DNA of 64,000 bases. Source: a virus. The notes under the pieces are model-generated. The model saw only the letters and a list, made by a program, of their open reading frames with translations. It was not told the DNA's origin and made no database searches. The first letter of the stretch is position 1. Every line of letters begins with the position of its first letter. The stretch is taken from the IMG/VR virus record IMGVR_UViG_3300020048_000023, positions 96,911 through 160,910 of that record, one strand, 5' to 3'. Positions 1 through 64,000 of the stretch are shown one piece after another. The position numbers were made by a program, and so were the translations under genes.

Positions 1-135
1 GTGTTTAGTGGTAACTCCAACTCCCTGTTCATAGAAACTCAATTTCAAAAGATATGGTTGCTTGATATTCAGGACATTATATTAATGGACGGTAATAAGC
101 TGGGCGTCAAATTCGAAAACTTCTTAATGTACTAA
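1..135 (+). CDS. hypothetical protein, 3' end (partial)
   Basis: Frame 1 open from the window edge to TAA at 133-135; next ATG at 139. Confidence 0.6.
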   Translation: MFSGNSNSLFIETQFQKIWLLDIQDIILMDGNKLGVKFENFLMY

Positions 136-138
136 GTT

Positions 139-552
139 ATGGCTGTTGCAAGGAACCCAAACTACTGCTATATTTGTGGTGAGTTGATTAAAGAACGCCA
201 CATTAATATGGGCAAACATTTCTGCGGCGATACATTTATTGGCTACGAGTCACACGTATGTAATCACACTACTGAAAAATTTAAGGAATGGACTGCCAAA
301 AGGGAAGCCTATAGGAATAGTCCAGAAGGTGAGAAGGAAACAGCCGACATTAAAAAAATGTGGGAAGGTATTAAGGTGCAAGCCGAAGCCAGAAAAACAT
401 ACAGGGATGTTTCTGCAAAAAAGGATACACAAATGGACAATCTTAACGAATTTCTTCGTGAGATTGCTGACAACGGCAAGGTAGGTATTCGCAGGAAACT
501 TGTCGCAATAAAAAGATATATTAAAAACTTGGATGGTAGCATTAATAAATAA
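139..552 (+). CDS. hypothetical protein with N-terminal Cys/His (Zn-binding?) motif
   Basis: 137 aa, CYIC...HFC...HVC. Confidence 0.7.
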   Translation: MAVARNPNYCYICGELIKERHINMGKHFCGDTFIGYESHVCNHTTEKFKEWTAKREAYRNSPEGEKETADIKKMWEGIKVQAEARKTYRDVSAKKDTQMDNLNEFLREIADNGKVGIRRKLVAIKRYIKNLDGSINK

Positions 553-1078
553 TGTTGATTACTTCTCTTGTAGGACTTCGTGTAATAGAGTACCAATTGG
601 AATAAAACTTTTAGCTGAGCGCAAGGATTACGTTTCTTGCAATTTGGATTACGGCGGCGGCAGATATGGCACCGCAACCAATTATCTGGAAGGATTCGGT
701 ATAGAGAACCACGTATACGACCCATACAACAGGTCAGCAGAACACAATACAGAGGCTCTGAGCCACGAATTTGACTCAGTGACACTATTGAACGTACTGA
801 ACGTGATAGAGAGCCCAGAAGAGCGCCTTGAGGTTATACGGGATGCATACAGTCGGCTCAAAGAAGGTGTAATGATCATCCAGATATACGAAGGTGATAA
901 AAGCGGGGTCGGTACAATCAGTAAGAAGCAAACATACCAAGGTAACCGTAAGACTGAGTTTTACGTGATCGAGGTTAAAATAGCTCTGGCTGGTGAGCTT
1001 AAAATATGGCACGTGGATTGGAAAAAGAAATTCATTATCATTAATAAGGGTAAATATGTTAAAAAGGTACAAGAATAA
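533..1078 (+). CDS. class I SAM-dependent methyltransferase-like protein
   Basis: LDYGGG motif I, YDPY, FDSVTLLNVLNVIE..ER; resembles the MTase domain of the DNA phosphorothioation-associated putative methyltransferase. Confidence 0.75.
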   Translation: MVALINNVDYFSCRTSCNRVPIGIKLLAERKDYVSCNLDYGGGRYGTATNYLEGFGIENHVYDPYNRSAEHNTEALSHEFDSVTLLNVLNVIESPEERLEVIRDAYSRLKEGVMIIQIYEGDKSGVGTISKKQTYQGNRKTEFYVIEVKIALAGELKIWHVDWKKKFIIINKGKYVKKVQE

Positions 1079-1511
1079 CGTGGGTAAATGTATAGGCGGT
1101 TGCCTATATTTTCATAAGGAATATGCTGAAAAACTTTACATGGATATCAGCAATCTTATTCGGGATGTTACCCCAGATTTTAATATCATTAAACTATCTT
1201 TATCCACGGCAGATATAACACTCCTTAATTCACCAGATTTTGATACATCGCCAGAACCATCAATTTTGGAATATTGGCATTATAGTTCAAACTCTGACCA
1301 ATGGAAGTACCATCGTTATAGCGAAGGCGATAATGCGCCCATATATCACCATAAGTGGATGTTTGTAATGGACGACTATTCTGGTTTCGATGTTGAAGAG
1401 TCCAAACAACGGTCAGCTTGGATTGAGTCATTACCAATTAAGCATTTAAGTATTGGTTATCAACGCCAATGGAAAGAAATTTTAGGAAAATTTGGTAGTT
1501 CGGAAAATTAG
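1056..1511 (+). CDS. protein resembling the C-terminal domain of the PT-associated putative methyltransferase
   Basis: GKCIGGCLYFH, PDFDTSPEP, DNAPIYHHKWMFV..DY, IGYQRQW; start corrected to ATG 1056. Confidence 0.6.
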   Translation: MLKRYKNNVGKCIGGCLYFHKEYAEKLYMDISNLIRDVTPDFNIIKLSLSTADITLLNSPDFDTSPEPSILEYWHYSSNSDQWKYHRYSEGDNAPIYHHKWMFVMDDYSGFDVEESKQRSAWIESLPIKHLSIGYQRQWKEILGKFGSSEN

Positions 1512-1542
1512 TTGTACATTTGCGGTTCAAATCTAAAATACT

Positions 1543-2256
1543 ATGCCGCTTATTACCAAAATACATAAGGCACCAGTTGGAGAGTTTACCATTAAATTCT
1601 CAACCCGACTCAACAAGTTTGAAATCGAGTACCCAACCGACAACCCAGAGGTATTGGCTCAGCTCAATAACCAAGTTATTAATCGTAACCATAATTTATT
1701 GAAGTGGAACGACGTTGAAGCTGAGATTCAGAGCATCATAGATCAATACCGCACCAAGATACTTATGACCCGCAAGGTTATCATAATCAGGCTACGGACT
1801 TCCGAGAGTAACTACGAATTTGAAAGTAAAAGAGAGTGGTTAGGAAAGACCACAACGGAGCAAAAACAATATGACCATCTGAATGACGTGGAAGGTTTTG
1901 CTCTTCAATGGTTCGTGGCAGAAGAATACCAGTACCCAAAGAAGGCAAACATACAAAGAAATGACTTGAGGTACAAGATCATTGAAACCAATAAAAATAA
2001 CAGCCGCAGTGGTTATTATTTGAACGGTAAACGGCATGATACTACCAACATATTACCGCAGTTGATGAATGACGACGATGGGTACGGAAGCCTACGTATA
2101 TTCACCTATACTGACGACCTATACCAATTCCTACAAGAAGTGCAGGAATCCATAGCTACAATGCTACACAAAATGATTGACTATTTCTCCGTCGATCCAC
2201 AAAAATTCTTGAATAACGTTGAACAAAAAATAAAATTACTCTCAGATGGAAAATAA
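1543..2256 (+). CDS. hypothetical protein
   Basis: 237 aa, first ORF after promoter 1491. Confidence 0.8.
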   Translation: MPLITKIHKAPVGEFTIKFSTRLNKFEIEYPTDNPEVLAQLNNQVINRNHNLLKWNDVEAEIQSIIDQYRTKILMTRKVIIIRLRTSESNYEFESKREWLGKTTTEQKQYDHLNDVEGFALQWFVAEEYQYPKKANIQRNDLRYKIIETNKNNSRSGYYLNGKRHDTTNILPQLMNDDDGYGSLRIFTYTDDLYQFLQEVQESIATMLHKMIDYFSVDPQKFLNNVEQKIKLLSDGK

Positions 2257-2542
2257 TGAAGATGCTAAGGATATGGAATACCTCGGCGAATACGCTGGCT
2301 ACCAATGCTGGAAGAATAGCGAAGGCTTTATAGAAGGGTACAAATCAATTGGCTTGGAAAATGTAACTGGTAAGTACTGTAGGCTGGCTAAGGATATGAC
2401 TCGGCTCGTTACAAAGACTAAAACCACCGCCGAATTTGTGGACGTTATTAAGGCAATGGAAGCTAAAGCCAAAACAGATAAAAAAGAAAAAAAATACAAC
2501 CCAAAAAAAATAGAAAACCAACTTAAACTCGAACTTTTATGA
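2246..2542 (+). CDS. hypothetical protein
   Basis: 98 aa, overlaps both neighbours. Confidence 0.75.
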   Translation: MENNEDAKDMEYLGEYAGYQCWKNSEGFIEGYKSIGLENVTGKYCRLAKDMTRLVTKTKTTAEFVDVIKAMEAKAKTDKKEKKYNPKKIENQLKLELL

Positions 2543-3366
2543 AAAAATCTACATTACTTACTGCCATAATTATTGCTTTCGTTAGCATCATCCTTGCGGT
2601 AATATTTGTTATTGTCACTTCGACATTAGCGCATTCTCAAACAACGTATCCATATAAGGCTGACAGACCTGGAATGGCTATTGGAGCCTACAACGTTGGC
2701 GTGCATCAAATGGATTATGAGTGCAGCGCCAACTATGGTAAGTATTTCGGGACAACCACTACGTCAATAACCAATCAATTCAGGTATGGTGCGTTTGATC
2801 ATTTGGAATTTAGGGGTGGTTTTAACATCCAGCATAGCGACTATTCAAACGTAGCTGGCATTTCCAATATAAATCTTGGCGCTAAGATACCTATTATACG
2901 TGATACAGCGGCATTTCCAGCTATCTCAATAACTGGCGGTGTTGTATTACCGCAAGCTGGTAGACCCGAATTTACTATTGATAGCTATCTAAAATATGCG
3001 GCAATTAGTTTGCAAAAATCTTTTGGAAGCGTCATACTAATAGGTAATATTGGCATAATGTCTGACGCCCATATTCCTGATGGGAGTTACTTAGTAAACC
3101 CTAACACCATAAATCATAAAGCTCAAGGCACTTATGCCTTGGCTGTGTATAAATACTACGGCAATATAGGTGTCTTTATTGAAACCTATGGGTACTATGG
3201 TGCAGGTTCGTCGGAACCATACGAAGCGTTTGATCTTGGATTGGCTATAGTGATAAAAGATAATGTAAGCGTCGATATGTCATTTGGGGCTTCTTATGCA
3301 GATGGACTTGATATTTCATTTTGTAACTGGGGTGTGGGCTGGCTCATACCCAATAAAAATAAGTAA
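2539..3366 (+). CDS. outer-membrane beta-barrel protein (Phenol_MetA_deg / transporter-like)
   Basis: Signal/TM N-terminus, ADRPG motif, alternating amphipathic strands, terminal WGVGW. Confidence 0.65.
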   Translation: MKKSTLLTAIIIAFVSIILAVIFVIVTSTLAHSQTTYPYKADRPGMAIGAYNVGVHQMDYECSANYGKYFGTTTTSITNQFRYGAFDHLEFRGGFNIQHSDYSNVAGISNINLGAKIPIIRDTAAFPAISITGGVVLPQAGRPEFTIDSYLKYAAISLQKSFGSVILIGNIGIMSDAHIPDGSYLVNPNTINHKAQGTYALAVYKYYGNIGVFIETYGYYGAGSSEPYEAFDLGLAIVIKDNVSVDMSFGASYADGLDISFCNWGVGWLIPNKNK

Positions 3367-3369
3367 TAT

Positions 3370-3717
3370 ATGAGTAGAGTAATAAAAGGATGGCTCAGTG
3401 GGTGGTTATATAGCCGCCTAAGAGCTCGGTACATACAGAAAATGTTGTACTACAAGAAGATTGCCGACTATAACCTGTACAGGCATAATGAAGCGGTCAA
3501 CAACTACAAGAGTAAATGTGACAACAGAGCCTCTTTAAATAGTGAACAGAGCGAAGCTATGGGTTTTTTCATAGCCGACGAATGCGCTGATATGGCGGCA
3601 AAGAACTATAATGAAAATTGGGATTTGTACATCAAATTCAAGAACAAACTCGACGTTCTGGATTACGAAGATGAACTACTCAAATTAACAATAAATAACA
3701 CTAACACCGAATCATAA
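3370..3717 (+). CDS. hypothetical protein
   Basis: 115 aa, operon-packed. Confidence 0.7.
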   Translation: MSRVIKGWLSGWLYSRLRARYIQKMLYYKKIADYNLYRHNEAVNNYKSKCDNRASLNSEQSEAMGFFIADECADMAAKNYNENWDLYIKFKNKLDVLDYEDELLKLTINNTNTES

Positions 3718-3995
3718 TGAGAGGAATTAGCTTAGTAAGTAAAATGGTCGGGGCGTTGCTTCTGGCTACTGTATATATCCTATTCTGGGCGCTAATTATA
3801 GGCTTTCCAGTAATGTGGGTGTGGAATTGGATTATGCCTTACCTGTTCCAGTTGCCGCATATCAACTTCTGGCAGTCGTGGGGTATCTTATTTCTATCGG
3901 CGTCGCTATTCAAATCGAACACGTTTACACAGAAGCCAAAGGAACCTGCGAAGGATAAAGATAAGTATCAGCCGACGATGAAAGTGGTCGATTAA
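3717..3995 (+). CDS. small membrane protein
   Basis: Hydrophobic, WNWIMP..F.LP.INFWQ motif common in phage membrane proteins. Confidence 0.75.
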   Translation: MRGISLVSKMVGALLLATVYILFWALIIGFPVMWVWNWIMPYLFQLPHINFWQSWGILFLSASLFKSNTFTQKPKEPAKDKDKYQPTMKVVD

Positions 3996-4164
3996 ACTTC
4001 TGTTCAATCTGGCGCCAGCGTTCTTTACTTTTTTCAGGGTATTTTACGCGTTCATAGATAAGCATGCCAGTATGACCTAACACGAACACGCCAAAAATAA
4101 TACTGAATATGATGCTCAGGATAACAAGAAACCTGTAAGTTTTATCATAACATTTGTCTGCCAT
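3925..4164 (-). CDS. small single-TM protein
   Basis: 79 aa with TM; AAGCT-ATG context and TATTTATA motif 11 nt upstream. Confidence 0.55.
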   Translation of the reverse strand: MADKCYDKTYRFLVILSIIFSIIFGVFVLGHTGMLIYERVKYPEKSKERWRQIEQKFNRPLSSSADTYLYPSQVPLASV

Positions 4165-4259
4165 AGCTTTTTATTTATAAATATTAGAAAAGCCTTGGTT
4201 ATTGCCGATCTTATGTGTATATTTGCGGCATAAAATAAAATACTAAAAAAAATAACATT

Positions 4260-4469
4260 ATGATTTCAAAACCAACCGAATTTACAGACCTCGCCAATGG
4301 GCGCTATAAAGGATCATGGTCAGGTCGTAAGGTAGTTGTGTATATGCCAGACGGCATGACCAGCGAACTTTACGTAAGGGATGGTGTGCACGGCATCAAT
4401 GTTCCATGCAAGGTAACTGCAATAGACAACGATGTAACGGTTGAAACTCTCGACCCTAGCATCACCTAA
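4260..4469 (+). CDS. hypothetical protein
   Basis: 69 aa after promoter 4194. Confidence 0.75.
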   Translation: MISKPTEFTDLANGRYKGSWSGRKVVVYMPDGMTSELYVRDGVHGINVPCKVTAIDNDVTVETLDPSIT

Positions 4470-4480
4470 TAAAACATATT

Positions 4481-5035
4481 ATGGCTACTCTAATACCAGT
4501 AGACAAACATGGATGGCTCGACTACCAAGGTAAAATATACCTTATCAGAATTTACAAAGAGTCTGGTAAAGAGCCTGGTAACAAAGCCGATTTCCAATTC
4601 GATGGAACGCTATGCAAACAAGGCTCCGTAGGGGGCTTTGTTGTTGCAAGCTTCGAAAGTAAAAACAAGTATTTCAATTCCAACTACTGGTATAAGAAAA
4701 CCGCTTGGGGTAAAGATTACCCCGAGAAGGTGTACTTCAAAACCAACAAGCGTGATCTGTATACTTATTTCGAAAAAACAGGTAAAGCGTGCGAGGATGG
4801 GTTGAAGCGTTACGAAGCTCTGTGGGCAAAAGAACAGGCAGAAGCCGACGCACAAGCCCGACCAGCCGAAAACATACTCAAATCTATCATCAGAGCTGCT
4901 GTAAAAGCCAGCGGTATTAATCTAATGTTTCCATATAAGGATACTGCATATGGTAACAATTGGTATGAAGCCTACGTTCCGTTAATGGACGAAAAGGGTA
5001 TCCGATATTTGCTCACTTGGGAAAATTGCGATTGA
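4481..5035 (+). CDS. hypothetical protein
   Basis: 184 aa. Confidence 0.8.
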   Translation: MATLIPVDKHGWLDYQGKIYLIRIYKESGKEPGNKADFQFDGTLCKQGSVGGFVVASFESKNKYFNSNYWYKKTAWGKDYPEKVYFKTNKRDLYTYFEKTGKACEDGLKRYEALWAKEQAEADAQARPAENILKSIIRAAVKASGINLMFPYKDTAYGNNWYEAYVPLMDEKGIRYLLTWENCD

Positions 5036-5036
5036 T

Positions 5037-5315
5037 ATGAAACCAGAATGGAAAACGATCAGGGAACACGGCGTACCAGAAAATGGTAGAGCCGTGATGT
5101 TTTTTGACGAGTATGGAAAACAGTTTATCGGGTTCTTCCAGCTACGTTCAAGCGGTCAATATATAGGCTCCGTATTCGTGGAAGCCAGACGGAAGAATGA
5201 AACCAACGGTATGTTCGGTTCATACGTCCACAAATGGAACACAGTAAGAGCCAAAGATAATGTCAAGGAACTGGAAGAAACAATTAAAAAATGGGATTAC
5301 TTACCAACGGAATAA
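5037..5315 (+). CDS. hypothetical protein
   Basis: 92 aa, operon-packed. Confidence 0.75.
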   Translation: MKPEWKTIREHGVPENGRAVMFFDEYGKQFIGFFQLRSSGQYIGSVFVEARRKNETNGMFGSYVHKWNTVRAKDNVKELEETIKKWDYLPTE

Positions 5316-5316
5316 T

Positions 5317-5751
5317 ATGATAATAAAGAAGCTTAATAAAAAGGAAATTCTGGGGTGGATTAATGCTAACATACCAGCCAGCGTAGAAGTTGATTTGAAT
5401 CTGTCACAAATATTTAATAAATTTCAGAACGAAGTTTATAAGCATAATTTGGTGCCAAAGGAAATTGTTGGTAGTATTAAATGCTCGGAGTGCGGCACAG
5501 TTCATAAAACTAATAATATAGACTTATTGGAGCTTGAACATTATGTACCACCGAGAGGTTGCACAGATGGTGATTACTGGGAGCACGAAGAGTTTTTTAT
5601 TCTATGTAAAGGTTGTGGGTTCGCCCTGACCATACCTAAAGACGTAAGATATTTATTGCCAGCAACATCGGCTAAAACTATCCATTTGGAGCGCGGGTGC
5701 TCCTATTATCACCGTCAATGCAAAATCAAGTACAAAACAATATACATATGA
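5317..5751 (+). CDS. Zn-ribbon hypothetical protein
   Basis: CSECG...CKGCG; start corrected to 5317. Confidence 0.75.
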   Translation: MIIKKLNKKEILGWINANIPASVEVDLNLSQIFNKFQNEVYKHNLVPKEIVGSIKCSECGTVHKTNNIDLLELEHYVPPRGCTDGDYWEHEEFFILCKGCGFALTIPKDVRYLLPATSAKTIHLERGCSYYHRQCKIKYKTIYI

Positions 5752-5921
5752 AAATGACCAAATATACCAAGGAAATGCTTTTGCTAACCTTGACCAGAAT
5801 ACAATACATCCCCAAAACTTTGTCCGATGAATCTCGCTTACAGGAGTTTCTGCACCTTATCGACGCTGGCGGATTCGTTATAGAAGAAAAACCTAAAACC
5901 CCTAAGTCTACCGAAAAATAA
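5748..5921 (+). CDS. hypothetical protein
   Basis: ATGA overlap with the upstream stop; ends at promoter 5923. Confidence 0.65.
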   Translation: MKMTKYTKEMLLLTLTRIQYIPKTLSDESRLQEFLHLIDAGGFVIEEKPKTPKSTEK

Positions 5922-5978
5922 ATTTGGTGGTTTAAAATTTTAGTTGTATATTTGCCGTGAACTTTTAAACAGACCACG

Positions 5979-6590
5979 ATGCGACGATTAAAAAGGGGTG
6001 AAGAGCCTACAACATTACCTCAGATATTTATGGATAAACTGAATGAAGGCGGTCAGCCTATTCACGCAGTCTATCATTCCTTGTTTAGTATGCTTACAGA
6101 GCAAATGCTGTTTGAAAGCTTACTTCCTTACTATGAGTATTGGTCTGGATTTTATCGTGGCGATAATGCTCAATGGTATAAAGATAATTGGTTTAAGGCA
6201 TTTCATAAATCAATTCGCCAGTTCGACTATTTTAATGGTTGCTCTTTTAGCTACGATAATCCAGAATTTACTGAGGATGAACGAATAGAGGTTAAAAACC
6301 TATGGGCTCAATACCAGAAAATAGTATTTACAATTCCCGAAGACAACGCCCTATCCACTTCCGAAAATGTGGCTAAATGGCGTGACGCTTGGAAAGAACA
6401 GTTACCTGTAGAATATGACCGCTACCAAGTGCTTATAAAGAAGCGCAATATTAAGATTAATGAAGATATAAGTGGCAACTTGGATAGCGTCCTGTGGAAC
6501 CTTATTCACGTTGACATAAACAACATACTGATGCATACAATGTCGCAGTCATTTTTAATTTACCAACACAAATTAACCGATGGAAAATAA
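5979..6590 (+). CDS. hypothetical protein
   Basis: 203 aa after promoter 5923. Confidence 0.8.
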   Translation: MRRLKRGEEPTTLPQIFMDKLNEGGQPIHAVYHSLFSMLTEQMLFESLLPYYEYWSGFYRGDNAQWYKDNWFKAFHKSIRQFDYFNGCSFSYDNPEFTEDERIEVKNLWAQYQKIVFTIPEDNALSTSENVAKWRDAWKEQLPVEYDRYQVLIKKRNIKINEDISGNLDSVLWNLIHVDINNILMHTMSQSFLIYQHKLTDGK

Positions 6591-6714
6591 AGAAGTTAAA
6601 CATAAACACAGCATTGAGCTGGGCGATAATCTTACTTACCTGTTATGGGTATTGGTTGTGGCTGGATTTCTTTTCGGAATGTCTTACTTCCACTTGTGGG
6701 ATGGATTAAAATAA
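6580..6714 (+). CDS. 44-aa single-TM microprotein
   Basis: Not in ORF track; MENKEVKHKHSIELGDNLTYLLWVLVVAGFLFGMSYFHLWDGLK fills the gap. Confidence 0.65.
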   Translation: MENKEVKHKHSIELGDNLTYLLWVLVVAGFLFGMSYFHLWDGLK

Positions 6715-6717
6715 GCT

Positions 6718-7110
6718 ATGGAAAACTGTCAATTTGTTAAGGATTGTATAGCCCTGAAAGTGGGCGAGTCGATACAGCTACCGACGCTTAGCTTCGATGA
6801 ACTGTTCAACCTGAAATACCCAGCCGAGGCTACGGAAGACCCTATGCAGTTATTTTTGTTCAGTAAGTTCCGCATCACAGCCGAAACTGCCACGGATAAC
6901 GAAATGCGCCGTTGGAACGGTAAGGATTCAAGAAAGGATGAAAACTTCATTCGACACATATGCCCAGCTGGTACCACGGTACTGGTATGGATGGTATCAC
7001 GCTTCGGCGACGTAGGCGTAACCAATATACTGGTCGATGCTGTGGGTTACGATACAAGAATTGATCAAAGTACACTTATTAATTGGGTTATAACCCGCAA
7101 AGAAGATTAA
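6718..7110 (+). CDS. hypothetical protein
   Basis: 130 aa, MVSRFGDVGVT motif. Confidence 0.75.
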   Translation: MENCQFVKDCIALKVGESIQLPTLSFDELFNLKYPAEATEDPMQLFLFSKFRITAETATDNEMRRWNGKDSRKDENFIRHICPAGTTVLVWMVSRFGDVGVTNILVDAVGYDTRIDQSTLINWVITRKED

Positions 7111-7111
7111 A

Positions 7112-7528
7112 ATGAAACAGCTACACTACAACCTGAGAGCTAAAGATGCTGGCGACCCTGACTCAAAGGCTTGGCTCGAAGAAATGACCTATTGGGTCGA
7201 AGATAATGTAACCGCCGAACAGCACGGGCGTGAAATAGTAAAACGTTTTAACGAAACGTTGAAGCCTTACGAGAAACCGCGTGAGTTCGTTGACGCCATA
7301 GAGCCAATGACAGAGAACTTCGTTAAGAACCCGAGAGCCGTAAACGCCCCAAAGCCAGCCAATCTGATGCACCAATGGGAGAAGACCAGCCTCGTTACCG
7401 AAAAAGGTGGCTATGATAAAATGACCTGCAAAGTATGTGGAGCCAAGGGTAAACGCTTTGGTATGGGTCAGTTTGGCGTAAAAGCTGACAGGAAAACTCA
7501 GGTATATTGTAAAGGTCAAAAGAAATAA
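7112..7528 (+). CDS. hypothetical protein with C-terminal Zn-ribbon-like motif
   Basis: HQWEKT...CKVCG. Confidence 0.75.
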   Translation: MKQLHYNLRAKDAGDPDSKAWLEEMTYWVEDNVTAEQHGREIVKRFNETLKPYEKPREFVDAIEPMTENFVKNPRAVNAPKPANLMHQWEKTSLVTEKGGYDKMTCKVCGAKGKRFGMGQFGVKADRKTQVYCKGQKK

Positions 7529-7529
7529 T

Positions 7530-7988
7530 ATGCGTAAATTACTATTCGTATTACTATTGACTGTGGGGATGGTCACTTGTGATGATGAACCTACTTATGA
7601 ACCATTTATAGGTAAATGGGTTCCTGACCAAGATACGTATTATCCTAAAGAGCCTAACATTATTTATTATGGCTTTTTTAAGGATAGCGTTAGGACAACC
7701 AGACGCATATCTTACATTGATACGGTATACATTGTTATATCAGATGCGCCGTCTGTTTCGACTGGCGCCCATTTAAAGAACAATTCTTTAATATATAACA
7801 ACTTCTGGACTAAAAATAACCCGATCACCCAAAACTGCTCGACAGATTCTATTGTTTTTTATGACGTATCAAGTAAAATACTTGGCGATACTATGGTTGA
7901 AACAGGTAGCTATACTGTGTACGTAAATGGAATTGAACAGGATAGGGGCGTCAATTACTATATTGCCAAATTTGTAAAACGAAAATAA
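7530..7988 (+). CDS. putative lipoprotein
   Basis: Signal peptide ending VTC, then DDE and FIGKW (Bacteroidota lipoprotein-like). Confidence 0.7.
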   Translation: MRKLLFVLLLTVGMVTCDDEPTYEPFIGKWVPDQDTYYPKEPNIIYYGFFKDSVRTTRRISYIDTVYIVISDAPSVSTGAHLKNNSLIYNNFWTKNNPITQNCSTDSIVFYDVSSKILGDTMVETGSYTVYVNGIEQDRGVNYYIAKFVKRK

Positions 7989-7989
7989 T

Positions 7990-8502
7990 ATGAAAAACTT
8001 AGCAGGAGTAAAAGAATGCAACAGCGTGTTAGCCGAAGAGCTACTAAGTGCTGGCGCCGAATTGGTTGAGGTCGAGAAGACCCGCAGTGAAGTACCTTAC
8101 ACCTACATAGGCAAAGTAGGCGATTGGACTCTTACCAGAGCTTGGTACTACTGGATGGCTAATACCGAAGGTAAAGGTCTTCCGCTGGCAGTTGCCGAGG
8201 TTATGCACAACAAGCCTTATCCAAAGGCGTTATGTGAAGGTCACGAAATGGTCTATGGCGACCAGATTCGCGTCGCTGGACATTGCGGGTGCCCGTCCCC
8301 AAACGAATGGGCATTTCCTGATGATAATACACTAATACAACAGCTTAAAGAAAAGGGTATTACCGACGACACATATGGAAATATAGCTAAGTTGCTTGAC
8401 GAGGGTGTGCTTACTGGTAAACGTTTTGTGAAAAACTATCATATTGATTCGCAGGAAGGATTGAACGAGTTCGTAAGGGTTATCAAATCATTAAATCCAT
8501 AA
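7990..8502 (+). CDS. hypothetical protein
   Basis: 170 aa, RAWYYW, GHCGCP, YHIDSQEGL motifs. Confidence 0.8.
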   Translation: MKNLAGVKECNSVLAEELLSAGAELVEVEKTRSEVPYTYIGKVGDWTLTRAWYYWMANTEGKGLPLAVAEVMHNKPYPKALCEGHEMVYGDQIRVAGHCGCPSPNEWAFPDDNTLIQQLKEKGITDDTYGNIAKLLDEGVLTGKRFVKNYHIDSQEGLNEFVRVIKSLNP

Positions 8503-8505
8503 GCT

Positions 8506-8760
8506 ATGAATATAATCAATAGTAGTGCACCCATTATAGTAAACCCTAATGGTGTAAAACACGAAAACTACCCTATTAATACTGATCATATTGTATACAT
8601 GGCTAAAGTGTATTTTAGCCGTTCAGAGATATGGAAGGAAGTCTGGGGTATTCGTTTTATGCTCACAAAAGGTGAAGTAGACTGGCGGTACGATAACGAA
8701 CTAACCAGAGATAATAGGTTTGCAGAGATACTACAGTACCTTGGGACAAAACTTTTTTAA
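8506..8760 (+). CDS. hypothetical protein
   Basis: 84 aa. Confidence 0.7.
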   Translation: MNIINSSAPIIVNPNGVKHENYPINTDHIVYMAKVYFSRSEIWKEVWGIRFMLTKGEVDWRYDNELTRDNRFAEILQYLGTKLF

Positions 8761-8840
8761 ATAAAAATTTGGTAGTGTCAAAAATTAGTTCTATATTTGC
8801 GGCATAATTCAAATCATAACAAACTAAAACCAACAAAACA

Positions 8841-9413
8841 ATGAGAAAAATTCTTGGACTGTTACTGGTAATGTCAATGTTCGTATTAATGTCCAACTCG
8901 GGCTGTGAACCTGACAAAGAAACAACAACAAGCAGCGGTGTAAAACGCGCCACTGTAAAAGTACAAACGAATGCCGATGGTACTACCGTTGAGCAGGGTA
9001 AAATTGCCGATAGGATTACGAATGACAATAAACCTGGCGCTATTAAGTACCTGTACTGTATTTCGCCGTATTCGGGTCAGTGTATTATCTATTCAACCGT
9101 GGCAGGTAAGGTAACCAGTTCGGGTAAACGTTTACAACCTAAAACTGTTATCGGTAGGGGTAATGACGTTAACGTAACTGACTACGACGACAATGTTGTT
9201 TATATAGGTAATAAGCAATTTTTAACCAGCGAAGTTATACAGGACGACGGTACATTCGGCGATTCAGACCCGTACATTTATTGGTGGGACGTTCGCGGGG
9301 TTTATCACCAGCACTTTATGACAGGCGGACAGATACTACACATTTCGGATGCCCCGCTCGCCGTGAAATCAATTGTTATAAACATCGAAGAACTTGCTAA
9401 AGATGCGAACTAA
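8841..9413 (+). CDS. putative lipoprotein
   Basis: Lipobox SGC; GKVTSSGKRL and DGTFG..DPYIYW motifs; after promoter 8768. Confidence 0.75.
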   Translation: MRKILGLLLVMSMFVLMSNSGCEPDKETTTSSGVKRATVKVQTNADGTTVEQGKIADRITNDNKPGAIKYLYCISPYSGQCIIYSTVAGKVTSSGKRLQPKTVIGRGNDVNVTDYDDNVVYIGNKQFLTSEVIQDDGTFGDSDPYIYWWDVRGVYHQHFMTGGQILHISDAPLAVKSIVINIEELAKDAN

Positions 9414-9849
9414 ATTCACACTCCTGCTGGCAACCGCATTGCTATGCGCTGTTGCCCTTACATCGTGCCGCTATGCCAATGATGCCTCGGACACGCTGTA
9501 CAATGAAACCAAAGCTTCCACGCTACTCAAAAAGTACGAATACTTTAAGGACGTAGCCGCAGCATTGGACGCCAAAGTAGCCAGCATTCAGTTGCTTGAA
9601 GGTAAGGTGAACCAAATGAAAAAGGATTATGACGGTAAACCACGCTCCGAGTGGGCGCGGGAAGATCGGGAACAGAATAACCTTAATCAGGAAGAACTGG
9701 CTGGCTTAAAAATGTCCTACAATACATTGGCTGGGGAATATAATTCTGCAATGAGCAAAATGAATTATGCTTTTTGTAATGTTGGCGAGCTACCGCAAGG
9801 CGCCACTAAACCATTACCCCGCGAATTTAAGCCATATATAACCGAGTAA
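9403..9849 (+). CDS. putative coiled-coil lipoprotein
   Basis: Lipobox LTSC, KYEYF, helical; start corrected to 9403. Confidence 0.75.
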   Translation: MRTKFTLLLATALLCAVALTSCRYANDASDTLYNETKASTLLKKYEYFKDVAAALDAKVASIQLLEGKVNQMKKDYDGKPRSEWAREDREQNNLNQEELAGLKMSYNTLAGEYNSAMSKMNYAFCNVGELPQGATKPLPREFKPYITE

Positions 9850-9926
9850 TATTTATTTTCATACAAAATTGACTTTTGCCATTTATGTTTATATATATAA
9901 ATATAATATGGCAAAAGTCAATTTCT

Positions 9927-10490
9927 ATGAACGAAAGATATTCTCAAGACGAAAATGGTCAATGGTGGTTTAAAAACTACGAGGGCGCAACCAAAAATTC
10001 GATAAACGGTAAATTAGGTGGAACAGGGTTAATCAGAGCTTATTTAGTGGTATGTTTGCATTGCGGGGCTGAATTTCCGAGAATAAAGTGCCACACAAAA
10101 ACAAATGGTAAAACTTTTTGTTCCAAATTATGCGCTAACGCTTATCACGAACCAATTAGAACTAAACAAGGCGAACAGCACCCAAGTTGGAAAGGTGGTC
10201 GGCGTAAAGACTCCAGAGGGTATATACGCCTATGGAAGCCCGAACACCCAAATGCCAATTCTGAAGGTTGTGTACTCGAACACCGCTATGTAATGGAACA
10301 AATTATAGGTAGGATTTTATTACCAAATGAAACTGTACATCATAAAAATGGAAAACGTGATGATAATAGACCTGATAACTTAGAATTATTCGCAACCCAG
10401 CACGGAAAGGGTCAGTCAGTGGAAGATTTAATCACCCGAGCAAAGGAAATATTACAGCTCTATGAACCAAATTCATTAATAACACAGTAA
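9927..10490 (+). CDS. HNH homing endonuclease
   Basis: CxxC Zn motifs, HPSWKGG, EHRYVME...VHHKNGKRDDNRPDNL. Confidence 0.9.
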   Translation: MNERYSQDENGQWWFKNYEGATKNSINGKLGGTGLIRAYLVVCLHCGAEFPRIKCHTKTNGKTFCSKLCANAYHEPIRTKQGEQHPSWKGGRRKDSRGYIRLWKPEHPNANSEGCVLEHRYVMEQIIGRILLPNETVHHKNGKRDDNRPDNLELFATQHGKGQSVEDLITRAKEILQLYEPNSLITQ

Positions 10491-10514
10491 CACAGGGATT
10501 CTCCTTTCTTGTGG

Positions 10515-10545
10515 AAGCGTTGGGTGCAAACTCAGCGCTTTTTTT
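10515..10545 (+). terminator. intrinsic terminator
   Basis: AAGCGTTGGGT-GCAA-ACTCAGCGCTT followed by a T-run. Confidence 0.8.
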
Positions 10546-10609
10546 ATGGTAAAATTTGGTAGTTTCAAAAATTAGTTGTACTTTTGCTTAAACTTTAAAA
10601 CAAAACGCA

Positions 10610-11158
10610 ATGAACTACATTTACAAATTAAACGGCAAGACTATCAAAGCCACCAATTCAGTTACTGGCGAACCTATGGTTATCGCTTTCGCTCCATTCT
10701 GGTTCAAGCCTTGGAGCTCAACCTACGAAAAGCTGGACGCTATATGCACATACAAGGACGAATACCATAAGTGGTTGACTTCCGTTGAACGTAAGGAATT
10801 GAATGAAAATGAACTTCACTGTGCTGGCATCCGTAAGCCACGTGACCCACACTCTTGGGAAATGTCGTCGTATCGCGAAGCCGCTGCTTCGTACTGGAAA
10901 CTGAAACGTAAGGTGCTTAATGCCGAAAAGTTTGAGAAAAATTTCGAAGCCGCTGGTGTAAATCACGTGGTATTTGAAGATAGTGCCAGTGATCTCATAA
11001 AGAATGGTACAACCAACATACACAAGCTTAATGGTTCGTACTACTTTGATGAACAAAACCCTGACTTCGGTACGCCGTTAGTTGGTATACTGACCGCTGT
11101 TAAAGGTAAATATACATTCACCCCTAAAACCGAAACCGATGCTAATTCAGGACTTTGA
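10610..11158 (+). CDS. hypothetical protein
   Basis: 182 aa after promoter 10555. Confidence 0.8.
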   Translation: MNYIYKLNGKTIKATNSVTGEPMVIAFAPFWFKPWSSTYEKLDAICTYKDEYHKWLTSVERKELNENELHCAGIRKPRDPHSWEMSSYREAAASYWKLKRKVLNAEKFEKNFEAAGVNHVVFEDSASDLIKNGTTNIHKLNGSYYFDEQNPDFGTPLVGILTAVKGKYTFTPKTETDANSGL

Positions 11159-12113
11159 GATATTCAAGGGTAATTCCTATTCACCGTTTGAGAATAACGG
11201 CAAGCACTATCTGTTGAACCGTGAACCGTATCTGGATATAGTACTGAGCGACTATTGCAATGCCAACTGCTCGTTCTGTATTGCCGACCTGCTTCACTCC
11301 AAACTGAGGTTGAACTTCGACATAGCCAAAACAAAGGTTAAGTTCGCCGTAGATCATATGCAGGTCAGAGATGCATTATTGTTGGGCGGTGAGCCAACTA
11401 CCAGCGTTATACTTATACCGTTCATTGAGTACCTGCAAACGCTCAACCTGAACAAGATCATTATGACCACCAACGGTCTGAATCTGGCACGTAACGTAGC
11501 CTACAGGGAAAAGATTTTCAGCTCTGGATTAACTCACGTCAATATTTCATTTATGAGCCTTGACGTGGCTGCACAAAAAGCTGTCACCGAATCTGAACAA
11601 CCGCTCACACTTGTGGATATTATAGCTATCAGCGAAACAGCCCGCAAATATGGCGTAAAGCTTCGCATCAATAACAACGTGTGGAAGGGTAATAATGACA
11701 CGCTCAACCTAATGACCGAGTTTTATGATACTGTCAGACCGCTTGTAGATTCTGTAAAATTTAGCCCATTATTAAAAACTGACGCATTCAGTGTGGTAGA
11801 TTTCAAAACCCAATGGGTAAAGGATAACATATTGTCAGATGATTATTATGACAATTTATTTGAAAGCTTGGAAAAGTTCTTTGTTAACCTGCGCAGGATA
11901 TCTATCATCACCAATGAAGAACAGTTCGGCTTTGTAAAGAACTCAATGATTCCGCTTGCTGTGCCGATCATCCTGAACTGGAACCAGCACGGGCAGATGA
12001 TGAATAAAGTTGTCAAGGAAAACAAGATAAACAACCTTAAACTGTTGCCGAACGGTGAGCTTTCGCTATCGTGGAACAGGGAACTTACACAATATTACAT
12101 TAAAACCGAATAA
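11139..12113 (+). CDS. radical SAM protein
   Basis: CNANCSFC (CxxxCxxC), GGEP, TTNG, VNIS. Confidence 0.92.
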   Translation: MLIQDFEIFKGNSYSPFENNGKHYLLNREPYLDIVLSDYCNANCSFCIADLLHSKLRLNFDIAKTKVKFAVDHMQVRDALLLGGEPTTSVILIPFIEYLQTLNLNKIIMTTNGLNLARNVAYREKIFSSGLTHVNISFMSLDVAAQKAVTESEQPLTLVDIIAISETARKYGVKLRINNNVWKGNNDTLNLMTEFYDTVRPLVDSVKFSPLLKTDAFSVVDFKTQWVKDNILSDDYYDNLFESLEKFFVNLRRISIITNEEQFGFVKNSMIPLAVPIILNWNQHGQMMNKVVKENKINNLKLLPNGELSLSWNRELTQYYIKTE

Positions 12114-12167
12114 AAATTTGGTAGTGTCAAAAAGATTGTTTATATTTACAGCCTAAATTGTAATATA

Positions 12168-12293
12168 ATGATAGCAATAATAATTCTTGCGTGGATTTTA
12201 TCCGCATTAGCCGCCCCAGCTTGGGTATGGTGCCTATGGACGGTGCTATTGATTTGGAAATTAATTCAGTGGTTTGCCGCGGCAGTCAGCTAA
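12168..12293 (+). CDS. 41-aa hydrophobic membrane microprotein
   Basis: First ORF after promoter 12117; MIAIIILAWILSALAAPAWVWCLWTVLLIWKLIQWFAAAVS. Confidence 0.65.
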   Translation: MIAIIILAWILSALAAPAWVWCLWTVLLIWKLIQWFAAAVS

Positions 12294-12296
12294 ACT

Positions 12297-12587
12297 ATGG
12301 AGCTCCGAAAACAAAAACGCAGGGTAAAGCTATGCGACCTTAAAAAAGGTAAGCTGTTTATGTACAACGATACGTTGTGTATGAAAACTGAGTACCGTAC
12401 AGAAGACGCCGCCATTGAAGCGTATATAGTTAATAGCGGGTGTATGTTTTGGGGTGGCACAAACTCACCAAGGGAACAGCGCGGACTGCTGGTGTACCCA
12501 GTTGACGTAATCGACCTACAGGAAGAAATTAATAAGCAAGTTAGAAAAGATTACAAACAATGGAAAAAAGAAAACTTAAATGGATAG
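12297..12587 (+). CDS. hypothetical protein
   Basis: 96 aa. Confidence 0.75.
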   Translation: MELRKQKRRVKLCDLKKGKLFMYNDTLCMKTEYRTEDAAIEAYIVNSGCMFWGGTNSPREQRGLLVYPVDVIDLQEEINKQVRKDYKQWKKENLNG

Positions 12588-12751
12588 CCGTCGAGGATTG
12601 TCCACTACCACTGGAAGAAGATATCATAGTACAGCACCCATACGGCGTTGAGGCTATTCACTTCTTTGGCGCAACTTGGCGTTACTGGTACACAAACGAA
12701 TTGGTACCAAAAGCTACATTGGACACAATAACTCACTGGTGTAAACCCTAA
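12560..12751 (+). CDS. DUF551-like small protein
   Basis: KWIAVED..P...ITHW pattern. Confidence 0.55.
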   Translation: MEKRKLKWIAVEDCPLPLEEDIIVQHPYGVEAIHFFGATWRYWYTNELVPKATLDTITHWCKP

Positions 12752-12755
12752 CGTT

Positions 12756-12866
12756 ATGGAAAATCAAGGCAAAACCCCGAAGCAAGTTAATGATTCTAAC
12801 CATAATTATGGTTTAGCCCTAATAATTTTGGCTTTTATAGCCTTATTAATAGCACTATTACAATGA
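12756..12866 (+). CDS. 36-aa single-TM microprotein
   Basis: MENQGKTPKQVNDSNHNYGLALIILAFIALLIALLQ; ATGA overlap with next gene. Confidence 0.6.
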   Translation: MENQGKTPKQVNDSNHNYGLALIILAFIALLIALLQ

Positions 12867-13075
12867 AACAGACACGTGGTGAAGTATTAAGCGACGACTG
12901 CCCGTCAAGAGATTTTGAGATAGGCAAGCCAGATGGAAATTGCTGGGGTGACGGTCACTACCAATGCAAGCAATGCGTGCACTACAGGGCAGATTTTGCC
13001 CTTCACGGTCAAGACTTTATTGATGCGATGCACCAAGCACAGGGCGGTATAACTATTAGAACACTAAGACAATGA
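12863..13075 (+). CDS. Cys-rich hypothetical protein
   Basis: CP...CWGDGHYQCKQC. Confidence 0.7.
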   Translation: MKQTRGEVLSDDCPSRDFEIGKPDGNCWGDGHYQCKQCVHYRADFALHGQDFIDAMHQAQGGITIRTLRQ

Positions 13076-13332
13076 CAACACTGCATAAGATACTTGATAA
13101 ATTCTATAACTTTGTTATGGATCAGGGCGATGGTAACCTGCACGAATTCCAGATCGATGATTTTATTGAACAGGAAGGAAAGGAGTTTGAAGGTGAAACC
13201 ATAGATACAGAGTTCAAAAGTAAGGGTAATTGGGAATTTGAAAGGAGCTCAGGATATCCTGGATATCGTTGTCAAACCTGTATGAAGTGGGTGTATAGCC
13301 ACGAAGTACAAAAATGTAGTTGTGACCTTTAA
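13072..13332 (+). CDS. hypothetical protein
   Basis: 86 aa, C-terminal CxxC...CxC. Confidence 0.7.
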   Translation: MTTLHKILDKFYNFVMDQGDGNLHEFQIDDFIEQEGKEFEGETIDTEFKSKGNWEFERSSGYPGYRCQTCMKWVYSHEVQKCSCDL

Positions 13333-13343
13333 AAATAAGTAAT

Positions 13344-13580
13344 ATGAACGCACAGGAAGCCCGTAATATGGCAAAAGAAAAAAATACAAACGCTGCCAAT
13401 AGCCAATATGCAAGAGCTCAGGAATCTATAACAAAAGCAGCCAAAAGTGGCTTGTATGAATGTTGGCTTTATGAGAGGATGCTGGATGATGTTAGGCTTA
13501 AACTTACCACAGAGGATTACAAGGTTGGAACTAACCAGTCTGAAAGAAACGAGGATATGGTTCTGATTTCTTGGAAGTAA
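13344..13580 (+). CDS. hypothetical protein
   Basis: 78 aa, MNAQEAR...ISW. Confidence 0.75.
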   Translation: MNAQEARNMAKEKNTNAANSQYARAQESITKAAKSGLYECWLYERMLDDVRLKLTTEDYKVGTNQSERNEDMVLISWK

Positions 13581-13658
13581 AAAAGTTTTGGTTATACCGA
13601 AAACTTTATGTATATTTGCCGAAAGTTTCACTTATAACACCTAAACAATAGATAGCCA

Positions 13659-13892
13659 ATGGAAATAGCAGTTAGGGGTAAATTATACACAAACGTTCAG
13701 TCTGGTGTTGACGGAAATGGTTTCACAACCGTTCTTTGTACTTGTACAACCCCCAACACTACTAAGGTATTCTCTGGCGTTGTGGTCGCTTCAACAAGCG
13801 GCGCTCCAATAGGGAAGTATTGCGAATACTGGGCTAAAGAATCGTTTATTTATGAGCCCGAACCAATAACAATTGTAAGCAGAATACTATGA
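13659..13892 (+). CDS. hypothetical protein
   Basis: 77 aa after promoter 13587. Confidence 0.7.
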   Translation: MEIAVRGKLYTNVQSGVDGNGFTTVLCTCTTPNTTKVFSGVVVASTSGAPIGKYCEYWAKESFIYEPEPITIVSRIL

Positions 13893-14935
13893 AAGGTAAA
13901 AGAACCGTAATAGATTGGGGTAAACACGAAGTCACCGTTACCAAACAGGACGGCTTGCTCGTACATCACCTGAAAGACCCCGATACTGTTATCAACAATA
14001 TCAAGTACATAAACACCAACGGTATACTGGCTGTCACTGGCGACTATGGCAACTGGATGTTCTGCCGTGAGTTTCACCCCTCGGCTAATGGATTTGTGAG
14101 CGAAGGCTACTGGAAGGAAAAGCTTCGCAATTTATCAACACAGGAGCCCAACGACTTCGACGAAGACGCCACACGCAAAGAACTGGAAGGTTATCTTGCC
14201 GATACTGACGAGCCACTAAGAGAAATTGAAAAGGACTATATAGAAGGTTGCTTGGATGCTATGGGCGATGGTGAGTTTGATTATTCCCATTATGCCTACC
14301 GTAATAACGTCGGAAGGTTTATTGATGGTGAATATGTTCCGTTCTGTAAGAAAACCAAATACTGGTTGGACGCCGTGTTCGATGGGTTCGACGAAATATG
14401 TCGCAGAATGAAGGAAGAAGCCGAGAAGCCCGAACAGTTTACCCTGTTTTATGACGGCGTATTCTCAAACTGGTACATAGCACCCTTTAAAGACGCCGAA
14501 AAATTGGATGAAAAAGCAAATGTGTTCAATTGTGTTGAACAATATATGATGTATAACAAGGCTTTAGTGTTCTGTGACTTTGAAACTGCAAGTAAAATAA
14601 TGCAGACTTCCAGCCCACGCAGACAAAAGGAACTTGGCAGGGAAGTTAAAGGCTTTGATAAGGAAACGTGGGACAAAATTAGCCAAGGTGTTGTATACGC
14701 AGGAAACTATTTCAAATTCAGTCAAAACCCAGACCTGAAAGAAAAGCTTATGGCTACTAAGGGTACAACTCTTGTGGAATGTAGCTTGGATGATAAATTT
14801 TGGGGTATTGGCTTTTATGAACACTCCCCTGAGTGCCGCGACCGTAGCAAATGGCTCGGCACAAACTGGTTGGGCGAAACGCTCACCCAGCTTAGAAAAG
14901 ATTTCGAAAACAACACAACCCTAATCAATACTTAA
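13889..14935 (+). CDS. unknown N-terminal domain fused to a NADAR (YbiA/DUF1768) domain
   Basis: FSNWY, EQYMMYNKA..F.D, QKELGREV, KFSQNPDL, LVE...D.FWGIG, GTNWLG. Confidence 0.88.
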   Translation: MKGKRTVIDWGKHEVTVTKQDGLLVHHLKDPDTVINNIKYINTNGILAVTGDYGNWMFCREFHPSANGFVSEGYWKEKLRNLSTQEPNDFDEDATRKELEGYLADTDEPLREIEKDYIEGCLDAMGDGEFDYSHYAYRNNVGRFIDGEYVPFCKKTKYWLDAVFDGFDEICRRMKEEAEKPEQFTLFYDGVFSNWYIAPFKDAEKLDEKANVFNCVEQYMMYNKALVFCDFETASKIMQTSSPRRQKELGREVKGFDKETWDKISQGVVYAGNYFKFSQNPDLKEKLMATKGTTLVECSLDDKFWGIGFYEHSPECRDRSKWLGTNWLGETLTQLRKDFENNTTLINT

Positions 14936-14939
14936 ACCA

Positions 14940-15449
14940 ATGAAAAAACTCTATCTGTTTACCATTCTGGCGGCTCTAATCGTAGGTTTTTATCTGACGA
15001 GCTGCAACACCAAGCGCGAATACTCTAACACCCTGCACGAAAAGGTGGTAGTAGTAACTCTTATCTATAGCCCATCACAGCACAACACTGAGGTCACCGA
15101 AACGCTTATGGACGACTATAACAACCCGTTCAAAGGTACCGATATCAACGGAAACAAAGGCGTTAAGTTGGGTAAGATTAATGGTCGTGACGCCCAGCTA
15201 ACAACCACAACAATACCAGAGCGGTACGGCGTGGTATTTCAGTGCCAGCACGGAACATTTACAATAGAAGGTACGGAACAGAAGCACCAAATACTCTACC
15301 AGAAAATGTATAACAGCGTTCGCGATACCGTTGACGTATTGTACAGGGAACTGTACAACGTAACCTACGATAAGGACGATAAGACAAAGGTAATCAAAAA
15401 GGAACTGGTTGATTTGGATTTCCTCGACGCTCAAATAATACCGAAGTAA
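14940..15449 (+). CDS. putative lipoprotein
   Basis: Lipobox LTSC. Confidence 0.7.
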   Translation: MKKLYLFTILAALIVGFYLTSCNTKREYSNTLHEKVVVVTLIYSPSQHNTEVTETLMDDYNNPFKGTDINGNKGVKLGKINGRDAQLTTTTIPERYGVVFQCQHGTFTIEGTEQKHQILYQKMYNSVRDTVDVLYRELYNVTYDKDDKTKVIKKELVDLDFLDAQIIPK

Positions 15450-15450
15450 A

Positions 15451-15663
15451 ATGATTACCTTTATGAACCCAAACGATATACCTTGGCTACCTGTGTTTGT
15501 AGTAGGCGCGATTGTAGTACTATTTGTCTGGATAGTGTCACTAACCAGTACAAATTATGAAACCGAACAAAAACACATACCCAAAGATACGGTGTACACC
15601 CACGCAAAGGTTGTAACCGTAGAGAATAACGACACCCTATACATAATAACCTTAGATAAATAA
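15451..15663 (+). CDS. single-TM protein
   Basis: 70 aa, hydrophobic N-terminus. Confidence 0.65.
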   Translation: MITFMNPNDIPWLPVFVVGAIVVLFVWIVSLTSTNYETEQKHIPKDTVYTHAKVVTVENNDTLYIITLDK

Positions 15664-15694
15664 TTCTATCATAAATCATAAATAACTTTACAAA

Positions 15695-16339
15695 ATGGAT
15701 TACTCAACCCAACGTAACAAAGTGGAAGCATTCCACAAAGCAGTAAAAAGGTTTTTACCGCTCACCATTAACGCATACGGCGTAAACTACCGTCTTAACG
15801 CACTCAAAGCGTTACACGGCGACTATTCTCTGGTCTACTATTCCTATAATGGAAAACAGGAAAATAGGGATAATAAACTGTTCGAGAGAACCTACCACTA
15901 CGACAGAAGCGTGGAACAGGTTATCCAAGCATACCTGAAAGAAATTAACACGATACCATTTACCGTTGTAGAAGGTGTTTGTGAGCCTTTCACCGTTAAC
16001 CAAGCACCAATGATGCGGGTAGGTAAGAGTATGAAGCCTAAAGATATTAAAATCGCCGAGCTTCAGATCATCTGCACCGAGTTGAAAAACACGACAGAAA
16101 CCCTGTTCAATACCAAAGCGCAACTTTTGGCTGAGGTTTCCCTGCTTAAAGTTGAAAATGCCAAGCTTAAATCAAGTTATGGCGTGAGCCTGCCTGAGTA
16201 TAACCGTTTAAAGTTAATTAATTCGGAATTACAGTCGGCAAATGCTAAACTGAGTAACGAAGTGTTACAACGTGACGGCACGATCAGAGAAATAAACCGT
16301 AAACTGGCAAACGTCCGTAATACACTAAACCAAATATAA
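15695..16339 (+). CDS. coiled-coil hypothetical protein
   Basis: 214 aa, heptad C-terminal half. Confidence 0.75.
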   Translation: MDYSTQRNKVEAFHKAVKRFLPLTINAYGVNYRLNALKALHGDYSLVYYSYNGKQENRDNKLFERTYHYDRSVEQVIQAYLKEINTIPFTVVEGVCEPFTVNQAPMMRVGKSMKPKDIKIAELQIICTELKNTTETLFNTKAQLLAEVSLLKVENAKLKSSYGVSLPEYNRLKLINSELQSANAKLSNEVLQRDGTIREINRKLANVRNTLNQI

Positions 16340-16358
16340 ACCAAACACCTAATCAATT

Positions 16359-16955
16359 ATGGAATCATTCTTCACATCAATGCTCCTATTCGGGGGCGCA
16401 ATTTTCTGGACTTGGGCTGTGCTTATAGCCTTTGTTATAATCTGTCTTGTCGCCGACCTCGCTAAGAACGGGTTCTGGGCTACTTTCGCACTGGTATTAC
16501 TTGGTCTTACTTATTATTTCTTTGGTGTGAACCACGGGTACGACATACTGGCACACATTACGGCGGCTCCTATTGTCGGGTATTTGTTAATAGGTCTTGT
16601 ATATGCCGTCATACGAACATACGTTGAAGGGGCAAAGCTCGGCAAACGTCTGATTAAAGCACCTACAAACGAAGAGTATTTGGCTAAAAAGGGCACCAAT
16701 GCCTACATAAACGAATCCGACACCCGCGAATATAAAATCAAACGTTTTAAAGAGGAACTTAAAGGTAATATTTCCAGATGGTGGTTGCTATGGTGGATTT
16801 CGGCTATTACGTGGCTCATTGGCGACCTGCTTGAAGACCTTTGGGACGTCGTGTATAACTGGATGAAGAATTTCTTCAACTACGTACTTGAACTTGGTAT
16901 CCAAACCACCTTGGGTAAATTTGCTTCAACCAAGCCCGAAGATAATGACGACTAA
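16359..16955 (+). CDS. multi-pass membrane protein
   Basis: 3-4 TM segments. Confidence 0.8.
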   Translation: MESFFTSMLLFGGAIFWTWAVLIAFVIICLVADLAKNGFWATFALVLLGLTYYFFGVNHGYDILAHITAAPIVGYLLIGLVYAVIRTYVEGAKLGKRLIKAPTNEEYLAKKGTNAYINESDTREYKIKRFKEELKGNISRWWLLWWISAITWLIGDLLEDLWDVVYNWMKNFFNYVLELGIQTTLGKFASTKPEDNDD

Positions 16956-17166
16956 CAAATTAATACCTGATGCTGGCTTCAATGTGGTTGTGGTTATATC
17001 TGACTACGACTGCATTGACACCAGACCAGACTCGCATAAACCCATTGATCATAGCGGAACGCTACAAGGTGCCATAGAACGCATTAAACACGGTAATAGG
17101 TTCGCCGATTACTACATCATTGACGCCTCTGGGAAAAAATATAACCGAGAAGGTGTCGCATATTGA
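16945..17166 (+). CDS. hypothetical protein
   Basis: Start corrected to ATG 16945. Confidence 0.65.
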   Translation: MTTNKLIPDAGFNVVVVISDYDCIDTRPDSHKPIDHSGTLQGAIERIKHGNRFADYYIIDASGKKYNREGVAY

Positions 17167-17227
17167 AAATAAATTTGGTAGTGTCAAAAACATTGTGTAT
17201 ATTTGCACTATAATTAACCACTAAGAT

Positions 17228-17497
17228 ATGGCAGGATATTTCGAATACGACGGTAAGCAAAAGGGTTACAAACCTTTTCAGGTAAACAAAGAAAGCATAA
17301 AGGCTAACATTGGAAAGCGAATTGTTTACCTAACCAAACATGACGTTGACCCGTACCGCGGCTATTTCTTTCCACGCTACGGCGTAATAAGCGGTATGAG
17401 ATATTCCACTGTATACATGAATGATAACGAAAAAGAATTCGATAAACGCGACCTAGTTGAATGCGCAATTGAAATTGATGAAACTGATACCCACTAA
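17228..17497 (+). CDS. hypothetical protein
   Basis: 89 aa after promoter 17174. Confidence 0.75.
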   Translation: MAGYFEYDGKQKGYKPFQVNKESIKANIGKRIVYLTKHDVDPYRGYFFPRYGVISGMRYSTVYMNDNEKEFDKRDLVECAIEIDETDTH

Positions 17498-17589
17498 GAC
17501 CGCTTGTCCGCTTGTAAGACTCCCACTATGTATGCTGCCGCTAACTTGTATGACATTACTTCCATAACTCGTCTACTCGGTATTAATTC

Positions 17590-17640
17590 AGTCGGAAGGG
17601 TATCGTAATTTTTACTACCCTTCCGACTTTACTCTTTTAT
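17590..17640 (+). terminator. 13-bp inverted repeat (terminator/attenuator) upstream of the sigma gene
   Basis: AGTCGGAAGGGTA...TACCCTTCCGACT followed by a T-rich tail. Confidence 0.6.
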
Positions 17641-17643
17641 GTA

Positions 17644-18729
17644 ATGACCAGACTTAAAAACAGAACCAAAGAAGAAGTTATTCAGGACGTCACTGGCTTC
17701 CTGAATGAGCTATTTGTTAAGTTCAATAACCAAAAGTCTGTTCCTTACACCCAGATACAAATTGAATCATTAGCCGAACAACACCATATTGAGGGTAGGC
17801 TTCGACGAATACTTATCAAGCACGAATTTGTGCTGGATAAACGCAGATACACCAGAAAGTTTACCGAAAACCCAACCGTTGAAGATATTGATTTTTACAT
17901 TAAAGAAGCCAAAGAACTCAGAAGCGTTGAGGGTAAAAGATATTTAGCTAAGCTAACCGACGAAGAGCGCAAAAGGTTCTTTAAAAAGAGAAACAGGCGC
18001 CGCAAACGCGCACTAACCAAAGAGCAAAAACATATTATCAGCGTTGAAGCCTACCAAAAACGGGTATCACAATGGACTACACAGGAAGAAAAGGACGCAT
18101 TCTATAAGAATCAATACGACGCGGCTGTTCAACGCAGGCTTCGGTATAAATTATTGGAACGTGAGATAGCCGACGCACTACCAAAGCTAATCAACTTCTG
18201 CAAGAGGCTAACCCACGACTATGAAGACTTGGTACAGGACGCATGCTTCGCTGCTTGGACTGTAAAACGTAGGTACAAAACAGGTACAAACATATCCGCT
18301 TGGCTCATAGGAATTGCCGTGAATATTAAGGCTAATAAACAGAAGGCTGCTGCGTTGCACCCAGAGGTTCTGGTTGACGAATTTCATGAAGATGTACTTG
18401 GCGTAGAAGAGCCGTCCGAAGAATCTATCAAGGAACAAATGGAAAAGGATTTGGCTCAGGCTCACTTAGCACAGGATATCACAGCCAAGATCAAAGAGTG
18501 CTTGGAATCATTACCAGAGAGCTATAAGGTTTACATTAAACTGGACGCCAAAGGTAATTCACACTCCCAGATAGCTACCATACTTAAAAGGGAAGCAACA
18601 TATTCAAAAACGAGGCTGTACCAAGCCAGACAACTATTACTCGCCAAAATACAGGATAAGCTTAACGTTAAGCTGTCGGAAAAACAGGCGTGGGAGTTAA
18701 TGCATAATAATCTAATACCCATAGACTAA
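17644..18729 (+). CDS. ECF-type RNA polymerase sigma factor with long basic N-terminal extension
   Basis: Region 2: EDLVQDAC..AW...Y..GTNISAWLIGIAVN; region 4: LESLPESYK...G.SHSQIATIL....SKTRLYQARQLL. Confidence 0.82.
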   Translation: MTRLKNRTKEEVIQDVTGFLNELFVKFNNQKSVPYTQIQIESLAEQHHIEGRLRRILIKHEFVLDKRRYTRKFTENPTVEDIDFYIKEAKELRSVEGKRYLAKLTDEERKRFFKKRNRRRKRALTKEQKHIISVEAYQKRVSQWTTQEEKDAFYKNQYDAAVQRRLRYKLLEREIADALPKLINFCKRLTHDYEDLVQDACFAAWTVKRRYKTGTNISAWLIGIAVNIKANKQKAAALHPEVLVDEFHEDVLGVEEPSEESIKEQMEKDLAQAHLAQDITAKIKECLESLPESYKVYIKLDAKGNSHSQIATILKREATYSKTRLYQARQLLLAKIQDKLNVKLSEKQAWELMHNNLIPID

Positions 18730-19241
18730 TGTATAAAATTTGGAACCCAAAAGAATACTACCCAGAACGCCGCCCATTGGGTAGCTGGAATAATCCCTAC
18801 GACGAAGACCCAGAAAAAAATAGCTATAATGCTCCACATTATTTGAAACCAGAAAATGTTGGTCAAAATTATATAGCACTCTATTTGGGGTTTACTAAGC
18901 GGTTTGTTACACAGGATATATATACTTCTGAAAAATATGCTAAAGAGCACCCAGAGTGTAATAGAAAGCACCGCGACATTTATTATTGCATAGACTTCAT
19001 CTATAAGAAATCGCACGAAACATTCGGCTGGAACAAATGGCACAATCATTTTGACTCAATGGCGCCAATACTTCGCAAACTACGTGCCGAAGGTCACCTT
19101 GATATAGAACTGATCAACGCGTGGATAACGCTTGACGAAGAGGTTTTATACGCCGCACTCATTAACAAGCTTAAACAAATAATGCCAGAGCCTGATCTAT
19201 CACTGGATTGGCGCAAAGGAACCAAATACGAAGGAAAATGA
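18729..19241 (+). CDS. hypothetical protein
   Basis: 170 aa. Confidence 0.75.
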   Translation: MYKIWNPKEYYPERRPLGSWNNPYDEDPEKNSYNAPHYLKPENVGQNYIALYLGFTKRFVTQDIYTSEKYAKEHPECNRKHRDIYYCIDFIYKKSHETFGWNKWHNHFDSMAPILRKLRAEGHLDIELINAWITLDEEVLYAALINKLKQIMPEPDLSLDWRKGTKYEGK

Positions 19242-19414
19242 AAGCTTATCTAATAGAATTTCAGTACGATCACTACTGCCAAGGATGGGATCGCGGAGTA
19301 TGGGGCACAGCCCTTGTATATGCATTGTCGTATCAAGATGCCTGCGACGTAATCAAAAATGACGACGACTTCGAAAAAGCCCGCAATTTTAAAAACAGAA
19401 CTTATTTCCAGTAG
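19238..19414 (+). CDS. hypothetical protein
   Basis: ATGA overlap; start corrected. Confidence 0.65.
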   Translation: MKAYLIEFQYDHYCQGWDRGVWGTALVYALSYQDACDVIKNDDDFEKARNFKNRTYFQ

Positions 19415-19415
19415 T

Positions 19416-19922
19416 ATGAACCTTGACAAGCTAACCGATCTGAGAAACGACCGATTCAAATTGATAACCCAACTTCGCCCTATACTTGACATTGAGTCAA
19501 CAAAACTATTCAGGGATTTTCTAAGGCTCAACAGGCAGATAGAAAACGAAATGGCTAATTCGGACAGCCCGACGCCGTTTAATATTCGCAAGTTCATTGC
19601 CGATAATTTCAGTAAGAACGGTAGTGGGTATCACGAAAACGTGCCGTTTAAGCTGAAGCTTCGCGGAGCTGAGTTTATACACGTTGATACAATTTGGAAT
19701 GAAAGTGGTATAACACGTTTCCAAGGCTGCATTGTTGGTAGCTACGGCACGCCAATCACCCCAGAAGCTTTCATATACCCGCTTATACGCCGCGCTGAGA
19801 TACTTACGATCTACAACGGCACTCACCCCTGCTGGACTATCTGGTTCAAAGAGCCTGTTACACAGGAAATACTGGATAAATTGACCAAACAATTCTTGGA
19901 AGAAAATAAAGTTGTAAAATAG
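19416..19922 (+). CDS. hypothetical protein
   Basis: Start corrected to 19416. Confidence 0.75.
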   Translation: MNLDKLTDLRNDRFKLITQLRPILDIESTKLFRDFLRLNRQIENEMANSDSPTPFNIRKFIADNFSKNGSGYHENVPFKLKLRGAEFIHVDTIWNESGITRFQGCIVGSYGTPITPEAFIYPLIRRAEILTIYNGTHPCWTIWFKEPVTQEILDKLTKQFLEENKVVK

Positions 19923-19954
19923 TTTGGTAGTGTCGGAAACAAGTTGTATATTTG

Positions 19955-20139
19955 CAGCTCAAATAGCGCAAAAGATATGGAATGACTATCTTGCGACCCC
20001 TACCAACGAAGGTAGGCAGATGCAATTCAGCTACCAGAACCTTAAAGACGACATAACAAACATTTTAAACCCAGATACCAATGAACACAACAAAACCGAG
20101 AAAACCGTTCGAAGAAATGAACGCCACCGAAAGAGTTGA
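19955..20139 (+). pseudogene. 5'-truncated ORF remnant fused directly to promoter 19923
   Basis: Protein-like frame (..IAQKIWNDYLATPT..) begins inside the promoter with no leader or ATG. Confidence 0.35.
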
Positions 20140-20539
20140 GTTTGCACACGATGTTGTAGCAGCATTTAAGAAGGATATTGACTCGGGTTCCGTGGTTCCA
20201 GAATCATTGCCCGATACTTTAATACTTTTCCCAGCGAAGGTTCATAAGATTGTTGCTCCCGACAACGAAAGAGAAAGCTCCGTTCACGGATATTTCCTCA
20301 GCTCAACCGAAGCGTATAAGTTTGCAAAGAATTGCGGGTGGTATAGTTCTCCAGGTCAGGTAACAACCCCAGAAGGTATGTTCACAGATGGTGTTAATTA
20401 CTACCACGTCGAAAAACTCAAACTTAAAGACATTGAGGATTTAAAAGCACGGGCAAAGCAAATGCGCATTGACCAAATAAAAGCCAAGCTGACGCCCGAA
20501 GAAATCGAACTGCTCGGCTTATCACAGCCACAAATGTAA
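20081..20539 (+). CDS. hypothetical protein
   Basis: 152 aa, ends KAKLTPEEIELLGL. Confidence 0.8.
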   Translation: MNTTKPRKPFEEMNATERVEFAHDVVAAFKKDIDSGSVVPESLPDTLILFPAKVHKIVAPDNERESSVHGYFLSSTEAYKFAKNCGWYSSPGQVTTPEGMFTDGVNYYHVEKLKLKDIEDLKARAKQMRIDQIKAKLTPEEIELLGLSQPQM

Positions 20540-20543
20540 AGCT

Positions 20544-20852
20544 ATGGACGAAATCCTACTTAAAACACACCTTGACGGGGATTATATGAGCCCGCTGAAC
20601 CTTATTGACGAGGTTAGCGTAGCCTTGGCTCCATATGGGTTTAAAATAGAAACTGACGGGCAGCCACACGACGGTTACGAAGTGGTAATACTCACCAAAC
20701 TGGCTGAGAAAACCTTAACCCCTACGGTTAAACTTGGACAACCGTTCGAGTGTGAAGGTCGCCTGTATATGATCGCAGAGAATACCAATGCGTCTGACAC
20801 GGCGGAACTGGACGGAAACAGAAATCTTTTTCAACTAAAATTAATCGAATAA
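20544..20852 (+). CDS. hypothetical protein
   Basis: 102 aa. Confidence 0.75.
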   Translation: MDEILLKTHLDGDYMSPLNLIDEVSVALAPYGFKIETDGQPHDGYEVVILTKLAEKTLTPTVKLGQPFECEGRLYMIAENTNASDTAELDGNRNLFQLKLIE

Positions 20853-20876
20853 TAATGTTAGCAGGAATTTATTTTT

Positions 20877-21080
20877 ATGAAGAAGAAAAATACAACGACA
20901 GACGCGGCAAGTAATATGCCGTTCAAAGTACGCATACTTGTGGGTCATAACGGTATACCAGAGGGTTCGGTAGTACGTGTAGAGAAAGAGTTAAAGTACT
21001 CATACAAAGGTATTTGGGCGAGTATGATGGGTAGCTACCCAGTTAAGGTATTAAAAAAATACTGCGAAATCAAAAAATAA
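20877..21080 (+). CDS. hypothetical SH3-like small protein
   Basis: 67 aa; stop abuts promoter 21081. Confidence 0.65.
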   Translation: MKKKNTTTDAASNMPFKVRILVGHNGIPEGSVVRVEKELKYSYKGIWASMMGSYPVKVLKKYCEIKK

Positions 21081-21119
21081 TTTGGTATTCTCAATTCTTT
21101 GTTGTACATTTGCGGCATA

Positions 21120-21452
21120 ATGAAAGAAACAATGGAACTAACTGACGTAAAAATATTATTCTGGCACGACGAGGTTACCGTATTTACCTGCGCCGCACAC
21201 TATAATAACCCGCCTGATATATATTTCTTCTGCCTGCTCAATGATGGCGGAGATTACATAGGCGTAAAAATGCCTAACGAAATATTCAAAATTTTACGTT
21301 CAAATAAAACTGATATGCGAAATGTATTTGCCAACATTGAAAACCAAAAGTATATTGGTAGGTTCAGCAGTGGCGAATATGTTATTGCTTACCCGTTTAC
21401 AGGCGAAATGACAGAAGAAATGCTGCCAGCCGAAGGATTTTACATACCATAA
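21120..21452 (+). CDS. hypothetical protein
   Basis: After promoter 21081; start corrected. Confidence 0.75.
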   Translation: MKETMELTDVKILFWHDEVTVFTCAAHYNNPPDIYFFCLLNDGGDYIGVKMPNEIFKILRSNKTDMRNVFANIENQKYIGRFSSGEYVIAYPFTGEMTEEMLPAEGFYIP

Positions 21453-21463
21453 TTCATAAACAT

Positions 21464-22030
21464 ATGCGTAAACAAGACCTTGTTGACACCTATAAGAAAA
21501 TACGCGAAGCGTTAAAAGACGACTTATCGTTGTCGTGTTTACATTATATGTATAACTCCGCGCTCGATCGTATGGACGATCAGAACACGCTTCCATACCT
21601 GTATTACAACTATAAAAAGGTAAGCGACGATAAAATACGTGAGTACTTGGAACGCATTGTTGTTGTTAAGCATATAGGTAGGGGTTTTTACCCGCTCAGC
21701 AAGCGTGCAATGGATAAAATCAAAAAGAAACCACGCAATATATCCCTGACGTTTGACGCTACCAGCACAAACAGGACAAGGGTTAAAGGCTTACACATAT
21801 GGAAGGAAGTAACCTATCTGGTTAAATCGTCCTCACGTTTCTTTCTGAAACCCGATATCGGTGAAATATTCGATGCAATTCCTTGGCAAGACCTACTTAC
21901 CGATACTATAAAAGGAATCGAGTTTATCAACGAATACGAAACCATACCATACACCGACGGCGAACACTTTCTTATGAAGGCTAACCTACTTACCGACGAC
22001 GTATCACTGGCAATTAAAGACCTTAAATAA
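21464..22030 (+). CDS. hypothetical protein
   Basis: 188 aa. Confidence 0.8.
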   Translation: MRKQDLVDTYKKIREALKDDLSLSCLHYMYNSALDRMDDQNTLPYLYYNYKKVSDDKIREYLERIVVVKHIGRGFYPLSKRAMDKIKKKPRNISLTFDATSTNRTRVKGLHIWKEVTYLVKSSSRFFLKPDIGEIFDAIPWQDLLTDTIKGIEFINEYETIPYTDGEHFLMKANLLTDDVSLAIKDLK

Positions 22031-22031
22031 T

Positions 22032-22403
22032 ATGAATCGCGAAGAAGCCAAAAACTTATTCAGAAACGACGTTGACTCCTATGGCAAACCAAAAGCCATT
22101 ATGGGTAAGATCGACCTGATCTTTGATAACCTACCACAATTCAAAATGTACCATATAAACCCGAGGAATTGGGGTATAAATTGGTACATTTGCGCTACCA
22201 GTAAACAGGCGGCTTTAGATACATTACTGAAACGCCTTGAGAACGACGCTATGAAGGAATTAGAAAACCCACACGCCCGTTCATATACGGTGGCGAGGGA
22301 TAAGTATACGATCTGGGCTAATGCAACGCTTAAAAAGCTTCCGAAGAACTATACCATTGACGAATATGACGAGGGCGGAGTAATAGAAAGTGAGGTATCA
22401 TAA
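22032..22403 (+). CDS. hypothetical protein
   Basis: 123 aa. Confidence 0.75.
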   Translation: MNREEAKNLFRNDVDSYGKPKAIMGKIDLIFDNLPQFKMYHINPRNWGINWYICATSKQAALDTLLKRLENDAMKELENPHARSYTVARDKYTIWANATLKKLPKNYTIDEYDEGGVIESEVS

Positions 22404-22615
22404 TGGAAGACAAATCAAACGGAACAATGAAGACTTTAGCCGACGGCACCGAAGTGGTACCACGCGGCTATTACTTTTTACTGGATTGGAATGACCAAGA
22501 CCAGTGGAAATTTATGCGCGAAAACTTCGACCAGAGCAGGTTGTGCGACCTTAATATAGAACAATACAAGCGGCTCTTCAAACACGCCACAGCAAACGAC
22601 TTGAATAAACTATAA
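22403..22615 (+). CDS. hypothetical protein
   Basis: 70 aa, TAATG coupling. Confidence 0.7.
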   Translation: MEDKSNGTMKTLADGTEVVPRGYYFLLDWNDQDQWKFMRENFDQSRLCDLNIEQYKRLFKHATANDLNKL

Positions 22616-22634
22616 ACAACTAAAACTAAACACT

Positions 22635-23087
22635 ATGAAACACTTATTTTCACTACGAGTAAGCTTTATCCTCACTATAGTAACTGTGTTGGGGTTAATA
22701 CTTATAAGCTTAGACGCCCAGATTGCTGGTGTAGCAGTCATAACATTTGTTGCAGGATTTATTTTAAGAGCTCTCACGAATAAATCAACCATCAGAATAA
22801 TGGAAGTACCAGTTGTAGTTAAGCCAGTGGTATTTCCAAAGCCAGATCAACACGTTGTTGGTATCGTGATAGACGACAGCACCAGCGGCAGGCTGTACCA
22901 GATCAAATCTATGAACGAGTTTGGACTGACTTGGTATATTGATCAGAACAGCCGCATATTTGTGCGTCAGAAAATGGACAACAACCCAGACGATGGTGCA
23001 ACTTATACAAATTGGAAAGCTATGGGATTCTTCCCGCATCACGCTATAACAGAAGTACGTTGGAGTAAACTTGAAAAACCTGAATAA
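22635..23087 (+). CDS. membrane protein (2 TM)
   Basis: 150 aa. Confidence 0.75.
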   Translation: MKHLFSLRVSFILTIVTVLGLILISLDAQIAGVAVITFVAGFILRALTNKSTIRIMEVPVVVKPVVFPKPDQHVVGIVIDDSTSGRLYQIKSMNEFGLTWYIDQNSRIFVRQKMDNNPDDGATYTNWKAMGFFPHHAITEVRWSKLEKPE

Positions 23088-23611
23088 TGACACAAGCCGA
23101 ACTATTTGACAAATGCCTGCTCGAAATAGCAGTTGACGTTGAAGCAGCGTTACGCATATCAATGCGTGAAACCATTATTGACGACGCGGGTGAAGACTAC
23201 GTTCACCGCAACGTTATGGGTATCTTTGAGCATAATAAGGCTAAGTACCTTAAAATGTTGCTGCACCCAGAAGGGGAGCCTATGACTGTTCTCAGCGCCG
23301 AAATAGTCAGGCGGCAGGGCGCAACCATTAAGTTCACATCACCGTACAAAACAAAGGTGGGCGACCTATTTTACATAATGGTTGATAGGGTAAATAACGA
23401 TGGGGCAAACCCACATTACTTTGAGGTAAAGGATATCGCCGTTACCGAAGGTGGGTTGCTTAAATTTCTCGCCACAGAAACTGGCTACTACGCACACAAA
23501 TTCGATCGTAAAGAGGACTTTGACCTGAGAACTATCATAGGTCTTCAAGTTATACCAATGACCGACGAATCAGAGATAAAAGCCATACGCGAACAAGCGT
23601 GCTGGTGCTAA
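23087..23611 (+). CDS. hypothetical protein
   Basis: 174 aa. Confidence 0.75.
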   Translation: MTQAELFDKCLLEIAVDVEAALRISMRETIIDDAGEDYVHRNVMGIFEHNKAKYLKMLLHPEGEPMTVLSAEIVRRQGATIKFTSPYKTKVGDLFYIMVDRVNNDGANPHYFEVKDIAVTEGGLLKFLATETGYYAHKFDRKEDFDLRTIIGLQVIPMTDESEIKAIREQACWC

Positions 23612-23635
23612 ATAAACCGTAAATTATTTCATACA

Positions 23636-23920
23636 ATGGAAAATGGTGCAGAACTAATCGCCAAGGAATACGGCGAAATGCGTAACAAACACGGTCACAC
23701 CGTGGAATGGGACGTACACTATAACGCTCACGGACAACTAAGAAGGGCTGCTGTAGCTCTTATATGCGATCATGGTACTGGTGATATATCACAACTACCA
23801 GAAAGTTGGAGCGACCCACTTTGCCGTCATATGATGGAAAAGGATTATAAGGATAGGCTGATACTGGCTGGCGCTTTCTGTGCCGCTGAGATCGACCGCA
23901 TTCAATCGGAAACAAAGTAA
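23636..23920 (+). CDS. conserved phage protein
   Basis: GQL..AA...W......RLILAGAFCAAEIDRI motif. Confidence 0.75.
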   Translation: MENGAELIAKEYGEMRNKHGHTVEWDVHYNAHGQLRRAAVALICDHGTGDISQLPESWSDPLCRHMMEKDYKDRLILAGAFCAAEIDRIQSETK

Positions 23921-23924
23921 TGAT

Positions 23925-24110
23925 ATGTCATTAATTGTACAAAACAAAGAACAGCTCGACCAGTGCTACGAGATAATGAAAAATTGGTTTGGCGTTAGGT
24001 ATAAAATAAACAAAAAAGGTCAGCCGTACATCACTATGACCCCTTGGTACGTGGTAGTGGACTGCTTCAAATTTTTGTATCACTTCTTCGGAAAACATTC
24101 ACCAAAATGA
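23925..24110 (+). CDS. hypothetical protein
   Basis: Start corrected to 23925. Confidence 0.6.
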   Translation: MSLIVQNKEQLDQCYEIMKNWFGVRYKINKKGQPYITMTPWYVVVDCFKFLYHFFGKHSPK

Positions 24111-24256
24111 AATTAGAAAGTTGGGCGGGATTCCGAATAAGTCACGCAATAGCCGCCGTATTTGTGATAGTATTAATGATAGTGGGTAAGCTGGAATGGT
24201 ATTTCGGCTTACCTATTCTATTCTATATACTGGACTTTAAAATAAACGAAAAGTAA
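24107..24256 (+). CDS. small membrane protein
   Basis: 49 aa, hydrophobic; ATGA overlap. Confidence 0.65.
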   Translation: MKLESWAGFRISHAIAAVFVIVLMIVGKLEWYFGLPILFYILDFKINEK

Positions 24257-24262
24257 ACAAAT

Positions 24263-24487
24263 ATGTTTATAATCAAACTCGAAACTCGGCATATAGATTC
24301 CTACTATAATGCTGACACTAAGACATTTACGCTTAGCCCAGAGCCAGCCAAACAATACAGCTCACGCAACCAAGCCAATAAGGATAAGGCTGAGGCTGAG
24401 CAAGGTGGCGGATTCGCACTGGTTGTTGACTACGACGAAGAGTCGCGGGAGTATTGGAAAGAGTTCAACGCACAACACAATTCTTAA
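24263..24487 (+). CDS. hypothetical protein
   Basis: 74 aa. Confidence 0.7.
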   Translation: MFIIKLETRHIDSYYNADTKTFTLSPEPAKQYSSRNQANKDKAEAEQGGGFALVVDYDEESREYWKEFNAQHNS

Positions 24488-24543
24488 AAAAGATTTGGTG
24501 GTGTCAAAAACTTGTTGTATATTTGTCGAAACTTTAAAACAAT

Positions 24544-25125
24544 ATGATACAAGCAAACATATCATCGTTTATCGGACAGGACAACGAGGCTGAACACTAC
24601 TACTGCCACATTGATGCTGTTGATGGTAAAATACCGCCCAAACAGTACAACGGTTCAAGCTTTAGTGATGATGAAATTGATACTGAGCTTACCGAAGCCG
24701 AAGCCGTCCGCCTTAACAAAAAGGATAGCTTTGGCGGTTACAGACATAAAGCTGGCAACAGAACCACCCGCTTCGAGTCAATCAACCGAGTACATCAGGA
24801 ACTACTCAAACGATTTCCAGACCAAGATATCGTCAGCTATGAAGAATGTCTACCATTTAGCAAAATGATCTGCATTATTGACGGCGTTGACCACGGAGTT
24901 AAATACTTCGCTGGCACATTCAGCCACGTACCACGTAGCTGTTACAAAGACTTGGTTCCCGATACATACAAAATCAGGTGCCATTTCTGTCACAAAGAAT
25001 ATCAGCCAGACGAAGTGTTTGAAGAAATAGATTGGCGTGGAAGACCACTGATTCAATTTATGAAAAAGCGGGACGTAGACGATCCCTGCAACTGCTTTGA
25101 ACTTGAATGGGACGTAATACTATAA
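24544..25125 (+). CDS. HYY-motif paralogue family protein
   Basis: AEHYY...T.RF; similar to 27828 and 52048. Confidence 0.8.
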   Translation: MIQANISSFIGQDNEAEHYYCHIDAVDGKIPPKQYNGSSFSDDEIDTELTEAEAVRLNKKDSFGGYRHKAGNRTTRFESINRVHQELLKRFPDQDIVSYEECLPFSKMICIIDGVDHGVKYFAGTFSHVPRSCYKDLVPDTYKIRCHFCHKEYQPDEVFEEIDWRGRPLIQFMKKRDVDDPCNCFELEWDVIL

Positions 25126-25128
25126 GCT

Positions 25129-25419
25129 ATGAAACAAGAATCCATATTTAAAAGAGAAAACGGCGATAAGGTAAAAGTAATTGCCGACCTATACATACCG
25201 TCTAACGGTTTACCCGAATACCGCGTATATGTCGCTACCCTAAAAAAGGGTAAACGCACGTGGGTGTATCATAATTGCAAAAACGACTACCCATACAGGC
25301 AACTTCCATTTGGCGGCGCCGAACGAGAAAAATACGAAAACGATTTTTTACTTACCATAGCCACGGCTGACGAAATATCGACGGCAAAGCTGGCTCTCTG
25401 GACGTCACTAAAACCTTAA
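25129..25419 (+). CDS. hypothetical protein
   Basis: 96 aa. Confidence 0.75.
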   Translation: MKQESIFKRENGDKVKVIADLYIPSNGLPEYRVYVATLKKGKRTWVYHNCKNDYPYRQLPFGGAEREKYENDFLLTIATADEISTAKLALWTSLKP

Positions 25420-25424
25420 TTCAT

Positions 25425-25703
25425 ATGAAAGTAACTAAAGACACAGTAATCAACGTCGGTGATACCGTCAGGATTAAACCACGTAGCTGGTACGAAAAGA
25501 ATAAAGACGCTAACGGCGATGTAGATACACCAAGTAGCTTTGTCAGTGATATGGCTGTATACTGCGGCAGAAAAGCCAAGGTTATCGGCGTATACAATCG
25601 CGACGATACAAGCAAAATGTATTTGCTGGATATATGCGTGGAAGACTACTGGAGCTGGGACTGGGAAATGTTTTCAAGTGTTACACCTAAAGCCGCTGAG
25701 TAA
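25425..25703 (+). CDS. KOW/SH3-like phage protein
   Basis: VGDTVRIK..WY...FV.DM..YCG...W...MF. Confidence 0.7.
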   Translation: MKVTKDTVINVGDTVRIKPRSWYEKNKDANGDVDTPSSFVSDMAVYCGRKAKVIGVYNRDDTSKMYLLDICVEDYWSWDWEMFSSVTPKAAE

Positions 25704-25906
25704 TGAAAAAGAAACCAGCCCCCGAGTGGATAGCGGTGGAAGATCAACTCCCCGAGTGCGATACCTTATACGCTACCTATAATACAGAAACTAAACTTAT
25801 AGGTAAAGAGTATCTGTATGTTGGTCATTGTCTTCAATTTGTAAAAAAATACACCCATTATATGGAGTGGGTTAAATACATTTATTTACTAAAACTACCT
25901 AAATAA
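25703..25906 (+). CDS. DUF551-like small protein
   Basis: EWIAVEDQLPE...THYM. Confidence 0.55.
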   Translation: MKKKPAPEWIAVEDQLPECDTLYATYNTETKLIGKEYLYVGHCLQFVKKYTHYMEWVKYIYLLKLPK

Positions 25907-26100
25907 TGGAACCAACATTCACACAGGAAAACGTAGACAACCTCTACAACACGTGCGCAAACATACAAGGCTTATGCGACGAAGCTATTGACGGACAATT
26001 TATGACTTCCCATTTGGTGTTCTTGGGCGAACTTATAAAAAAATTTGCTGATAACCCGATTGTAGCCAACTCTGGAATAATTACACCCAGAGTAAAATAA
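25906..26100 (+). CDS. hypothetical protein
   Basis: 64 aa; stop abuts promoter 26102. Confidence 0.7.
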   Translation: MEPTFTQENVDNLYNTCANIQGLCDEAIDGQFMTSHLVFLGELIKKFADNPIVANSGIITPRVK

Positions 26101-26156
26101 ATTTGGTGGTTACAAATATTAGTTGTATCTTTGCTTCAACTTTAAAACGAAAAGCT

Positions 26157-26327
26157 ATGAAATACTTCTGCAAATGTGGCGCTCAGATGGTCAACGTACC
26201 ACCAGCCAAAGGCGAACCAGCCAAAGTACAAATCATCCAAGGTGATCTTGTAAAGGTGCAAACCACCCGCGTATACCGCTGCCCTAAAGGGTGCAAACAA
26301 ACCGACACCGTAAAACAGACCCGATAA
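26157..26327 (+). CDS. Zn-ribbon microprotein
   Basis: CKCG...CPKGC; start corrected. Confidence 0.7.
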   Translation: MKYFCKCGAQMVNVPPAKGEPAKVQIIQGDLVKVQTTRVYRCPKGCKQTDTVKQTR

Positions 26328-26779
26328 TGGAACCAATCGTACCATTCTACAAAAAGAAATCATTCTGGTCTATCTTAGCCGTAATAGTTGCTATGCTCGG
26401 CATAATAACTATACTGGGATACAGGATTAGCCAATATGTACAGGAAGTTAATAAAGACCTGAGAGAAGCCGCATACCAGCAACACATCACTGACTCAACC
26501 CAAGCTGCCAAAGACGCCGAGATCGTCGCTCTGAGGACAGATTTGGAGCTCTACAACGATAATAAGGAACTATACGCCGCCGTAACCGAGTTTAATAAGG
26601 TTGCAAAGACCCTAAAGTACCGCGAAGGCGATATGGTTTACTGCAAACCTGACTCAACCCGAGCCCTGATCATTGGTGTGATCATTAGCGGTTCAAAATA
26701 CTACCACTCCGTCAAGTATGCTGTACAAACCAAATTTGACGGTGGCTTCCACGAACTATTTCCGAGCGAAATATACTAA
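26327..26779 (+). CDS. single-TM protein
   Basis: Start corrected to 26327. Confidence 0.75.
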   Translation: MEPIVPFYKKKSFWSILAVIVAMLGIITILGYRISQYVQEVNKDLREAAYQQHITDSTQAAKDAEIVALRTDLELYNDNKELYAAVTEFNKVAKTLKYREGDMVYCKPDSTRALIIGVIISGSKYYHSVKYAVQTKFDGGFHELFPSEIY

Positions 26780-26793
26780 CACATCATATAGTT

Positions 26794-27318
26794 ATGGAAA
26801 ACGGGCTCTTAAATGGATTTAATGATGGGTTACACCCCTCGTCAGGAATTGGCGGTGGTCAATCCGCTGCCGAAATGATGGCTGAAATTAACATAATGCA
26901 AGCGTATGACGAATATCAAAGAATGTTCGTACCTCTCGACTTAGCTATTATCCTTAAAGCTAAAGGGTTTAATACCAGATGCATTTACAGTTACTATGAA
27001 GATGGTTCGGTAGGCTCCGAAATTGGCTGGATTAACTACAACCAATCGGATACGCTCGTATCACGCCCGCTATACCAGCAGGTGGTAGATTGGTTCAGGG
27101 TAAAGCATAAATACGTACTCAGTGTATTTCAGGAAACAGACTTTGGAATGGATACTGATAGAAATCCAACGTATACAGGCAAATGGAATTGGGAAATAGT
27201 CAGGTTAGGGACTTTTGAGCCCGCTTATGACTGTCAATTCGGCGTTGCTGATGAATATTACAAAGGATGGTACGAAATAGTAAAAATGGCAATCACCTTA
27301 ATACCAAATACAAAATGA
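26794..27318 (+). CDS. conserved Bacteroidota-phage protein
   Basis: FVPLDLA..LK.KGF...PLYQQVVDWFR.KH. Confidence 0.75.
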   Translation: MENGLLNGFNDGLHPSSGIGGGQSAAEMMAEINIMQAYDEYQRMFVPLDLAIILKAKGFNTRCIYSYYEDGSVGSEIGWINYNQSDTLVSRPLYQQVVDWFRVKHKYVLSVFQETDFGMDTDRNPTYTGKWNWEIVRLGTFEPAYDCQFGVADEYYKGWYEIVKMAITLIPNTK

Positions 27319-27764
27319 AAACACTCCGTAAATTATTTCACCTAATTGCACGTACAGATAAAACTGAACCCAAACTAACAAAGGTTAATGTTACAGCCGT
27401 AGCGGGAACATACTGCCCCAAGTGCAAACAGGATGGCGGTTTATCCCACTATAATCACCCACCAGCGCAACCATACTATCTATGCGAAAATTGTGATAAG
27501 ATAACCACCGACTCAGAGTATGCCGAGCTGATGAAGCCACAGGAACTTAAAGAGAAAGACCTTAACATATACGACGTGTGGGAGTCACCCAACGGAAACC
27601 TATTCCTTAAAGTATCTGAGGACTATTCCTTGGCATTGGGAACTAAAGGCAATCATGCTCCAAGCAAAATATGGGGCGATCTTGGTCATACCCAGTATGT
27701 AAAATCAAGCGACGTATTCCCTGTGGTAATGGTGGGCAGACTTATATTTTCCGATGATGATTAA
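27315..27764 (+). CDS. Zn-ribbon hypothetical protein
   Basis: CPKC...CENC; start corrected. Confidence 0.75.
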   Translation: MKTLRKLFHLIARTDKTEPKLTKVNVTAVAGTYCPKCKQDGGLSHYNHPPAQPYYLCENCDKITTDSEYAELMKPQELKEKDLNIYDVWESPNGNLFLKVSEDYSLALGTKGNHAPSKIWGDLGHTQYVKSSDVFPVVMVGRLIFSDDD

Positions 27765-27827
27765 AAATATTTGGTAGATTAAAATATTAGTTGTATATTT
27801 GCACCATAAACTTTAAAACAAGGTACA

Positions 27828-28406
27828 ATGGACAAGTATAAAAATACCGAACGCTGGGCTGAACGCTGGGAAAAATGGCTCGCCGACGGCGGAATCACCG
27901 AAGGAATAGATTGTGATATCAAAGTTAAAATACCAGCCGACTTAGGCGTTGGTGTTACAATGCAGAGCGAAGGTCACACGCTCATATCAACCCGCGAAAT
28001 GGGCGGGAAAATGATGAAAGATTATATGAAAACGGTTACGTTGAAAGTGAGCACTTGGCGCGGAATAAGCGGCGGTGCTGTTCACTATTACGGCAAGCTG
28101 GAATTTCATAGCGTTGATTTTGCACGTGAAGGTAGCGACAGCCGCTTATCTTCCTGTGGTCACGGCATCCCTGACTATCTGGAAAGCGGCAAATTCGAGC
28201 TCACACGCCCTGTAACACAGGCTGAGATCGACGCAAACCCAAAACTATGGGTAGCCTATCACGCTGGAAGCAGAACTGAAAGGTTCGACAAAGTTCAGGA
28301 TGTTATTGACAGAGGCACAGAAATCTTTGACCAGTGGTTCGAAAAGGGCTGGCTTCTGGTGCTGGAAAAGACTTGGGTATCCAAAAAAGAAACCTTGCGA
28401 AAATAA
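27828..28406 (+). CDS. HYY-motif paralogue family protein
   Basis: GAVHYY...ELTRPVT..E...W..Y..GS.T.RF. Confidence 0.8.
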   Translation: MDKYKNTERWAERWEKWLADGGITEGIDCDIKVKIPADLGVGVTMQSEGHTLISTREMGGKMMKDYMKTVTLKVSTWRGISGGAVHYYGKLEFHSVDFAREGSDSRLSSCGHGIPDYLESGKFELTRPVTQAEIDANPKLWVAYHAGSRTERFDKVQDVIDRGTEIFDQWFEKGWLLVLEKTWVSKKETLRK

Positions 28407-28459
28407 ATTTGGTTAGTTCAACTATTAGTTGTATATTTGCACCCTAAACTTTAAACCAT

Positions 28460-29038
28460 ATGAAAACAACATTCAGACCAGATGGATCGATTCAGATCAC
28501 AATAGAAACCCTCGAAGAAAGAATCATTCTCGAAAATATGTACAAACTTAAAGGAAACGGCAGCACACTTACATTAGTAAGCGTAGACGATTACTTGGTG
28601 GCATCACCACAGACAATCATACCGCCACTGTTCAACAACCAGACCTTGGGTAGCAAATACGGCGTGGTGTTCACACCAGAGCACGTTAAAAACATATTGG
28701 AGTTCCTTACCCAAGGTTCAAAGTTAGGCGCCGTTAAATACGTTAAGGAAGTCACAGGCTTAGGCTTGAAAGAAGCCAAAGACTTGGTTGACGAGTTTCC
28801 TGTTATTCTCAACCAACAGGAGTTGAACAAGCAGCACCAAAAGGATTTGGATAATGAAAAAAACGTCATTCACACCCACATATTCACTCCTAAAGAGGTT
28901 ATGGTTATAGTCGGGTATCTTGACAGGAAAGAAAGATTGATGGCTGTTAGGTACATCAAGGAAGCCAAAGGAATAAGCGTGGAAACAGCCAAAATAGAAT
29001 TTGATAAATTCTTGGCTATGAACACACACATACTTTAA
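28460..29038 (+). CDS. protein with two ribosomal L7/L12 C-terminal-like domains
   Basis: KLGAVKYVKEVTGLGLKEAKDLVD and degenerate RLMAVRYIKEAKGISVETAKIEFD. Confidence 0.8.
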   Translation: MKTTFRPDGSIQITIETLEERIILENMYKLKGNGSTLTLVSVDDYLVASPQTIIPPLFNNQTLGSKYGVVFTPEHVKNILEFLTQGSKLGAVKYVKEVTGLGLKEAKDLVDEFPVILNQQELNKQHQKDLDNEKNVIHTHIFTPKEVMVIVGYLDRKERLMAVRYIKEAKGISVETAKIEFDKFLAMNTHIL

Positions 29039-29049
29039 TCCATACAGCT

Positions 29050-29325
29050 ATGGCAAAAATGGTATACACAACCGCAGGGGCGCTGTTAGCAGTGCTGGCG
29101 TTCACAGACCCAACCAACACACCCAAGATCGCATACAACCGCGATGATCTGGCTCAGCCGCTTATTGATAAGCTGAGAAATGCTATTGGCGATAAGGACG
29201 GAAGCCAACAGGTTTGCCTCTCTTTCGGCAACAGCGATGAAGAAAAAGAACTGGAACACCAGTTTAGCCAAATATGTAGAAATATTGGTGAAATATTCTT
29301 GGAAATTTACAGCATAACAGTTTAA
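29050..29325 (+). CDS. hypothetical protein
   Basis: 91 aa. Confidence 0.7.
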   Translation: MAKMVYTTAGALLAVLAFTDPTNTPKIAYNRDDLAQPLIDKLRNAIGDKDGSQQVCLSFGNSDEEKELEHQFSQICRNIGEIFLEIYSITV

Positions 29326-29336
29326 CCCTAATCATT

Positions 29337-29784
29337 ATGAAAAAAAAAATACCCAATATTCGTGACAATCTTATGCGCCTTAGTCGCGTTCGTTAATGTC
29401 TTCGCATACGGCGACACTGGACGCCAAGAATCAGCAGCGCTTTTAAGTATATTTTTGATGTTTATACTAGCGTTCTCATTTTGGAGTACATACGCCAGCA
29501 TAAACGACGCCATTCTAAGAAAGATTAAGTCCAATGAACCCGCAGAGCCCGAAGAAGTGTTGCTAAAAATTACCGTTAGAAATAACAGGGACGGCAAAGA
29601 CTTCACATACGCGGCGGATAATGAGTTTGGATTGAATTACAGCTACGAATACGACAGAAGAGGACAGGAGTTCCTGAGAATCGTAAAAGAACTTAAAGAC
29701 GGTAGCCTTACCTTAGCCATACTGACTGAGCACGACGTTATCGACGTTAAATACGGATTCTATACAACCGAAACTGTAAAATAG
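29337..29784 (+). pseudogene. 2-TM membrane protein with +1 frameshift in an A10 tract
   Basis: ATG 29337 + A10; with A9 it reads MKKKYPIFVTILC.. in frame with 29362..29784. Confidence 0.6.
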
Positions 29785-29792
29785 TTCAGACA

Positions 29793-30089
29793 ATGGTATA
29801 TTTAGACCTTGATAAAGTTACAGCCAAAGATGCCAAAAAAATGGCTTCCATAGCCAGTGGAATACCACCCAGATTCTTTACAGTGGCTTATCTGGGTCAA
29901 GCCAAACTTACCACCAGAAAAACTCAACAAGCTTGGTTCTGCGAAGCGTTCGAGTTTGGAATAGAAATAAACACAGACGAGATTCAACCATACTGGGTAA
30001 ATGACGAGCAAAAAAGAGTCAAGATGATGGAAGAGTATATCATCAAACATAAACTGGAAAAGCCATATCTTAAAAAATGGGCAATGTAA
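29793..30089 (+). CDS. hypothetical protein
   Basis: 98 aa. Confidence 0.7.
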   Translation: MVYLDLDKVTAKDAKKMASIASGIPPRFFTVAYLGQAKLTTRKTQQAWFCEAFEFGIEINTDEIQPYWVNDEQKRVKMMEEYIIKHKLEKPYLKKWAM

Positions 30090-30487
30090 TGGACTCCTAC
30101 ACAACCACAATAAGATCACCACAAATGGTGGACGTAAGAGTTTGCAATAAAATGATTGCAAAGTTTATGGGCGTGGTCGTGAATGAATACGCCAATGAAT
30201 TAGGAGAACAAAAATTCTGGATGGCTACGGAAGGAAAACTATTACCACCCTTTCCTACCTCATTCACCAGCCCAGATGATATCGTATATAACTACCACTG
30301 GGATTGGAACTCCCTTATGGACGTTTGCCATAAATGGGATAACCTTAAAGTACCAGAATGCCACGAACCCGCATACGTTGATATCTGCGATTGGCTGGAT
30401 AACGCCGTATCTACATACGAAATTAATAACGCATATAACCAACTGGTGAACGCCATAGAATGGTACGAATCTAAATGTAAACGATAA
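30089..30487 (+). CDS. N..IA.FMG / YHxDWN.LM domain protein
   Basis: Domain shared with 30890. Confidence 0.75.
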   Translation: MDSYTTTIRSPQMVDVRVCNKMIAKFMGVVVNEYANELGEQKFWMATEGKLLPPFPTSFTSPDDIVYNYHWDWNSLMDVCHKWDNLKVPECHEPAYVDICDWLDNAVSTYEINNAYNQLVNAIEWYESKCKR

Positions 30488-30633
30488 TGCCTCTGAACGC
30501 AATACCTAACCCAAACTTTAACCCAGCTAATCCAGTGTTTTGTAGCACCTGCGAGAAATGGTTCGATAACCATAAAAAATATACGAAACACTGCAAAACA
30601 TCTAAAGTACATAAAGTATGCTTAAAGAAGTAG
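30487..30633 (+). CDS. 48-aa C2H2 (U1/matrin-like) zinc-finger microprotein
   Basis: FCSTCEKWFDNHKKYTKHCKTSKVH; TAATG-coupled; not in ORF track. Confidence 0.6.
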   Translation: MPLNAIPNPNFNPANPVFCSTCEKWFDNHKKYTKHCKTSKVHKVCLKK

Positions 30634-30881
30634 ACATACAAGAAGTTTGCGAACGGTGCTGCGATGGTGTACAGGTTAATAACCAGTACATAGGCGAAAT
30701 ATTCCAATGGCTCATTAATAACGATTTCATTATCGCCAAGAACGAGCCAATGAAACTCACCGACCCAATGCCAGTAAAAGATCAACCCTGCTCAGCCTGC
30801 AACGGTAGCGGTTACTACGATAGTAAAGGATCACCCAAATGCGGAGCCTGCAACGGAACTGGTAAAGAACCCCACAAATAA
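30618..30881 (+). CDS. protein with DnaJ-type CxxCxGxG zinc finger
   Basis: CSACNGSG...CGACNGTG. Confidence 0.75.
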   Translation: MLKEVDIQEVCERCCDGVQVNNQYIGEIFQWLINNDFIIAKNEPMKLTDPMPVKDQPCSACNGSGYYDSKGSPKCGACNGTGKEPHK

Positions 30882-30889
30882 CCCACACA

Positions 30890-31753
30890 ATGACAAAAGA
30901 ACAATTCCTCGATAATGTTAACTATTACCCCTACTTCAGCAAAGGCGAAAACAGGGAAGAAATTAAAGCCAGACTCGCCACCATTTGGGATATGGGACTC
31001 TCAGAGCTTGGAAATGGTCAGTTCGGCATTAAGGACGTTATGTCTGGGCTCTATATCGAAATGATCTGGCGCTACTCCAATAAAGAGTTCGCCGACTATA
31101 TCGAATGGGTACAATCAATCATTGATAAGAATACCTACAAACCCGACGCCGTACCCAGCGTGATCACTGGCAATAAAATAATTGCAAAATATTTGGGGTA
31201 TGAATATGTCCCCCACAATAATACCGAAGGTAAAAAAGCGGGCTGGTGGAAAATAGGAACAACCAGAGAACAACAGGTAATCGCTGGTATGGCTCACGAT
31301 ACCGTGATCACCCTCGGAAGAAGCCATAACGACCTTAAATTCTACCACGATTGGAACGCCCTTATGGACGCCATTGAAGTAATTGAGAAGGACGGCGAAA
31401 CCGATAAGGAATACGGGAACCACGTTGACGTAACCACATCGTATTGCCGCGTGGGTAACATCAGCATCGACCGCAAAATAGCATACCCCCACCTGAATAA
31501 ACAACAAGCCGCTTGGCTCGCCGTGGTTCGTTACTGCCAACAAAAAAACGATCTCAGGGATAAGGCTACCGAGAACCAATGCGATGGCTGCAAGGCTGGA
31601 TACCCAATAGGATCAAACAATATGCACCTTATACCTTACCCGTCTGGCTCTATGGTCTGCCAGAAGGATAAATACGAATTGGACTTCAAGGTGGAACGGG
31701 ATGGCTCTAAGACTTATGGATTCATTAAAATGCCCGACCAAGAGAAAGAATAA
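30890..31753 (+). CDS. multi-domain hypothetical protein
   Basis: 287 aa; GNKIIAKYLG...FYHDWNALM; C-terminal CDGC. Confidence 0.8.
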   Translation: MTKEQFLDNVNYYPYFSKGENREEIKARLATIWDMGLSELGNGQFGIKDVMSGLYIEMIWRYSNKEFADYIEWVQSIIDKNTYKPDAVPSVITGNKIIAKYLGYEYVPHNNTEGKKAGWWKIGTTREQQVIAGMAHDTVITLGRSHNDLKFYHDWNALMDAIEVIEKDGETDKEYGNHVDVTTSYCRVGNISIDRKIAYPHLNKQQAAWLAVVRYCQQKNDLRDKATENQCDGCKAGYPIGSNNMHLIPYPSGSMVCQKDKYELDFKVERDGSKTYGFIKMPDQEKE

Positions 31754-31804
31754 ATTTGGTGAATCCAAATCTTTGTTGTATATTTGCATTCTAAACCTGA
31801 CACA

Positions 31805-32335
31805 ATGGACGTATTCCCCAAATTCATAATTGAAACCGACAGCGAAAAGGGCGACTGCCTGAGCATCGCCAGAGTTACATGCCATAACCAAATCGTTGTC
31901 GATAAAACAAAGGTTAAAGGCGGCGGCTGGTTCCTAATGACCAGAGAAACCAATACCAAACGAAGACTCTCACTGGCTAAAGCTAAAGCCCTGTCAATAA
32001 TCAAATGGAAAATAATTCTCCGTAACAACGGCGGCATAACTGGTGTGTATTCTCACCCAGAACTAAGAAACCTGAAACATAACTGCGGCTTCTGCGAACG
32101 CTGGTTATCACCCATTCAAAATTTTGGGGAATCTGGATGCGACTGTGCCAAATGTGAGTTCGCCAAAGCTATGGGCTCCCAATGTAACGAAGAGGATAAT
32201 GTAAATAACCTGTTCGACCAGTGGGGCAACGAAAGGGGCGGTACGGAAAAAGCACTAGAACTAACACAGCAAATTCTCGACCTGATCAAAGCAATACCAG
32301 TACCAACCAGAAAACCCAAACAGGATGAAACCTAA
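31805..32335 (+). CDS. Cys-rich protein, paralogue of 32325 with extra N-terminus
   Basis: LAKAKALSI.KW...HNCGFCERW...ESGCDC..CEFAKA. Confidence 0.8.
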   Translation: MDVFPKFIIETDSEKGDCLSIARVTCHNQIVVDKTKVKGGGWFLMTRETNTKRRLSLAKAKALSIIKWKIILRNNGGITGVYSHPELRNLKHNCGFCERWLSPIQNFGESGCDCAKCEFAKAMGSQCNEEDNVNNLFDQWGNERGGTEKALELTQQILDLIKAIPVPTRKPKQDET

Positions 32336-32672
32336 CATAACATTAGCCAAAGCTAAAAAGCTGTCCATACTGAAATGGGAACTTATCGTAGCCAATAAAG
32401 GCGTCTTTAGCCCAATAGACAAAAGAAACCCAGCTCTCAGAAATATTAAACATAACTGCGGGTTCTGCGAACGCTGGCGTACCGAAGAAGATGGGTTTGA
32501 AGAGTCTGGCTGCGACTGCTCACAGTGTGAGTTTGCTAAAGCCGTGGGTGCCGATTGTAATAAGGACGAAAGCCTGTTCGATCGCTGGTGCAGCGATGAA
32601 CCGTTCGGCGGGGAACCCACAAAACTGGCTAAGGAAATACTGGAAATAATAAAGGAAATACCAACAAAATGA
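32325..32672 (+). CDS. Cys-rich protein (tandem paralogue)
   Basis: Same motifs as 31805. Confidence 0.8.
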   Translation: MKPNITLAKAKKLSILKWELIVANKGVFSPIDKRNPALRNIKHNCGFCERWRTEEDGFEESGCDCSQCEFAKAVGADCNKDESLFDRWCSDEPFGGEPTKLAKEILEIIKEIPTK

Positions 32673-32839
32673 ACCTCACCACGCACGAAGAAGCTCAGAT
32701 CATCATCGAAGACCTGTTACAACTTATAAATAAAAAAGACCCCAAAATGTCTAAGGAGTTGAGAGAACATTTCGTAGAGGTTAACGAAATAGCCGAGGAT
32801 ATTAAAACCCGATATGATAACAAAGTGATATCAAAATGA
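32669..32839 (+). CDS. 56-aa hypothetical protein
   Basis: ATGA overlap; not in ORF track. Confidence 0.6.
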   Translation: MNLTTHEEAQIIIEDLLQLINKKDPKMSKELREHFVEVNEIAEDIKTRYDNKVISK

Positions 32840-32860
32840 TATCATAATAGTAGCAATTTC

Positions 32861-32946
32861 GTAATATATTTGGCAGAATGTGGTACAAAGTCAGTATAAG
32901 GCTAAATTGTAATATATTTGGCGGAATGTGGCGCAAAGTCAGTATA
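32861..32946. repeat. 38-bp direct repeat, 2 copies, 48-bp period
   Basis: GTAATATATTTGGC(A/G)GAATGTGG(TA/CG)CAAAGTCAGTATA at 32861 and 32909. Confidence 0.9.
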
Positions 32947-33299
32947 TATAGAAATATAATATGCACCGAGAAGACAGGAAGTTATGTAAAATAGTTATAA
33001 AGGGGTGCTCTTCTGAATACAATAATTGGATAGGAGTGAATTAAATATAGGACATAGGGAAGGATTGAATGCAGGGACGGAAATGGCAGACTGATGATTT
33101 GGCGGGCGTAGCGAGCGGGGGGTGAATTCTAAAAAAACTTGTACCCTGTCCGCATTCACGCAAACTATTTCGTAAAATTTTTGGTAAGTTCCTGTTCCCC
33201 CGATTGCTCAAACAAACGCCCCAATAAAATATGTAAAAAAATACTGTAGATACTGAATTCTTGTGTCGTTTGTAATATTTATTACTAAACACTACAAGT

Positions 33300-33578
33300 A
33301 TGTCAGGAATAATGCAAGCGGTCGCCGACACCATTTCTCAGAAGCCCGAGATCGGCATATTCGGTTCGATGGCAGGAGTGGCGCTATCGCCGATTGCAAT
33401 CATATCATTGGTCAGTGCTGTACTGGGTTTAATAGTCACGGTGATTACCTTAGTGATAAAGATCATGGATATGGTAGAGAAGGTCAGGAAGAAGAAGCGA
33501 GGGGCTATCGAGAGCGACGAAGTATTCATTGACAACAAGAGGTACAAGCGGGTGTTGGACGAAGAAGAGTCAGAATAG
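33300..33578 (+). CDS. small membrane protein, holin-like topology
   Basis: Long hydrophobic segment then a charged tail; TATTTATT motif upstream. Confidence 0.6.
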   Translation: MSGIMQAVADTISQKPEIGIFGSMAGVALSPIAIISLVSAVLGLIVTVITLVIKIMDMVEKVRKKKRGAIESDEVFIDNKRYKRVLDEEESE

Positions 33579-33752
33579 CTGAAACCCGCATTGGCGTAAC
33601 GGACACAGAGCATCGCCACCAATAGAATTGATGGCTTGACGCCCCCCAACGGGGGCGTTTCTCATATGAATTCGTCTGTAATGGGGAATTTGACCTGAAT
33701 TCTGGCGTAAAATCCGAACCGAAAAATAGCTGAAACCCGCATTGGCGTAACG
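33574..33752. repeat. 28-bp exact direct repeat (third partial copy at 61736-61755)
   Basis: AATAGCTGAAACCCGCATTGGCGTAACG at 33574 and 33725. Confidence 0.9.
33638..33662 (+). terminator. GC hairpin terminator
   Basis: GACGCCCCC-CAAC-GGGGGCGTT followed by TC. Confidence 0.6.
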
Positions 33753-33774
33753 CCTTCAGAAGGTTTTATATGAA

Positions 33775-33845
33775 TACAAAAAGGAAACGGCGCCGTCAGG
33801 ATTAACTGGGGCGCCGAATTCAATTGTTATGGCAGCAAATTTACG
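33775..33845 (-). ncRNA. candidate tiny RNA
   Basis: -7 box TATATTTG on minus at 33849-33856 (no clear -33), CGGCGCC hairpin and T-tail; 3' end matches the 42646 RNA. Confidence 0.35.
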
Positions 33846-33921
33846 GTACAAATATACGCAATGAATACAGGAAGGGAAGTGTTTTTTGAATTCGGGTGAT
33901 ATTTATTATAAACGAATTCAT

Positions 33922-34347
33922 ATGAAATTTACTAAGATGACTTTAATCAAGACCGTGATAGCTGAATCCAGCATCGAGGATGTGCTGAGCGGCAGCTGGC
34001 AGCAGCAGGCTAATCAGGATATGGACGTTGAATTCTATCGGGATAAGACGGAGTTATTCTGGAAGGAGTTGGAGCAGCTTATATCTGTGCTACGTAATAT
34101 GCCGCCTGAGGATCAGGAAGAGTGGGCTGATTACTACAAGTTCGAGAATGAAATCAAGTACAGGGTATATGAATGGTTGGAGCGTATGGACGTGAACTGG
34201 GTACGCCAGCACATCACAGATGAATTCGTCTATAGATACATTAAGGATTGGAAGTTGGATTCAGGTAACGCCGAGTCGATGTACGAGCTGGCTAATACTG
34301 TGATCCCATACGTGCTAAAGAAATACGTCGGTAAGTCCGAAGTTTAA
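33922..34347 (+). CDS. acidic hypothetical protein
   Basis: Start corrected; TATTTATT motif 14 nt upstream. Confidence 0.75.
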   Translation: MKFTKMTLIKTVIAESSIEDVLSGSWQQQANQDMDVEFYRDKTELFWKELEQLISVLRNMPPEDQEEWADYYKFENEIKYRVYEWLERMDVNWVRQHITDEFVYRYIKDWKLDSGNAESMYELANTVIPYVLKKYVGKSEV

Positions 34348-34659
34348 TCTTTTAAGTTTGAATGCAAAGCCGCCGCTGAGCGGCTTTTTTGTTACCCCAT
34401 ATTTGAAATCCATATAGTATATTCTCCCAGACGGGAGTGGTATGTTTACTTCCTGACGTTGCCTGTCTGAATTCGCGGCTACTTCATCGTCGGTTAAGCC
34501 CAGCAGTGTATTCATATACCTTCTGGGTAAACCAAGGGCTTCAATTAGTTTTGTTTGAAAGTAAGCTATCTCTGCATTCATATCCACGGCATTCGCTGCT
34601 GTATTGAATGCAGCGTTGAATTCTTCCTCGGTAAAATGCGGGTAGATATGATTAGGCAT
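34315..34659 (-). CDS. small protein with portal-like and major-capsid-like peptides
   Basis: EIAYFQTKLIEALGLPRRYM, LLGLTDDEV, LPSGRIYYMDFKYG. Confidence 0.6.
   Translation of the reverse strand: MPNHIYPHFTEEEFNAAFNTAANAVDMNAEIAYFQTKLIEALGLPRRYMNTLLGLTDDEVAANSDRQRQEVNIPLPSGRIYYMDFKYGVTKKPLSGGFAFKLKRLNFGLTDVFL
34366..34390 (+). terminator. intrinsic terminator between convergent genes
   Basis: AAAGCCGC-CGCTGA-GCGGCTTT followed by a T-run. Confidence 0.75.
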
Positions 34660-34921
34660 TTTTAACTATGAATTCGTGTCTGGCTGGCGCCCCATGGCTA
34701 AAGATGGCTAAAGGTTTGCCATTATAGGTTGCCTTCTGAATTTTGCGGGACATATCGTGAGCATTGTCCGTGAGGGATGCGTGCATAGTCCAGATCAGGT
34801 TAATAGCTTCCATTTCGTTCATCACGTTCTTGTAGGTGAAAACGTTCTTGAACTTAACGTCTGGTTTCTTTTCGATGTTATTCACGTGTACTGTGAGGCG
34901 GCGGAAGTTTCTGTGTGTCAT
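34652..34921 (-). CDS. hypothetical protein
   Basis: 89 aa, directly after the minus-strand promoter. Confidence 0.75.
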   Translation of the reverse strand: MTHRNFRRLTVHVNNIEKKPDVKFKNVFTYKNVMNEMEAINLIWTMHASLTDNAHDMSRKIQKATYNGKPLAIFSHGAPARHEFIVKNA

Positions 34922-34939
34922 AGTTTGGATTATTTACTG

Positions 34940-34971
34940 CAAATATAATCAATCAGGTTGAGAAAACCAAA
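34940..34971 (-). promoter_or_regulatory. Minus-strand copy of the Bacteroidota-type promoter driving 34921..34315
   Basis: Reverse complement reads TTTG-GTTTTCTCAACCTGATTGAT-TATATTTG (20-nt spacer); ATG follows at 34921. Confidence 0.8.
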
Positions 34972-35277
34972 TTACTTCGAAAATAATTTTGAGATTTGTA
35001 GCAGGTGCTTGAGTCTGAGCTTGGTTAGCGGGACGTGTTCGCCATTGTCAAGTAGTATTCTAATTACGGTGAACTCCCGTTTGAACTGGGACATATACTT
35101 GAATCGTTCGATCGAGATCATAGACACTTTGCCGCCAGAATATGTATAGGGTAATGGTTTAGCGAAAGCTACAGGGGAATTAAACTGAAATTCCTCGTCG
35201 ACGTGAGCTTTGATCGCCCCGACCAGCTTCAGTCGCATATAGTAATTTACGTCCTTTTTATGTTGATGCCAAACCAT
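34972..35277 (-). CDS. hypothetical protein
   Basis: 101 aa; stop abuts the minus-strand promoter. Confidence 0.65.
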   Translation of the reverse strand: MVWHQHKKDVNYYMRLKLVGAIKAHVDEEFQFNSPVAFAKPLPYTYSGGKVSMISIERFKYMSQFKREFTVIRILLDNGEHVPLTKLRLKHLLQISKLFSK

Positions 35278-35438
35278 ACCTTAAATATAGTAACAACCTG
35301 CCAATAAAACAAGTAATCCTGAAAATAAATTATTTGCTTATATAGTAAGGTATAAAAAAACTTGCAAAATAAATGGTATTTTATTTGGTAGGTTCAAAAA
35401 TTAGTTGTACTTTTGTCGAAACTTTAAAACACACCCCT

Positions 35439-36248
35439 ATGTTATTTCCTTCATTAGCACCTTTCAGTACATTAAAAGAAGCACGTGAACGTATTGGCGT
35501 TTCGTACCTTGGCGGTATTAATATCAGCTCAAAACTGATGAAAAACCAGAAGGTAAGCGGACACTATACGTACATAGTTTATTTAGCACCTGCAAGCACC
35601 AGCGGCTTTAACGTTTGTTCGCACTCTTCGCCTGAATGTAGGGCGGGCTGTTTGGCTACAAGCGGGCGTGCATTACTCGAATTGCGGGGCGGCTTAGATC
35701 GTATACAGGAATCACGTATACGTAAAACTGTTGCCTTAAATACAAACCCTTCCTTTTTCCTTGGTTGGTTGTTTGCCGAAATTACAGCGGCTAAGGCTAA
35801 GGCTGAACGTGACAACTTTTTTTTCAGTGTACGTTTAAACGGTACTTCGGACGTTGACTATGCAAAGCTTTACCTGAACGGTAAAAATGTATTTGAAACC
35901 TTTCCTGATGTGGAATTTTATGATTATACTAAGGATTACAGCCGTTTCGATAACTTACCAGCAAATTACAATTTAACATTTTCATACAGTGGTTGGAATT
36001 GGGACAATTGCGTTAAGGTATTGGCACGTGGTTACAATGTTGCAACCGTTTTCAACTTCAACAAAAATCAGCCTTTACCAACTCATTACAAGGGCTACAC
36101 TGTAATTAATGGCGATATCACAGACTTACGCATAAAAGAGGGCAATGGAATCATTGTAGGGCTTTATTGGAAGAAAATAGCTAACAAAACTCTGAATGAA
36201 GCCGTAAGATATAGCCAATTTTGCGTACAACCTTATGACCTTTCGTAA
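35439..36248 (+). CDS. GP88-family phage protein (radical-SAM-like Cys motif)
   Basis: YLAPA, NVC...SPECRAGCL, VRLNGTSD, FYDYTK, YNLTFS, GD.TDLR; start corrected. Confidence 0.8.
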   Translation: MLFPSLAPFSTLKEARERIGVSYLGGINISSKLMKNQKVSGHYTYIVYLAPASTSGFNVCSHSSPECRAGCLATSGRALLELRGGLDRIQESRIRKTVALNTNPSFFLGWLFAEITAAKAKAERDNFFFSVRLNGTSDVDYAKLYLNGKNVFETFPDVEFYDYTKDYSRFDNLPANYNLTFSYSGWNWDNCVKVLARGYNVATVFNFNKNQPLPTHYKGYTVINGDITDLRIKEGNGIIVGLYWKKIANKTLNEAVRYSQFCVQPYDLS

Positions 36249-36279
36249 AGTGTGACATATTTATATAAAACATAAAAAT

Positions 36280-36858
36280 ATGGAACCAGAAATTTGGAAG
36301 CCAATAGAAGGCTATGAACAATATTACGAAGTATCTACATTTGGTAGAGTGCGGAGTTGTGTCAGAATTATAGTAGCGCAGAATAATGCACGTGTGCATT
36401 ATAAAGGTAAAGTATTGAAGCCTGCTATTAATCGTGATGGATATCAACAAGTGGTATTATCACGTGACAATAAAATGAAAAGTTTTTTTGTACATAGGTT
36501 AGTTGGACAAGCTTTTCTATTAAACCCCGACGATAAAGGCACTATTAACCATAAGGACGGCGTTAAGTCTAACTGTTACGTTGATAATTTGGAATGGGCT
36601 ACTAAGTCAGAACAAACTATTCACGCCTTGGTTAATAATTTACGTACTATGCCAGATGTTTGGGGTGGTGTAACTGGGTCAGATCATTGTGCGGCAAAAG
36701 CTGTATTACAATTCGATAAAAATAAAAATTTTATCAGAGAATTTGGGTCAATAGTGGAAGCCTCAAAAATAACTGGAACAAATCAAAGTTGTATAACGTC
36801 GGTTTGTAGAGGGAGGAAAAAAACTTCAGGCGGATTTATCTGGAAGTATAAATTGTAA
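36280..36858 (+). CDS. NUMOD4-HNH-NUMOD1 homing endonuclease
   Basis: EIWKPIEGYE..YEVS..GRVRS; VHRLV; INHKDG.K.N...NLEW; C-terminal GRKKTSGGFIWKY. Confidence 0.93.
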   Translation: MEPEIWKPIEGYEQYYEVSTFGRVRSCVRIIVAQNNARVHYKGKVLKPAINRDGYQQVVLSRDNKMKSFFVHRLVGQAFLLNPDDKGTINHKDGVKSNCYVDNLEWATKSEQTIHALVNNLRTMPDVWGGVTGSDHCAAKAVLQFDKNKNFIREFGSIVEASKITGTNQSCITSVCRGRKKTSGGFIWKYKL

Positions 36859-36918
36859 ATTAATTTGGATAATTCAAAATAAACTTATATCTTTGTAACC
36901 CTTTAAATTCATATACAT

Positions 36919-37023
36919 ATGGCAGTTAAAAAAGTAGCTATCACAAAAAACACCTTTAAATTTGTTAGAACCAGTTCGAGCAAGAGTACTGGCTCAAAAA
37001 CCCCCAAACGCCCGAAGCGTTAA
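36919..37023 (+). CDS. 34-aa basic microprotein
   Basis: MAVKKVAITKNTFKFVRTSSSKSTGSKTPKRPKR, first ORF after promoter 36864. Confidence 0.6.
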   Translation: MAVKKVAITKNTFKFVRTSSSKSTGSKTPKRPKR

Positions 37024-37039
37024 ACACACAGGAATTACT

Positions 37040-37450
37040 ATGAAAACCCAGAGAATAACCAGACAATCACTCAGCGGCGTGGAATATCAGATTGAATACA
37101 CGCTAGTACCTAAGGGCACGGTATGTGAATACAGGGTGCGCAGGGGTGCACGCGGGAGTTGGACAGCTTGGGTTGCCAGTAAGAAGATCACTAATGTAAT
37201 TAAGAACCTTGGCTTCCCTTCAGCCGCTAATGACTTTGCATTCGAGGCTCTATTTAGCCGCGGGCAAATAACCCTCAGCAAGGACGTTGTGTCTAAGCTT
37301 GCGAGCTCAGCGGGTACCAATAGCTTGAGTAGGCATATTTACAGCCGACTGAAGCGAAGTACTGACGACACGTGGCTATTACCCTCACGGGCTATAGTTA
37401 ACGAGTTTGTATTTAAACACCTTGAAAACTTGATCAGGGATAATACCTAA
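37040..37450 (+). CDS. hypothetical protein
   Basis: Start corrected to 37040. Confidence 0.75.
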   Translation: MKTQRITRQSLSGVEYQIEYTLVPKGTVCEYRVRRGARGSWTAWVASKKITNVIKNLGFPSAANDFAFEALFSRGQITLSKDVVSKLASSAGTNSLSRHIYSRLKRSTDDTWLLPSRAIVNEFVFKHLENLIRDNT

Positions 37451-37455
37451 GCGCT

Positions 37456-37773
37456 ATGTTACGAAAACCAGTTTCAATTTTAATGTTCGAAGGAACCTAT
37501 GACTTCCTTACGAAGTCGGACTACAGGGAAGAGAGGCTTGAGAGGCAGGAAGTGTTTAATAAACTGTACCCTATAGACCCCGATCAGGATATTATCCCAG
37601 AAGGTCACCTTTACCCCAGTTTATTTGAACGGGTTGAGCGGCACACGGATGCACACGGCGACGGGGTTGTGTTTGCCAGTATACTTCAGCAACTTGAGGG
37701 TGAATACTTACTGGATATCAGGGCAAACATACACGAATCTATGTATGTGTTAACCAAGCTCCAAGCAATTTAA
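37456..37773 (+). CDS. hypothetical protein
   Basis: 105 aa. Confidence 0.75.
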   Translation: MLRKPVSILMFEGTYDFLTKSDYREERLERQEVFNKLYPIDPDQDIIPEGHLYPSLFERVERHTDAHGDGVVFASILQQLEGEYLLDIRANIHESMYVLTKLQAI

Positions 37774-37841
37774 TTTGTAATTTATTTGGTAGATTGAAAA
37801 ACTTGTTGTATCTTTGCCGAGCAACTTTAAAACAAACTCCT

Positions 37842-38384
37842 ATGAAAATCGAATTAAAGAAACTGAAAATCGCTGAACACCTCAGTGAAGAAACCACAGC
37901 CTTTACCGCTGACGTCTATATCGACGGTAAGTGTGTAGGTTACGCTAAGAATGATGGACACGGCGGCGAAACTGACATTCGCTGCAACCACACTTCAGAC
38001 AGCCCGCTGCACAAATTACTGTATGATGCAATCGAGTGGGCTAAAACACAGCCACCTTATTCTGAAGGCGGCGGGGCACCATTACCTATGACGTTGGATT
38101 TCTATATTGATCTTATGGTGTACGATGTTTTGCTTGCCAAAGCTGAGGCTAAGGAACAGGCTAAGCTCAAGAAGCTACAGTTAAAAGAAATTCACGTTGG
38201 GGTACCTAACTCAGGGACGTACCACCGTTGGCTTTGGAAAAAAATGACGCTGGCTGATATGGCTGCCGTTCCTTCAGGCAAAGGTGCCGTACAATCCCGC
38301 ATTGACATTATCAAACGTGACCTGAAAGAAGGACAGGTTATATTGAACGCAGAATATTTAAGGTCTTTGGGCTTCACAGTCTAA
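37842..38384 (+). CDS. conserved phage protein
   Basis: LSEETTAFTADVYIDGK...NDGHGG; start corrected. Confidence 0.8.
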   Translation: MKIELKKLKIAEHLSEETTAFTADVYIDGKCVGYAKNDGHGGETDIRCNHTSDSPLHKLLYDAIEWAKTQPPYSEGGGAPLPMTLDFYIDLMVYDVLLAKAEAKEQAKLKKLQLKEIHVGVPNSGTYHRWLWKKMTLADMAAVPSGKGAVQSRIDIIKRDLKEGQVILNAEYLRSLGFTV

Positions 38385-38408
38385 AGTGGCGGGGGGGTTC
38401 ATTCTTCC

Positions 38409-38441
38409 AACGGTAGCTCTGAAAGGGGCTGCCGTTTTTTT
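38409..38441 (+). terminator. intrinsic terminator
   Basis: AACGGTAGCTC-TGAAA-GGGGCTGCCGTT followed by a T-run. Confidence 0.8.
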
Positions 38442-38517
38442 ATGGAAATATTTTGTAAATTATTTGGTAGGTTCAAATATTAGTTGTATCTTTGCTGAAA
38501 CTTTAAAACAACCCAAT

Positions 38518-38733
38518 ATGGAATACAAAATTTCGTGGGAAATTGAGCTTGACGCTGAGAACCCGCTTGAAGCCGCAAAGGAATCACTAAGAATGATACA
38601 GGACGGTGGCGAATCGCCTTTCTGTTTCTATGTACAAGCCGAAGGCTCCAAAGATGTGTTTTCTGTTGACCTGAAAGAGGACGACGAAGACGCTGTTTTA
38701 CCAGCAACTAATTATTCACCTCTTATTAAATAA
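38518..38733 (+). CDS. hypothetical protein
   Basis: YKISWEIELDAENPLEAA; start corrected. Confidence 0.75.
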   Translation: MEYKISWEIELDAENPLEAAKESLRMIQDGGESPFCFYVQAEGSKDVFSVDLKEDDEDAVLPATNYSPLIK

Positions 38734-38740
38734 TACGAAA

Positions 38741-39193
38741 ATGGGCGGATTTACACAAATTAAATTAATTGACTGCTCCCCTGAAAATATCGAGCAGCAA
38801 AATGCTAAGCTGGCAGCATACAGGGTACCCAGAAAGTACAGGTTTCAGGACTTGGAAAAGGAACAAGCCGAAGAGTACAAATGGTTTGTAAAGGGTAAGG
38901 GTGCATTTCCCGAGCATTTATTCCCGAAGGATAAAATACATTCGCTGAAAGATTTCAGGAAATACTGGAACCCGCGGGCTCTGGGTGAAGTATTCGCCCC
39001 GCCGTCTGGTACGTTGCAGTTTGACTGTTATTTCGGTAGGACTTCCAAAAACGCTATGCGTGCAATAGGTAGGTATGTAGCCGCAAACCTTGACCAGTTT
39101 AAGGTGTTCGACGGTTCATTTTCAACCTTTATGGAAAGGGGTATGACCAAAGAAGAGCGGGCGTTGGTTGATGCCAGCGGCATAGAATATTAA
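38741..39193 (+). CDS. hypothetical protein
   Basis: 150 aa. Confidence 0.75.
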   Translation: MGGFTQIKLIDCSPENIEQQNAKLAAYRVPRKYRFQDLEKEQAEEYKWFVKGKGAFPEHLFPKDKIHSLKDFRKYWNPRALGEVFAPPSGTLQFDCYFGRTSKNAMRAIGRYVAANLDQFKVFDGSFSTFMERGMTKEERALVDASGIEY

Positions 39194-39267
39194 TAAAATA
39201 TTTTGCAATTTATTTGGTGGAACCAAAAACTAATTGTATCTTTGCTGAAACTTTAAAACTAATCAAT

Positions 39268-39621
39268 ATGAAAAAGCTAACCCTTGAAGTAAACGACAAA
39301 CTAAAACCTTCCAAAGACACCCTGCGTATTGGTGGCAACGCCGTTGTTATGATCACCCCTGATATTAACGAAAATTACTGGCTGTTGCGTGTTAAGCTCA
39401 ACAAAAAGGGGCAGGCTATTGTTGGGTTTCCAAAGTTCACTACCATAGGTATTGGATTTTCACAGGAAACAAACTGGAATACCAATTTGCCTTACCCTAT
39501 GAGCGCCGAGGATATTTACAACCATATCAGGGAAAACAAAGGTAGCAAGTCAATCAAAAAGGCTGACTGTATTGCCGCAATCAAAATGATTCAGGAATTC
39601 GCAACCGCTAACAAACTATAA
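39268..39621 (+). CDS. hypothetical protein
   Basis: Start corrected. Confidence 0.75.
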   Translation: MKKLTLEVNDKLKPSKDTLRIGGNAVVMITPDINENYWLLRVKLNKKGQAIVGFPKFTTIGIGFSQETNWNTNLPYPMSAEDIYNHIRENKGSKSIKKADCIAAIKMIQEFATANKL

Positions 39622-39622
39622 T

Positions 39623-40429
39623 ATGATGCACAACCCCGACATTATGATCAACGCTCCCAGCGTATTCGCTGAGGAACCAGTGGCTGCCGTTTCCCGCCAC
39701 TATAAATTTATCCCTACCTTACAGCTTATTGAAGATTTTCGCAAGCTCGGCTGGGAAGTAAACAGGGCTAAACAACAGAAGAGCCGCACCGATCCTACGC
39801 ATACCAAACATATGGTTGTATTGCGTAATGCATCACTGGCTAATAAGATCAACGGGCTTGAAATTGAACTGTTGCTCTTAAACAGCCACAACCGCACCGC
39901 AGCCTTCAATTTTATGCTTGGCTTGTTTCGTTTCATTTGCCTGAATGGGCTGGTGGTATCTGACAAGGTGTTCGACTCAATCAGGCTCCGTCATATTGGC
40001 GGATATAACTTCCAAGACTTGGAGGAATTAACCCAAACCATTGTGGATAATGTCCCGTCTATTGTCGATACGATAACCCGTATGCAGACAGTTACCCTGA
40101 CTGATGATCAGCAAATGGAGTTCGCTTTGAAAGCAGTGGCAACCCGTTTCACTGAGTACGTTTCCGATCGGGGCAAAATAGATGTGCCAGCTATAAAGGC
40201 TGCAATCAACATGCCCGAATTCCTTACCCCGTACAGGGACGAGGACAACGACCCAACCGTTTGGGCTGTGTACAACAGAATACAGGAAAAGATTATCAAA
40301 GGCGGTTTCCAGAGAATCGGTACGAAGGATAACCAATCCAAACGTGTACGCCCCGTTACGTCAATTGCCTTGGACGTTCACGTTAATAAAGAATTATGGA
40401 CAATAGCAAATGAATATGCCGTAAGATAA
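39623..40429 (+). CDS. DUF932/DUF945 domain protein
   Basis: APSVFA, S..Y.FIPT, HTKHM, LLNSH, GLFRFICLNGLV, W.VYNRIQE, NKELW. Confidence 0.88.
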   Translation: MMHNPDIMINAPSVFAEEPVAAVSRHYKFIPTLQLIEDFRKLGWEVNRAKQQKSRTDPTHTKHMVVLRNASLANKINGLEIELLLLNSHNRTAAFNFMLGLFRFICLNGLVVSDKVFDSIRLRHIGGYNFQDLEELTQTIVDNVPSIVDTITRMQTVTLTDDQQMEFALKAVATRFTEYVSDRGKIDVPAIKAAINMPEFLTPYRDEDNDPTVWAVYNRIQEKIIKGGFQRIGTKDNQSKRVRPVTSIALDVHVNKELWTIANEYAVR

Positions 40430-40448
40430 TCCTAATATAACCAATTAA

Positions 40449-40473
40449 GAGGCTGGCACAACCAGCCTTTTTT
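40449..40473 (+). terminator. intrinsic terminator
   Basis: AGGCTGG-CACAA-CCAGCCT followed by a T-run. Confidence 0.8.
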
Positions 40474-40578
40474 GGTTTACAAGGTAAAGTTTCACTACAT
40501 AAGATTATTTATTGATTATTTTATAATTTATTTGGTAAGTTCAAATATTAGTCGTATCTTTGCTGAAACTTAAAAACA

Positions 40579-40884
40579 ATGACTAAGAAAGAATTTTTAT
40601 CACTGGCAAACTTCACCCCTTACACTGGCAGTGTCAAAGATAACAACGTAAACGCTGTATTCTTTGAGTGGCAGTCGGGCGAAGAGGACGGCAAGTACTT
40701 TGGCGGGTTCAAGTACTGTTTTTATGGTAGGGCTATACTCTGCAAGAAAACTGAGCTTATGAATACAATGTACGCTTACGTAACAGGGAAGATCAAAGAT
40801 ACTGATGTACCCTACTATATCAATATGAAGATAGCAGACAAGAACTCACAACGTTTCAAAGTTCCATTAAGTTGGAAGTGGTAA
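40579..40884 (+). CDS. hypothetical protein
   Basis: 101 aa after promoter 40531. Confidence 0.75.
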   Translation: MTKKEFLSLANFTPYTGSVKDNNVNAVFFEWQSGEEDGKYFGGFKYCFYGRAILCKKTELMNTMYAYVTGKIKDTDVPYYINMKIADKNSQRFKVPLSWKW

Positions 40885-40900
40885 TCTCAAACAAAACAGT

Positions 40901-41437
40901 ATGAAAGCACTTTTAATTCCCATTGATTTAATGGTTCGGGTATGTGTACCTGACGATGCAACCGAGGAACAAATAATTTCGGCAGCCGTTGACAAGGCGC
41001 AAGAATTATCCAGCGACCGTAGCTGGTTTGGTGAAGGTTGTGGCGAATTTGAAAACGACGAAGAAATGCCTTACGGTTCCAGCCCCAATGACAGAATACC
41101 AAAAGCCAGCCCTGAATTTATTGCGCTGGCTCAACACTTGGTTGAAATGATGGTTGAATCTGACAGTGATATGCACGTAGCGTTTCAGGATGCAGCCAGA
41201 GAGCTGGAAATTGAATCATACGACCAAAAGCTGGAAGATATGGATATTGGTGACATACCAGACCACGTTATTAAACTCACGGCGTTTGAGCTGGAATGCG
41301 GCTTTATGAACGCCGAGTATGAAAAGACCGAGGGCGGCTACTACTACTCTGGTATGACTGAGGATTACGGCGGGCTAATTGAAAAGGCTATGACCGAGCG
41401 GGCAAAGGAAATATTAACTTCAAACAAAACAATATGA
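40901..41437 (+). CDS. acidic hypothetical protein
   Basis: 178 aa, D/E-rich. Confidence 0.75.
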   Translation: MKALLIPIDLMVRVCVPDDATEEQIISAAVDKAQELSSDRSWFGEGCGEFENDEEMPYGSSPNDRIPKASPEFIALAQHLVEMMVESDSDMHVAFQDAARELEIESYDQKLEDMDIGDIPDHVIKLTAFELECGFMNAEYEKTEGGYYYSGMTEDYGGLIEKAMTERAKEILTSNKTI

Positions 41438-41673
41438 AAAACACACTGGTACAATTAACGAATGCAGACAACGAACACGCAGGGTTGTATGCAACCGACC
41501 GCACGGACACTGAAAACTTCCAGAGCATATTCGATCTGGCAATAGCGGCAGCCGATAAGGTTGCGGAAGAAGACGGCAGCGATATAAGCGACCATATGGA
41601 CGATTTGTTGCACGAAGATGGATTCGATCGTGTTTGGGCTGAGGAAGTTACAACCGATAATCCAATCGTTTAA
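41434..41673 (+). CDS. acidic small protein
   Basis: 79 aa. Confidence 0.7.
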   Translation: MKNTLVQLTNADNEHAGLYATDRTDTENFQSIFDLAIAAADKVAEEDGSDISDHMDDLLHEDGFDRVWAEEVTTDNPIV

Positions 41674-41715
41674 AAATAAATTTGGAAGTACCAAAAACTT
41701 GTTGTATATTTGCAG

Positions 41716-41865
41716 CATCAAATTAGATAAAGTGGTTTTTGGCTAATTTGGTTTTTGGTTTTACTACTGGACATAGTAAGATGATCGACTGTTTGGAATT
41801 TCATAGGCTCTGAAATGGGTGCGTAGAAAGAACTTACACTAAAGGCTGGGCAACCAGTCTTTTTT
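41716..41865 (+). ncRNA. candidate sRNA (promoter-to-terminator unit with no ORF)
   Basis: Promoter 41681; hairpins CAAATTAG/CTAATTTG, TTACTA/TAGTAA, TTTCA/TGAAA; terminator AAAGGCTGG-GCAA-CCAGTCTTT. Confidence 0.55.
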
Positions 41866-42541
41866 GTTTAATAATACTCTCTATTATGTTCAGATATTTA
41901 ACCGCTTTATCGGCTTTAAAATATTTATCGCCAGATGTATCTATGGTACACATTTCAATACCACGCTCTAAACAAGCTTGAAATTTACGTGTATCGTTAT
42001 TTTGAATTTGGTTGAGTTTATTAGCCCCGTAAATAGGCTCATAATGAAAAATACCGTTTAATTCAAAAGCAAGTTTAAGCGATGGTATGTATATATCCAG
42101 CTCAGAGTTTATAATGTCTTTACGGTTATAATGTATTTCAAGTTCTGGGTATATAGTTTGTAGTGTTTCCTCTAAATATTTTTCGAGTTTAGAACGCCGA
42201 TTACCTTTTGTTTTATGTGTATTTGTATATGTACCAGCACAGGATTTCGAGCAAAAATGATGTTTGGACTTATCAACTTGAGATTGTATACGTTCAAATG
42301 TAGCACCACATTGTCCACACGTCACGATAACCTTTACCGTCTGGTATGTATTATAGCATTTAATCGAACAAAACCTTCCGTGATTTATATAGTTTAAACC
42401 ACCTTGCTGGTGTCCAGCCAGTATTCTACTGATAAACCGTTTATCTTTATAAAACGTATCTCCACACTGTTCACATTTACAGGGTAATTTATCCGAGGCA
42501 CGTGCGGCTTGATATTCCGATTCTGTATAAAGAGGTTTCAT
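41834..42541 (-). CDS. Zn-finger repeat + Vsr/DUF559-like (EDxHD-type) endonuclease
   Basis: CEQCG..FCS, CGQCG..FCSKSC, SKLE, ELDIYIPSLKLAFELNGIFHY; start corrected to 42541. Confidence 0.85.
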   Translation of the reverse strand: MKPLYTESEYQAARASDKLPCKCEQCGDTFYKDKRFISRILAGHQQGGLNYINHGRFCSIKCYNTYQTVKVIVTCGQCGATFERIQSQVDKSKHHFCSKSCAGTYTNTHKTKGNRRSKLEKYLEETLQTIYPELEIHYNRKDIINSELDIYIPSLKLAFELNGIFHYEPIYGANKLNQIQNNDTRKFQACLERGIEMCTIDTSGDKYFKADKAVKYLNIIESIIKQKRLVAQPLV

Positions 42542-42645
42542 CTTGTTTTTATTATAAATAGTGGTGTGCAGGGTAAAATTCATTTTCGATTCATTTTTTC
42601 TGCACATTTATTTGGTAGATTGAAATATTAGTTGTACTTTTGTTG

Positions 42646-42697
42646 AGTCTATAGTCCACAGTTAAGGCGTTCGGTAAAACGGCGCCTTTTCCTTTTT
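42646..42697 (+). ncRNA. candidate tiny RNA (about 50 nt)
   Basis: Promoter 42611, then AAGGCG/CGCCTT hairpin and T-tail, then the next promoter; no ORF. Confidence 0.5.
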
Positions 42698-42763
42698 CAA
42701 TTATTTTGTAAATTATTTGGTAGGTTCAAATATTAGTTGTATCTTTGCTGAAACATTAAAGCT

Positions 42764-42982
42764 ATGTACAACTGTTGGAATGAAGCTCTTGCCTACTGCA
42801 AGAAACACCCCGCTCGGTATAAACCAGACGGCAAGCGTAAAAACAATATGTTCACCGATAACGTTGATAAGATCGAAGTTCTTATGAAACAGTACTACTA
42901 TGGTATTGAGGCTAAAAAGGAACTCTGGTGGTGTTTAGTCTATGACTGTCACGTTATCCCAGCGGATAAAAACCCTATGTGA
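42764..42982 (+). CDS. hypothetical protein
   Basis: 72 aa after promoter 42716. Confidence 0.7.
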   Translation: MYNCWNEALAYCKKHPARYKPDGKRKNNMFTDNVDKIEVLMKQYYYGIEAKKELWWCLVYDCHVIPADKNPM

Positions 42983-43083
42983 AACTTGCAGGAATTCCTT
43001 ACAGGTTTGAAGTTATCAAATAATAAATTTGGTAAGTTGTAAAATAGTTTGTAAATTTGCACCGAACTTTAAAACAAAACAAT

Positions 43084-43311
43084 ATGAATACGGCTAAATT
43101 TGTTGAAACAATTACTGTGACTGATCCTGATTCAGGATTACCTGTTGATATGTCGGTTTACAAGCACAACCAAAGTGGCGGTATGTTTGCCATTGATGCA
43201 AGCTACTTAGACCAATGCTTTGACGACGACAACTACCCTGTTATCCCTGATATTATGAATGTTAACAGGTTTGGTAAAACCAAAGAAACGTTAATGCTGG
43301 AAGGGGATTAA
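43084..43311 (+). CDS. hypothetical protein
   Basis: Start corrected. Confidence 0.75.
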   Translation: MNTAKFVETITVTDPDSGLPVDMSVYKHNQSGGMFAIDASYLDQCFDDDNYPVIPDIMNVNRFGKTKETLMLEGD

Positions 43312-43313
43312 TT

Positions 43314-43727
43314 ATGATGGCAATTGTTGACGGCAAACCCTTAGAGGTTCCCGAGAAGTTAGGCGGTTGGATTGTTCAGCGGGTTATGCCGCTGGACTTC
43401 CTGAATAGTGAGTGGGCTAAGAACCACAGAAGACTATCAGTATTCTTCCATAAAGGTTTGGAGTGCGTTATTCCAGGTTGTAAGTGTAAGGGCGCATTCT
43501 TTGTTGAGCGTGGTTGCACCAATAAGCAAGGCAAAGTTATGAGTGTTCATATAGATTTGTACACAGCAGACTTCAAGCTAATGACTGTTGATCACCACCA
43601 GCCACTGAGTAAAGGTGGTAAAGATCATATAAGCAATAAGTTTCCTATGTGTGAACACCACAACTCAAAAAAAGGTGCGCTTGTGCCTGAAATATTTTAT
43701 GAAAGATTTGGTAAGTCCGAAATTTAG
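43314..43727 (+). CDS. HNH endonuclease domain protein
   Basis: MTVDHHQPLSKGGKD...N..PMC..HNSKKG. Confidence 0.85.
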   Translation: MMAIVDGKPLEVPEKLGGWIVQRVMPLDFLNSEWAKNHRRLSVFFHKGLECVIPGCKCKGAFFVERGCTNKQGKVMSVHIDLYTADFKLMTVDHHQPLSKGGKDHISNKFPMCEHHNSKKGALVPEIFYERFGKSEI

Positions 43728-43763
43728 TTGTACATTTGCCGAAACTTTAAACACCAAACGATT

Positions 43764-44168
43764 ATGCAAGAGATCGCAAACAAAATTAATGAGCTACTGG
43801 CTCTGAACGCTGTTGACCCTGATTACGGCGTTCCAGATGAAAACCCAAACAGTTTTACCGCACGTATGGACAAACAGGAAGCCCTGATGCAGGAGTGTAT
43901 AGCTCTGGCACGTTCCAAGGGTACGCTGTTCGGTCGCATTATCCGCATACCAATGGCTGATTCAAATGCAGTTTACGTAGTAACCAAGCTGAATACACGC
44001 ACGGTACAGCTCACGTGGGTTAAATTCTGTGACAATTGGGTTGATCAGCGTATTGGCTATCAGGGTACATACCCTCTGGCTCTGGCACAAAAGCAGGCTG
44101 ACTTCGACGACTATTGGGAAAAAATGGTTGCCGATCGCAAAGCTGAACGGGAAGGAGCTACCAAATGA
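43764..44168 (+). CDS. hypothetical protein
   Basis: Start corrected. Confidence 0.75.
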   Translation: MQEIANKINELLALNAVDPDYGVPDENPNSFTARMDKQEALMQECIALARSKGTLFGRIIRIPMADSNAVYVVTKLNTRTVQLTWVKFCDNWVDQRIGYQGTYPLALAQKQADFDDYWEKMVADRKAEREGATK

Positions 44169-44605
44169 AAATGAAACCTATTGTAATTGGGCTACATATG
44201 CCTATGACTGACGGCTTCATTAACGTTCGCATTGAAGTTGACAGCAACGGAAAAGCCACAGCAATGTATTATACTGAGGCTGATCTGGAAGCAAACCCCG
44301 AAGACCCGTGGTCAGATGGATTTGGTGATATCAAAACCATAGTTGTTGAGGCGGGCGGGAGTGAAGTGTTCGACGATAATCATAAGTTTGTACCTTTTTC
44401 CAGTGAACGTATTGCCGACTTTCTGGAACAGTATGCAGAACAAGCCCGTGACAATGAATCCAGTGCGCACGTAGAGCTAATGATGGACGATCATACCTAC
44501 ATTGAGTACAGTGGTAGGGGCTTCTATTTGCCAGAGAATAATTCCTTTTACACGGAAGAAGATGAAGAAGTTCTGGAATACCTGAATGAAACCTATCACA
44601 CATAA
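44165..44605 (+). CDS. acidic hypothetical protein
   Basis: 146 aa, strongly D/E-rich. Confidence 0.75.
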   Translation: MKMKPIVIGLHMPMTDGFINVRIEVDSNGKATAMYYTEADLEANPEDPWSDGFGDIKTIVVEAGGSEVFDDNHKFVPFSSERIADFLEQYAEQARDNESSAHVELMMDDHTYIEYSGRGFYLPENNSFYTEEDEEVLEYLNETYHT

Positions 44606-44611
44606 AACAAT

Positions 44612-44660
44612 ATGAACCTACCAAAAATATTTCATAATATATTTGGTAGGTTCATTTTTT
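44612..44660 (+). terminator. hairpin formed by an inverted copy of the promoter -33 half
   Basis: ATGAACCTACCAAA/TTTGGTAGGTTCAT 14-bp inverted repeat followed by TTTTT. Confidence 0.55.
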
Positions 44661-44697
44661 AGTTGTACATTTGTCGAAACTTTAAAACAAACATAAA

Positions 44698-44847
44698 ATG
44701 AGCTACATTGTAATTGAAAAACATGGCGGGGCTGAATACGCTATAATTGTTACCGACGAAGACGGAAACAATAAGATATTTGATACACCCGAAGAGGCAC
44801 AAGTTGAGGCTGACGATTGTCAGGACGGAATTATTGTTGAACTCTAA
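44698..44847 (+). CDS. 49-aa acidic microprotein
   Basis: After promoter 44642; not in ORF track. Confidence 0.7.
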   Translation: MSYIVIEKHGGAEYAIIVTDEDGNNKIFDTPEEAQVEADDCQDGIIVEL

Positions 44848-44859
44848 TCTATACACAAA

Positions 44860-45021
44860 ATGAGCAAGGACAAGCGTTGGATTAATACTCCAAAAACTGT
44901 TCACCGTGAACTACTCAAACAAGAGGGCAAAGTTCACCTACCACCGAACAAAGTGGAACAAACCAAAAAGGCTTACAAGAAGCCGAAGTATAAACATTTA
45001 TTTGAGGAAGACGAGGACTAA
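44860..45021 (+). CDS. 53-aa microprotein
   Basis: ..KVEQTKKAYKKPKYKH..; not in ORF track. Confidence 0.65.
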   Translation: MSKDKRWINTPKTVHRELLKQEGKVHLPPNKVEQTKKAYKKPKYKHLFEEDED

Positions 45022-45024
45022 ATT

Positions 45025-45279
45025 ATGGCAACACAACATTTCGCAATTAAAGACGTGGACACGGGTGATCATATTGGTTGCCTTAGGGCGTCAACCGATC
45101 AGGAGCTGAAACAAAAGGCTCTCAAAGCCTGCGGCGAACATTATTGTGCCGATGAAGGTAAGATTCATAAACGCCTGAAGATGTCGGACTATATGGATGG
45201 CAAGAGCGGCACGTTCTTATTCACCAATGACGATAACGAACACAATGAGGTTCACATAACACAATCGTGGATATACTAA
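45025..45279 (+). CDS. hypothetical protein
   Basis: 84 aa. Confidence 0.7.
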   Translation: MATQHFAIKDVDTGDHIGCLRASTDQELKQKALKACGEHYCADEGKIHKRLKMSDYMDGKSGTFLFTNDDNEHNEVHITQSWIY

Positions 45280-45284
45280 ACAAT

Positions 45285-45500
45285 ATGAAAAACGATACAA
45301 TGAAACTGGAAGTTACCCTGACCTTTTCAGGCGGGCTAACTAAAAAACAGCGTACATCACTTATGTACCACTTTACAGCTCAACTTATCAGGCATATTGA
45401 CGTGGCTGGTATTGTACCAGATGATATCGCGCAGTATACCAAACATATCAAAGTTACTGATACTGAAGACGGTAACAGTATGGAACACGAATTTGTATAA
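45285..45500 (+). CDS. hypothetical protein
   Basis: Start corrected. Confidence 0.7.
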   Translation: MKNDTMKLEVTLTFSGGLTKKQRTSLMYHFTAQLIRHIDVAGIVPDDIAQYTKHIKVTDTEDGNSMEHEFV

Positions 45501-45572
45501 AATAATTCATAAAATATTTGGTAGATTGAAAAATTAGTTGTAATATTGCAGCCTAATCTAAAACACACGGCA

Positions 45573-46466
45573 ATGTCATACGAAATTATTTACGACAAAC
45601 AGTTTATCAAAGCAGGTGAAAACCTGTATGTGCCAATGATACTGGCAGGCAGTAACAACTGTACTGAGTTTAATTCCAGCACTGGAAAAGAACGTAGGGC
45701 ACGGAGCTGGGAAGCTTGGGGCTACCTTACACCAGATAATATGAAAATTTCCACACCTGAACAGATGTTGAAACGCATTGATGAAATCAGGGCTGACAAA
45801 GTGGAACGGTACGACGGCAAAGACGGTCGGGATGTGTACACCGATAAACAATTTGGCTATTTCAGCTCAATTGCTATCAAAGGACACTGGGCTGGTACTA
45901 CCTTCGGAGCTTTCAAAGGAATTGTTGTGACTGGTATAGCTAAGGCTTTAACCGTTGAACAGCTCAAAGAAGAAGGCGTAGGAATTAGTATCACTATGTA
46001 CGACTGGCAGGGAGAGAGCAAAGCGCAGGCTGAAAAACTGGGCTTGCCGTGGCTGGGTACTACCTACATTAAAGATTCACTTCACCTTGTTCAGGCAGTT
46101 AAAAACTATTACGAAACATACAAAGCAAGTGGATTAAGCTGGCATATAGGGTACGATTCACATAGCTTGGAACGCAATATGAAGTGGATCAGGAAGCGTC
46201 ATTTTCCAGTTGGCGGTAAAAACAAACCTGAATACGAATATGTGTACGTTGATAATTACTTCACCCTCACGTTCAAATGGGACGGATGTACTCACTACTT
46301 CGTAAAGAAAACCCGTAATGGAGTGAGATATACTCACTATCCATACCAGAGATTTGCTACCGAAAGGGAAGCCAAAGCTGTAAAAAACAGGCTGAAAGGT
46401 AGGCTGGAACTGACTGTTGTACCAGTGAATGAACGTGGACAGGTAAAAGTTGTAAAAAAATCATAG
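45573..46466 (+). CDS. hypothetical protein
   Basis: 297 aa; ACGGCA-ATG leader. Confidence 0.85.
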   Translation: MSYEIIYDKQFIKAGENLYVPMILAGSNNCTEFNSSTGKERRARSWEAWGYLTPDNMKISTPEQMLKRIDEIRADKVERYDGKDGRDVYTDKQFGYFSSIAIKGHWAGTTFGAFKGIVVTGIAKALTVEQLKEEGVGISITMYDWQGESKAQAEKLGLPWLGTTYIKDSLHLVQAVKNYYETYKASGLSWHIGYDSHSLERNMKWIRKRHFPVGGKNKPEYEYVYVDNYFTLTFKWDGCTHYFVKKTRNGVRYTHYPYQRFATEREAKAVKNRLKGRLELTVVPVNERGQVKVVKKS

Positions 46467-46468
46467 GT

Positions 46469-46750
46469 ATGGAAACGAGAACTAAAATAGGTTGTACTGA
46501 AATAGCCAGCCGTCCCGATGCTAAGGTAATGTATTATATTGATACGCTGGATACCAGCGGAAGATCGGATCAGTACGGGCATACCGAAGACGAAGCCAAA
46601 ATAATGGCAGACTGGGAAAATGAAAAGAAAACTGGGTATGATGCACATTTGTACATTGCGCTGGTTGTTGATAATAAGGATAATGGTTTTGAACTTATTG
46701 ATGACGAGGTGATTGATGGTTTTGTTTCCGACGATACCCCTTTTGATTAA
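46469..46750 (+). CDS. acidic hypothetical protein
   Basis: 93 aa. Confidence 0.7.
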   Translation: METRTKIGCTEIASRPDAKVMYYIDTLDTSGRSDQYGHTEDEAKIMADWENEKKTGYDAHLYIALVVDNKDNGFELIDDEVIDGFVSDDTPFD

Positions 46751-46813
46751 TAATTTATTTGGTAGGTTCAAATATTAGTTGTATATTTGCAGCTCACTTA
46801 AACACTCAAACCA

Positions 46814-47281
46814 ATGGATACACTTTACGGCAGAAAAGGAATCAGGGAATCATTCGAGGCAGGCTACAAAGCCGCTAATCCTGAAGCAACCAAAGAAGAC
46901 TTGGATCAGGCATACCAGAAATTTCTGGGCAATCATACCGAATTCCAGTCAGCTAAAATAACCACGGAAGAAGTTGTAGCTAATATCGAGGACTACTTTA
47001 ACAGCTTCAGCAGCAAAGAAAAAGCCTTTGCCTTGGAGATGTGCAAAAAGCACCGCACGCTACAGCAATCCTTCACCAAAGCCGTTCTGGTATGGCTGGA
47101 ACATATAGCAGTCCCGTTCAAATGGGAAGGTAATACAGCTACAGGATACAGCGTTGACGGCAGGAACGAAGCCAGCCAGAAGACAGCTCAAAAACTCCTG
47201 AAGGGCTGGGAGATGTTGGGTAAGGAAGATGAGAAAAATACATACGGAATGCCGCCTTCACAATGGCTGCATATGATATAA
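46814..47281 (+). CDS. conserved phage protein
   Basis: HRTLQQSF...DGRNEAS motif. Confidence 0.8.
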   Translation: MDTLYGRKGIRESFEAGYKAANPEATKEDLDQAYQKFLGNHTEFQSAKITTEEVVANIEDYFNSFSSKEKAFALEMCKKHRTLQQSFTKAVLVWLEHIAVPFKWEGNTATGYSVDGRNEASQKTAQKLLKGWEMLGKEDEKNTYGMPPSQWLHMI

Positions 47282-47313
47282 AGAAGCTCTTGCAAAGCAT
47301 AGGTGCTTGTTTA

Positions 47314-47348
47314 AAAAGCTGGTTAGAGATGACCAGCTTTTTTTTTTT
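47314..47348 (+). terminator. intrinsic terminator
   Basis: AAAAGCTGGT-TAGAGATG-ACCAGCTTTT followed by a T-run. Confidence 0.85.
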
Positions 47349-47425
47349 CTTAAATTATTTTGTAAATTATTTGGTAGGTTCAAATATTAGTTGTATCTTC
47401 GCATTCTAATTTAAAACATACGACA

Positions 47426-47749
47426 ATGTATAAGACTGAACAAATTGCAGAGATTAAAAGAATAATTGCTGAATGGGGTTGCACCACAGCTTGCGAGCTT
47501 GAACTTGATTCGTCGCCTTGTATTAATTCATTAGGTAATGGTAAGAATAACGTATCACAACTTGTTGAAATGTTTAATTCTGACCACGTAACGGCAGTAA
47601 CCTATCATGATGATAATGAAATCGGTGAGGAAGATATAATCTATGAAGACCTATCGGAAGACATCATAGACGAAATTTACAATCATTTGGAGCAATACGA
47701 CATTGCACAGATTAAACTGTATGGAAGTATTAAAAACGAAAACTTTTAA
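47426..47749 (+). CDS. acidic hypothetical protein
   Basis: 107 aa after promoter 47370. Confidence 0.75.
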   Translation: MYKTEQIAEIKRIIAEWGCTTACELELDSSPCINSLGNGKNNVSQLVEMFNSDHVTAVTYHDDNEIGEEDIIYEDLSEDIIDEIYNHLEQYDIAQIKLYGSIKNENF

Positions 47750-47760
47750 TCAAAAACATT

Positions 47761-47994
47761 ATGGCACTCAGGAAAACTACATTAAAGAAGCTGGAACACG
47801 CAGCAGCAGTCAAAAAGGAAGTTGACACATTATTCGCCGACAATGACGAAATGGGCTCGAACGCTGGCGAAGTAATTAACACTATTTTGTGTGAACATCT
47901 GACGGCAAAGGAATGTAAGGCAATCATATTGAAGGTTGCTACTCGAAATAAAAATACACGGAACGAGATTCTTCACTACTTAAACAACCGCTAA
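47761..47994 (+). CDS. hypothetical protein
   Basis: 77 aa. Confidence 0.7.
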   Translation: MALRKTTLKKLEHAAAVKKEVDTLFADNDEMGSNAGEVINTILCEHLTAKECKAIILKVATRNKNTRNEILHYLNNR

Positions 47995-47995
47995 T

Positions 47996-48289
47996 ATGCC
48001 AATCAAAGATATATCAGAAGCAAACGCACGCCTATTATGTTTCGGTGTAAAGCAAACAGGTTCATTCCTTGAGGCTTACCGATATGTAGAGGAATCACTC
48101 TATATGCACGAAGCCGAGGAACTTCACAAATTCTGTGAATACCTTGATAACGAAGTGGGCGGAGCAAGTATGCACAACATAGTCATATTGTTTCGTGCGT
48201 ATAAGAACCCAAACGACCCGACCTTAAAGGCTTTCGTACAGGGTATCAAAGATCAGATACAGGAAATAAACGATATGCTGCAAAAATAA
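47996..48289 (+). CDS. hypothetical protein
   Basis: 97 aa. Confidence 0.7.
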   Translation: MPIKDISEANARLLCFGVKQTGSFLEAYRYVEESLYMHEAEELHKFCEYLDNEVGGASMHNIVILFRAYKNPNDPTLKAFVQGIKDQIQEINDMLQK

Positions 48290-48357
48290 ATTGTAAATTA
48301 TTTGGTAGGTTCGAAAACTTGTTATATCTTTGCCGAGCAAATTTAAAACAAATCCCT

Positions 48358-48669
48358 ATGAAAAAAGAATCTATCGGACGTTACGGCTTGCTGCGGATGG
48401 CAGCAGCCACACGTATTAAAGAGCGTGAAGAGGCAAAGCAGCCAAAGCCTGTTGTGCCTTTGTTTCCTTACCACTATACGATAATGACTACCGATGATGG
48501 TAGCCGATCGGAAGACAGCCACCAAAAGTATGGCGGAACAGTTCAAGCAGCCGATGACAATGATGCCAAAATTAAGGCACGTGAGGCACTTTCGGAAGAG
48601 TACCCATACCTTACTATCCATTGGGTAGAAGTGTTTAAAAAGATGCCACTTCAACATATGTCAATGTAG
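48358..48669 (+). CDS. hypothetical protein
   Basis: Start corrected. Confidence 0.7.
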   Translation: MKKESIGRYGLLRMAAATRIKEREEAKQPKPVVPLFPYHYTIMTTDDGSRSEDSHQKYGGTVQAADDNDAKIKAREALSEEYPYLTIHWVEVFKKMPLQHMSM

Positions 48670-48675
48670 ATTAGT

Positions 48676-49002
48676 ATGAAAACAGAAGCCGACCTCAAAG
48701 TGTTGGACGTATGTATTGACGTCTACAAAGATGGTATCAATGCCGAGCAGAAGTACCACTTCTCCACACAAGAAAAAATCGAAGAGCATATTGCTAATTT
48801 CGGTTTCAAACTAAAGAGTATCAAATGTTTGTCATATGGTGAATATCGAATCTATGATGATACCGACCCACACGCATACGATACCTATCACGCTGAACTT
48901 GAAGATGGCACACGATTCTGTATCAAACGCAGATACGGCAGACCATTATGGTACGGCAACGTAGCCTATGAGAATTGGTTAGAAGCAACTTTATTAAAAT
49001 AA
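48676..49002 (+). CDS. hypothetical protein
   Basis: 108 aa. Confidence 0.7.
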   Translation: MKTEADLKVLDVCIDVYKDGINAEQKYHFSTQEKIEEHIANFGFKLKSIKCLSYGEYRIYDDTDPHAYDTYHAELEDGTRFCIKRRYGRPLWYGNVAYENWLEATLLK

Positions 49003-49075
49003 ATCATAAATTATTTGGTAGGTTCAGATATTAGCACTATCTTTGCCTACCAAATTCAAATAAATCTATACAAAA

Positions 49076-49258
49076 ATGAACGACAAGGAAATTGAAAAAG
49101 GTTATCACGATGCAGCCAAACTTTTATTTATGGTGATGCATAGCGTAGGCGACTTTCACGCTCTTGGCTTTAACAGAAAAGCTATTGAGGACTTTTGCAA
49201 ACAGTACGTAAAAGATAATAAAGAAAAAATACTTGCCGAAGGTGGCGTAATTGATTAA
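49076..49258 (+). CDS. hypothetical protein
   Basis: 60 aa after promoter 49014. Confidence 0.7.
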   Translation: MNDKEIEKGYHDAAKLLFMVMHSVGDFHALGFNRKAIEDFCKQYVKDNKEKILAEGGVID

Positions 49259-49262
49259 TAAT

Positions 49263-49817
49263 ATGGGAACGAGATCATTTACCCAAATGGCAGAAGCCGC
49301 CTCAATGAACGAGGCTTTCAGAAATCTGCAACGTGCCGCCCGTGAAGAATATGGCAGGGATAGCTACAATGGCGAAATCAATAACTGCGAACTTGAAGGT
49401 GATGTAACACGGCAGTACAATGCAGCCAAGGACAAAAAGAAATTCGTACAGGAAACAATGCATAACCTTGAAAAACGGGTTGCGTATGGTATTACCCTCA
49501 AAGAGCCAAAGGTAAGCACAAACAAAATCAAATCGGTTGTTGAAATTAAGCCAAATAAAGGCGCAAGAGTGTGGGAAACCCGATATGTGGTCTATGACCC
49601 TTGGGATGAATCTGAACGCGCCATAGCCTCTGAAAAGACGCAAGGGGCGGCAATTAAGAAGGCACGTGCCTATACCGAAAAAACACAGAAGCGAACCATT
49701 GTTCAGCTTGAAAAAGTTTTGGTTAAGGGAAGCGCAAGTGTTGGTACTATTTCCTACAAAACTTCAAAGACCGAAACCAAAGGTAAATTCTTATTTATTG
49801 TAGCCGCACCCGAATAA
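49263..49817 (+). CDS. conserved phage protein
   Basis: EAF..L...A..EYG.D.YNG.I ... G.FLF..AAPE. Confidence 0.8.
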   Translation: MGTRSFTQMAEAASMNEAFRNLQRAAREEYGRDSYNGEINNCELEGDVTRQYNAAKDKKKFVQETMHNLEKRVAYGITLKEPKVSTNKIKSVVEIKPNKGARVWETRYVVYDPWDESERAIASEKTQGAAIKKARAYTEKTQKRTIVQLEKVLVKGSASVGTISYKTSKTETKGKFLFIVAAPE

Positions 49818-49872
49818 TAAATTTGGTAGATACAATTATTAGTTGTATATTTGCAACTCAAATTTAAACCAT

Positions 49873-49989
49873 ATGTACCCGACTCAGAAAGAATACCAAA
49901 GGTTAAGACGCAAAGAGCGGCTAAGACGTGATGCAAAGATCGTTATCGTTGCTCTGATTATAGGCTTACTGATAGGGTTACTGATATAA
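49873..49989 (+). CDS. 38-aa basic/TM microprotein
   Basis: MYPTQKEYQRLRRKERLRRDAKIVIVALIIGLLIGLLI, sole ORF after promoter 49822. Confidence 0.65.
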   Translation: MYPTQKEYQRLRRKERLRRDAKIVIVALIIGLLIGLLI

Positions 49990-50013
49990 AAGAAGCCGTT
50001 TTGTGATTGACTC

Positions 50014-50055
50014 GAACCCCCGACAGACCAATGTTTGAAGGGGGTTCACCTTTTT
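50014..50055 (+). terminator. intrinsic terminator
   Basis: GAACCCC...GGGGTTC followed by ACCTTTTT. Confidence 0.65.
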
Positions 50056-50099
50056 ATATGAAAATAATTTATAAAACATTTGGTGGTGTCAAATATTAG

Positions 50100-50177
50100 A
50101 TACGAAAAACCGACATTATGGCTGTACTATCGGGTAAGCAGAAAACGGCAAAAGGATTTATTTTTCGTAGGCAATGA
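50100..50177 (+). pseudogene. NUMOD1 C-terminal relic of a homing endonuclease
   Basis: IRKTDIMAVLSGKQKTAKGFIFRRQ*, similar to the C-terminus of 36280; fused to a promoter lacking its -7 box. Confidence 0.7.
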
Positions 50178-50241
50178 AATAAATTTGGAAAGTTGTAAAA
50201 TAGTTTGTATCTTCGCACCGTCAATCAATAAAACTAAAACT

Positions 50242-50595
50242 ATGATTAATCCAATTATTTTATTGTTAGCTACCATTTTCACCACTATGGCTGGTGTAGG
50301 GGCAACAATCATTGTAACAAAGTCCTATGCGTTTGAGTGGCTTCAACACGCATTTGACCCAGCACATACACACTGGACAAATGGTAATAAACATTTGAAC
50401 CAGTTAGTAAATTGTCCGCTTTGCTGGGGATGGTGGCAAGGGTTTGTATTTCAATTCCTGATTATGCTTTTCTTAGGAATTAATCTGAATTGGCTGTACC
50501 TGTTGCCTATGTTCTTTCAGGGCTGTATAACCAGCGTGTTCTCAATTTTGGCTTACCTGATTTTAGTTAAACTCGGATTAAAGACTGTAAAGTAA
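50242..50595 (+). CDS. DUF1360-like membrane protein
   Basis: LVNCPLCWGWW plus TM segments; start corrected. Confidence 0.7.
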   Translation: MINPIILLLATIFTTMAGVGATIIVTKSYAFEWLQHAFDPAHTHWTNGNKHLNQLVNCPLCWGWWQGFVFQFLIMLFLGINLNWLYLLPMFFQGCITSVFSILAYLILVKLGLKTVK

Positions 50596-50888
50596 TGAAA
50601 AAGAGATTAAACAAACAGATCAGACTGGAAGTCTACGAAAAAATGCTGGTCATTTTTACAGAATTTTATGCACGCCAAGGCTTTTACCCTTGGGGGTATT
50701 GCTGGATGATTCCAGATGTATTGGACTGGCGGGGATATAACGTGGAAATAAGGTACTTCCCTGAACTATACAAACGCAGACCGCCACACAGCGAATGGGT
50801 TGGTGCATTCTGGTTTTACAGGAACGGTGAGGGTACGCTCCAACGTATCAAATTACTCGAAGAAGTAATAGCCGAAATGAAGAAATAA
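50595..50888 (+). CDS. hypothetical protein, paralogue of 54589
   Basis: RLEVY...Y.PEL...RP...FWF...G..QR. Confidence 0.75.
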   Translation: MKKRLNKQIRLEVYEKMLVIFTEFYARQGFYPWGYCWMIPDVLDWRGYNVEIRYFPELYKRRPPHSEWVGAFWFYRNGEGTLQRIKLLEEVIAEMKK

Positions 50889-50962
50889 TAAATTATTTTG
50901 TAATTTATTTGGTAGGTTCAGAATTTAGTTGTATCTTTGCTGAAACTTTAAATCATACGGCA

Positions 50963-51325
50963 ATGAACGGAACTCAATTCAGAATCTACCAGTTTCTTTT
51001 AAACGAAACCAAAGACACTACCAAATGTATGGAAGTGTCGGAAATTGCAAAGCAAATGAATATCAAGCGGCAAACCGTTTATACTCATTTATGCAAACTT
51101 CACAAACACAAACTTATTTTCCGTGGCGATACAGGGCTTGGTGCTAAACCGTTAACTTCGTGGCGGGCTGAACCAAAGGCTTTATACTGTGCCGCTACTG
51201 AACTATGGAACAAAGGCGAACAAATGAAAGCCGTTGACCTTAACATTACCCTGAATGAAGCTGACAAAAGGGGTATATTTACCAAAGCCGAAATGTGTAT
51301 TTTCATACAAAACAATGTGAAATAA
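50963..51325 (+). CDS. winged-HTH DNA-binding protein
   Basis: VSEIAKQMNIKRQTVYTHLCKLHKHKLI. Confidence 0.75.
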   Translation: MNGTQFRIYQFLLNETKDTTKCMEVSEIAKQMNIKRQTVYTHLCKLHKHKLIFRGDTGLGAKPLTSWRAEPKALYCAATELWNKGEQMKAVDLNITLNEADKRGIFTKAEMCIFIQNNVK

Positions 51326-51380
51326 ATTTGGTGGTGTTAAATATTAGTTGTACATTTGTCGAAACTTAAAACACACGGCA

Positions 51381-51995
51381 ATGATTTTCTGTAAAGTAGA
51401 TGAAGCGTTAATCGACATATTGCACAAGGTTGCAAACGGTCGCAGGATAATTGATCTGGGTGCTGGTGAGTGCCTATTTGAATCAATGTATAAAGAAAAG
51501 TACCCTGATGCTGGTATATTATCAGTTGAACTCTACACCGAACATTACGACCACTTCTTTATTCCTCGGTCAAACATTACTCGGTTCTATGCTGAGAAAA
51601 TGCAATTCGATACAAACGACTTGCCTATCTTTATTCGTCCCTGTCATTCAGAGAGTTTCGTACCAGCCTCATTGAAAAATATGGAGAATATGGTTCCCGA
51701 AGCTATATACATATCTAACAAACGTAATATATTGGTGGATATTCCCGAAGAATATACATACGAAACAGTAGGAGATTGGAAGGGTAAAGACGACGGCGAA
51801 CAGATATTCCGTATTCGACTGTATGGCGCTCCCTATGTGGCTACCGAAAAAGATTGGTGGATGGTTAAGCTGGACGGCTGGGCTGCACCTGTAAAATTGG
51901 AACGTATTGAACGCTGGGGCGAATGGCACTTTGTTAATACCAAAGGCGGTGGATTTCCATGCAAGGCTGCTGATTTTGCCGAAAAGATAAAATAA
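51381..51995 (+). CDS. SAM-methyltransferase-like protein
   Basis: IIDLGAGE motif I, ILSVE, FIRPCH. Confidence 0.55.
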   Translation: MIFCKVDEALIDILHKVANGRRIIDLGAGECLFESMYKEKYPDAGILSVELYTEHYDHFFIPRSNITRFYAEKMQFDTNDLPIFIRPCHSESFVPASLKNMENMVPEAIYISNKRNILVDIPEEYTYETVGDWKGKDDGEQIFRIRLYGAPYVATEKDWWMVKLDGWAAPVKLERIERWGEWHFVNTKGGGFPCKAADFAEKIK

Positions 51996-52047
51996 ATTTG
52001 GTAGTGTCAAAAATTAGTTCTATATTTGCGGCTTAAACAATACGGCA

Positions 52048-52698
52048 ATGAAAAAGACAATGAAACTTGTTACACCCGAACCCGAAGAAATTCTAACCAG
52101 CGTTGACTGGCTGGACGAACGTGTTAAATCACGCACTGATCGTGGCTTTGGTGGTTATCCTGATGTTATTACCCCTGATTATGGTATTGGTATCACGTTC
52201 AAAGATGATGAAGGCGTGGAATATACGACCGTTGCCAGCAAAGGTATCAGGCGAATTGATGTGAGTGTTCACACTTACAAAGGCGGTATGTGCTACGGCG
52301 CAATTCACTACTACGCACACGTGGACGTTGGCGAACCCTCTTTATCCTGTATCAGGAACGGCGAACCTTACGTTGGCGGTATCGGTGGCTACTTTGACAG
52401 ATTCAAACCCGCAGAAGTTAAAAGCATTTCAATTGAAGTTGACAGGCTTATAACCGATGAAGAGTTGGAAGGTAACACGGATAAAAATCACCGTTGGTAC
52501 GGCTACGAAAAAGGTAGTTTAACCAATGCCTACGAAGATGAAATCCAGCTGTACAATGATATTGTTTCCTGCATAAAGGCTCGTTTCGCTGGTGAGTGGG
52601 AAGTATGGATTGATGGCTTCGACAATGAAGACCTTTGCACCTGTTACGAAGGACAAAAATCAATACCGTTGGCAGAACTTACTACAAATAATTTGTAA
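52048..52698 (+). CDS. HYY-motif paralogue family protein
   Basis: GAIHYY...EVDRLIT.EE...W.GY.KGS.T.AY. Confidence 0.8.
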   Translation: MKKTMKLVTPEPEEILTSVDWLDERVKSRTDRGFGGYPDVITPDYGIGITFKDDEGVEYTTVASKGIRRIDVSVHTYKGGMCYGAIHYYAHVDVGEPSLSCIRNGEPYVGGIGGYFDRFKPAEVKSISIEVDRLITDEELEGNTDKNHRWYGYEKGSLTNAYEDEIQLYNDIVSCIKARFAGEWEVWIDGFDNEDLCTCYEGQKSIPLAELTTNNL

Positions 52699-52758
52699 TT
52701 TATTTGGTAGAGTCAAAAACTTGTTGTATATTTGCAGCCTAATCTAAAACAAACGGCA

Positions 52759-52950
52759 ATGTTCAAAGTAAAACACAGGAAACACAATGTAGTAACCTTT
52801 GAGGGTACTATGGAATTGGAAGAAGTCCTAAAGCTAAAAGCGATGGACAAGTTAATAAAACACCTGTTATCCTTAAACGAAAATTTCTACCTATTTATAG
52901 GCGTTGAGGGCGCTTGCGGTGAAGAGTGGAACATAACTTACACAGTATAA
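52759..52950 (+). CDS. hypothetical protein
   Basis: 63 aa; ACGGCA-ATG leader. Confidence 0.7.
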   Translation: MFKVKHRKHNVVTFEGTMELEEVLKLKAMDKLIKHLLSLNENFYLFIGVEGACGEEWNITYTV

Positions 52951-53200
52951 GAGAAAAGGCTGCCCCTGTGGTTCTGCCCCTATCCGCGGGGGAGTTACAG
53001 ATTCAGCGCATACCTTCGGGAAGAGCGCACACAGGGGGCGGACAGCCTCTAAGATAAGGACAACCGTTGGCAGGACGGTCTTGGGGTGAGTTTACAGACA
53101 AATCAATCTGTACGCAAGCGATACCTCGGCTGCTAACGATGTACAAATGATGCGCCTCTAAGGGTGGTTTGATACCCAACCGATCGGGCGCATTTGCCGT
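52951..53200 (+). ncRNA. GC-rich multi-domain structured ncRNA candidate
   Basis: Three closed multi-helix domains, cUUCGg and GCAA loops, T-loop-like GGGT-GGTTTGAT-ACCC; no ORF. Confidence 0.7.
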
Positions 53201-53276
53201 TTAATTTATTTTGTAAATTATTTGGTATTGTCAATTATTAGTTCTATATTTGCACCCTAATCTAAAACATACGGCA

Positions 53277-53549
53277 ATGAAATTCTTTCAGATCACAGTA
53301 ACAGAAATCGAGGGTACACCCAATGAAATCCTTGCTAAGGTTTACAGACAAAACAATATGGAACGCGCTGCTTGCTTCGCTGAAAGTGGTGGACTAACAA
53401 TGGAAGAGCGTTTAGGCGAAGGTAAATGTCCTGCGTGCGGTAACACCGAATGGGATGTAAAACCATTTGCCTATAATGACTATATGAACGGTGGCAACGG
53501 CAAACCAAACATTGAATGTCGCAACTGTGGTCACATAACCCACTTATAG
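53277..53549 (+). CDS. Zn-ribbon protein
   Basis: CPACG...CRNCG. Confidence 0.75.
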   Translation: MKFFQITVTEIEGTPNEILAKVYRQNNMERAACFAESGGLTMEERLGEGKCPACGNTEWDVKPFAYNDYMNGGNGKPNIECRNCGHITHL

Positions 53550-53559
53550 ATTAAACAGT

Positions 53560-53856
53560 ATGAATAACAACAGAGAAGAAATTGAGGGATTATACCCTGA
53601 CAGTAAAATGCTATTCGCTGACGGCTTTGACGCTGCCATACTCGGGGTTGATACAAACCCTTGGACTAAAGAAGCTGACGAGGGCGATGATTCCAAAGAG
53701 CGCGTGGTTTATTCCGTGCGAAAGATTATGATCATTCTTATGGACACTATGGAGTATGAAACTGCTCGCGAACACTTTGATTATAATATCAAAGGCGGAT
53801 ATGTAGGAGTGCACACGCCAATCTTTGTGGAAGATGAAGAACTTTTTGAAGATTAA
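53560..53856 (+). CDS. conserved phage protein
   Basis: ADGFDAAILGV...VVYS...A.EHFDYNI.GGYVG..TPIF. Confidence 0.8.
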   Translation: MNNNREEIEGLYPDSKMLFADGFDAAILGVDTNPWTKEADEGDDSKERVVYSVRKIMIILMDTMEYETAREHFDYNIKGGYVGVHTPIFVEDEELFED

Positions 53857-53922
53857 ATTTGGTATTGTCAAAACTTAGTTGTATATTTGCACGGCTAATC
53901 AATCATAAAACAAACAAACGAT

Positions 53923-54249
53923 ATGCCAATCAAAGCACACACCCCCGCAGTAACCGTTAAATTCGGCAGGACTGCCAAAATCGGAGTAATCATAGGAAAG
54001 AACTTGGAATCTCGCAGACCTGTTCTCGTTCTTGCCCCTATACAAAAAGCTGAACGTGGTAAAACATTTAACCCCGATGCCGTACTTAAAGCAGGCGAAA
54101 CAAGAGTTGTTATGGAATTCGTTTCACCGAAAAGCGTTGACGTGGTTATCGCTCAACTCGAAAAACTGAAAGAAATCCTTATCAAAGACTACGCTGCAAA
54201 ATTGGCTGCTGAAATGCACAACCAATTGGATGCGTTTGTCAATGAGTAA
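53923..54249 (+). CDS. hypothetical protein
   Basis: 108 aa after promoter 53858. Confidence 0.75.
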   Translation: MPIKAHTPAVTVKFGRTAKIGVIIGKNLESRRPVLVLAPIQKAERGKTFNPDAVLKAGETRVVMEFVSPKSVDVVIAQLEKLKEILIKDYAAKLAAEMHNQLDAFVNE

Positions 54250-54286
54250 ATAACTGCCGCTCGGCAGGTTACATTGCCGTGTAACG

Positions 54287-54328
54287 AGGGGGTTGTGGTC
54301 GCCAGACTGCACCCCCTTATTTTTTTTT
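54287..54328 (+). terminator. intrinsic terminator preceded by two small hairpins
   Basis: AGGGGG...CCCCCT followed by a T-run. Confidence 0.7.
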
Positions 54329-54392
54329 GTAAATTATTTGGTAGTGTCAAATATTAGTTGTATCTTCGCATTCTAATTTAAAACATACGGCA

Positions 54393-54584
54393 ATGATAAA
54401 GAAAAATTGGATTGTAGTAACCGAATTTAATGAGTGGGTAGGAACCTGCACCAAAATGACTTTTGAAGAAGTCAGGGAAGAACTGAAAGAAATTCGCCAG
54501 TGTTTAATTGACGATGGAAAGCCAGCCGATACCGAACTTATTGTGTACGAAACAGTAGGTGAATCAGTAAGCTATAAATCATAA
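54393..54584 (+). CDS. hypothetical protein
   Basis: 63 aa; ACGGCA-ATG leader. Confidence 0.7.
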   Translation: MIKKNWIVVTEFNEWVGTCTKMTFEEVREELKEIRQCLIDDGKPADTELIVYETVGESVSYKS

Positions 54585-54588
54585 ACCA

Positions 54589-54903
54589 ATGGAAATAGTT
54601 GAACTCACACCCGCACGAAGGCTTGAAATCTACAAGGCTGTGCTAAACTATATCAAAGTGCATACAAATACGGAACACGTGTATAACGATGCTATTTGTA
54701 TTACAATTTACAGGGTAAAGAAGGTGAATGAACCCGAACCCTGCTTCGGTAATATGGAATACTATTACCCTGAATTGGCTGCACACAGACCAGCGCACAT
54801 TGAATCGTGGTGTGATGTATATTGGTTTGGGTTTCACGATTACGGAACGCAACAGCGTGTCAGGATTATGGAAGAAATAATATCAAAAATGGAAGCCGAA
54901 TGA
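54589..54903 (+). CDS. hypothetical protein, paralogue of 50595
   Basis: RLEIY...YYPEL...RP...YWF...G.QQR. Confidence 0.75.
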   Translation: MEIVELTPARRLEIYKAVLNYIKVHTNTEHVYNDAICITIYRVKKVNEPEPCFGNMEYYYPELAAHRPAHIESWCDVYWFGFHDYGTQQRVRIMEEIISKMEAE

Positions 54904-55229
54904 CCCCTGACTATGTAGCACGGCTGGTTGAGCGTAAGTTTAACCAGCTTGATATGAACGACGAAAAAAGCGTCTATCGGTTCAATAAGGCTTGTACTTT
55001 ATTGGAAGAGAATATTCATATTAATTTCTATGAGTTTGAGGAAACCGAACTTGTACGAAAGTGGGCGAAAGACCTATGCGATCATAAGGTGCAATTTGAG
55101 AATTGGTACAGGAATATAGGCTGGGTGTATCAAACAAAGGAATTGGCTGGGCAACACTTCCCAAAAGGCTGGTATTTTCTTACCGCTATCCATTATGTAC
55201 GAATCAGGCTCAAAAGAAATAATTCATAA
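54900..55229 (+). CDS. hypothetical protein
   Basis: Start corrected; C-terminus NNS* is encoded by the repeat. Confidence 0.7.
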   Translation: MTPDYVARLVERKFNQLDMNDEKSVYRFNKACTLLEENIHINFYEFEETELVRKWAKDLCDHKVQFENWYRNIGWVYQTKELAGQHFPKGWYFLTAIHYVRIRLKRNNS

Positions 55230-55287
55230 TTTATTTGGTAGTGTCAAAAACTTGTTGTATCTTTGCTGAAACTTAAAACCTACGGCA

Positions 55288-55713
55288 ATGGCAAAAACTA
55301 TCACATTCGGATTACCTTGCACACCAGCTAAGCTAATCTCACACGAAATAACACAAAATATTGAGCGTGTTTTGCTCAGTTATGGTGGCGGAATCGGTGG
55401 CACAACCCAAACCCTATTCATTAAGGACAGGGAAGACAGCATAACAGGCGAACCCTTCATTGACGTAACCAAAATCAATGGGCAGGCTGATAAACTCAAT
55501 AAGAACTTCATTGTTAAAATAACCCCTGTTAAACTGTACACAGTTGTTACCGACGTTACAGCGCACCGCAACTATCAATCAAAAGTATGCAACTCGGCTA
55601 TTCAGACAGAAGTATTTGTACTTGAAATGGACGAATTTACTGTACATGAATCAGATAAATATCATGGCGATAATTCGGACAGGCGAATTGTGAACGAAAC
55701 TGAAATGAAATAA
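55288..55713 (+). CDS. hypothetical protein
   Basis: 141 aa; ACGGCA-ATG leader. Confidence 0.75.
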   Translation: MAKTITFGLPCTPAKLISHEITQNIERVLLSYGGGIGGTTQTLFIKDREDSITGEPFIDVTKINGQADKLNKNFIVKITPVKLYTVVTDVTAHRNYQSKVCNSAIQTEVFVLEMDEFTVHESDKYHGDNSDRRIVNETEMK

Positions 55714-55721
55714 TTCATAAT

Positions 55722-56405
55722 TTACCGCTTAATTACTCTATTCAGATATGAACACATTGGCTGTAAATTCGTGTAGTGATTAAGCTGAATTAATTCATCC
55801 TCAGACGTGGCGGAAGACGACTTTTTAATATGGTCAATGTCCCAGCCGTAATTTGGGCTTCCATTGTACAGACCTTTGTTATCCCAATTCATCCAAGGTT
55901 CAAACTTTGATTCTATATACAATTTAAACTCTTCTATTGAGCAGCCTAAAATATTTACCGTTCTCTGGCTCTTTTTAAAACCCATACCTCTAAGGGAATC
56001 CCTGATAAGCCCCTGCACTTGTTTTTTTAATTTGAATAATGGGTCATTATTAATTCGTTTCTTATAATAACAATAGACTTGTGCGTTTATCTTTTCTTTA
56101 TTTGCACGATAGGCTGCTTTTCTTTTTGTGCTAATTAATATGGAATTATCGGCTCGATATTTTTTACTATATTCCGTAATGATATTTTTGCGTGAATCAA
56201 AATATGTTTTTCTTTCCAGTTTATGCTGATCGTAGTATTGTTTACTCCGTTCTAATTCTTTATCAATGTTACGTTCTCTATGCAATCTGCCGTATTCATT
56301 AACGCATAGCTTACATTTACCGTTATAACCGTCCTTATTTGTTTTATGTACGGAAAACTCACTGACTGGCTTTTCGATACCGCACGTTTTACATATTTTT
56401 TGCAT
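55722..56405 (-). CDS. HNH-type (endonuclease VII-like) homing endonuclease
   Basis: KICKTC..EK..F...CKLC; ILGCS...IE.KF..WMNWDN; WDIDHI; HYTNLQP. Confidence 0.88.
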   Translation of the reverse strand: MQKICKTCGIEKPVSEFSVHKTNKDGYNGKCKLCVNEYGRLHRERNIDKELERSKQYYDQHKLERKTYFDSRKNIITEYSKKYRADNSILISTKRKAAYRANKEKINAQVYCYYKKRINNDPLFKLKKQVQGLIRDSLRGMGFKKSQRTVNILGCSIEEFKLYIESKFEPWMNWDNKGLYNGSPNYGWDIDHIKKSSSATSEDELIQLNHYTNLQPMCSYLNRVIKR

Positions 56406-56504
56406 ATTCACCTATTTTTATATAAGTATGCAGAAATATTGTAAAAGATTTGGTAAGTTAAAAAACTTGTTGTATATTTGCAGTGAATTTAAAACTATAA
56501 CAAA

Positions 56505-56804
56505 ATGGCAACTAAAACGTGGAAGTTAGGAGAGGTTTGTCGTGGTGGTGTTATCACCGTTGAGGCAAACTCAAAACAGGTAACAGTAATTGGTAAAGAA
56601 TGGGACTTTTCAAAAGGCTCACGCAGAAGCTCCGACCAATCGAATGCAAAGGAATTTGACAGGGCAACAGTCAACACTGATAGCACATACGCTTACAGAA
56701 CGCTGGATAACTTCCTGAACGACCTCACAACCTCGTACTATGCTGGACAGGTTATGGAATGGATTGAAAGCAAAGTGAAATTGGGCAAACATTCAAACTG
56801 GTAA
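56505..56804 (+). CDS. hypothetical protein
   Basis: 99 aa after promoter 56449. Confidence 0.75.
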   Translation: MATKTWKLGEVCRGGVITVEANSKQVTVIGKEWDFSKGSRRSSDQSNAKEFDRATVNTDSTYAYRTLDNFLNDLTTSYYAGQVMEWIESKVKLGKHSNW

Positions 56805-56805
56805 T

Positions 56806-57024
56806 ATGTCAAACTTTAAACCACAATTCAGGATAAATAAGAAAAGCTTTGTATATGATACATACAGGGAACTGAAAAGCAAAATGGCTGGCGTTATGAA
56901 GGAACAGGGCGTTACCGAAGTATGTGTGTCACGCTCCAAACGTGGCGACTGGGGCGAATGGTTTGAATACTGGTACCTGCACGACGATGGAAGCCTGAGC
57001 AAAGGCAGGGAAGGATGGATGTAA
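56806..57024 (+). CDS. hypothetical protein
   Basis: VSRSKRGDWGEWFEYW. Confidence 0.75.
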   Translation: MSNFKPQFRINKKSFVYDTYRELKSKMAGVMKEQGVTEVCVSRSKRGDWGEWFEYWYLHDDGSLSKGREGWM

Positions 57025-57094
57025 AATAATTCATAATTTATTTGGTAGTGTCAAAAACTTGTTGTATCTTTGTCGAAACCTAAATCACACGGCA

Positions 57095-57529
57095 ATGAAT
57101 AAAACAACCCTTGAAATCGTACCAACCCCGCACACAATGTCGCACACGCTATTCAGCGGACAGGACAAATTTATTGATGCAATGCGGGAAGGCAAATTTG
57201 TGTATGTTGACGTAAGATCACACACAAAAACCTCTGTAAGTATTGCCCTTCACCTTGAGCCGCACAGATACGGAGCAAACAGCGTGAAAACCGAAGGAAT
57301 GAAGTACCTCGAAAAACGTGAAACTAACTTCTTTGAAGGTGTAACCTATACGGCATACTATCTGAAAGCCAAAGCACTTGCAGACGTTCAGAAACACGTT
57401 GAAACCCTACTTACTCACTTCTTTCCTTCACTCGAACTTGAAGGCTTCACCCTGAAGTTTTTTAATACTCCAAGAACAGAAGAATTGGCACGTTGGAAAT
57501 ACCCCGAAGATTCATATAAAACAATATGA
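57095..57529 (+). CDS. hypothetical protein
   Basis: ACGGCA-ATG leader. Confidence 0.75.
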   Translation: MNKTTLEIVPTPHTMSHTLFSGQDKFIDAMREGKFVYVDVRSHTKTSVSIALHLEPHRYGANSVKTEGMKYLEKRETNFFEGVTYTAYYLKAKALADVQKHVETLLTHFFPSLELEGFTLKFFNTPRTEELARWKYPEDSYKTI

Positions 57530-57690
57530 AAAAGTTTAAACTCCATATCGAAGGCGAAGGAACGGCTGAGGAATTAGCCGTTTCTTTGAGCAGAATAGTT
57601 AAATTGCTGGAAGCCCCTGTATTCGAAAAAGTAGACGTATCAGCATTTTCAGACGAATCACTATCAACTCAAATAAATGTTGTAAAATAA
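57526..57690 (+). CDS. 54-aa hypothetical protein
   Basis: ATGA overlap; stop abuts promoter 57692. Confidence 0.65.
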   Translation: MKKFKLHIEGEGTAEELAVSLSRIVKLLEAPVFEKVDVSAFSDESLSTQINVVK

Positions 57691-57748
57691 ATTTGGTAGT
57701 GTCAAAAACTTGTTGTATATTTGCAACCTCACTTAAAAACATACGGCA

Positions 57749-58027
57749 ATGAGTTACCTCGATCAGGTCAAAGACCCCAAAAAGAACTACAAATTCGGCT
57801 ACCCAATAGTTGAGTGCAAGCACGAATTTACACAGGATTTCTCCTATGGCAGGAAAACAGACAACCCAATTGAACATACCCATTGTGTTGAATGTGGCTG
57901 GCATAAATTCAAAGGAGTTGAATATACCCGCCAACAGTGGGAAGCGTGGATAAATTCACCCAACCCCGAAGACCCTGAATACGATAAGTTATTGACCAAA
58001 GCTGAATCCGTAACAGCCAACGGCTAA
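57749..58027 (+). CDS. hypothetical protein
   Basis: CKH...HCVECG. Confidence 0.75.
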   Translation: MSYLDQVKDPKKNYKFGYPIVECKHEFTQDFSYGRKTDNPIEHTHCVECGWHKFKGVEYTRQQWEAWINSPNPEDPEYDKLLTKAESVTANG

Positions 58028-58119
58028 CTCCCAAGGCGGATAAGTAAATTCACGGAGTAATTAACCTCAAAACCCTACAGCTATGAAACGGTAAGTTAGT
58101 TAAAAAACACCCTGAGCAA

Positions 58120-58146
58120 GAACCCGACTGACTATCGGGTTTTTTT
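58120..58146 (+). terminator. intrinsic terminator
   Basis: AACCCGA-CTGACTA-TCGGGTT followed by a T-run. Confidence 0.8.
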
Positions 58147-58210
58147 ATTTTATAAATTATTTGGTAGATCAAAATATTAGTTGTACCTTCGCATTCTAAA
58201 TCATACGGCA

Positions 58211-58603
58211 ATGAGTAATACACATATTGACACCTATCAACCTTTACGTGAAAACGTTCGGCTTCGTAACTCTATATTAGCCCAAGCAGACCACTATGGA
58301 CTGGAAACTATGGACGACCTGTGCGCCTTCGTAGAGCGTGATAATTACGGCACTATAAGATACTTTCGTAACATCGGTAAAAAAAGCCTGTGCGAATTAC
58401 AGGATATTATATACGACTACAAAAAGGGTAATATATCTAAAGAGTTGGATATTAAAGACGTGGTGTATAATATACGCAGGGAAATAGTTCGCCTCAATAA
58501 GCTATCAAAAGTCAGCGGAAACCCTATGAAACAGGCAATATATACAGGCGAAATCAAAGGCTTATTAACCGCTATCAAACTAATTAAAGGCGAAACAATA
58601 TGA
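58211..58603 (+). CDS. RNA polymerase alpha-subunit CTD-like protein
   Basis: VRLRNSI...LETMDDL...YFRNIGKKSLCEL. Confidence 0.7.
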   Translation: MSNTHIDTYQPLRENVRLRNSILAQADHYGLETMDDLCAFVERDNYGTIRYFRNIGKKSLCELQDIIYDYKKGNISKELDIKDVVYNIRREIVRLNKLSKVSGNPMKQAIYTGEIKGLLTAIKLIKGETI

Positions 58604-58752
58604 AAGCAATCGAATGCAAGTTAATACTGCACGGCTCCTGTATGCAGCACGACGGCGGCACACACAAAAGTAAATCAGCCGCCAAAAAATGGGCTTCGGA
58701 ATGTTGGAATAGACCCTACACAGTAATTCCCCTGAAACCTCAGGCAAAATAA
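58600..58752 (+). CDS. 50-aa hypothetical protein
   Basis: ATGA overlap; stop lies in the upstream block of the repeat. Confidence 0.6.
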   Translation: MKAIECKLILHGSCMQHDGGTHKSKSAAKKWASECWNRPYTVIPLKPQAK

Positions 58753-58818
58753 TTTGTAATTTATTTGGTAGTGTCAAAACTTTGTTGTATCTTTGCTGCT
58801 CACTTAAACCTCACGGCA

Positions 58819-59055
58819 ATGAGAACCATAGACAAAATCATTACAAAAGTTAACTGCAAATTTGGCGCACCTCACGGCAGAATTGGCGTTAACGAAAATA
58901 ACCCGCCTTTCGGCTTCGCTGTTAAATTATTTGACTGCTCCGTACCACTTGACAGGGGCGGATATGACAAAGGTGGCGCATACTGGGGCTTCCCTTCGAA
59001 CCTTCGCTGCTCCTATACCAAAGATATGAGTTACATACACTTTTATAGAAAATAG
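58819..59055 (+). CDS. conserved phage/MGE small protein
   Basis: FGAP.GR...V.LD.GGYD.GGAYWG. Confidence 0.75.
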   Translation: MRTIDKIITKVNCKFGAPHGRIGVNENNPPFGFAVKLFDCSVPLDRGGYDKGGAYWGFPSNLRCSYTKDMSYIHFYRK

Positions 59056-59056
59056 T

Positions 59057-59251
59057 ATGAGCAAGCACAATAACAACTCAGCCCCTTCCTCAGCACTTAG
59101 GTGTAGGTGTGGCAGATACGGCACATTAGGGGAGTTACACGCTGGTATTTCTCATATTGGCTACGAATGCCCCGACTGCTCGCACAGAAGGTACGCAAAG
59201 CCCCTGACACGTGAAGAGTATTATGCACAATTCAGTAACACTTTCAAATAA
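59057..59251 (+). CDS. Zn-ribbon microprotein
   Basis: CRCG...CPDC. Confidence 0.7.
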   Translation: MSKHNNNSAPSSALRCRCGRYGTLGELHAGISHIGYECPDCSHRRYAKPLTREEYYAQFSNTFK

Positions 59252-59257
59252 AACAGT

Positions 59258-59446
59258 ATGAAAAAGATAGCAATGCAACCCGACTTATTTGATACACCTT
59301 TGAGTGTAACCAAAGTAAGAAATGGCGTAAATGCCTATAAATACAGAAACGGTAATATCAATATTGCAGGGCAAATATTCTCAATGTACTCTATATCAGA
59401 GGCAATAAGAATATGGCGGCATAAAAACCCCGCCTATGCAAAATAA
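59258..59446 (+). CDS. hypothetical protein
   Basis: 62 aa. Confidence 0.7.
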   Translation: MKKIAMQPDLFDTPLSVTKVRNGVNAYKYRNGNINIAGQIFSMYSISEAIRIWRHKNPAYAK

Positions 59447-59981
59447 TTCATAATTTATTTGGTAGTGTCAAAAATTGGTTGTATATTTGCATCCTAATTA
59501 ATACGGCAATGAAAATCAGGGAAAGATACAGATTAAACAAGCTGGCAAAAGTGGGCGACACTTGCATATGTGCTGGCTGTGGTGGCTCTTTTGTTAAAGC
59601 TAATTATCAGCAAGCCTTCTGCAAAGCCAAAGGCGGAACGGTATGCAAAGATAAGTATTGGAATACGGTTACACCTTCCAAACGAAACAATACAACCCGC
59701 ATAAGTCCCGCAAGTGCCGCATTTATGGAAAGTGATAGAGGTAAAGATATAATTAACAGGCAGAAATTCGGTATGGATGCCCCTAACATTATCGGCGGCT
59801 CTGGACGTATTAGCGGCGTTACAAGCGAAGGTTATAGAATTATGGACGGAATAGCCTATGATGAATTTGATGATGCCATATACACGGTTGACCCCTTCGA
59901 CGATACGCACCCCTTTGATATGGATTGTTAAAATAATTCATAATTTATTTGGTAGTGTCAAAAATTGGTTGTATATTTGCA
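59440..59981 (+). repeat. 52-bp identical direct repeats flanking one gene
   Basis: 59440-59491 is identical to 59930-59981. Confidence 0.9.
59509..59931 (+). CDS. Zn-binding hypothetical protein
   Basis: CAGCG..F.K..YQQAFC...CKD.YWN. Confidence 0.8.
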   Translation: MKIRERYRLNKLAKVGDTCICAGCGGSFVKANYQQAFCKAKGGTVCKDKYWNTVTPSKRNNTTRISPASAAFMESDRGKDIINRQKFGMDAPNIIGGSGRISGVTSEGYRIMDGIAYDEFDDAIYTVDPFDDTHPFDMDC

Positions 59982-60003
59982 GCCTAATCTAAAACATACG
60001 GCA

Positions 60004-60387
60004 ATGAACACAATGAAAGTATTACTGATCGACCCCGCAACCCGCACGGTCACCGAAATCGAAATCGAAAAAGGTAGCGCTGCTATCTACAAGGCAATGA
60101 ACTGCGAACGCTTTGAGTGCCCTGTTGAACTCCCGAACGGCGATGTTATGTACTGCGACGAAGAGGGCAAACTGAACCGCGAAAAACTTATTGGCGGCTT
60201 CACATACACAAAAGGCTGGCACGACATTATTATGAACAAAGCCCTCGTAATTGGCACAACACGTGGCGGAAACAGTACCAGCTGCAAAAGCAAACCCGCT
60301 GACATATTGGAAACAAAAGAGTGGGGCAAAATTCGCTGGTCACCTAAGCACCTCGCTGAACTCTACCTCGATTCAATAGGATTCTAA
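60004..60387 (+). CDS. DUF3846-like protein
   Basis: VLLIDP...TEIEI...IY..M.C..FE...L..GD.MYCDEEG. Confidence 0.75.
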   Translation: MNTMKVLLIDPATRTVTEIEIEKGSAAIYKAMNCERFECPVELPNGDVMYCDEEGKLNREKLIGGFTYTKGWHDIIMNKALVIGTTRGGNSTSCKSKPADILETKEWGKIRWSPKHLAELYLDSIGF

Positions 60388-60419
60388 AATATTTCTGCTT
60401 CCTGTTTCATCCGAAAGAT

Positions 60420-60444
60420 CACCCCGCAAGGGGTGGTTTTTTTT
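60420..60444 (+). terminator. intrinsic terminator
   Basis: CACCCC-GCAA-GGGGTG followed by a T-run. Confidence 0.85.
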
Positions 60445-60508
60445 ATAATTTATTTGGTAGATCAAAATATTAGTTGTACCTTCGCATTCTAATTTAAACC
60501 TCACGGCA

Positions 60509-61000
60509 ATGAAAACAAAATTATTTATCACCCTGCTGGCTATAATAGCCACGTTAAATTCACACAGCCAAAGCATTAACGTCTTTATTGGCGGTGCAGT
60601 AAAAAATACTATGCTATACGGCATAGAATTACGATCTGAAAATTACGGTGTATATGTCACACGGTACGCCAATAACGTTGACCTTCCCAAAAAATCAATT
60701 CAGCCTAATCAATCTGAAAATCCTATATCTATTGTGTACGATGGTTTAACCGCAGGAATTAACAGGCATATAGAATGCTTATCCGAAGTTAATTTATTTG
60801 CAGGCGTCGGCATGCTAAACGAATACAGCATTTACAGTGAACAAAAGGGTTTGAAGTCAATGGACACACAGCAAAAATTTGCATTCGAACTCGGTGCGGG
60901 TAAGGATTTCAGATTAAACAATATGAATATAGGTATTAAATTTGGCGTGAATACCTGTACTTCTATATTTGGGGCGTTATCAATAGGCTACGGCTTTTAA
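60509..61000 (+). CDS. small outer-membrane beta-barrel-like protein
   Basis: Cleavable signal ending SHS-Q, amphipathic strands, C-terminal IGYGF. Confidence 0.65.
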   Translation: MKTKLFITLLAIIATLNSHSQSINVFIGGAVKNTMLYGIELRSENYGVYVTRYANNVDLPKKSIQPNQSENPISIVYDGLTAGINRHIECLSEVNLFAGVGMLNEYSIYSEQKGLKSMDTQQKFAFELGAGKDFRLNNMNIGIKFGVNTCTSIFGALSIGYGF

Positions 61001-61021
61001 TTCATACTAAACCGCACGGCA

Positions 61022-61354
61022 ATGCAACTTAAATTCAAATGGACAGATGAACTCGTACAAGAGTTCACAAGAGAAGTAGCCAAAGGACAGAATGCAATGT
61101 TCAAAGGCTGCCCCAAACTCAGCGATAAGATAACCGCATTCAAACGGATTCACTCTACCCACGACGAACTAATGAAGTCAGCGATCAGGTCACTGAGTGA
61201 ACGCAAGTTTAACAAGCTGGTTGAGGGGCTGAATACACGGATTAAAAGCCTGATACTATTGAAATCAGCCTACCCTCAGAATTCTGCATACTATAATTTT
61301 GAGATAGATCAATTCAAAGTTAAACTTGATATGATTCAGGACTACCGAAAATAA
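61022..61354 (+). CDS. hypothetical protein
   Basis: FKWTDELV.EF; has the ACGGCA leader without a promoter. Confidence 0.75.
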   Translation: MQLKFKWTDELVQEFTREVAKGQNAMFKGCPKLSDKITAFKRIHSTHDELMKSAIRSLSERKFNKLVEGLNTRIKSLILLKSAYPQNSAYYNFEIDQFKVKLDMIQDYRK

Positions 61355-61411
61355 ATTTGGTGGTGTCAAATATTAGTTGTATCTTTGCACTTCACATTAA
61401 ACACTACGGCA

Positions 61412-61624
61412 ATGAGCAAAAATGTAAAATGGGCTGGCGAAACTCCAAAGGAGTGCGACATATGCCACAAACCAATAACGGATAAATTTGTAGATGGCTC
61501 TTTCACTGGCACAAATCACTGGGGTATATTTTGCCCTGTTTGTTATCAAAAATTAGGCAACGGCTTCGGACTCGGCAAAGGTCAAATGTACGAAACAGCC
61601 ACAGGCAATAAGATTTTAGGATAG
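61412..61624 (+). CDS. Zn-binding small protein
   Basis: CDIC...FVDG...WG..CPVC...G.GLG.GQ.Y. Confidence 0.8.
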   Translation: MSKNVKWAGETPKECDICHKPITDKFVDGSFTGTNHWGIFCPVCYQKLGNGFGLGKGQMYETATGNKILG

Positions 61625-61646
61625 TTCATTTGCCGTGAATCTCCGC

Positions 61647-61694
61647 CCGCCCCCGCACGAAACTCCGACACGTGCATCAGGGGCGGGTTTTTTT
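61647..61694 (+). terminator. intrinsic terminator
   Basis: CCGCCCC...GGGGCGG followed by a T-run. Confidence 0.65.
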
Positions 61695-61979
61695 ATGTCT
61701 ATATGATAACTTGTACCGCACCCGCCCGCACACGCAAACCCGCATTGGCGTAACGCACACACGACGTATGCACCGCACCCGCATATGTGCGCCCGCACCC
61801 GCTATATGTCTATATGATTATTTAACCGCACACGCTATACTATATATAGGGGCTTATTTAGACTGATTATTAATAACAAAAATTTCAGATTAATTCGTAC
61901 AAAAATTTGGTAGTGTCAAAAATTGGTTGTAATATTGCAGCCTGATCGGGACAAATTCGGTCAGGTAAAATTTACGGCA

Positions 61980-62879
61980 ATGTTTTTAATAGGAAGTGAA
62001 AAATCGATCAATGCAGTTGAACTGCTAATGAAAACGGGCTTGGATTGGTCAGTTTCAAAAGAAAAATTACAAACCGAATCGGGTATTGTTACCGATCACG
62101 TTGCAATCGTTCGGGAAGATACAAAAAGTATCTTAGGCGTACACAAATCGGGGTACGAAGTATTTCAGAATCAGGAACTTGCAGAATTAATTCTCGACCT
62201 GTCAAAGGTTGCAGATGCTCCGCTCCATTCGTTTGGAACTCTTAAAGACGGTGCAAAAGTGTACATTCAGCTGAAAACAGGTAACACACGCATTCGCAGA
62301 CCTGACGGCACAATGGACACCATTGAAGGCTACGGCACTGTAGTAAATTCGTTCGACGGCTCGACCTCGTTGGGTATCGGAATCAGCACCAAAACAATAT
62401 CCTGTATGAACACTTTTTTTGCCGCCTACAGGCAGTTAGATAGCAAAATTAAGCACACCAAAGGAATGACGGTAAAAGTTGAAGACCTGCTCCGCTCCAT
62501 GGATATTTTCCGCAAAGATGAATCCGCACACTTTGAACTCATTAGCCGCCTCGCACAGACTCCGATTACCGCACAGGCGATAGATACCGTTTACAAAAGT
62601 ATGTTTGACGTAAGCTTTGCCGAAGCTCAGGCAAACCGCACCGCAAAGGTGGACGCTCGCACCCTCAGCACCAAAAAAACAAACCTGATCGAAACCTTTA
62701 CCCTCGACACCGCAAACCAAATCACAGACAAGGGCGAAACCCTGTGGGGCTTGTTCTCAGGTATCACAAAATACACTACTCACAGCCTCGGGGCTGACAG
62801 TGAAGAGGCAAAAATGTTCGGCTCTGTTGCCTCGAAAGAAAGGGTAATTTTGAGCAAATTTGCAGACCTCGTAAAGTAA
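61980..62879 (+). CDS. DUF932 domain protein (phage/plasmid type)
   Basis: GLDW.V, VREDT...LG....Y.VFQN, G.L..G.KVYI, NSFDGS, CMNT, KHT, TLWGLFSGIT.Y..H. Confidence 0.88.
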   Translation: MFLIGSEKSINAVELLMKTGLDWSVSKEKLQTESGIVTDHVAIVREDTKSILGVHKSGYEVFQNQELAELILDLSKVADAPLHSFGTLKDGAKVYIQLKTGNTRIRRPDGTMDTIEGYGTVVNSFDGSTSLGIGISTKTISCMNTFFAAYRQLDSKIKHTKGMTVKVEDLLRSMDIFRKDESAHFELISRLAQTPITAQAIDTVYKSMFDVSFAEAQANRTAKVDARTLSTKKTNLIETFTLDTANQITDKGETLWGLFSGITKYTTHSLGADSEEAKMFGSVASKERVILSKFADLVK

Positions 62880-62897
62880 GCAAACCGCACCCCTCAA

Positions 62898-62926
62898 GCC
62901 TCGCACTTTGCGGGGCTTTTTTTTTG
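62898..62926 (+). terminator. intrinsic terminator
   Basis: AGCCTCGCA-CTT-TGCGGGGCT followed by a T-run. Confidence 0.85.
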
Positions 62927-63209
62927 CCCTGTATAGCCTAAATTTGCGCCCTGTTAGATCAAAGGAATCAAAACAGCCTCACATACCACACAGGGGCAAA
63001 AGTGGCTTAAAACGGTTTAAAATTAATATGCACATTTGCCGCATATATACAGGCTTGCTATTGTCTAATGATTATTTAACCCCGCACGCTATACTATATA
63101 TAAGCAAAAAATATTTCATATTAATTTGTACAAAAATTTGGTAGTGTCAAAAATTAGTCGTAATATTGCAGCTCAATTCAATCATTAATTAATCTTAAAA
63201 TTTACGGCA

Positions 63210-63992
63210 ATGAAAATTTCAGAAGACATCAAAACCAACGCAAAGGCTGTTATTACAGCTGTTCAGGCTAACAATGCCGAAGGCAAAAAGTACATTAATT
63301 TGTTCGCTTTGCTTCGCCTTATTGTGCTTACTTCCCGCCTTACTTGTCCTACAATTATTCGCATAAAGGACTATGTTTCGAGCGCTTCAAACCTTTCAGA
63401 GGTTGCAGATTGTAGCTTTTTAATCGGCGTTAAATATGGCAATGCTAGAGAAGCTAGTATAAAACAAGCTGAAAATTTGGATGCCGAGGATATTTTGGCT
63501 ATTCAAAATTCCTGTAACCCTAATGATATCAAGGGTTTCAAGTACATTAACAAAAAGGGGCTAACGGCTGATGAATATTGCGCTCAGGTTCGTAGCTTTG
63601 TTTTGGACGCTATAGCCAAAAAGTGCGCCCCGAAAGTGCGCAAAAATATGGAAGTGATCCGCATTAATAGTGTACTGAAATATTTTATAAATACAGGTAA
63701 CATAAATATGTTGGGTGAAAAGTTAAACAGTAAAATAACTAAATTGCACCTTTGCCCCGCCTGTAGTGGTGAATATATGTATGTTTCGGTTGTCGAAGAT
63801 AGCCACACAGAATGCCCTATTTGCCACGCTACTATTGAAAATTTAACGGCTAACAAACCCGCAACGGTTGCAGGTTGGCAAGTTGACAAGTTTTTAAATA
63901 GCAGAGCTTCGAGGGTACAATGGCATACCGTTTCACAGATCGGCAGTATCACAATACAGCACGAAAATTTAGAACTTGTTCCAACGGAATAA
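63210..63992 (+). CDS. hypothetical protein with CPxC..CPxC Zn ribbon
   Basis: 260 aa; ACGGCA-ATG leader. Confidence 0.8.
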   Translation: MKISEDIKTNAKAVITAVQANNAEGKKYINLFALLRLIVLTSRLTCPTIIRIKDYVSSASNLSEVADCSFLIGVKYGNAREASIKQAENLDAEDILAIQNSCNPNDIKGFKYINKKGLTADEYCAQVRSFVLDAIAKKCAPKVRKNMEVIRINSVLKYFINTGNINMLGEKLNSKITKLHLCPACSGEYMYVSVVEDSHTECPICHATIENLTANKPATVAGWQVDKFLNSRASRVQWHTVSQIGSITIQHENLELVPTE

Positions 63993-64000
63993 GGGGTAAA

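Follow-up and report, generated by a model that had tools for sequence, protein, structure and literature searches.

The repeats that punctuate this phage DNA are best explained, with a probability of roughly 0.8 on sequence grounds, as numerous strong, host-type promoter-leader modules and not as a special cassette system, with exchange between repeats occurring only occasionally. They would be read by the host primary sigma factor (sigma-ABfr type of Bacteroidota), mimicking the consensus of the strongest promoters of this phylum, tRNA-gene promoters among them. The phage would deploy the module about 81 times, ahead of nearly each set of 1-4 small genes, an arrangement that would secure their immediate, strong and position-independent expression; the promoters are probably very strong, and their activity, early timing and reading polymerase are predictions. 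The contig (160,910 bp) is the non-structural arm of a large phage, 67% complete and without terminase, and 84% of its genes lie on the + strand.

The exact pattern TTTG-N20-TAnnTTTG is found 44 times (43 on the + strand and one on the - strand) in the window, that is, the 64-kb stretch analysed, versus 0.65 +/- 0.83 in shuffled sequences. An nhmmer profile recovers 54 + strand copies at E<1e-3 (43 strict, 11 variant), 15 of them at 1491-31755 and 39 at 35384-63137, in good agreement with the co-oriented array of 15 + 38 copies between 1488 and 63210 described by the first-pass annotation. As also proposed there, the array is densest among small genes, with 39 of the 54 copies in the hyperplastic ORFan region of 35.3-63.2 kb, where they are spaced at about 0.7 kb over 28 kb. 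A profile scan of the whole contig gives 81 copies, all on the + strand, so the repeat is also present beyond the window. A spacer of 20 nt strongly predominates across the contig (N20 in 65 copies versus 6, 2 and 3 with N19, N21 and N22), and its consensus, GTAGTGTCAAAAATTAGTTG, is the one previously given. The conserved stretch starts at about -15 ahead of the -33 box and extends to about +25 past the -7 box, and pairwise BLAST among copies gives matches of up to 75-85 bp with 75-92% identity. The copies, all putative promoters, are listed below; strict ones fit the exact pattern, and variant ones were found by the nhmmer profile and have deviating boxes.

1491..1522, +, strict; ATG 20 nt downstream
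4194..4225, +, variant (CTTG -33 box); E 3e-4
5923..5954, +, strict
8768..8799, +, strict
10555..10586, +, strict
12117..12148, +, variant (TTTA at the end of the -7 box)
13587..13618, +, strict
17174..17205, +, strict; heads the unit holding the phage sigma-factor gene
19923..19954, +, strict; orthologue L029 1583
21081..21112, +, strict; within block 20877-22030, missing from lineage B
24494..24525, +, strict; within block 23925-25125, missing from lineage B
26102..26133, +, strict; orthologue L029 6979
27770..27801, +, strict
28408..28439, +, strict; putative driver of L7/L12-like gene 28460-29038
31755..31786, +, strict; orthologue L014 806
34940..34971, -, sole minus-strand copy; 19 nt upstream of gene 34921-34652 (-); conserved at L017 5052 (-)
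35384..35415, +, strict; putative driver of a GP88-family gene
36864..36895, +, weak copy; directly 3' of an HNH endonuclease gene, with which it comes and goes across lineages
37785..37816, +, strict
38463..38494, +, strict; terminator-like hairpin 38409-38436 upstream
39213..39244, +, strict
40531..40562, +, strict; hairpin 40447-40471 upstream
41681..41712, +, strict; ORF-free downstream, terminator-like hairpin 41841-41862 about 150 nt on
42611..42642, +, strict; short unit with no ORF and one hairpin, then copy 42716
42716..42747, +, strict; 98-99% identity to orthologues L014 11959 and L017 11733
43028..43059, +, strict, divergent spacer
43707..43738, +, strict; overlaps the 3' end of HNH gene 43314-43727
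44642..44673, +, strict; within a 1.1-kb segment missing from lineages A and B
45517..45548, +, variant (-7 box TAATATTG)
46758..46789, +, strict
47370..47401, +, -7 box TATCTTCG; same variant in L014 15113 and L017 15189; hairpin 47313-47342 upstream
48301..48332, +, strict
49014..49045, +, strict
49822..49853, +, strict; long ORF absent within 130 nt
50079..50100, +, truncated copy; first ~21 nt only, unrelated DNA after; intact orthologue L017 15895
50184..50215, +, variant (TATCTTCG)
50908..50939, +, strict; putative driver of HTH_20 gene 50963-51325
51327..51358, +, strict; left edge of a two-unit segment missing from lineage B
51997..52028, +, strict
52703..52734, +, strict; lineage B homology restarts at its 5' edge
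53221..53252, +, strict; within a 3.47-kb segment missing from lineage B
53858..53889, +, strict
54337..54368, +, variant (TATCTTCG)
55234..55265, +, strict
56449..56480, +, strict; orthologue L017 19652 (94%)
57041..57072, +, strict; within inserted block 56806-57529
57692..57723, +, chimeric copy, repeat x repeat recombinant; parts match L017 P20189 and P20435
58160..58191, +, variant (TACCTTCG)
58764..58795, +, strict
59458..59489, +, strict; 92% over 79 bp to copy 59948, the pair flanking one gene
59948..59979, +, strict; partner of copy 59458
60453..60484, +, variant (TACCTTCG)
61356..61387, +, strict; orthologue L026 12833
61906..61937, +, variant (TAATATTG); putative driver of the second DUF932 gene
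63137..63168, +, variant (TAATATTG); ATG at 63210

The module spans about 70-85 bp and would comprise a promoter and a leader: an A/T-rich upstream element that often holds the stop codon of the preceding gene (AAATAA), an extended -33 element (TTTGGT), the 20-nt spacer with an A-tract, an extended -7 element (GTTG-TAHHTTTG-C) and an A-rich leader, about 20 nt long and lacking Shine-Dalgarno sequences, followed by the ATG. Copies start 1-20 nt past the preceding stop, and the ATG lies at a median of 25 nt downstream, with a sharp peak at 22-25 nt. The sole minus-strand copy heads a minus-strand operon and is conserved in one relative, and G is found at the NN positions of the -7 box in none of 65 copies. 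These features bear out the earlier assignment to Bacteroidota primary-sigma-type promoters co-oriented with genes. Shine-Dalgarno cores are depleted (4.3% vs 8.4%), 53% of genes carry an A at -3, and E. coli-type promoters are not enriched (59 vs 51).

The first-pass annotation had regarded the conservation of the spacer as more than a promoter needs, a view that comparison with other genomes contradicts. Between 29 pairs of orthologous copies, TTTGGT is 97-100% identical, GTTG plus TA..TTTG 93-100% and the A-tract 86-93%, whereas the middle of the spacer is 62-83% identical, compared with 68-74% at four-fold sites, so that only TTTGGT, the A-tract and GTTG-TA..TTTGC are constrained. The identical extended logo is found in two other phage contigs that have hardly any proteins in common with the present one, and a 22-base extended consensus has at least 120 matches, all in Bacteroidota chromosomes and often upstream of tRNA genes (42 tRNA genes within 400 nt downstream of the 81 chromosomal matches examined); a control with the complement word gave no Bacteroidota match. 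On this comparative evidence, the conserved spacer is composed of promoter elements (extended -33 and -7 elements and A-tract) common to cellular promoters, and is not a recombination signature.

Bacteroidota primary-sigma promoters (-33 TTTG, -7 TAnnTTTG), above all the strong chromosomal ones ahead of tRNA genes, share with the repeats the boxes, the 19-21 nt spacing and the G-free NN, in agreement with the refinement of the -7 box to TAHHTTTG in F. johnsoniae (PMC6847099). Upstream of the boxes both are A-rich; TTTGGT, the TCAAA A-tract, a GTTG preceding TA, a C past the -7 box and A-rich leaders devoid of Shine-Dalgarno sequences are likewise common to them (PMC6847099, PMC7366714). Compared with chromosomal promoters, the repeat is far more numerous and denser, 161 kb holding 81 near-consensus copies that are spaced at 0.7 kb along 28 kb, and it has a rigid leader of about 20 nt; its -33 element, weak in the genome-wide logo of F. 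johnsoniae (PMC6847099), is very well kept. A functional parallel would be the early promoters of T4 (UP/-35/TGn/-10), near-perfect host-sigma promoters with UP elements and consensus positions beyond the boxes ("uber" promoters), many of which are present in this large lytic phage and out-compete host promoters just after infection (PMC2988021). The grammar of the repeats is that of Bacteroidota and not of E. coli, and their timing and strength are predicted; an Alt-like modification is not known for the present phage, though ADP-ribosyl-related domains (NADAR) are encoded.

The proposal that the repeats serve as recombination handles fares worse as the main mode of gene exchange. Gene-order breaks, expected at the repeats in relatives, occur at 18 of 29 repeat-bearing and 26 of 46 repeat-free junctions (OR 0.79, p=0.81), and all six pairwise tests are non-significant; because these 75 informative junctions come from essentially 2-4 lineages at 80-88% identity with overlapping events, power is modest and a moderate preference for repeats may exist. 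In a manual tally of about 20 variable segments, repeats are found at both ends in 4, at one end in 11 and at neither in 5-6, figures near the 3/10/7 that a 40% share of repeat-bearing junctions would predict. Variable blocks 20877-22030, 23925-25125, 38741-39621 and 56806-57529 hold a repeat internally (the first two and the last are inserted blocks), which speaks against the cassette proposal, and the 3.47-kb indel begins 265 nt ahead of the nearest repeat. Copies are closest to their positional orthologues (0.84-0.99 identical) and not to paralogues, indicating that the repeats descend vertically and evolve together with their flanks.

It is therefore unlikely that the repeats are PeSL-like cassette elements, that is, preferred sites of homologous recombination that would remove, add and shuffle promoter-plus-gene units, possibly via small circles, and so generate the variable region. 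Features are nonetheless shared with the PeSLs of T4-type phages (Arbiol 2010, PMC2839356; Comeau 2014, PMC4122927): a conserved block of about 100 bp recurs some 50 times per genome, with an upstream stop codon in AT-rich DNA, a strong host-type promoter and a translation start, concentrated ahead of ORFans in hyperplastic regions, where gene content varies most. One indel is a textbook case, since L017 has a repeat, a 61-aa gene and another repeat where the window holds the single chimeric copy P57692, whose upstream flank resembles L017 P20189 and whose spacer end, leader and gene resemble L017 P20435, the crossover falling inside the ~40-nt shared core. This is the one clean recombinant. 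About four segments read manually have repeats at both ends (47426-49817, 51327-52698, 53221-56405 and L017 20189-20435), and the near-identical copies 59458 and 59948 flank a single gene. The recombinant, the truncated copy at 50079 and a weak spatial clustering of repeat subtypes (rho -0.19, 5/2000 permutations) show that repeats do sometimes join in rearrangements. In contrast to PeSLs, the repeats have no stem-loop or terminator component (element fold z -0.07), breakpoints are not enriched at them, the phage, judged by this fragment, is not T4-like and its host would belong to a different phylum. Integron attC cassettes and the attC-like arrays of some flavobacterial phages also place small, mostly unknown genes between repeats, but the present repeat is not an imperfect palindrome and lies 5' of each gene and brings along a putative promoter, which integron cassettes generally lack, and neither an integrase nor another site-specific recombinase was found in the contig fragment. 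The earlier interpretation thus holds for the promoter and the integrase-free character of the array, and not for the meaning of the spacer or for a cassette system as the main mode.

Two further readings concern the factors that act on the repeats. The phage encodes a sigma factor of its own:

17644..18729, +, phage sigma-70-family gene, limited to regions 2 and 4_2; behind repeat 17174

The presence of this sigma-family protein counts against a host-sigma reading. That it, and not the host primary sigma, reads the repeats as a phage-specific middle-class promoter is highly improbable, given that the motif is the primary-sigma consensus of the presumed host phylum down to the extended positions, that it also precedes cellular tRNA genes and that the protein has an ECF-like architecture. 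ECF-like sigma factors recognise different -35/-10 words. Moreover, as the gene lies behind repeat 17174, at least this copy must be read by host polymerase, unless the phage delivers the sigma protein along with its DNA. It is also distinctly unlikely that the lineage-specific part of the spacer (TAGTGT ... TAGTTGT, ~12 nt apart) is, besides a promoter, an operator for a phage regulator such as the HTH_20 protein, which would retime or shut off the entire promoter class. The HTH_20 gene, behind a repeat itself, is conserved in lineage B, and repeat subclasses exist, with variant -7 boxes (TTCG and TAATATTG) kept in orthologues, but the middle of the spacer drifts at a near-neutral rate between orthologues, its well-kept words are those common to cellular promoters and its consensus lacks dyad symmetry.

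Under the promoter-leader reading, gene turnover in the small-ORFan region would occur at any gene boundary, probably through recombination that is illegitimate or relies on short homology and through repair linked to homing endonucleases, and homologous exchange between repeats would be occasional and not an organising principle. It is possible, although doubtful, that homing endonucleases drive much of the mosaicism, through cuts near junctions and co-conversion, the repeats being mere bystanders at about 40% of junctions. At least four endonuclease genes are present in 29 kb:

36280..36858, +, NUMOD4/HNH_3 homing endonuclease gene; in the window and lineage A, not in lineages B and D
41834..42607, -, HNH-type homing endonuclease gene; window lineage only
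43314..43727, +, small HNH protein gene; kept in lineages A and B
55722..56405, -, endonuclease VII / HNH-like gene; within the 3.47-kb window-only segment

The first, second and fourth differ in presence between lineages, the first together with the weak repeat after it, and relatives carry further endonuclease genes (L014 4266-5243, L026 15878-17923 and the P0008 contig), but most variable segments lack an endonuclease gene. Next to truncated repeat 50079 lies a peptide with a weak similarity to a NUMOD tail, over just 18 residues. The endonuclease encoded at 41834..42607 has a paralogue at 39680-40363 of the genome, with 60% identity.

The motif TTTG-N20-TAnnTTTG (a -33 box, a spacer and a -7 box) has 44 occurrences in the window, where 0.65 would be expected, and the spacer length strongly favours 20 nt (across the contig, 65 copies with N20, six with N19 and two with N21). 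A profile search found 54 copies on the plus strand of the window, 15 of them up to 31.8 kb and 39 within 35.4-63.2 kb, so the motif array described in the first-pass annotation is real; the profile scan that it had proposed, run across the whole contig, gave 81 copies, all on the plus strand. The sole copy on the minus strand (34971-34940) precedes a minus-strand gene (34921-34652) by 19 nt, an arrangement retained in a relative. The conserved stretch of the repeat spans about 70-85 bp. Its -33 box mostly begins 1-20 nt past the previous stop codon, often a TAA within AAATAAATTTGG, and the ATG that opens the following ORF lies a median of 25 nt downstream of the -7 box, the distances peaking sharply at 22-25 nt. 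All 65 strict copies (those with the exact pattern) fit TAHHTTTG, with TA, TC, CA, CT, TT or AA at the two free positions and G in none (0/65). Shine-Dalgarno (SD) cores are depleted (4.3% vs 8.4%) and A is found at -3 in 53% of genes. These three features agree with the refined -7 element of F. johnsoniae, TAHHTTTG (PMC6847099), and with the SD-less, Kozak-like initiation of Bacteroidota (PMC6847099; PMC7366714). A scan for E. coli-type promoters gave no enrichment. Variant -7 boxes, found by the profile, recur in the window at these copies:

45517, 61906 and 63137: -7 box TAATATTG
47370, 50184, 54337, 58160 and 60453: -7 box TA(T/C)CTTCG

The TTCG variant of copy 47370 is kept in both of its orthologues, suggesting that this type is a functional subclass, which may be weaker or differently timed.

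The repeat shares with the primary-sigma promoter of Bacteroidota a -7 TAnnTTTG without G at the free positions, a -33 TTTG placed 19-21 nt from it, a position upstream of and co-oriented with genes, and a short SD-less leader. The proposal that the repeats are promoters is thus supported as to boxes, spacing and gene placement; their activity, timing and polymerase usage are what we infer. The spacer had also been considered more conserved than a promoter needs. Its constraint was tested in 29 copies with positional orthologues in relatives, using the four-fold degenerate sites of the flanking genes as reference. TTTGGT is conserved at 97-100%, GTTG plus TA..TTTG at 93-100% and the A-tract at 86-93%, whereas the mid-spacer (62-83%) resembles the four-fold degenerate sites (68-74%); the constraint therefore sits in extended -33 and -7 elements and in the A-tract, and the remaining spacer drifts. 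The same extra consensus positions occur in two viral contigs that have almost no proteins in common with this one and carry 40 and 20 co-oriented copies. Moreover, the 22-base word TTTGGT-N4-TCAAA-N5-GTTGTA-NN-TTTGC, scanned in a 596-Gb genome collection where about one match or fewer is expected by chance, gave at least 120 matches, and every match listed lies in a Bacteroidota chromosome, mostly of Bacteroidales, so that the repeat's sequence is in use at cellular genes. Many of these matches precede tRNA genes (42 such genes in the 400 nt following the 81 matches looked at), and features that the word does not impose (an upstream AAAATA, a longer A-tract and an A after TTTGC) recur there. 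A composition-matched control word, in which two spacer words were swapped for their complements (TTTGGT-N4-AGTTT-N5-CAACTA-NN-TTTGC), gave 17 matches (L153-L169), all in mitis-group Streptococcus and none in Bacteroidota; its sequence is presumably part of a dispersed streptococcal repeat family. The constrained positions are thus extended elements common to unrelated phages and cellular Bacteroidota promoters, and do not exceed what a promoter needs. Orthologue constraint, unrelated viral contigs and chromosomal matches together argue, at the level of sequence, that the phage repeat is the strong, stable-RNA-type promoter of the host phylum.

The array is best read as the phage's multiplied copy of the strongest host promoter with a fixed leader, similar in placement to the promoter-early stem-loops (PeSL) of T4-type phages, although without their stem-loop. 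T4 early promoters, whose consensus extends past the canonical elements, win out over those of the host (PMC2988021), and the phage array is best read as their Bacteroidota counterpart, in a strategy for taking over host transcription. What seemed an exotic integrase-free cassette system becomes explainable as a large Bacteroidota phage that has copied the strongest promoter grammar of its host phylum, that of tRNA genes, and deploys it some 81 times. The comparison also yields an extended consensus for strong promoters of Bacteroidota that evolution has tested, AAAATA-TTTGGT-N4-TCAAA-N5-GTTG-TAHHTTTG-C, and, as a natural library, some 80 variants of the promoter-leader module, which could interest builders of Bacteroidota expression tools.

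Relatives were found through the DUF932 protein encoded at 39623-40429, giving five lineages in all, the window included:

Lineage A: contig L014, about 88% identity at the probe protein
Lineage B: contigs L017, L026 and L029, about 81% identity at the probe protein
Contig L031: 95% identity at the probe protein
Contig L032: 81% identity at the probe protein

In the phage collection, megablast found no match to 20 kb of the window, the window's sigma protein as query found no related loci, and the GP88 protein found a single distant 6-kb contig. The repeat is carried by all lineages compared, and the region is mosaic, its genes turning over heavily between them, above all in the dense part (39 copies in 27.8 kb), whose small genes mostly lack a family match and are highly variable. 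Contigs of one lineage are about 100% identical to each other, so the comparison covers differences between lineages. Each junction between neighbouring genes was scored as conserved or broken, or as lying inside a novel block. Between the window and lineage B, 11 repeat-bearing junctions are conserved and 18 broken, against 20 and 26 repeat-free ones; the alignment of relatives proposed in the first-pass annotation thus gave no enrichment of breakpoints at repeats (OR 0.79, p=0.81), and none of the six pairwise lineage comparisons is significant (0/6). Four window-specific blocks (20877-22030, 23925-25125, 38741-39621 and 56806-57529) have a repeat inside and both ends at plain gene-gene junctions, and a 3.47-kb window-only segment opens where gene 52759-52950 ends, and the nearest repeat begins 265 nt further on. 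This segment, absent from lineage B, includes a 270-nt GC-richer ORF-free stretch with hairpins (52951-53220) between a stop codon and repeat 53221. In a manual tally of about 20 variable segments, repeats stand at both ends of four, at one end of 11 and at neither end of five or six, about what a 40% share of repeat-bearing junctions would predict. In regions where some 40% of gene junctions hold a promoter, chance alone will place breakpoints beside promoters, so claims of the PeSL type call for caution and enrichment must be tested against repeat-free junctions.

Concerted evolution of the repeats was rejected, as the copy most similar to a given one, where both flanks are conserved, is its positional orthologue (identity 0.84-0.99); spatial clustering of repeat subtypes is weak (rho -0.19). 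Duplication of whole cassettes was likewise rejected: an all-against-all blastp gave only seven small families, and since the cargo genes are not paralogues the repeats are not remnants of such duplication. Integrons differ in having an IntI-type tyrosine recombinase and a palindromic attC, whereas the repeat does not form a hairpin, and no tyrosine or serine recombinase (PF00589, PF00239) was found in the 161-kb, 67%-complete fragment, nor RecA, a Sak4-type protein (AAA_24), an integrase or a resolvase in searches of the contig. PeSL elements share with the repeat a strong promoter of the host-sigma type preceded by AT-rich DNA, the inclusion of the preceding stop and following start in the conserved block, and a concentration in a hyperplastic region before ORFans. 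However, the repeat lacks the integral stem-loop that acts there as terminator or attenuator: element folds gave a mean z of -0.07, a structured upstream region accompanies only 15 of the 54 copies, and a terminator scan showed no enrichment, with 20 hairpins where 17 were expected.

Two repeats in one relative against one chimeric repeat in another are the signature of PeSL recombination (PMC2839356), and the copy P57692 matches it exactly, being a clean chimera whose upstream flank is that of P20189 of contig L017 and whose distal spacer, leader and gene are those of P20435 of L017, which has repeat, 61-aa gene and repeat at the equivalent place. A near-identical repeat pair also flanks a single gene at 59458/59948. 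Together they leave PeSL-like exchange open as a minor but real pathway. Homing endonucleases offer a known alternative driver of local mosaicism, with at least four genes of this type in the dense region, three of them present or absent between lineages; copy 50079 is broken off after about 21 nt and adjoins a short peptide weakly similar (44% over 18 aa) to the NUMOD tail of endonuclease 36280. That the repeats of this large, non-T4-like Bacteroidota phage are in addition PeSL-like recombination substrates, with occasional repeat x repeat exchange, perhaps set off by homing-endonuclease cuts beside the repeats, excising and reinserting self-expressing promoter-plus-gene units, is rather unlikely; if true, the strongest host promoter would double as the phage's portable homology. 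With one clean chimera and about four doubly bounded segments, no excess of breaks at repeats, repeats lying inside inserted blocks and orthologues closest to each other, an integrase-free cassette system is probably not the organising mode of the region, and repeat-mediated shuffling is best read as an occasional event, not a system.

The 160,910-bp viral contig of which the window is the terminal 64 kb is classed as linear (IMG/VR) and 67% complete (CheckV estimate). No terminase was found in the 161-kb fragment and the genes that can be recognised in it have non-structural roles (helicases, RNA ligase, RtcB, tRNA-His guanylyltransferase, NAMPT, NADAR and radical SAM), so it is the non-structural arm of a larger phage, with a whole genome of probably about 240 kb. 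It also encodes a 2,521-aa protein on the minus strand and 28 tRNA genes, with clusters at 9.8-41.2 kb, and outside the window it has a tandem array of roughly 19 units, repeating every 65 bp or so (G000 36768-38030; L002/L003). An unrelated 345-kb viral contig (G005, the record of L012) carries 24 co-oriented near-consensus Bacteroidota promoters in 55 kb (281-335 kb). This array, at one genome end, has the same architecture as that of the window, so large Bacteroidota phages may often carry dense arrays of host-type promoters.

Several genes and units of the window deserve mention:

17644-18729 (+): sigma-70-family protein, 361 aa; a 170-aa N-terminal extension precedes regions 2 and 4_2, its only sigma regions (ECF-like)
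28460-29038 (+): ribosomal protein L7/L12 C-terminal domain (Pfam E 4e-10), behind a repeat
35441-36248: GP88-family gene, a conserved anchor of the variable region
39623-40429 and 61980-62879: DUF932 paralogues, likewise conserved anchors
41713-41870 and 42643-42715: repeat-driven ORF-free units ending in terminator-like hairpins
50963-51325 (+): small DNA-binding protein of the HTH_20 type, encoded behind repeat 50908 and 87% identical in lineage B

The sigma protein is probably the switch to late genes, which would be located outside the fragment. The L7/L12-domain gene is conserved in lineage B (L029 8633-8998), and DUF932 homologues down to 27% identity occur in many metagenomes. The ORF-free units, with hairpins at 41841-41862 and at about 42670-42700 (GGCGTTCGG..GGCGCC), are candidate small RNAs; Rfam gave no match within the window. 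The HTH_20 protein is a candidate regulator.

Follow-up and report, generated by a model that had tools for sequence, protein, structure and literature searches.

A small phage protein family with portal-like and capsid-like peptides, and its possible role as a mimic of head proteins

Many defences sense the portal and capsid proteins of phages (bioRxiv 10.64898/2026.01.04.697583). One region read in this way is Gol, the most conserved part of the T4 capsid protein gp23; Gol binds EF-Tu and sets off the Lit protease (PMC3014915). A free T4 Gol peptide of 29 residues, 13 of which are critical, suffices for EF-Tu binding and for reading by the defence, and this free peptide activates Lit and does not block it (PMC3014915). 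A Gol-type activator is defined here as one that binds domains II-III of EF-Tu and enables Lit cleavage. Other sensors, those of the Avs type, are reported to read whole folds, not peptides (bioRxiv 10.64898/2026.01.04.697583). As to the portal, a peptide of T4 gp20 from the clip domain (residues 288-311) binds gp17 and blocks packaging (PMC4493910). In the same protein, the channel loop (350-359), stem helix alpha7 (359-377) and the tunnel loop (374-398) all line the DNA channel, and the tunnel loop helps the portal 12-mer to form (PMC4493910). A further system for comparison is DSAD1, a phage accessory protein that counters DSR2, a defence triggered by the tail tube structural protein (PMC11087589). 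It is like the protein considered below in being a phage accessory protein, and the abstract of that study does not describe it as derived from the tail tube (PMC11087589).

The gene considered here, gene C, encodes a small protein with one portal-like and one capsid-like segment. Its capsid-like segment aligns with the end of the capsid N-arm, where it overlaps the Gol region. However, Gol lies within a full capsid protein, whereas the gene C family consists of separate proteins of 114-145 aa in which the capsid stretch stands beside a portal-like piece. On the portal side, only ~35-57 residues of a ~670-aa portal are represented in the family. That a peptide taken from a portal can act alone is shown by gp20 288-311, but this peptide comes from the clip domain, unlike the alpha7 region to which gene C corresponds. 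A literature search found no published description of portal/capsid-fragment mini-genes of such kind.

Gene C lies in a stretch of 64,000 nucleotides (the window), which is the 3′ 64 kb of a 160,910-bp IMG/VR record rated ~67% complete (Table 1). Its coordinates, strand and 114-aa length, and the peptides quoted from it in a preliminary description of this DNA, were exact when the sequence was read again. Three genes, A, B and C, form a minus-strand cassette with gene C as the last one. The stop of gene B and the start of gene C overlap by 8 nt, and gene C is the second, translationally coupled gene of a B-C unit. From the other side, gene D shares its last 33 nt with gene C, and the intrinsic terminator of gene D falls within the gene C coding sequence and is kept in relatives.

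Table 1. Positions of gene C, its segments and its neighbours (window coordinates)
Feature	Coordinates	Strand	Description	Basis or match
Gene A	34972..35277	-	101 aa; first in minus-strand cassette	no family match
Promoter motif, Bacteroidota-type	34940..34971	-	TTTG, 20-nt spacer, TAnnTTTG; precedes gene B	pattern search
Gene B	34652..34921	-	89 aa	no family match
Gene C	34315..34659	-	114-aa ORF, ATG start, stop codon included	ORF list, homologues, neighbourhood, dN/dS
Portal-like segment, residues 22-57	34489..34596	-		Pfam, BLASTP, motif alignment
Capsid-like segment, residues 72-97	34369..34446	-		hhalign, segment profile
C-terminal tail, residues 91-114	34318..34389	-	invariant across members; overlaps gene D terminator and 3′ end	
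Intrinsic terminator of gene D	34366..34387	+	8-bp stem, 6-nt loop, T run	terminator scan
Gene D	33922..34347	+	141 aa from conserved ATG; convergent with gene C	

The promoter motif is frequent in this DNA. A pattern search for TTTG-N20-TAnnTTTG, in which the spacer is conserved, found 44 copies in the window against 0.6 expected, and the copy listed in Table 1 is the sole one on the minus strand, the other 43 being on the plus strand. This promoter array spans window positions 1491-61387, and each copy stands ahead of a short gene cassette. We take the motif to be akin to the promoters of Bacteroidota hosts, and it is the only pointer to the host. Since it directly precedes gene B, the promoter would drive genes B and C jointly. 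Gene C had been described as standing under an early-type promoter; the motif is real, but it sits before gene B and serves both genes. It is solely the type of this promoter that suggests early expression of gene C.

The surroundings of gene C are made up of small accessory genes and homing endonuclease genes. At 33300-33578, a 92-aa protein with one transmembrane segment gives weak matches to holin-family PHROGs (E 0.006), and this holin-like gene is kept upstream of gene D in all relatives. Two adjacent small paralogues (31784-32335 and 32325-32672) have a Cys-rich motif in common, N-C-G-F-C-E-R-W ... S-G-C-D-C ... C-E-F-A-K-A. An HNH/NUMOD4 homing endonuclease gene at 36280-36858 occurs in some relatives and is missing from others, and two relatives, L003 (3304-4329) and L004, have an additional I-HmuI-like endonuclease gene between gene A and a GP88 gene. 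GAATTC sites are unevenly placed: 12 of the 20 in the window cluster within 1.55 kb (33124-34675), a region that takes in the holin-like gene, genes D and C and the 3' part of gene B, while their total number in the window is not unusual. GC content between 30 and 38 kb gave no hint of foreign origin.

Homologues of gene C come from metagenomes. A search of 5.8 billion proteins returned eight of them (115-145 aa, 40-85% identity), and a profile search of 1.84 billion representative proteins gave two further members, two repetitive junk translations and nothing else, so that the family counts ~11 metagenomic members. No relative of gene C was found in IMG/VR, and the phage collection held no near DNA match and no protein match below E 5. 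Members have in common an N-terminal MPN..YP, a centre of the form Y-F-Q-x-K-L...P-x-R, the capsid-like motif P-x-(S/T)-G, an invariant tail of 23 aa and the position between genes B and D. Indeed, all homologues with readable contigs lie after gene B and converge on gene D, and gene A is also visible in all of these contigs but a short one. Most relatives have a charged helical insert of 31 aa, a coiled-coil spacer, between the two modules, and the clade of the window's copy is without it. An AlphaFold2 model built from the family alignment had a mean pLDDT of 46.7 and no usable fold, and a profile search of PDB sequences gave nothing relevant, the best match being a tubulin-like protein at E 0.08.

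Gene C is a real gene under selection. Its pairwise dN/dS of 0.21-0.36 indicates purifying selection, and dN is 3-10 times as high in gene C as in genes B and D. Between these phages, genes B and D are 90-99% identical and gene C 44-85%; gene D is 96-99% identical among relatives. In blastn comparisons, the flanks of gene C align at 86-97% and the gene body (~34389-34609) is without alignment. Residues Y33, F34, Q35, K37, L38, P45, R47, G54 and P76 are invariant in the family, and the invariant residues in the otherwise variable middle are those common to the portal motif. The last 24 codons are nearly frozen (pN 0.018). Variation there is mostly synonymous in the frame of gene C, including a swap of Arg codons at two positions just beyond gene D, and this bias argues that the tail is constrained as protein, besides the constraint from the terminator and 3′ end of gene D.

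The preliminary description had read the protein as a mosaic of three pieces, namely a gp20-type portal segment, a portal C-terminal helix and a gp23-type capsid motif. The portal-like segment aligns with T4 gp20 ~350-385, which covers the channel loop, stem helix alpha7 and the start of the tunnel loop. Portal_T4 (PF07230) is the sole Pfam match of the window's gene C (E 0.041, residues 29-52), and its 13.1 bits fall short of the 22.9-bit cut-off and cover profile positions 284-307 of 433 only; the PHROGs portal family is matched at E 0.13. Neighbouring genes score equally weak matches to unrelated families, so the Portal_T4 match by itself means little. At the family level the likeness is stronger: five of nine members match Portal_T4 (best E 0.0056) and three of nine the PHROG portal family. 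By BLASTP, the window's protein aligns with the portal of a jumbo phage over residues 22-50 at 34% identity, family members align with related jumbo portals over 25 aa at 44-48%, and one member aligns over 57 aa at 32%. Within a stretch of 33 columns, one family member agrees with the jumbo portal in 15, and the T4 portal agrees with the jumbo portal in 9. An hhalign comparison of the gene C and gp20 families gave P 0.0041 over 17 columns. Thus, the gp20-type segment stands for the family by profile ranks and by these Portal_T4 matches, and is weak in the window's copy. The proposed C-terminal helix (LLGLTDDEV...Q.Q), in turn, scored -3.9 bits at its supposed place in the portal and was dropped. 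Its residues align better when read contiguously with the first portal segment, and the mosaic therefore consists of two pieces, not three.

The capsid-like segment corresponds to about T4 gp23 113-139, the end of the N-arm, where it overlaps the Gol region, and to the same columns in jumbo capsids. We take the Gol range of T4 to be ~93/94-122, in which case the segment overlaps its C-terminal part. Met98 of gp23 is located in the N-arm (PMC7136217). Comparison of the gene C family with the gp23 family by hhalign gave P 0.0029 over 26 columns, and family members are 44-53% identical to a capsid protein of the lineage's type across 19-23 aa (BLASTP). With T4 gp23 alone, the capsid motif was not significant by BLASTP, hhalign or profile; the claimed gp23-type motif holds at the family level, against the lineage's type of capsid protein. 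No family member matched Gp23 (PF07068) at E up to 10, the criterion being a 376-position domain of HK97-like fold with a 24.4-bit cut-off. Because the thresholds of both Portal_T4 and Gp23 are missed, gene C is neither a portal nor a capsid protein; it has 114 aa, against ~520-670 aa for portals.

Comparison with T4 proteins gives a mixed picture. BLASTP and hhalign against T4 gp20 and gp23 placed the best local matches where they had been claimed, at E 0.04-0.4. With profiles built from 120 homologues each of gp20 and gp23, the window's protein outscored all but 3 of 2,000 shuffles for the portal, while 286 of 2,000 equalled or beat it for the capsid. With the same T4-based portal profile, the window's protein came only 7th among 580 natural 114-aa windows of its genome. 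Against T4 proteins alone, the portal/capsid claim is no more than suggestive.

The 160,910-bp record holds no portal or capsid gene, and for this reason head proteins of relatives were used. These are complete IMG/VR jumbo phages of 327-365 kb, found through a conserved 746-aa protein with ~60% identity. All five that were searched have a Portal_T4 portal (~670 aa) and a Gp23 capsid protein (~563 aa), and gene C is absent from all five. An unbiased test was made with the 2,697 stop-to-stop ORFs (282,223 residues) of one complete relative. By sequence score, the whole-family profile placed the portal 1st and the capsid protein 3rd, although a random 183-aa ORF equalled the portal on domain score. 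Of 54 column-permuted control profiles, a single one brought the portal into the top five and none the capsid. A profile of the capsid-like segment alone put the Gp23-type capsid 1st with 13.5 bits, the next ORF having 8.2, and the profile of the portal segment put the portal 2nd with 7.6 bits, behind a 64-aa ORF with 9.9 bits. Profiles of the N-terminus, the spacer and the tail matched no structural protein among these ORFs. With single sequences, BLASTP had the portal in the top 3 for 3 of 11 family members and the capsid for 4 of 11, against 3 of 111 and 1 of 111 (the latter a true capsid relative) for natural ORFs of the same genome taken as controls. In a language-model feature search, where scores below 0.9 are leads only, the nearest named clusters of the window's protein were Gp23-fragment ones (0.85 and 0.84), and a long variant led to a Portal_T4-fragment cluster (0.76).

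These results bear directly on the idea that both likenesses are accidental, in that a proline-terminated amphipathic helix and a beta-strand motif of the form P-x-G resemble head proteins by chance. Such an origin is ranked fourth among the explanations and seems quite improbable. Each single comparison is below library-wide significance, the 183-aa and 64-aa ORFs do as well as or better than the portal in their respective comparisons, natural windows have BLASTP scores against the portal similar to those of gene C, and the hypothesis was picked after the sequence had been read. However, the two targets had been named before the search and both came out in the top 3 of 2,697 ORFs, as in none of the 54 permuted controls; their joint probability, estimated from the targets' share of total ORF length, is ~1e-5. 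The capsid match leads by 5 bits, the feature search is independent and indicates the same two families, and the likeness rises from T4 to the lineage's own type of portal and capsid. Taken at the family level, the analysis shows that portal and capsid likenesses in two pieces are non-random, as judged from sequence comparison. For the clade of the window's copy (P0001-P0003), the BLASTP top 10 in the related genome included neither of the two head proteins. The window's copy is the most diverged, with a likeness that is a property of the family and attenuated there. In this sense, the alignment of gene C segments with portal and capsid families that the preliminary description had proposed for checking was obtained for two segments with the relatives' proteins, and the mosaic stands in two of its three resemblances.

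Other small ORFs, in this genome and in other phages, carry stretches that resemble head proteins. In the genome of gene C, 68.6 kb before the window, a 137-aa ORF (L009:8258-8671, record 28258-28671, plus strand) matches residues 28-96 of the jumbo-lineage capsid, that is, the N-terminal propeptide and N-arm, with 36% identity and E 7e-12. It begins with MPN-x-(I/L)-Y, as gene C does, and its capsid piece stops where the capsid-like piece of gene C starts. In a related jumbo phage (G002), a 116-aa ORF (L062:2732-3079, G002 222732-223079, plus strand) adjoins the capsid gene on the opposite strand and repeats the N-terminal propeptide motif of the capsid protein. Two uncultured megaphages, LR745206 (L014:2120-2593) and LR756502 (L015:2102-2599), have ORFs of 157 and 165 aa with no Pfam or PHROG family match. 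The N-terminus of these megaphage ORFs matches T4 gp23 residues 1-22 (E 0.002), and they end in a P-S-G...Y-x-Y-G motif resembling that of gene C (hhalign probability 50.8%). In LR745206, a T5orf172/MUG113 endonuclease-like gene lies ~280 bp downstream of the mini-ORF.

One explanation in which gene C acts on head proteins themselves is that its peptides dock it onto them, as a handle or modulator of head assembly. The protein would then be loaded in or on the prohead, or would retard the formation of rings or capsomers as a dominant-negative, and the target may be the head of its own phage, whose timing would be affected, or that of a co-infecting relative. What favours this explanation is the 137-aa mini-protein with the capsid N-terminus together with the contribution of the tunnel loop to ring formation. 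The portal piece includes the start of the tunnel loop, which aids 12-mer formation, packaging can be inhibited by a peptide of gp20 (PMC4493910), and the capsid piece corresponds to part of the N-arm (PMC7136217). The 116-aa ORF with the propeptide motif next to a capsid gene and the coiled-coil spacer in most family members point the same way. On the other hand, gene C is far from structural modules, in an accessory cassette behind a host-type promoter, and five complete related phages assemble heads without it. It also evolves much faster than is usual for assembly partners, and the capsid motif that it resembles is virtually invariant in 80 jumbo-lineage capsid proteins (73-100% identical overall). 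The T4 prohead core proteins gp67 and gp68 have no likeness to gene C. A role in head assembly ranks second and is judged somewhat unlikely.

The likeness may also record origin only. Illegitimate recombination, in a region with many homing endonucleases, could have joined portal and capsid pieces, which may now be ordinary secondary-structure elements of a protein whose function is unrelated to head proteins. The homing endonuclease genes that flank the cassette vary between relatives, and the gp23-N-terminus-like mini-ORF of a megaphage stands beside an endonuclease-like gene. The portal gene of another jumbo phage, G004 (L069:1076-4417, 1,113 aa), has an insertion of ~450 aa that matches Intein_splicing weakly (E 6.9e-5). 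The insertion point, position 277/278 of the Portal_T4 profile, precedes the motif resembled by gene C by a few residues, and an intein beside the matched motif suggests that this site is targeted by mobile elements. The strongest constraint on gene C falls on its tail, which resembles no structural protein, and this too speaks for a likeness of origin only. Against such an origin, the invariant residues of the variable middle are the very ones common to the portal motif, and each module matches the single most conserved peptide of its parent and not a random piece. No structural-protein likeness is seen in genes A, B or D, and a decayed head module at this locus is thus rejected. Ranked third, capture without a head-related function is considered unlikely.

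The explanation ranked first of the four, which we favour tentatively and still regard as doubtful, is that gene C is a competitive mimic or decoy of portal and capsid peptides. Gene C would be a working accessory protein with a short helical N-terminus, two peptide modules and an invariant basic-hydrophobic tail. The modules resemble those peptides of the lineage's head proteins that are most conserved, and may be copies of them. Being under a promoter of the host sigma type, the protein would probably be made before the head proteins. Its copied peptides would bind their normal readers, most probably immune sensors of the host or a host factor that such sensors use, and this binding would blunt host recognition of the true portal and capsid proteins. 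Early timing, binding and the decoy effect are all things that we infer for gene C.

Mimicry is preferred because gene C sits in an accessory region, because it changes fast while its motif residues stay conserved, and because Gol has a known role in defence; the other explanations would suit these features no less. Gene C lies behind the sole minus-strand cassette promoter of the window, among accessory genes and homing endonucleases. It is fast-evolving yet selected, and the motif residues are the conserved ones. Its portal and capsid likeness beats permuted controls and natural ORFs. The matching Gol region of gp23 is read by a host defence via EF-Tu (PMC3014915), numerous defences respond to portal and capsid proteins (bioRxiv 10.64898/2026.01.04.697583), and a gp20 peptide can act alone by binding gp17 and blocking packaging (PMC4493910).

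Several points weigh against mimicry. The segments are short (19-57 aa) and each is singly below database-wide significance, and the window's own copy is the weakest, as seen from a BLASTP top 10 without either head protein and the 7th place among 580 windows with the T4-only portal profile. Free Gol activates Lit, and a copy could therefore harm the phage unless it binds without activating. The whole-fold reading reported for Avs sensors (bioRxiv 10.64898/2026.01.04.697583) does not fit short peptides well, and early timing comes from promoter type alone. Moreover, the proteins used for comparison are from relatives at ~60% identity in a conserved protein, which lack gene C. A complex prediction of gene C with Flavobacterium EF-Tu scored 0.00 and counts neither way.

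A bolder version of competitive mimicry, which must be called improbable at present, is that gene C is a chimeric trigger decoy that blinds several structural-protein-sensing defences and belongs to a wider class of fragment genes. As an early protein, it would display in one chain the portal channel region and the capsid Gol/N-arm peptides, which on this view would be the two virion peptides most often read by host sensors. The wider class in giant T4-like phages would include the 137-aa capsid-N-terminus mini-protein and the ORFs of related phages and megaphages described above.

Defences that sense structural proteins are now many, with Lit, CapRel and several Avs families among them. If gene C is indeed a decoy, it would represent a simple and testable escape route, in which a phage copies the peptides that it cannot change instead of mutating essential proteins. 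Alternatively, it may regulate or sabotage head assembly by a route that is new. In either case, gene C is a compact test case, with two modules, a conserved tail and variants with and without the spacer, that can be directly expressed and assayed.

Follow-up and report, generated by a model that had tools for sequence, protein, structure and literature searches.

A GC-rich island among early phage cassettes

The locus described here lies in an uncultured giant phage represented by an IMG/VR virus record of 160,910 bp, the final 64 kb of which form the analyzed stretch (hereafter the window). The record has an estimated completeness of 67% (CheckV) and a GC content of 0.40, and the phage has no close cultured relative, with the top isolate match at ~33% amino-acid identity. 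It encodes 28 tRNA genes, a homolog of Ro60 (TROVE+VWA), an RNA ligase and a Cas3-like helicase. The Ro60 homolog (L124:690-2126, genome 23690-25129) matches TROVE at 5e-19 and carries a VWA domain. Repeated structured elements lie upstream of its gene (genome 22700-23450). Also upstream, an 89-nt match to the Rfam tRNA model (37.5 bits, genome 23030-23118), at which ARAGORN makes no call, may be either a tRNA carrying an insertion or a tRNA-like Y-RNA module. The Cas3-like helicase-nuclease is 741 aa long and combines HD, DEAD-helicase and Cas3 C-terminal domains (L124:8938-11160, genome 31938-34163).

Promoters in this phage are of the Bacteroidota type, and TANNTTTG boxes occur 165 times in the whole window versus an expected 75. 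In the last 18 kb, these -7 boxes are found mainly on the + strand, inside near-identical promoter blocks. The RNA island (genome 149861-150110) sits here among small early-type cassettes arranged in series, each with a near-identical promoter. It is bordered by a 63-aa ORF upstream and by the promoter of a 90-aa gene downstream (Table 1). Neither the 63-aa ORF nor a 216-aa ORF has a match in Pfam or PHROGs. The 90-aa ORF gives only sub-threshold matches in these two collections, such as a rubredoxin-like domain at 17.1 bits versus a cut-off of 26.5; a PDB profile search with its product returned only coiled-coil noise, and the AlphaFold model is of low confidence (pLDDT 63).

Table 1 Features of the RNA island and its flanks (window coordinates)
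Feature	Position	Strand	Remark
Bacteroidota-type promoter of 63-aa gene	52700-52740	+	-7 box TATATTTG at 52727-52734
63-aa ORF	52759-52950	+	Same stop codon with or without the RNA
Module D1	52957-53048	+	~92-nt three-way junction
D1 P1a	52957-52962 with 53043-53048	+	
D1 P1b	52963-52970 with 53030-53037	+	
D1 P2	52973-52981 with 52988-53001	+	5-nt bulge
D1 P2 loop, UCCGC	52983-52987	+	Candidate pseudoknot strand, partner GCGGA
D1 P3, hypervariable hairpin	53006-53028	+	Window copy GCGC..UUCG..GCGC
D1 5-nt bulge between P1b and P1a, GCGGA	53038-53042	+	Candidate partner of P2 loop
Module D2-D3	53060-53194	+	
D2 long hairpin	53060-53142	+	
D2 basal stem	53060-53073 with 53130-53142	+	
D2 middle stem	53081-53088 with 53122-53129	+	
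D2 apical stem	53090-53098 with 53107-53115	+	
D2 8-nt loop	53099-53106	+	Invariant
AUCAA in D2 loop	53102-53106	+	Candidate kissing partner of UUGAU in D3 loop (53169-53173)
D3 9-bp GC-rich stem	53149-53157 with 53186-53194	+	Followed by a 4x4 internal loop
D3 arm	53162-53167 with 53176-53181	+	Loop 53168-53175
U-rich tail after D3	53195-53220	+	Runs into upstream block of next promoter
Promoter and leader of next cassette	53222-53276	+	-7 box at 53245-53252
90-aa CxxC..CxxC (zinc-ribbon-like) gene	53277-53549	+	

The island is noncoding and matches no known RNA family

A sequence-only reading of this stretch had described a GC-rich, ORF-free island holding an unrecognized structured RNA of three domains. 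Its account of the island agrees with our measurements. GC content across 52951-53205 is 0.54-0.56 in 200-nt windows, compared with a background of ~0.40. In 120-nt windows it peaks at 0.62, a value exceeded in the 160.9-kb record only by a tRNA cluster. Two other GC-rich stretches occur near the record end (window 61556-61843, 0.59; window 62543-62756, 0.56; 120-nt windows). All six frames of the island are broken, leaving no convincing ORF (the longest are 43 aa on the + strand and 58 aa on the - strand), and the length of a variable hairpin differs by 2 and 5 nt among relatives. Because such indels are not multiples of three, we ruled out a coding function.

Every stem that had been named is present in both the minimum-free-energy (MFE) and the consensus folds. 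The folding energy itself is within chance: z is -1.5 for the whole region on either strand, 15 and 14 of 200 shuffles are equally stable, and the separate parts have z values of -1.4 to -1.7. The case for structure therefore rests on comparison with relatives.

Searches for a known family were uniformly negative. Rfam 15 gave nothing for the window copy at the gathering score or at E<=10, and nothing for three relatives at E<=5. ARAGORN found no tRNA or tmRNA in the island. Outside it, Rfam and ARAGORN do detect tRNAs in this genome, 25-28 in number. We also set aside several specific candidates. A group I intron is contradicted by the 63-aa ORF, which keeps its stop codon whether or not the element is present, and there is no Intron_gpI match. 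A known riboswitch class was rejected because there is no Rfam match and because the position of the element, between a stop codon and a promoter, is not that of a 5' leader. A likeness of the 5' end to Escherichia coli 4.5S RNA was dismissed because no SRP model matched.

Known copies are few. Covariance models R1-R3 detect no second copy in the phage's own genome, blastn against phage GenBank gives no match to the island, and 20 related large phages (five complete), picked through a 746-aa protein at 56-64% identity, have no island match by DNA or by the three models. Exact and gapped anchors from D1, D2 and D3 returned nothing or GC-rich chance matches in viral, metagenome and genome collections from which near relatives were apparently masked, and the loose pattern GCCTCTAAG..CAACCG produced 120 chance matches and no homologous ones over IMG/VR. 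The two phage RNA modules of the island have not been classified before, and their known distribution is narrow.

Relatives resolve the island into two separable modules

We reached relatives by protein searches with the flanking ORFs, and the resulting contigs yielded 11 informative metagenomic loci (designated by L numbers). Homologs in these searches are 60-88% identical for the 63-aa ORF (n=7), 79-94% for the 90-aa ORF and 32-96% for the 216-aa ORF; the 216-aa family has no match in the genome-contig collection. The full region, with D1 followed by D2-D3, is found in L158/L159/L160, L165 and L162/L163, and it is interrupted by the contig end in L164 and L167. In L170/L171 and L183/L184, D2-D3 stands immediately after the stop codon without D1. 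Conversely, L168, from a more distant phage, has D1 only (105.7 bits), behind a SprT-like gene. D2 and D3 never occur apart, and their loops are complementary.

The island therefore consists of two separable modules, D1 and D2-D3, rather than the single three-domain RNA first envisaged. The alternative offered with it, several small RNAs, comes closer, but the units number two and not three.

Both modules are accessory, since L154-L157 have neither (the gap there is 73 nt) and L152/L153 have lost half the region. The latter loss is a 402-nt deletion corresponding to window 53118-53519, in which D3 and the promoter are gone entirely, together with half of D2 and most of the 90-aa gene. It joins two CGCAA microhomologies (window 53113-53117 and 53520-53524; L152:3360-3375) and fuses mid-D2 to the final codons of the 90-aa gene, showing how cassettes get lost. 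L183 has two paralogs of a 60-aa gene (L183:4360-4542 and 6710-6892); D2-D3 follows one of these, and a promoter comes immediately after the other.

D1 folds as a three-way junction with a variable arm

A model-based alignment of eight D1 copies, seven of them distinct, supports the predicted stems. For P1a, P1b and P2 together with a proposed pseudoknot, 100% of cells are paired, as opposed to 42-58% in slid controls. Three P1 pairs change on both sides (A-U to C-G, G-C to A-U and U-A to C-G), all in L168, and two changes are one-sided; P2 shows U.G/U-A exchanges. The 5-nt bulge of P2 is exactly deleted in L167, which turns P2 into a continuous helix. P3 exists in five versions of 23-29 nt, unrelated or diverged in sequence, and every one of them folds into a hairpin; between versions, CCAGC/GCUGG gives way to CCGAC/GUCGG, a double compensatory change.

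The P2 loop and the bulge between P1b and P1a, UCCGC and GCGGA, are complementary in all seven distinct sequences, including that of L168. This complementarity suggests a candidate pseudoknot, and its geometry would fit the H type, leaving 1-2 nt at the 5' side and no nucleotide at the 3' side. The chance of five complementary bases is 0.003-0.014, for a pair chosen after inspection, and because both strands are invariant the pairing draws no support from covariation.

D1 is also a discrete insertion of ~103 nt with an imperfect direct repeat on its two sides (AGAKAAAAGG / AGAKAAGG), which loci without D1 carry once. An insertion of this kind, located behind unrelated genes in two phages and having a compact, predicted pseudoknotted fold, could be a small RNA that is either mobile, inserting downstream of stop codons, or catalytic, as a self-cleaving ribozyme by which the modules are released. 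Mobility of D1 itself is called into question by the weakness of the repeat in L168, and the movement is accounted for just as well if cassettes are shuffled through the repeated promoters. As for catalysis, models of the known self-cleaving ribozymes (hammerhead, twister, twister-sister, pistol, hatchet and HDV-like) find no match, the CUGANGA/GAAA core is absent and the strand order, compared by inspection, does not fit the HDV fold, on which ground an HDV-like threading was rejected. We consider a mobile or catalytic D1 very doubtful.

D2-D3 is a covarying pair of hairpins with complementary loops

The six distinct copies of D2-D3 pair in 96% of cells, compared with 30-41% when slid. Changes on both sides affect the basal stem of D2 (C-G to U-A in L183) and two pairs of its apical stem, one exchanging A-U and U-A and the other taking three pair types (U.G/A-U/C-G). 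Three exchanges are one-sided; the middle stem of D2 shows G.U to A-U, and the D3 stem shows C-G to U.G and U.G to C-G. In L170 and L183, the D3 arm has a U-A pair in place of the G.A mismatch. Substitutions at unpaired positions fall in linkers, bulges and the edge of the D3 loop and never in the D2 loop or the UUGAU core, both of which are invariant even though the stems beneath them change.

Within these loops, AUCAA of D2 and UUGAU of D3 are complementary in 6/6 copies, with a chance of 0.014-0.054 for a pair chosen after inspection. We regard them as a candidate kissing contact on the strength of this complementarity; as AUCAA and UUGAU are both invariant, covariation does not bear it out.

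Several finer points of the sequence-only reading do not survive the comparison. Its 'GCAA loop' is no tetraloop and falls within a 3' bulge whose sequence differs in relatives. The T-loop-like loop of D3 is unconserved: its length is 8 nt in the window copy and 9 nt in two relatives, and in those two the first U has given way to C or A. Relatives do not keep the duplicated GCCTCTAAG motif in their D3, and in three of them a T-to-A change weakens the alternative ACCGT/ACGGT pairing, possible in the window copy.

Covariation indicates genuine RNA structure

Compensatory pairs among the 11 informative loci support the secondary structures of both modules and the earlier proposal of an unrecognized structured RNA. 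They are narrowly sampled, with those in the D1 stems all from L168 and those in D2-D3 from L170 and L183. Outside P3, the RNA is ~97-98% identical in relatives (~5 of ~215 positions differ from L165 and L162), a level above that of the adjacent 63-aa gene, for which the same two loci have 67-69% nucleotide identity. The downstream neighbors are well conserved too (99-100% for the next promoter and 83-96% for the 90-aa gene in relatives), so the high RNA identity may partly reflect a recently exchanged shared block.

We weighed these results against the possibility of a GC-rich relic without function, in which the stems arose by chance or are mere remnants. An MFE z of about -1.5 and an accessory element partly deleted in some lineages are what a relic might show. 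It would hardly be expected to show compensatory changes in six stem pairs, five structure-preserving versions of P3, the exact removal of a bulge, substitutions that avoid or preserve pairs and conservation exceeding that of the 63-aa gene. The relic reading is disfavored, and we hold it to be highly improbable; that D1 and D2-D3 are genuine structured RNA modules is very likely.

The modules probably lie at the 3' end of an early transcript

Ten G-U pairs, together with the G.U/A-U and C-G/U.G exchanges, fix the RNA on the + strand; a minus-strand RNA was rejected on the ten G-U pairs. No TANNTTTG box is found on the + strand between 52735 and 53244. Because there is no internal promoter, the RNA is predicted to make up the 3' portion of the early transcript of the 63-aa gene, the promoter of which would be the only one able to drive it. 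The U-rich tail after D3 could represent the 3' end of this transcript. A terminator scan makes no call at D3, and the GC-rich base of D3 followed by AUUUGCCGUUU is only loosely terminator-like.

This arrangement raises the main rival to a role in trans, namely that the modules are cis-acting 3'-end elements. They might terminate transcription, insulate one promoter cassette from the next, or stabilize the upstream mRNA by shielding it from 3' exonucleases. D1 begins 6-9 nt past the stop codon in both of its contexts (6 nt after the 63-aa ORF in the window), and the order of GC-rich D3 stem, U-rich tail and next promoter is what such elements would have. Furthermore, the 63-aa homolog of L168 is followed instead by a plain strong hairpin and a U-rich tail (z -5.8), which means that the site tolerates a terminator. 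Against a cis role, an RNA of ~250 nt that has invariant loops and makes two contacts at junction or loop goes far beyond the needs of termination, D3 is not called by the terminator scan, and many cassettes, such as that of L154, do without any such element. D1 cannot be a terminator here, given that D2-D3 comes after it. In addition, the modules occur beside different neighbors, so a cis role tied to one gene is unlikely. Taken together, we consider a cis role at the mRNA 3' end a less probable explanation, although one that deserves serious consideration. The first part of the L168 hairpin (L168:2556-2625; 60 nt, terminator-like) is similar in sequence to the beginning of D1.

In every locus that extends far enough, the same promoter and 90-aa gene come after D2-D3. 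D2-D3 and the 90-aa gene are missing together in L154 and L168, and they are co-deleted in L152/L153. This linkage is a lead for an RNA-protein pair. It could also be mere adjacency, since D2-D3 adjoins the gene and linkage is expected anyway.

Comparison with known RNAs

The phage T4 small stable RNAs C and D are structured RNAs of ~120-140 nt and of unknown function in a tRNA-rich phage, where they lie within the tRNA cluster and are processed together with it. They share with the present modules the character of structured, phage-encoded RNAs in a tRNA-rich phage; the island modules instead follow a protein gene, at a distance of 110 kb from the tRNA genes. Bacterial small RNAs derived from 3' untranslated regions offer a second parallel in their position directly past a stop codon, their lack of a promoter of their own and their stem with a U-rich tail. 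Such RNAs are usually short and expose a single-stranded seed, whereas the island comprises two large, compact modules with few long single strands. THF and SAM-I riboswitches have junction-plus-pseudoknot aptamer folds, which D1 resembles in architecture only: it has a junction, a hairpin loop able to pair at the base of the closing helix and a variable peripheral stem. It differs in matching no Rfam riboswitch, in lying 3' of an ORF and in having no evident ligand or expression platform.

A further comparison, for a phage with a Ro60 homolog, is with YrlA RNAs (RF02553), which are encoded on the same strand as the Ro60 gene and within 4 kb of it, and which are recognized by a GNCGAAN0-1G motif and conserved T and D stem-loops (Chen et al. 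2014, PMC4201824). Like the island modules, they are small (~100 nt), modular, multi-stem RNAs, presumed to bind protein and present in Ro60-carrying phages. The island RNA could be imagined as a tRNA-mimic or Y-RNA-like RNA working with the phage Ro60 and RNA-repair genes, a view favored by the TROVE+VWA homolog, the RNA ligase and the 28 tRNAs of this genome and by the repeated structured elements adjoining the Ro60 gene. However, the YrlA, Y_RNA and tRNA models give no match even at E<=10, and the RNA is ~125 kb from the Ro60 gene, in contrast to the 4 kb of YrlA (PMC4201824). The island has no conserved T or D arms; the GNCGAA motif is missing from the window copy, and the relatives' UUCGAAG lacks its first G. 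Models R1-R3 find nothing else in the genome. With ARAGORN also silent and the T-loop-like loop unconserved, the tRNA mimicry suggested by the sequence-only reading finds no support, and we judge a tRNA-mimic or Y-RNA-like role to be very unlikely.

A tentative model of stable protein-binding RNAs

The explanation that we favor, tentatively, is that D1 and D2-D3 are two independent modules at the 3' end of an early transcript, most likely acting in trans as stable protein-binding RNAs. We chose trans action because the fold and loops are kept beside different neighbors and both modules look tertiary-folded. According to this model, transcription would start at the promoter of the 63-aa gene and carry both modules at the transcript's 3' end. 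D1 would probably be locked by the pseudoknot between the P2 loop and the closing-stem bulge, leaving one peripheral hairpin free to vary, and the hairpin pair of D2-D3 (~135 nt) would probably dock through its complementary loops. The GC-rich stem and U-rich tail of D2-D3 would form or protect the 3' end. Released early in infection, the modules could then serve in trans as a scaffold or decoy, with D2-D3 possibly partnering the adjacent zinc-ribbon-like protein. A protein decoy, which may apply here, was among the suggestions of the sequence-only reading.

A more specific joint reading is that D1 represents a new class of compact pseudoknotted junction RNA, an aptamer for a ligand or protein or else a ribozyme, that moves between early-gene cassettes of phages, and that D2-D3 and the 90-aa protein form a hitherto undescribed anti-host RNA-protein pair, for example a decoy for RNA-targeting defense. 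We consider this combination distinctly unlikely.

Giant phages carry many RNAs besides tRNAs, few of which have a known role. Here, two small modules with clean comparative support, apparent (candidate) tertiary contacts and no family assignment come from the early, host-takeover region of a phage whose genes also include Ro60, RNA ligases and 28 tRNAs. Binding to host or phage proteins, if it occurs, would place them among the few RNA tools listed for phages, and D1 would constitute a new fold class if it binds a ligand or self-cleaves. At 92 and 135 nt, both modules are short enough for direct probing, binding and structure work.
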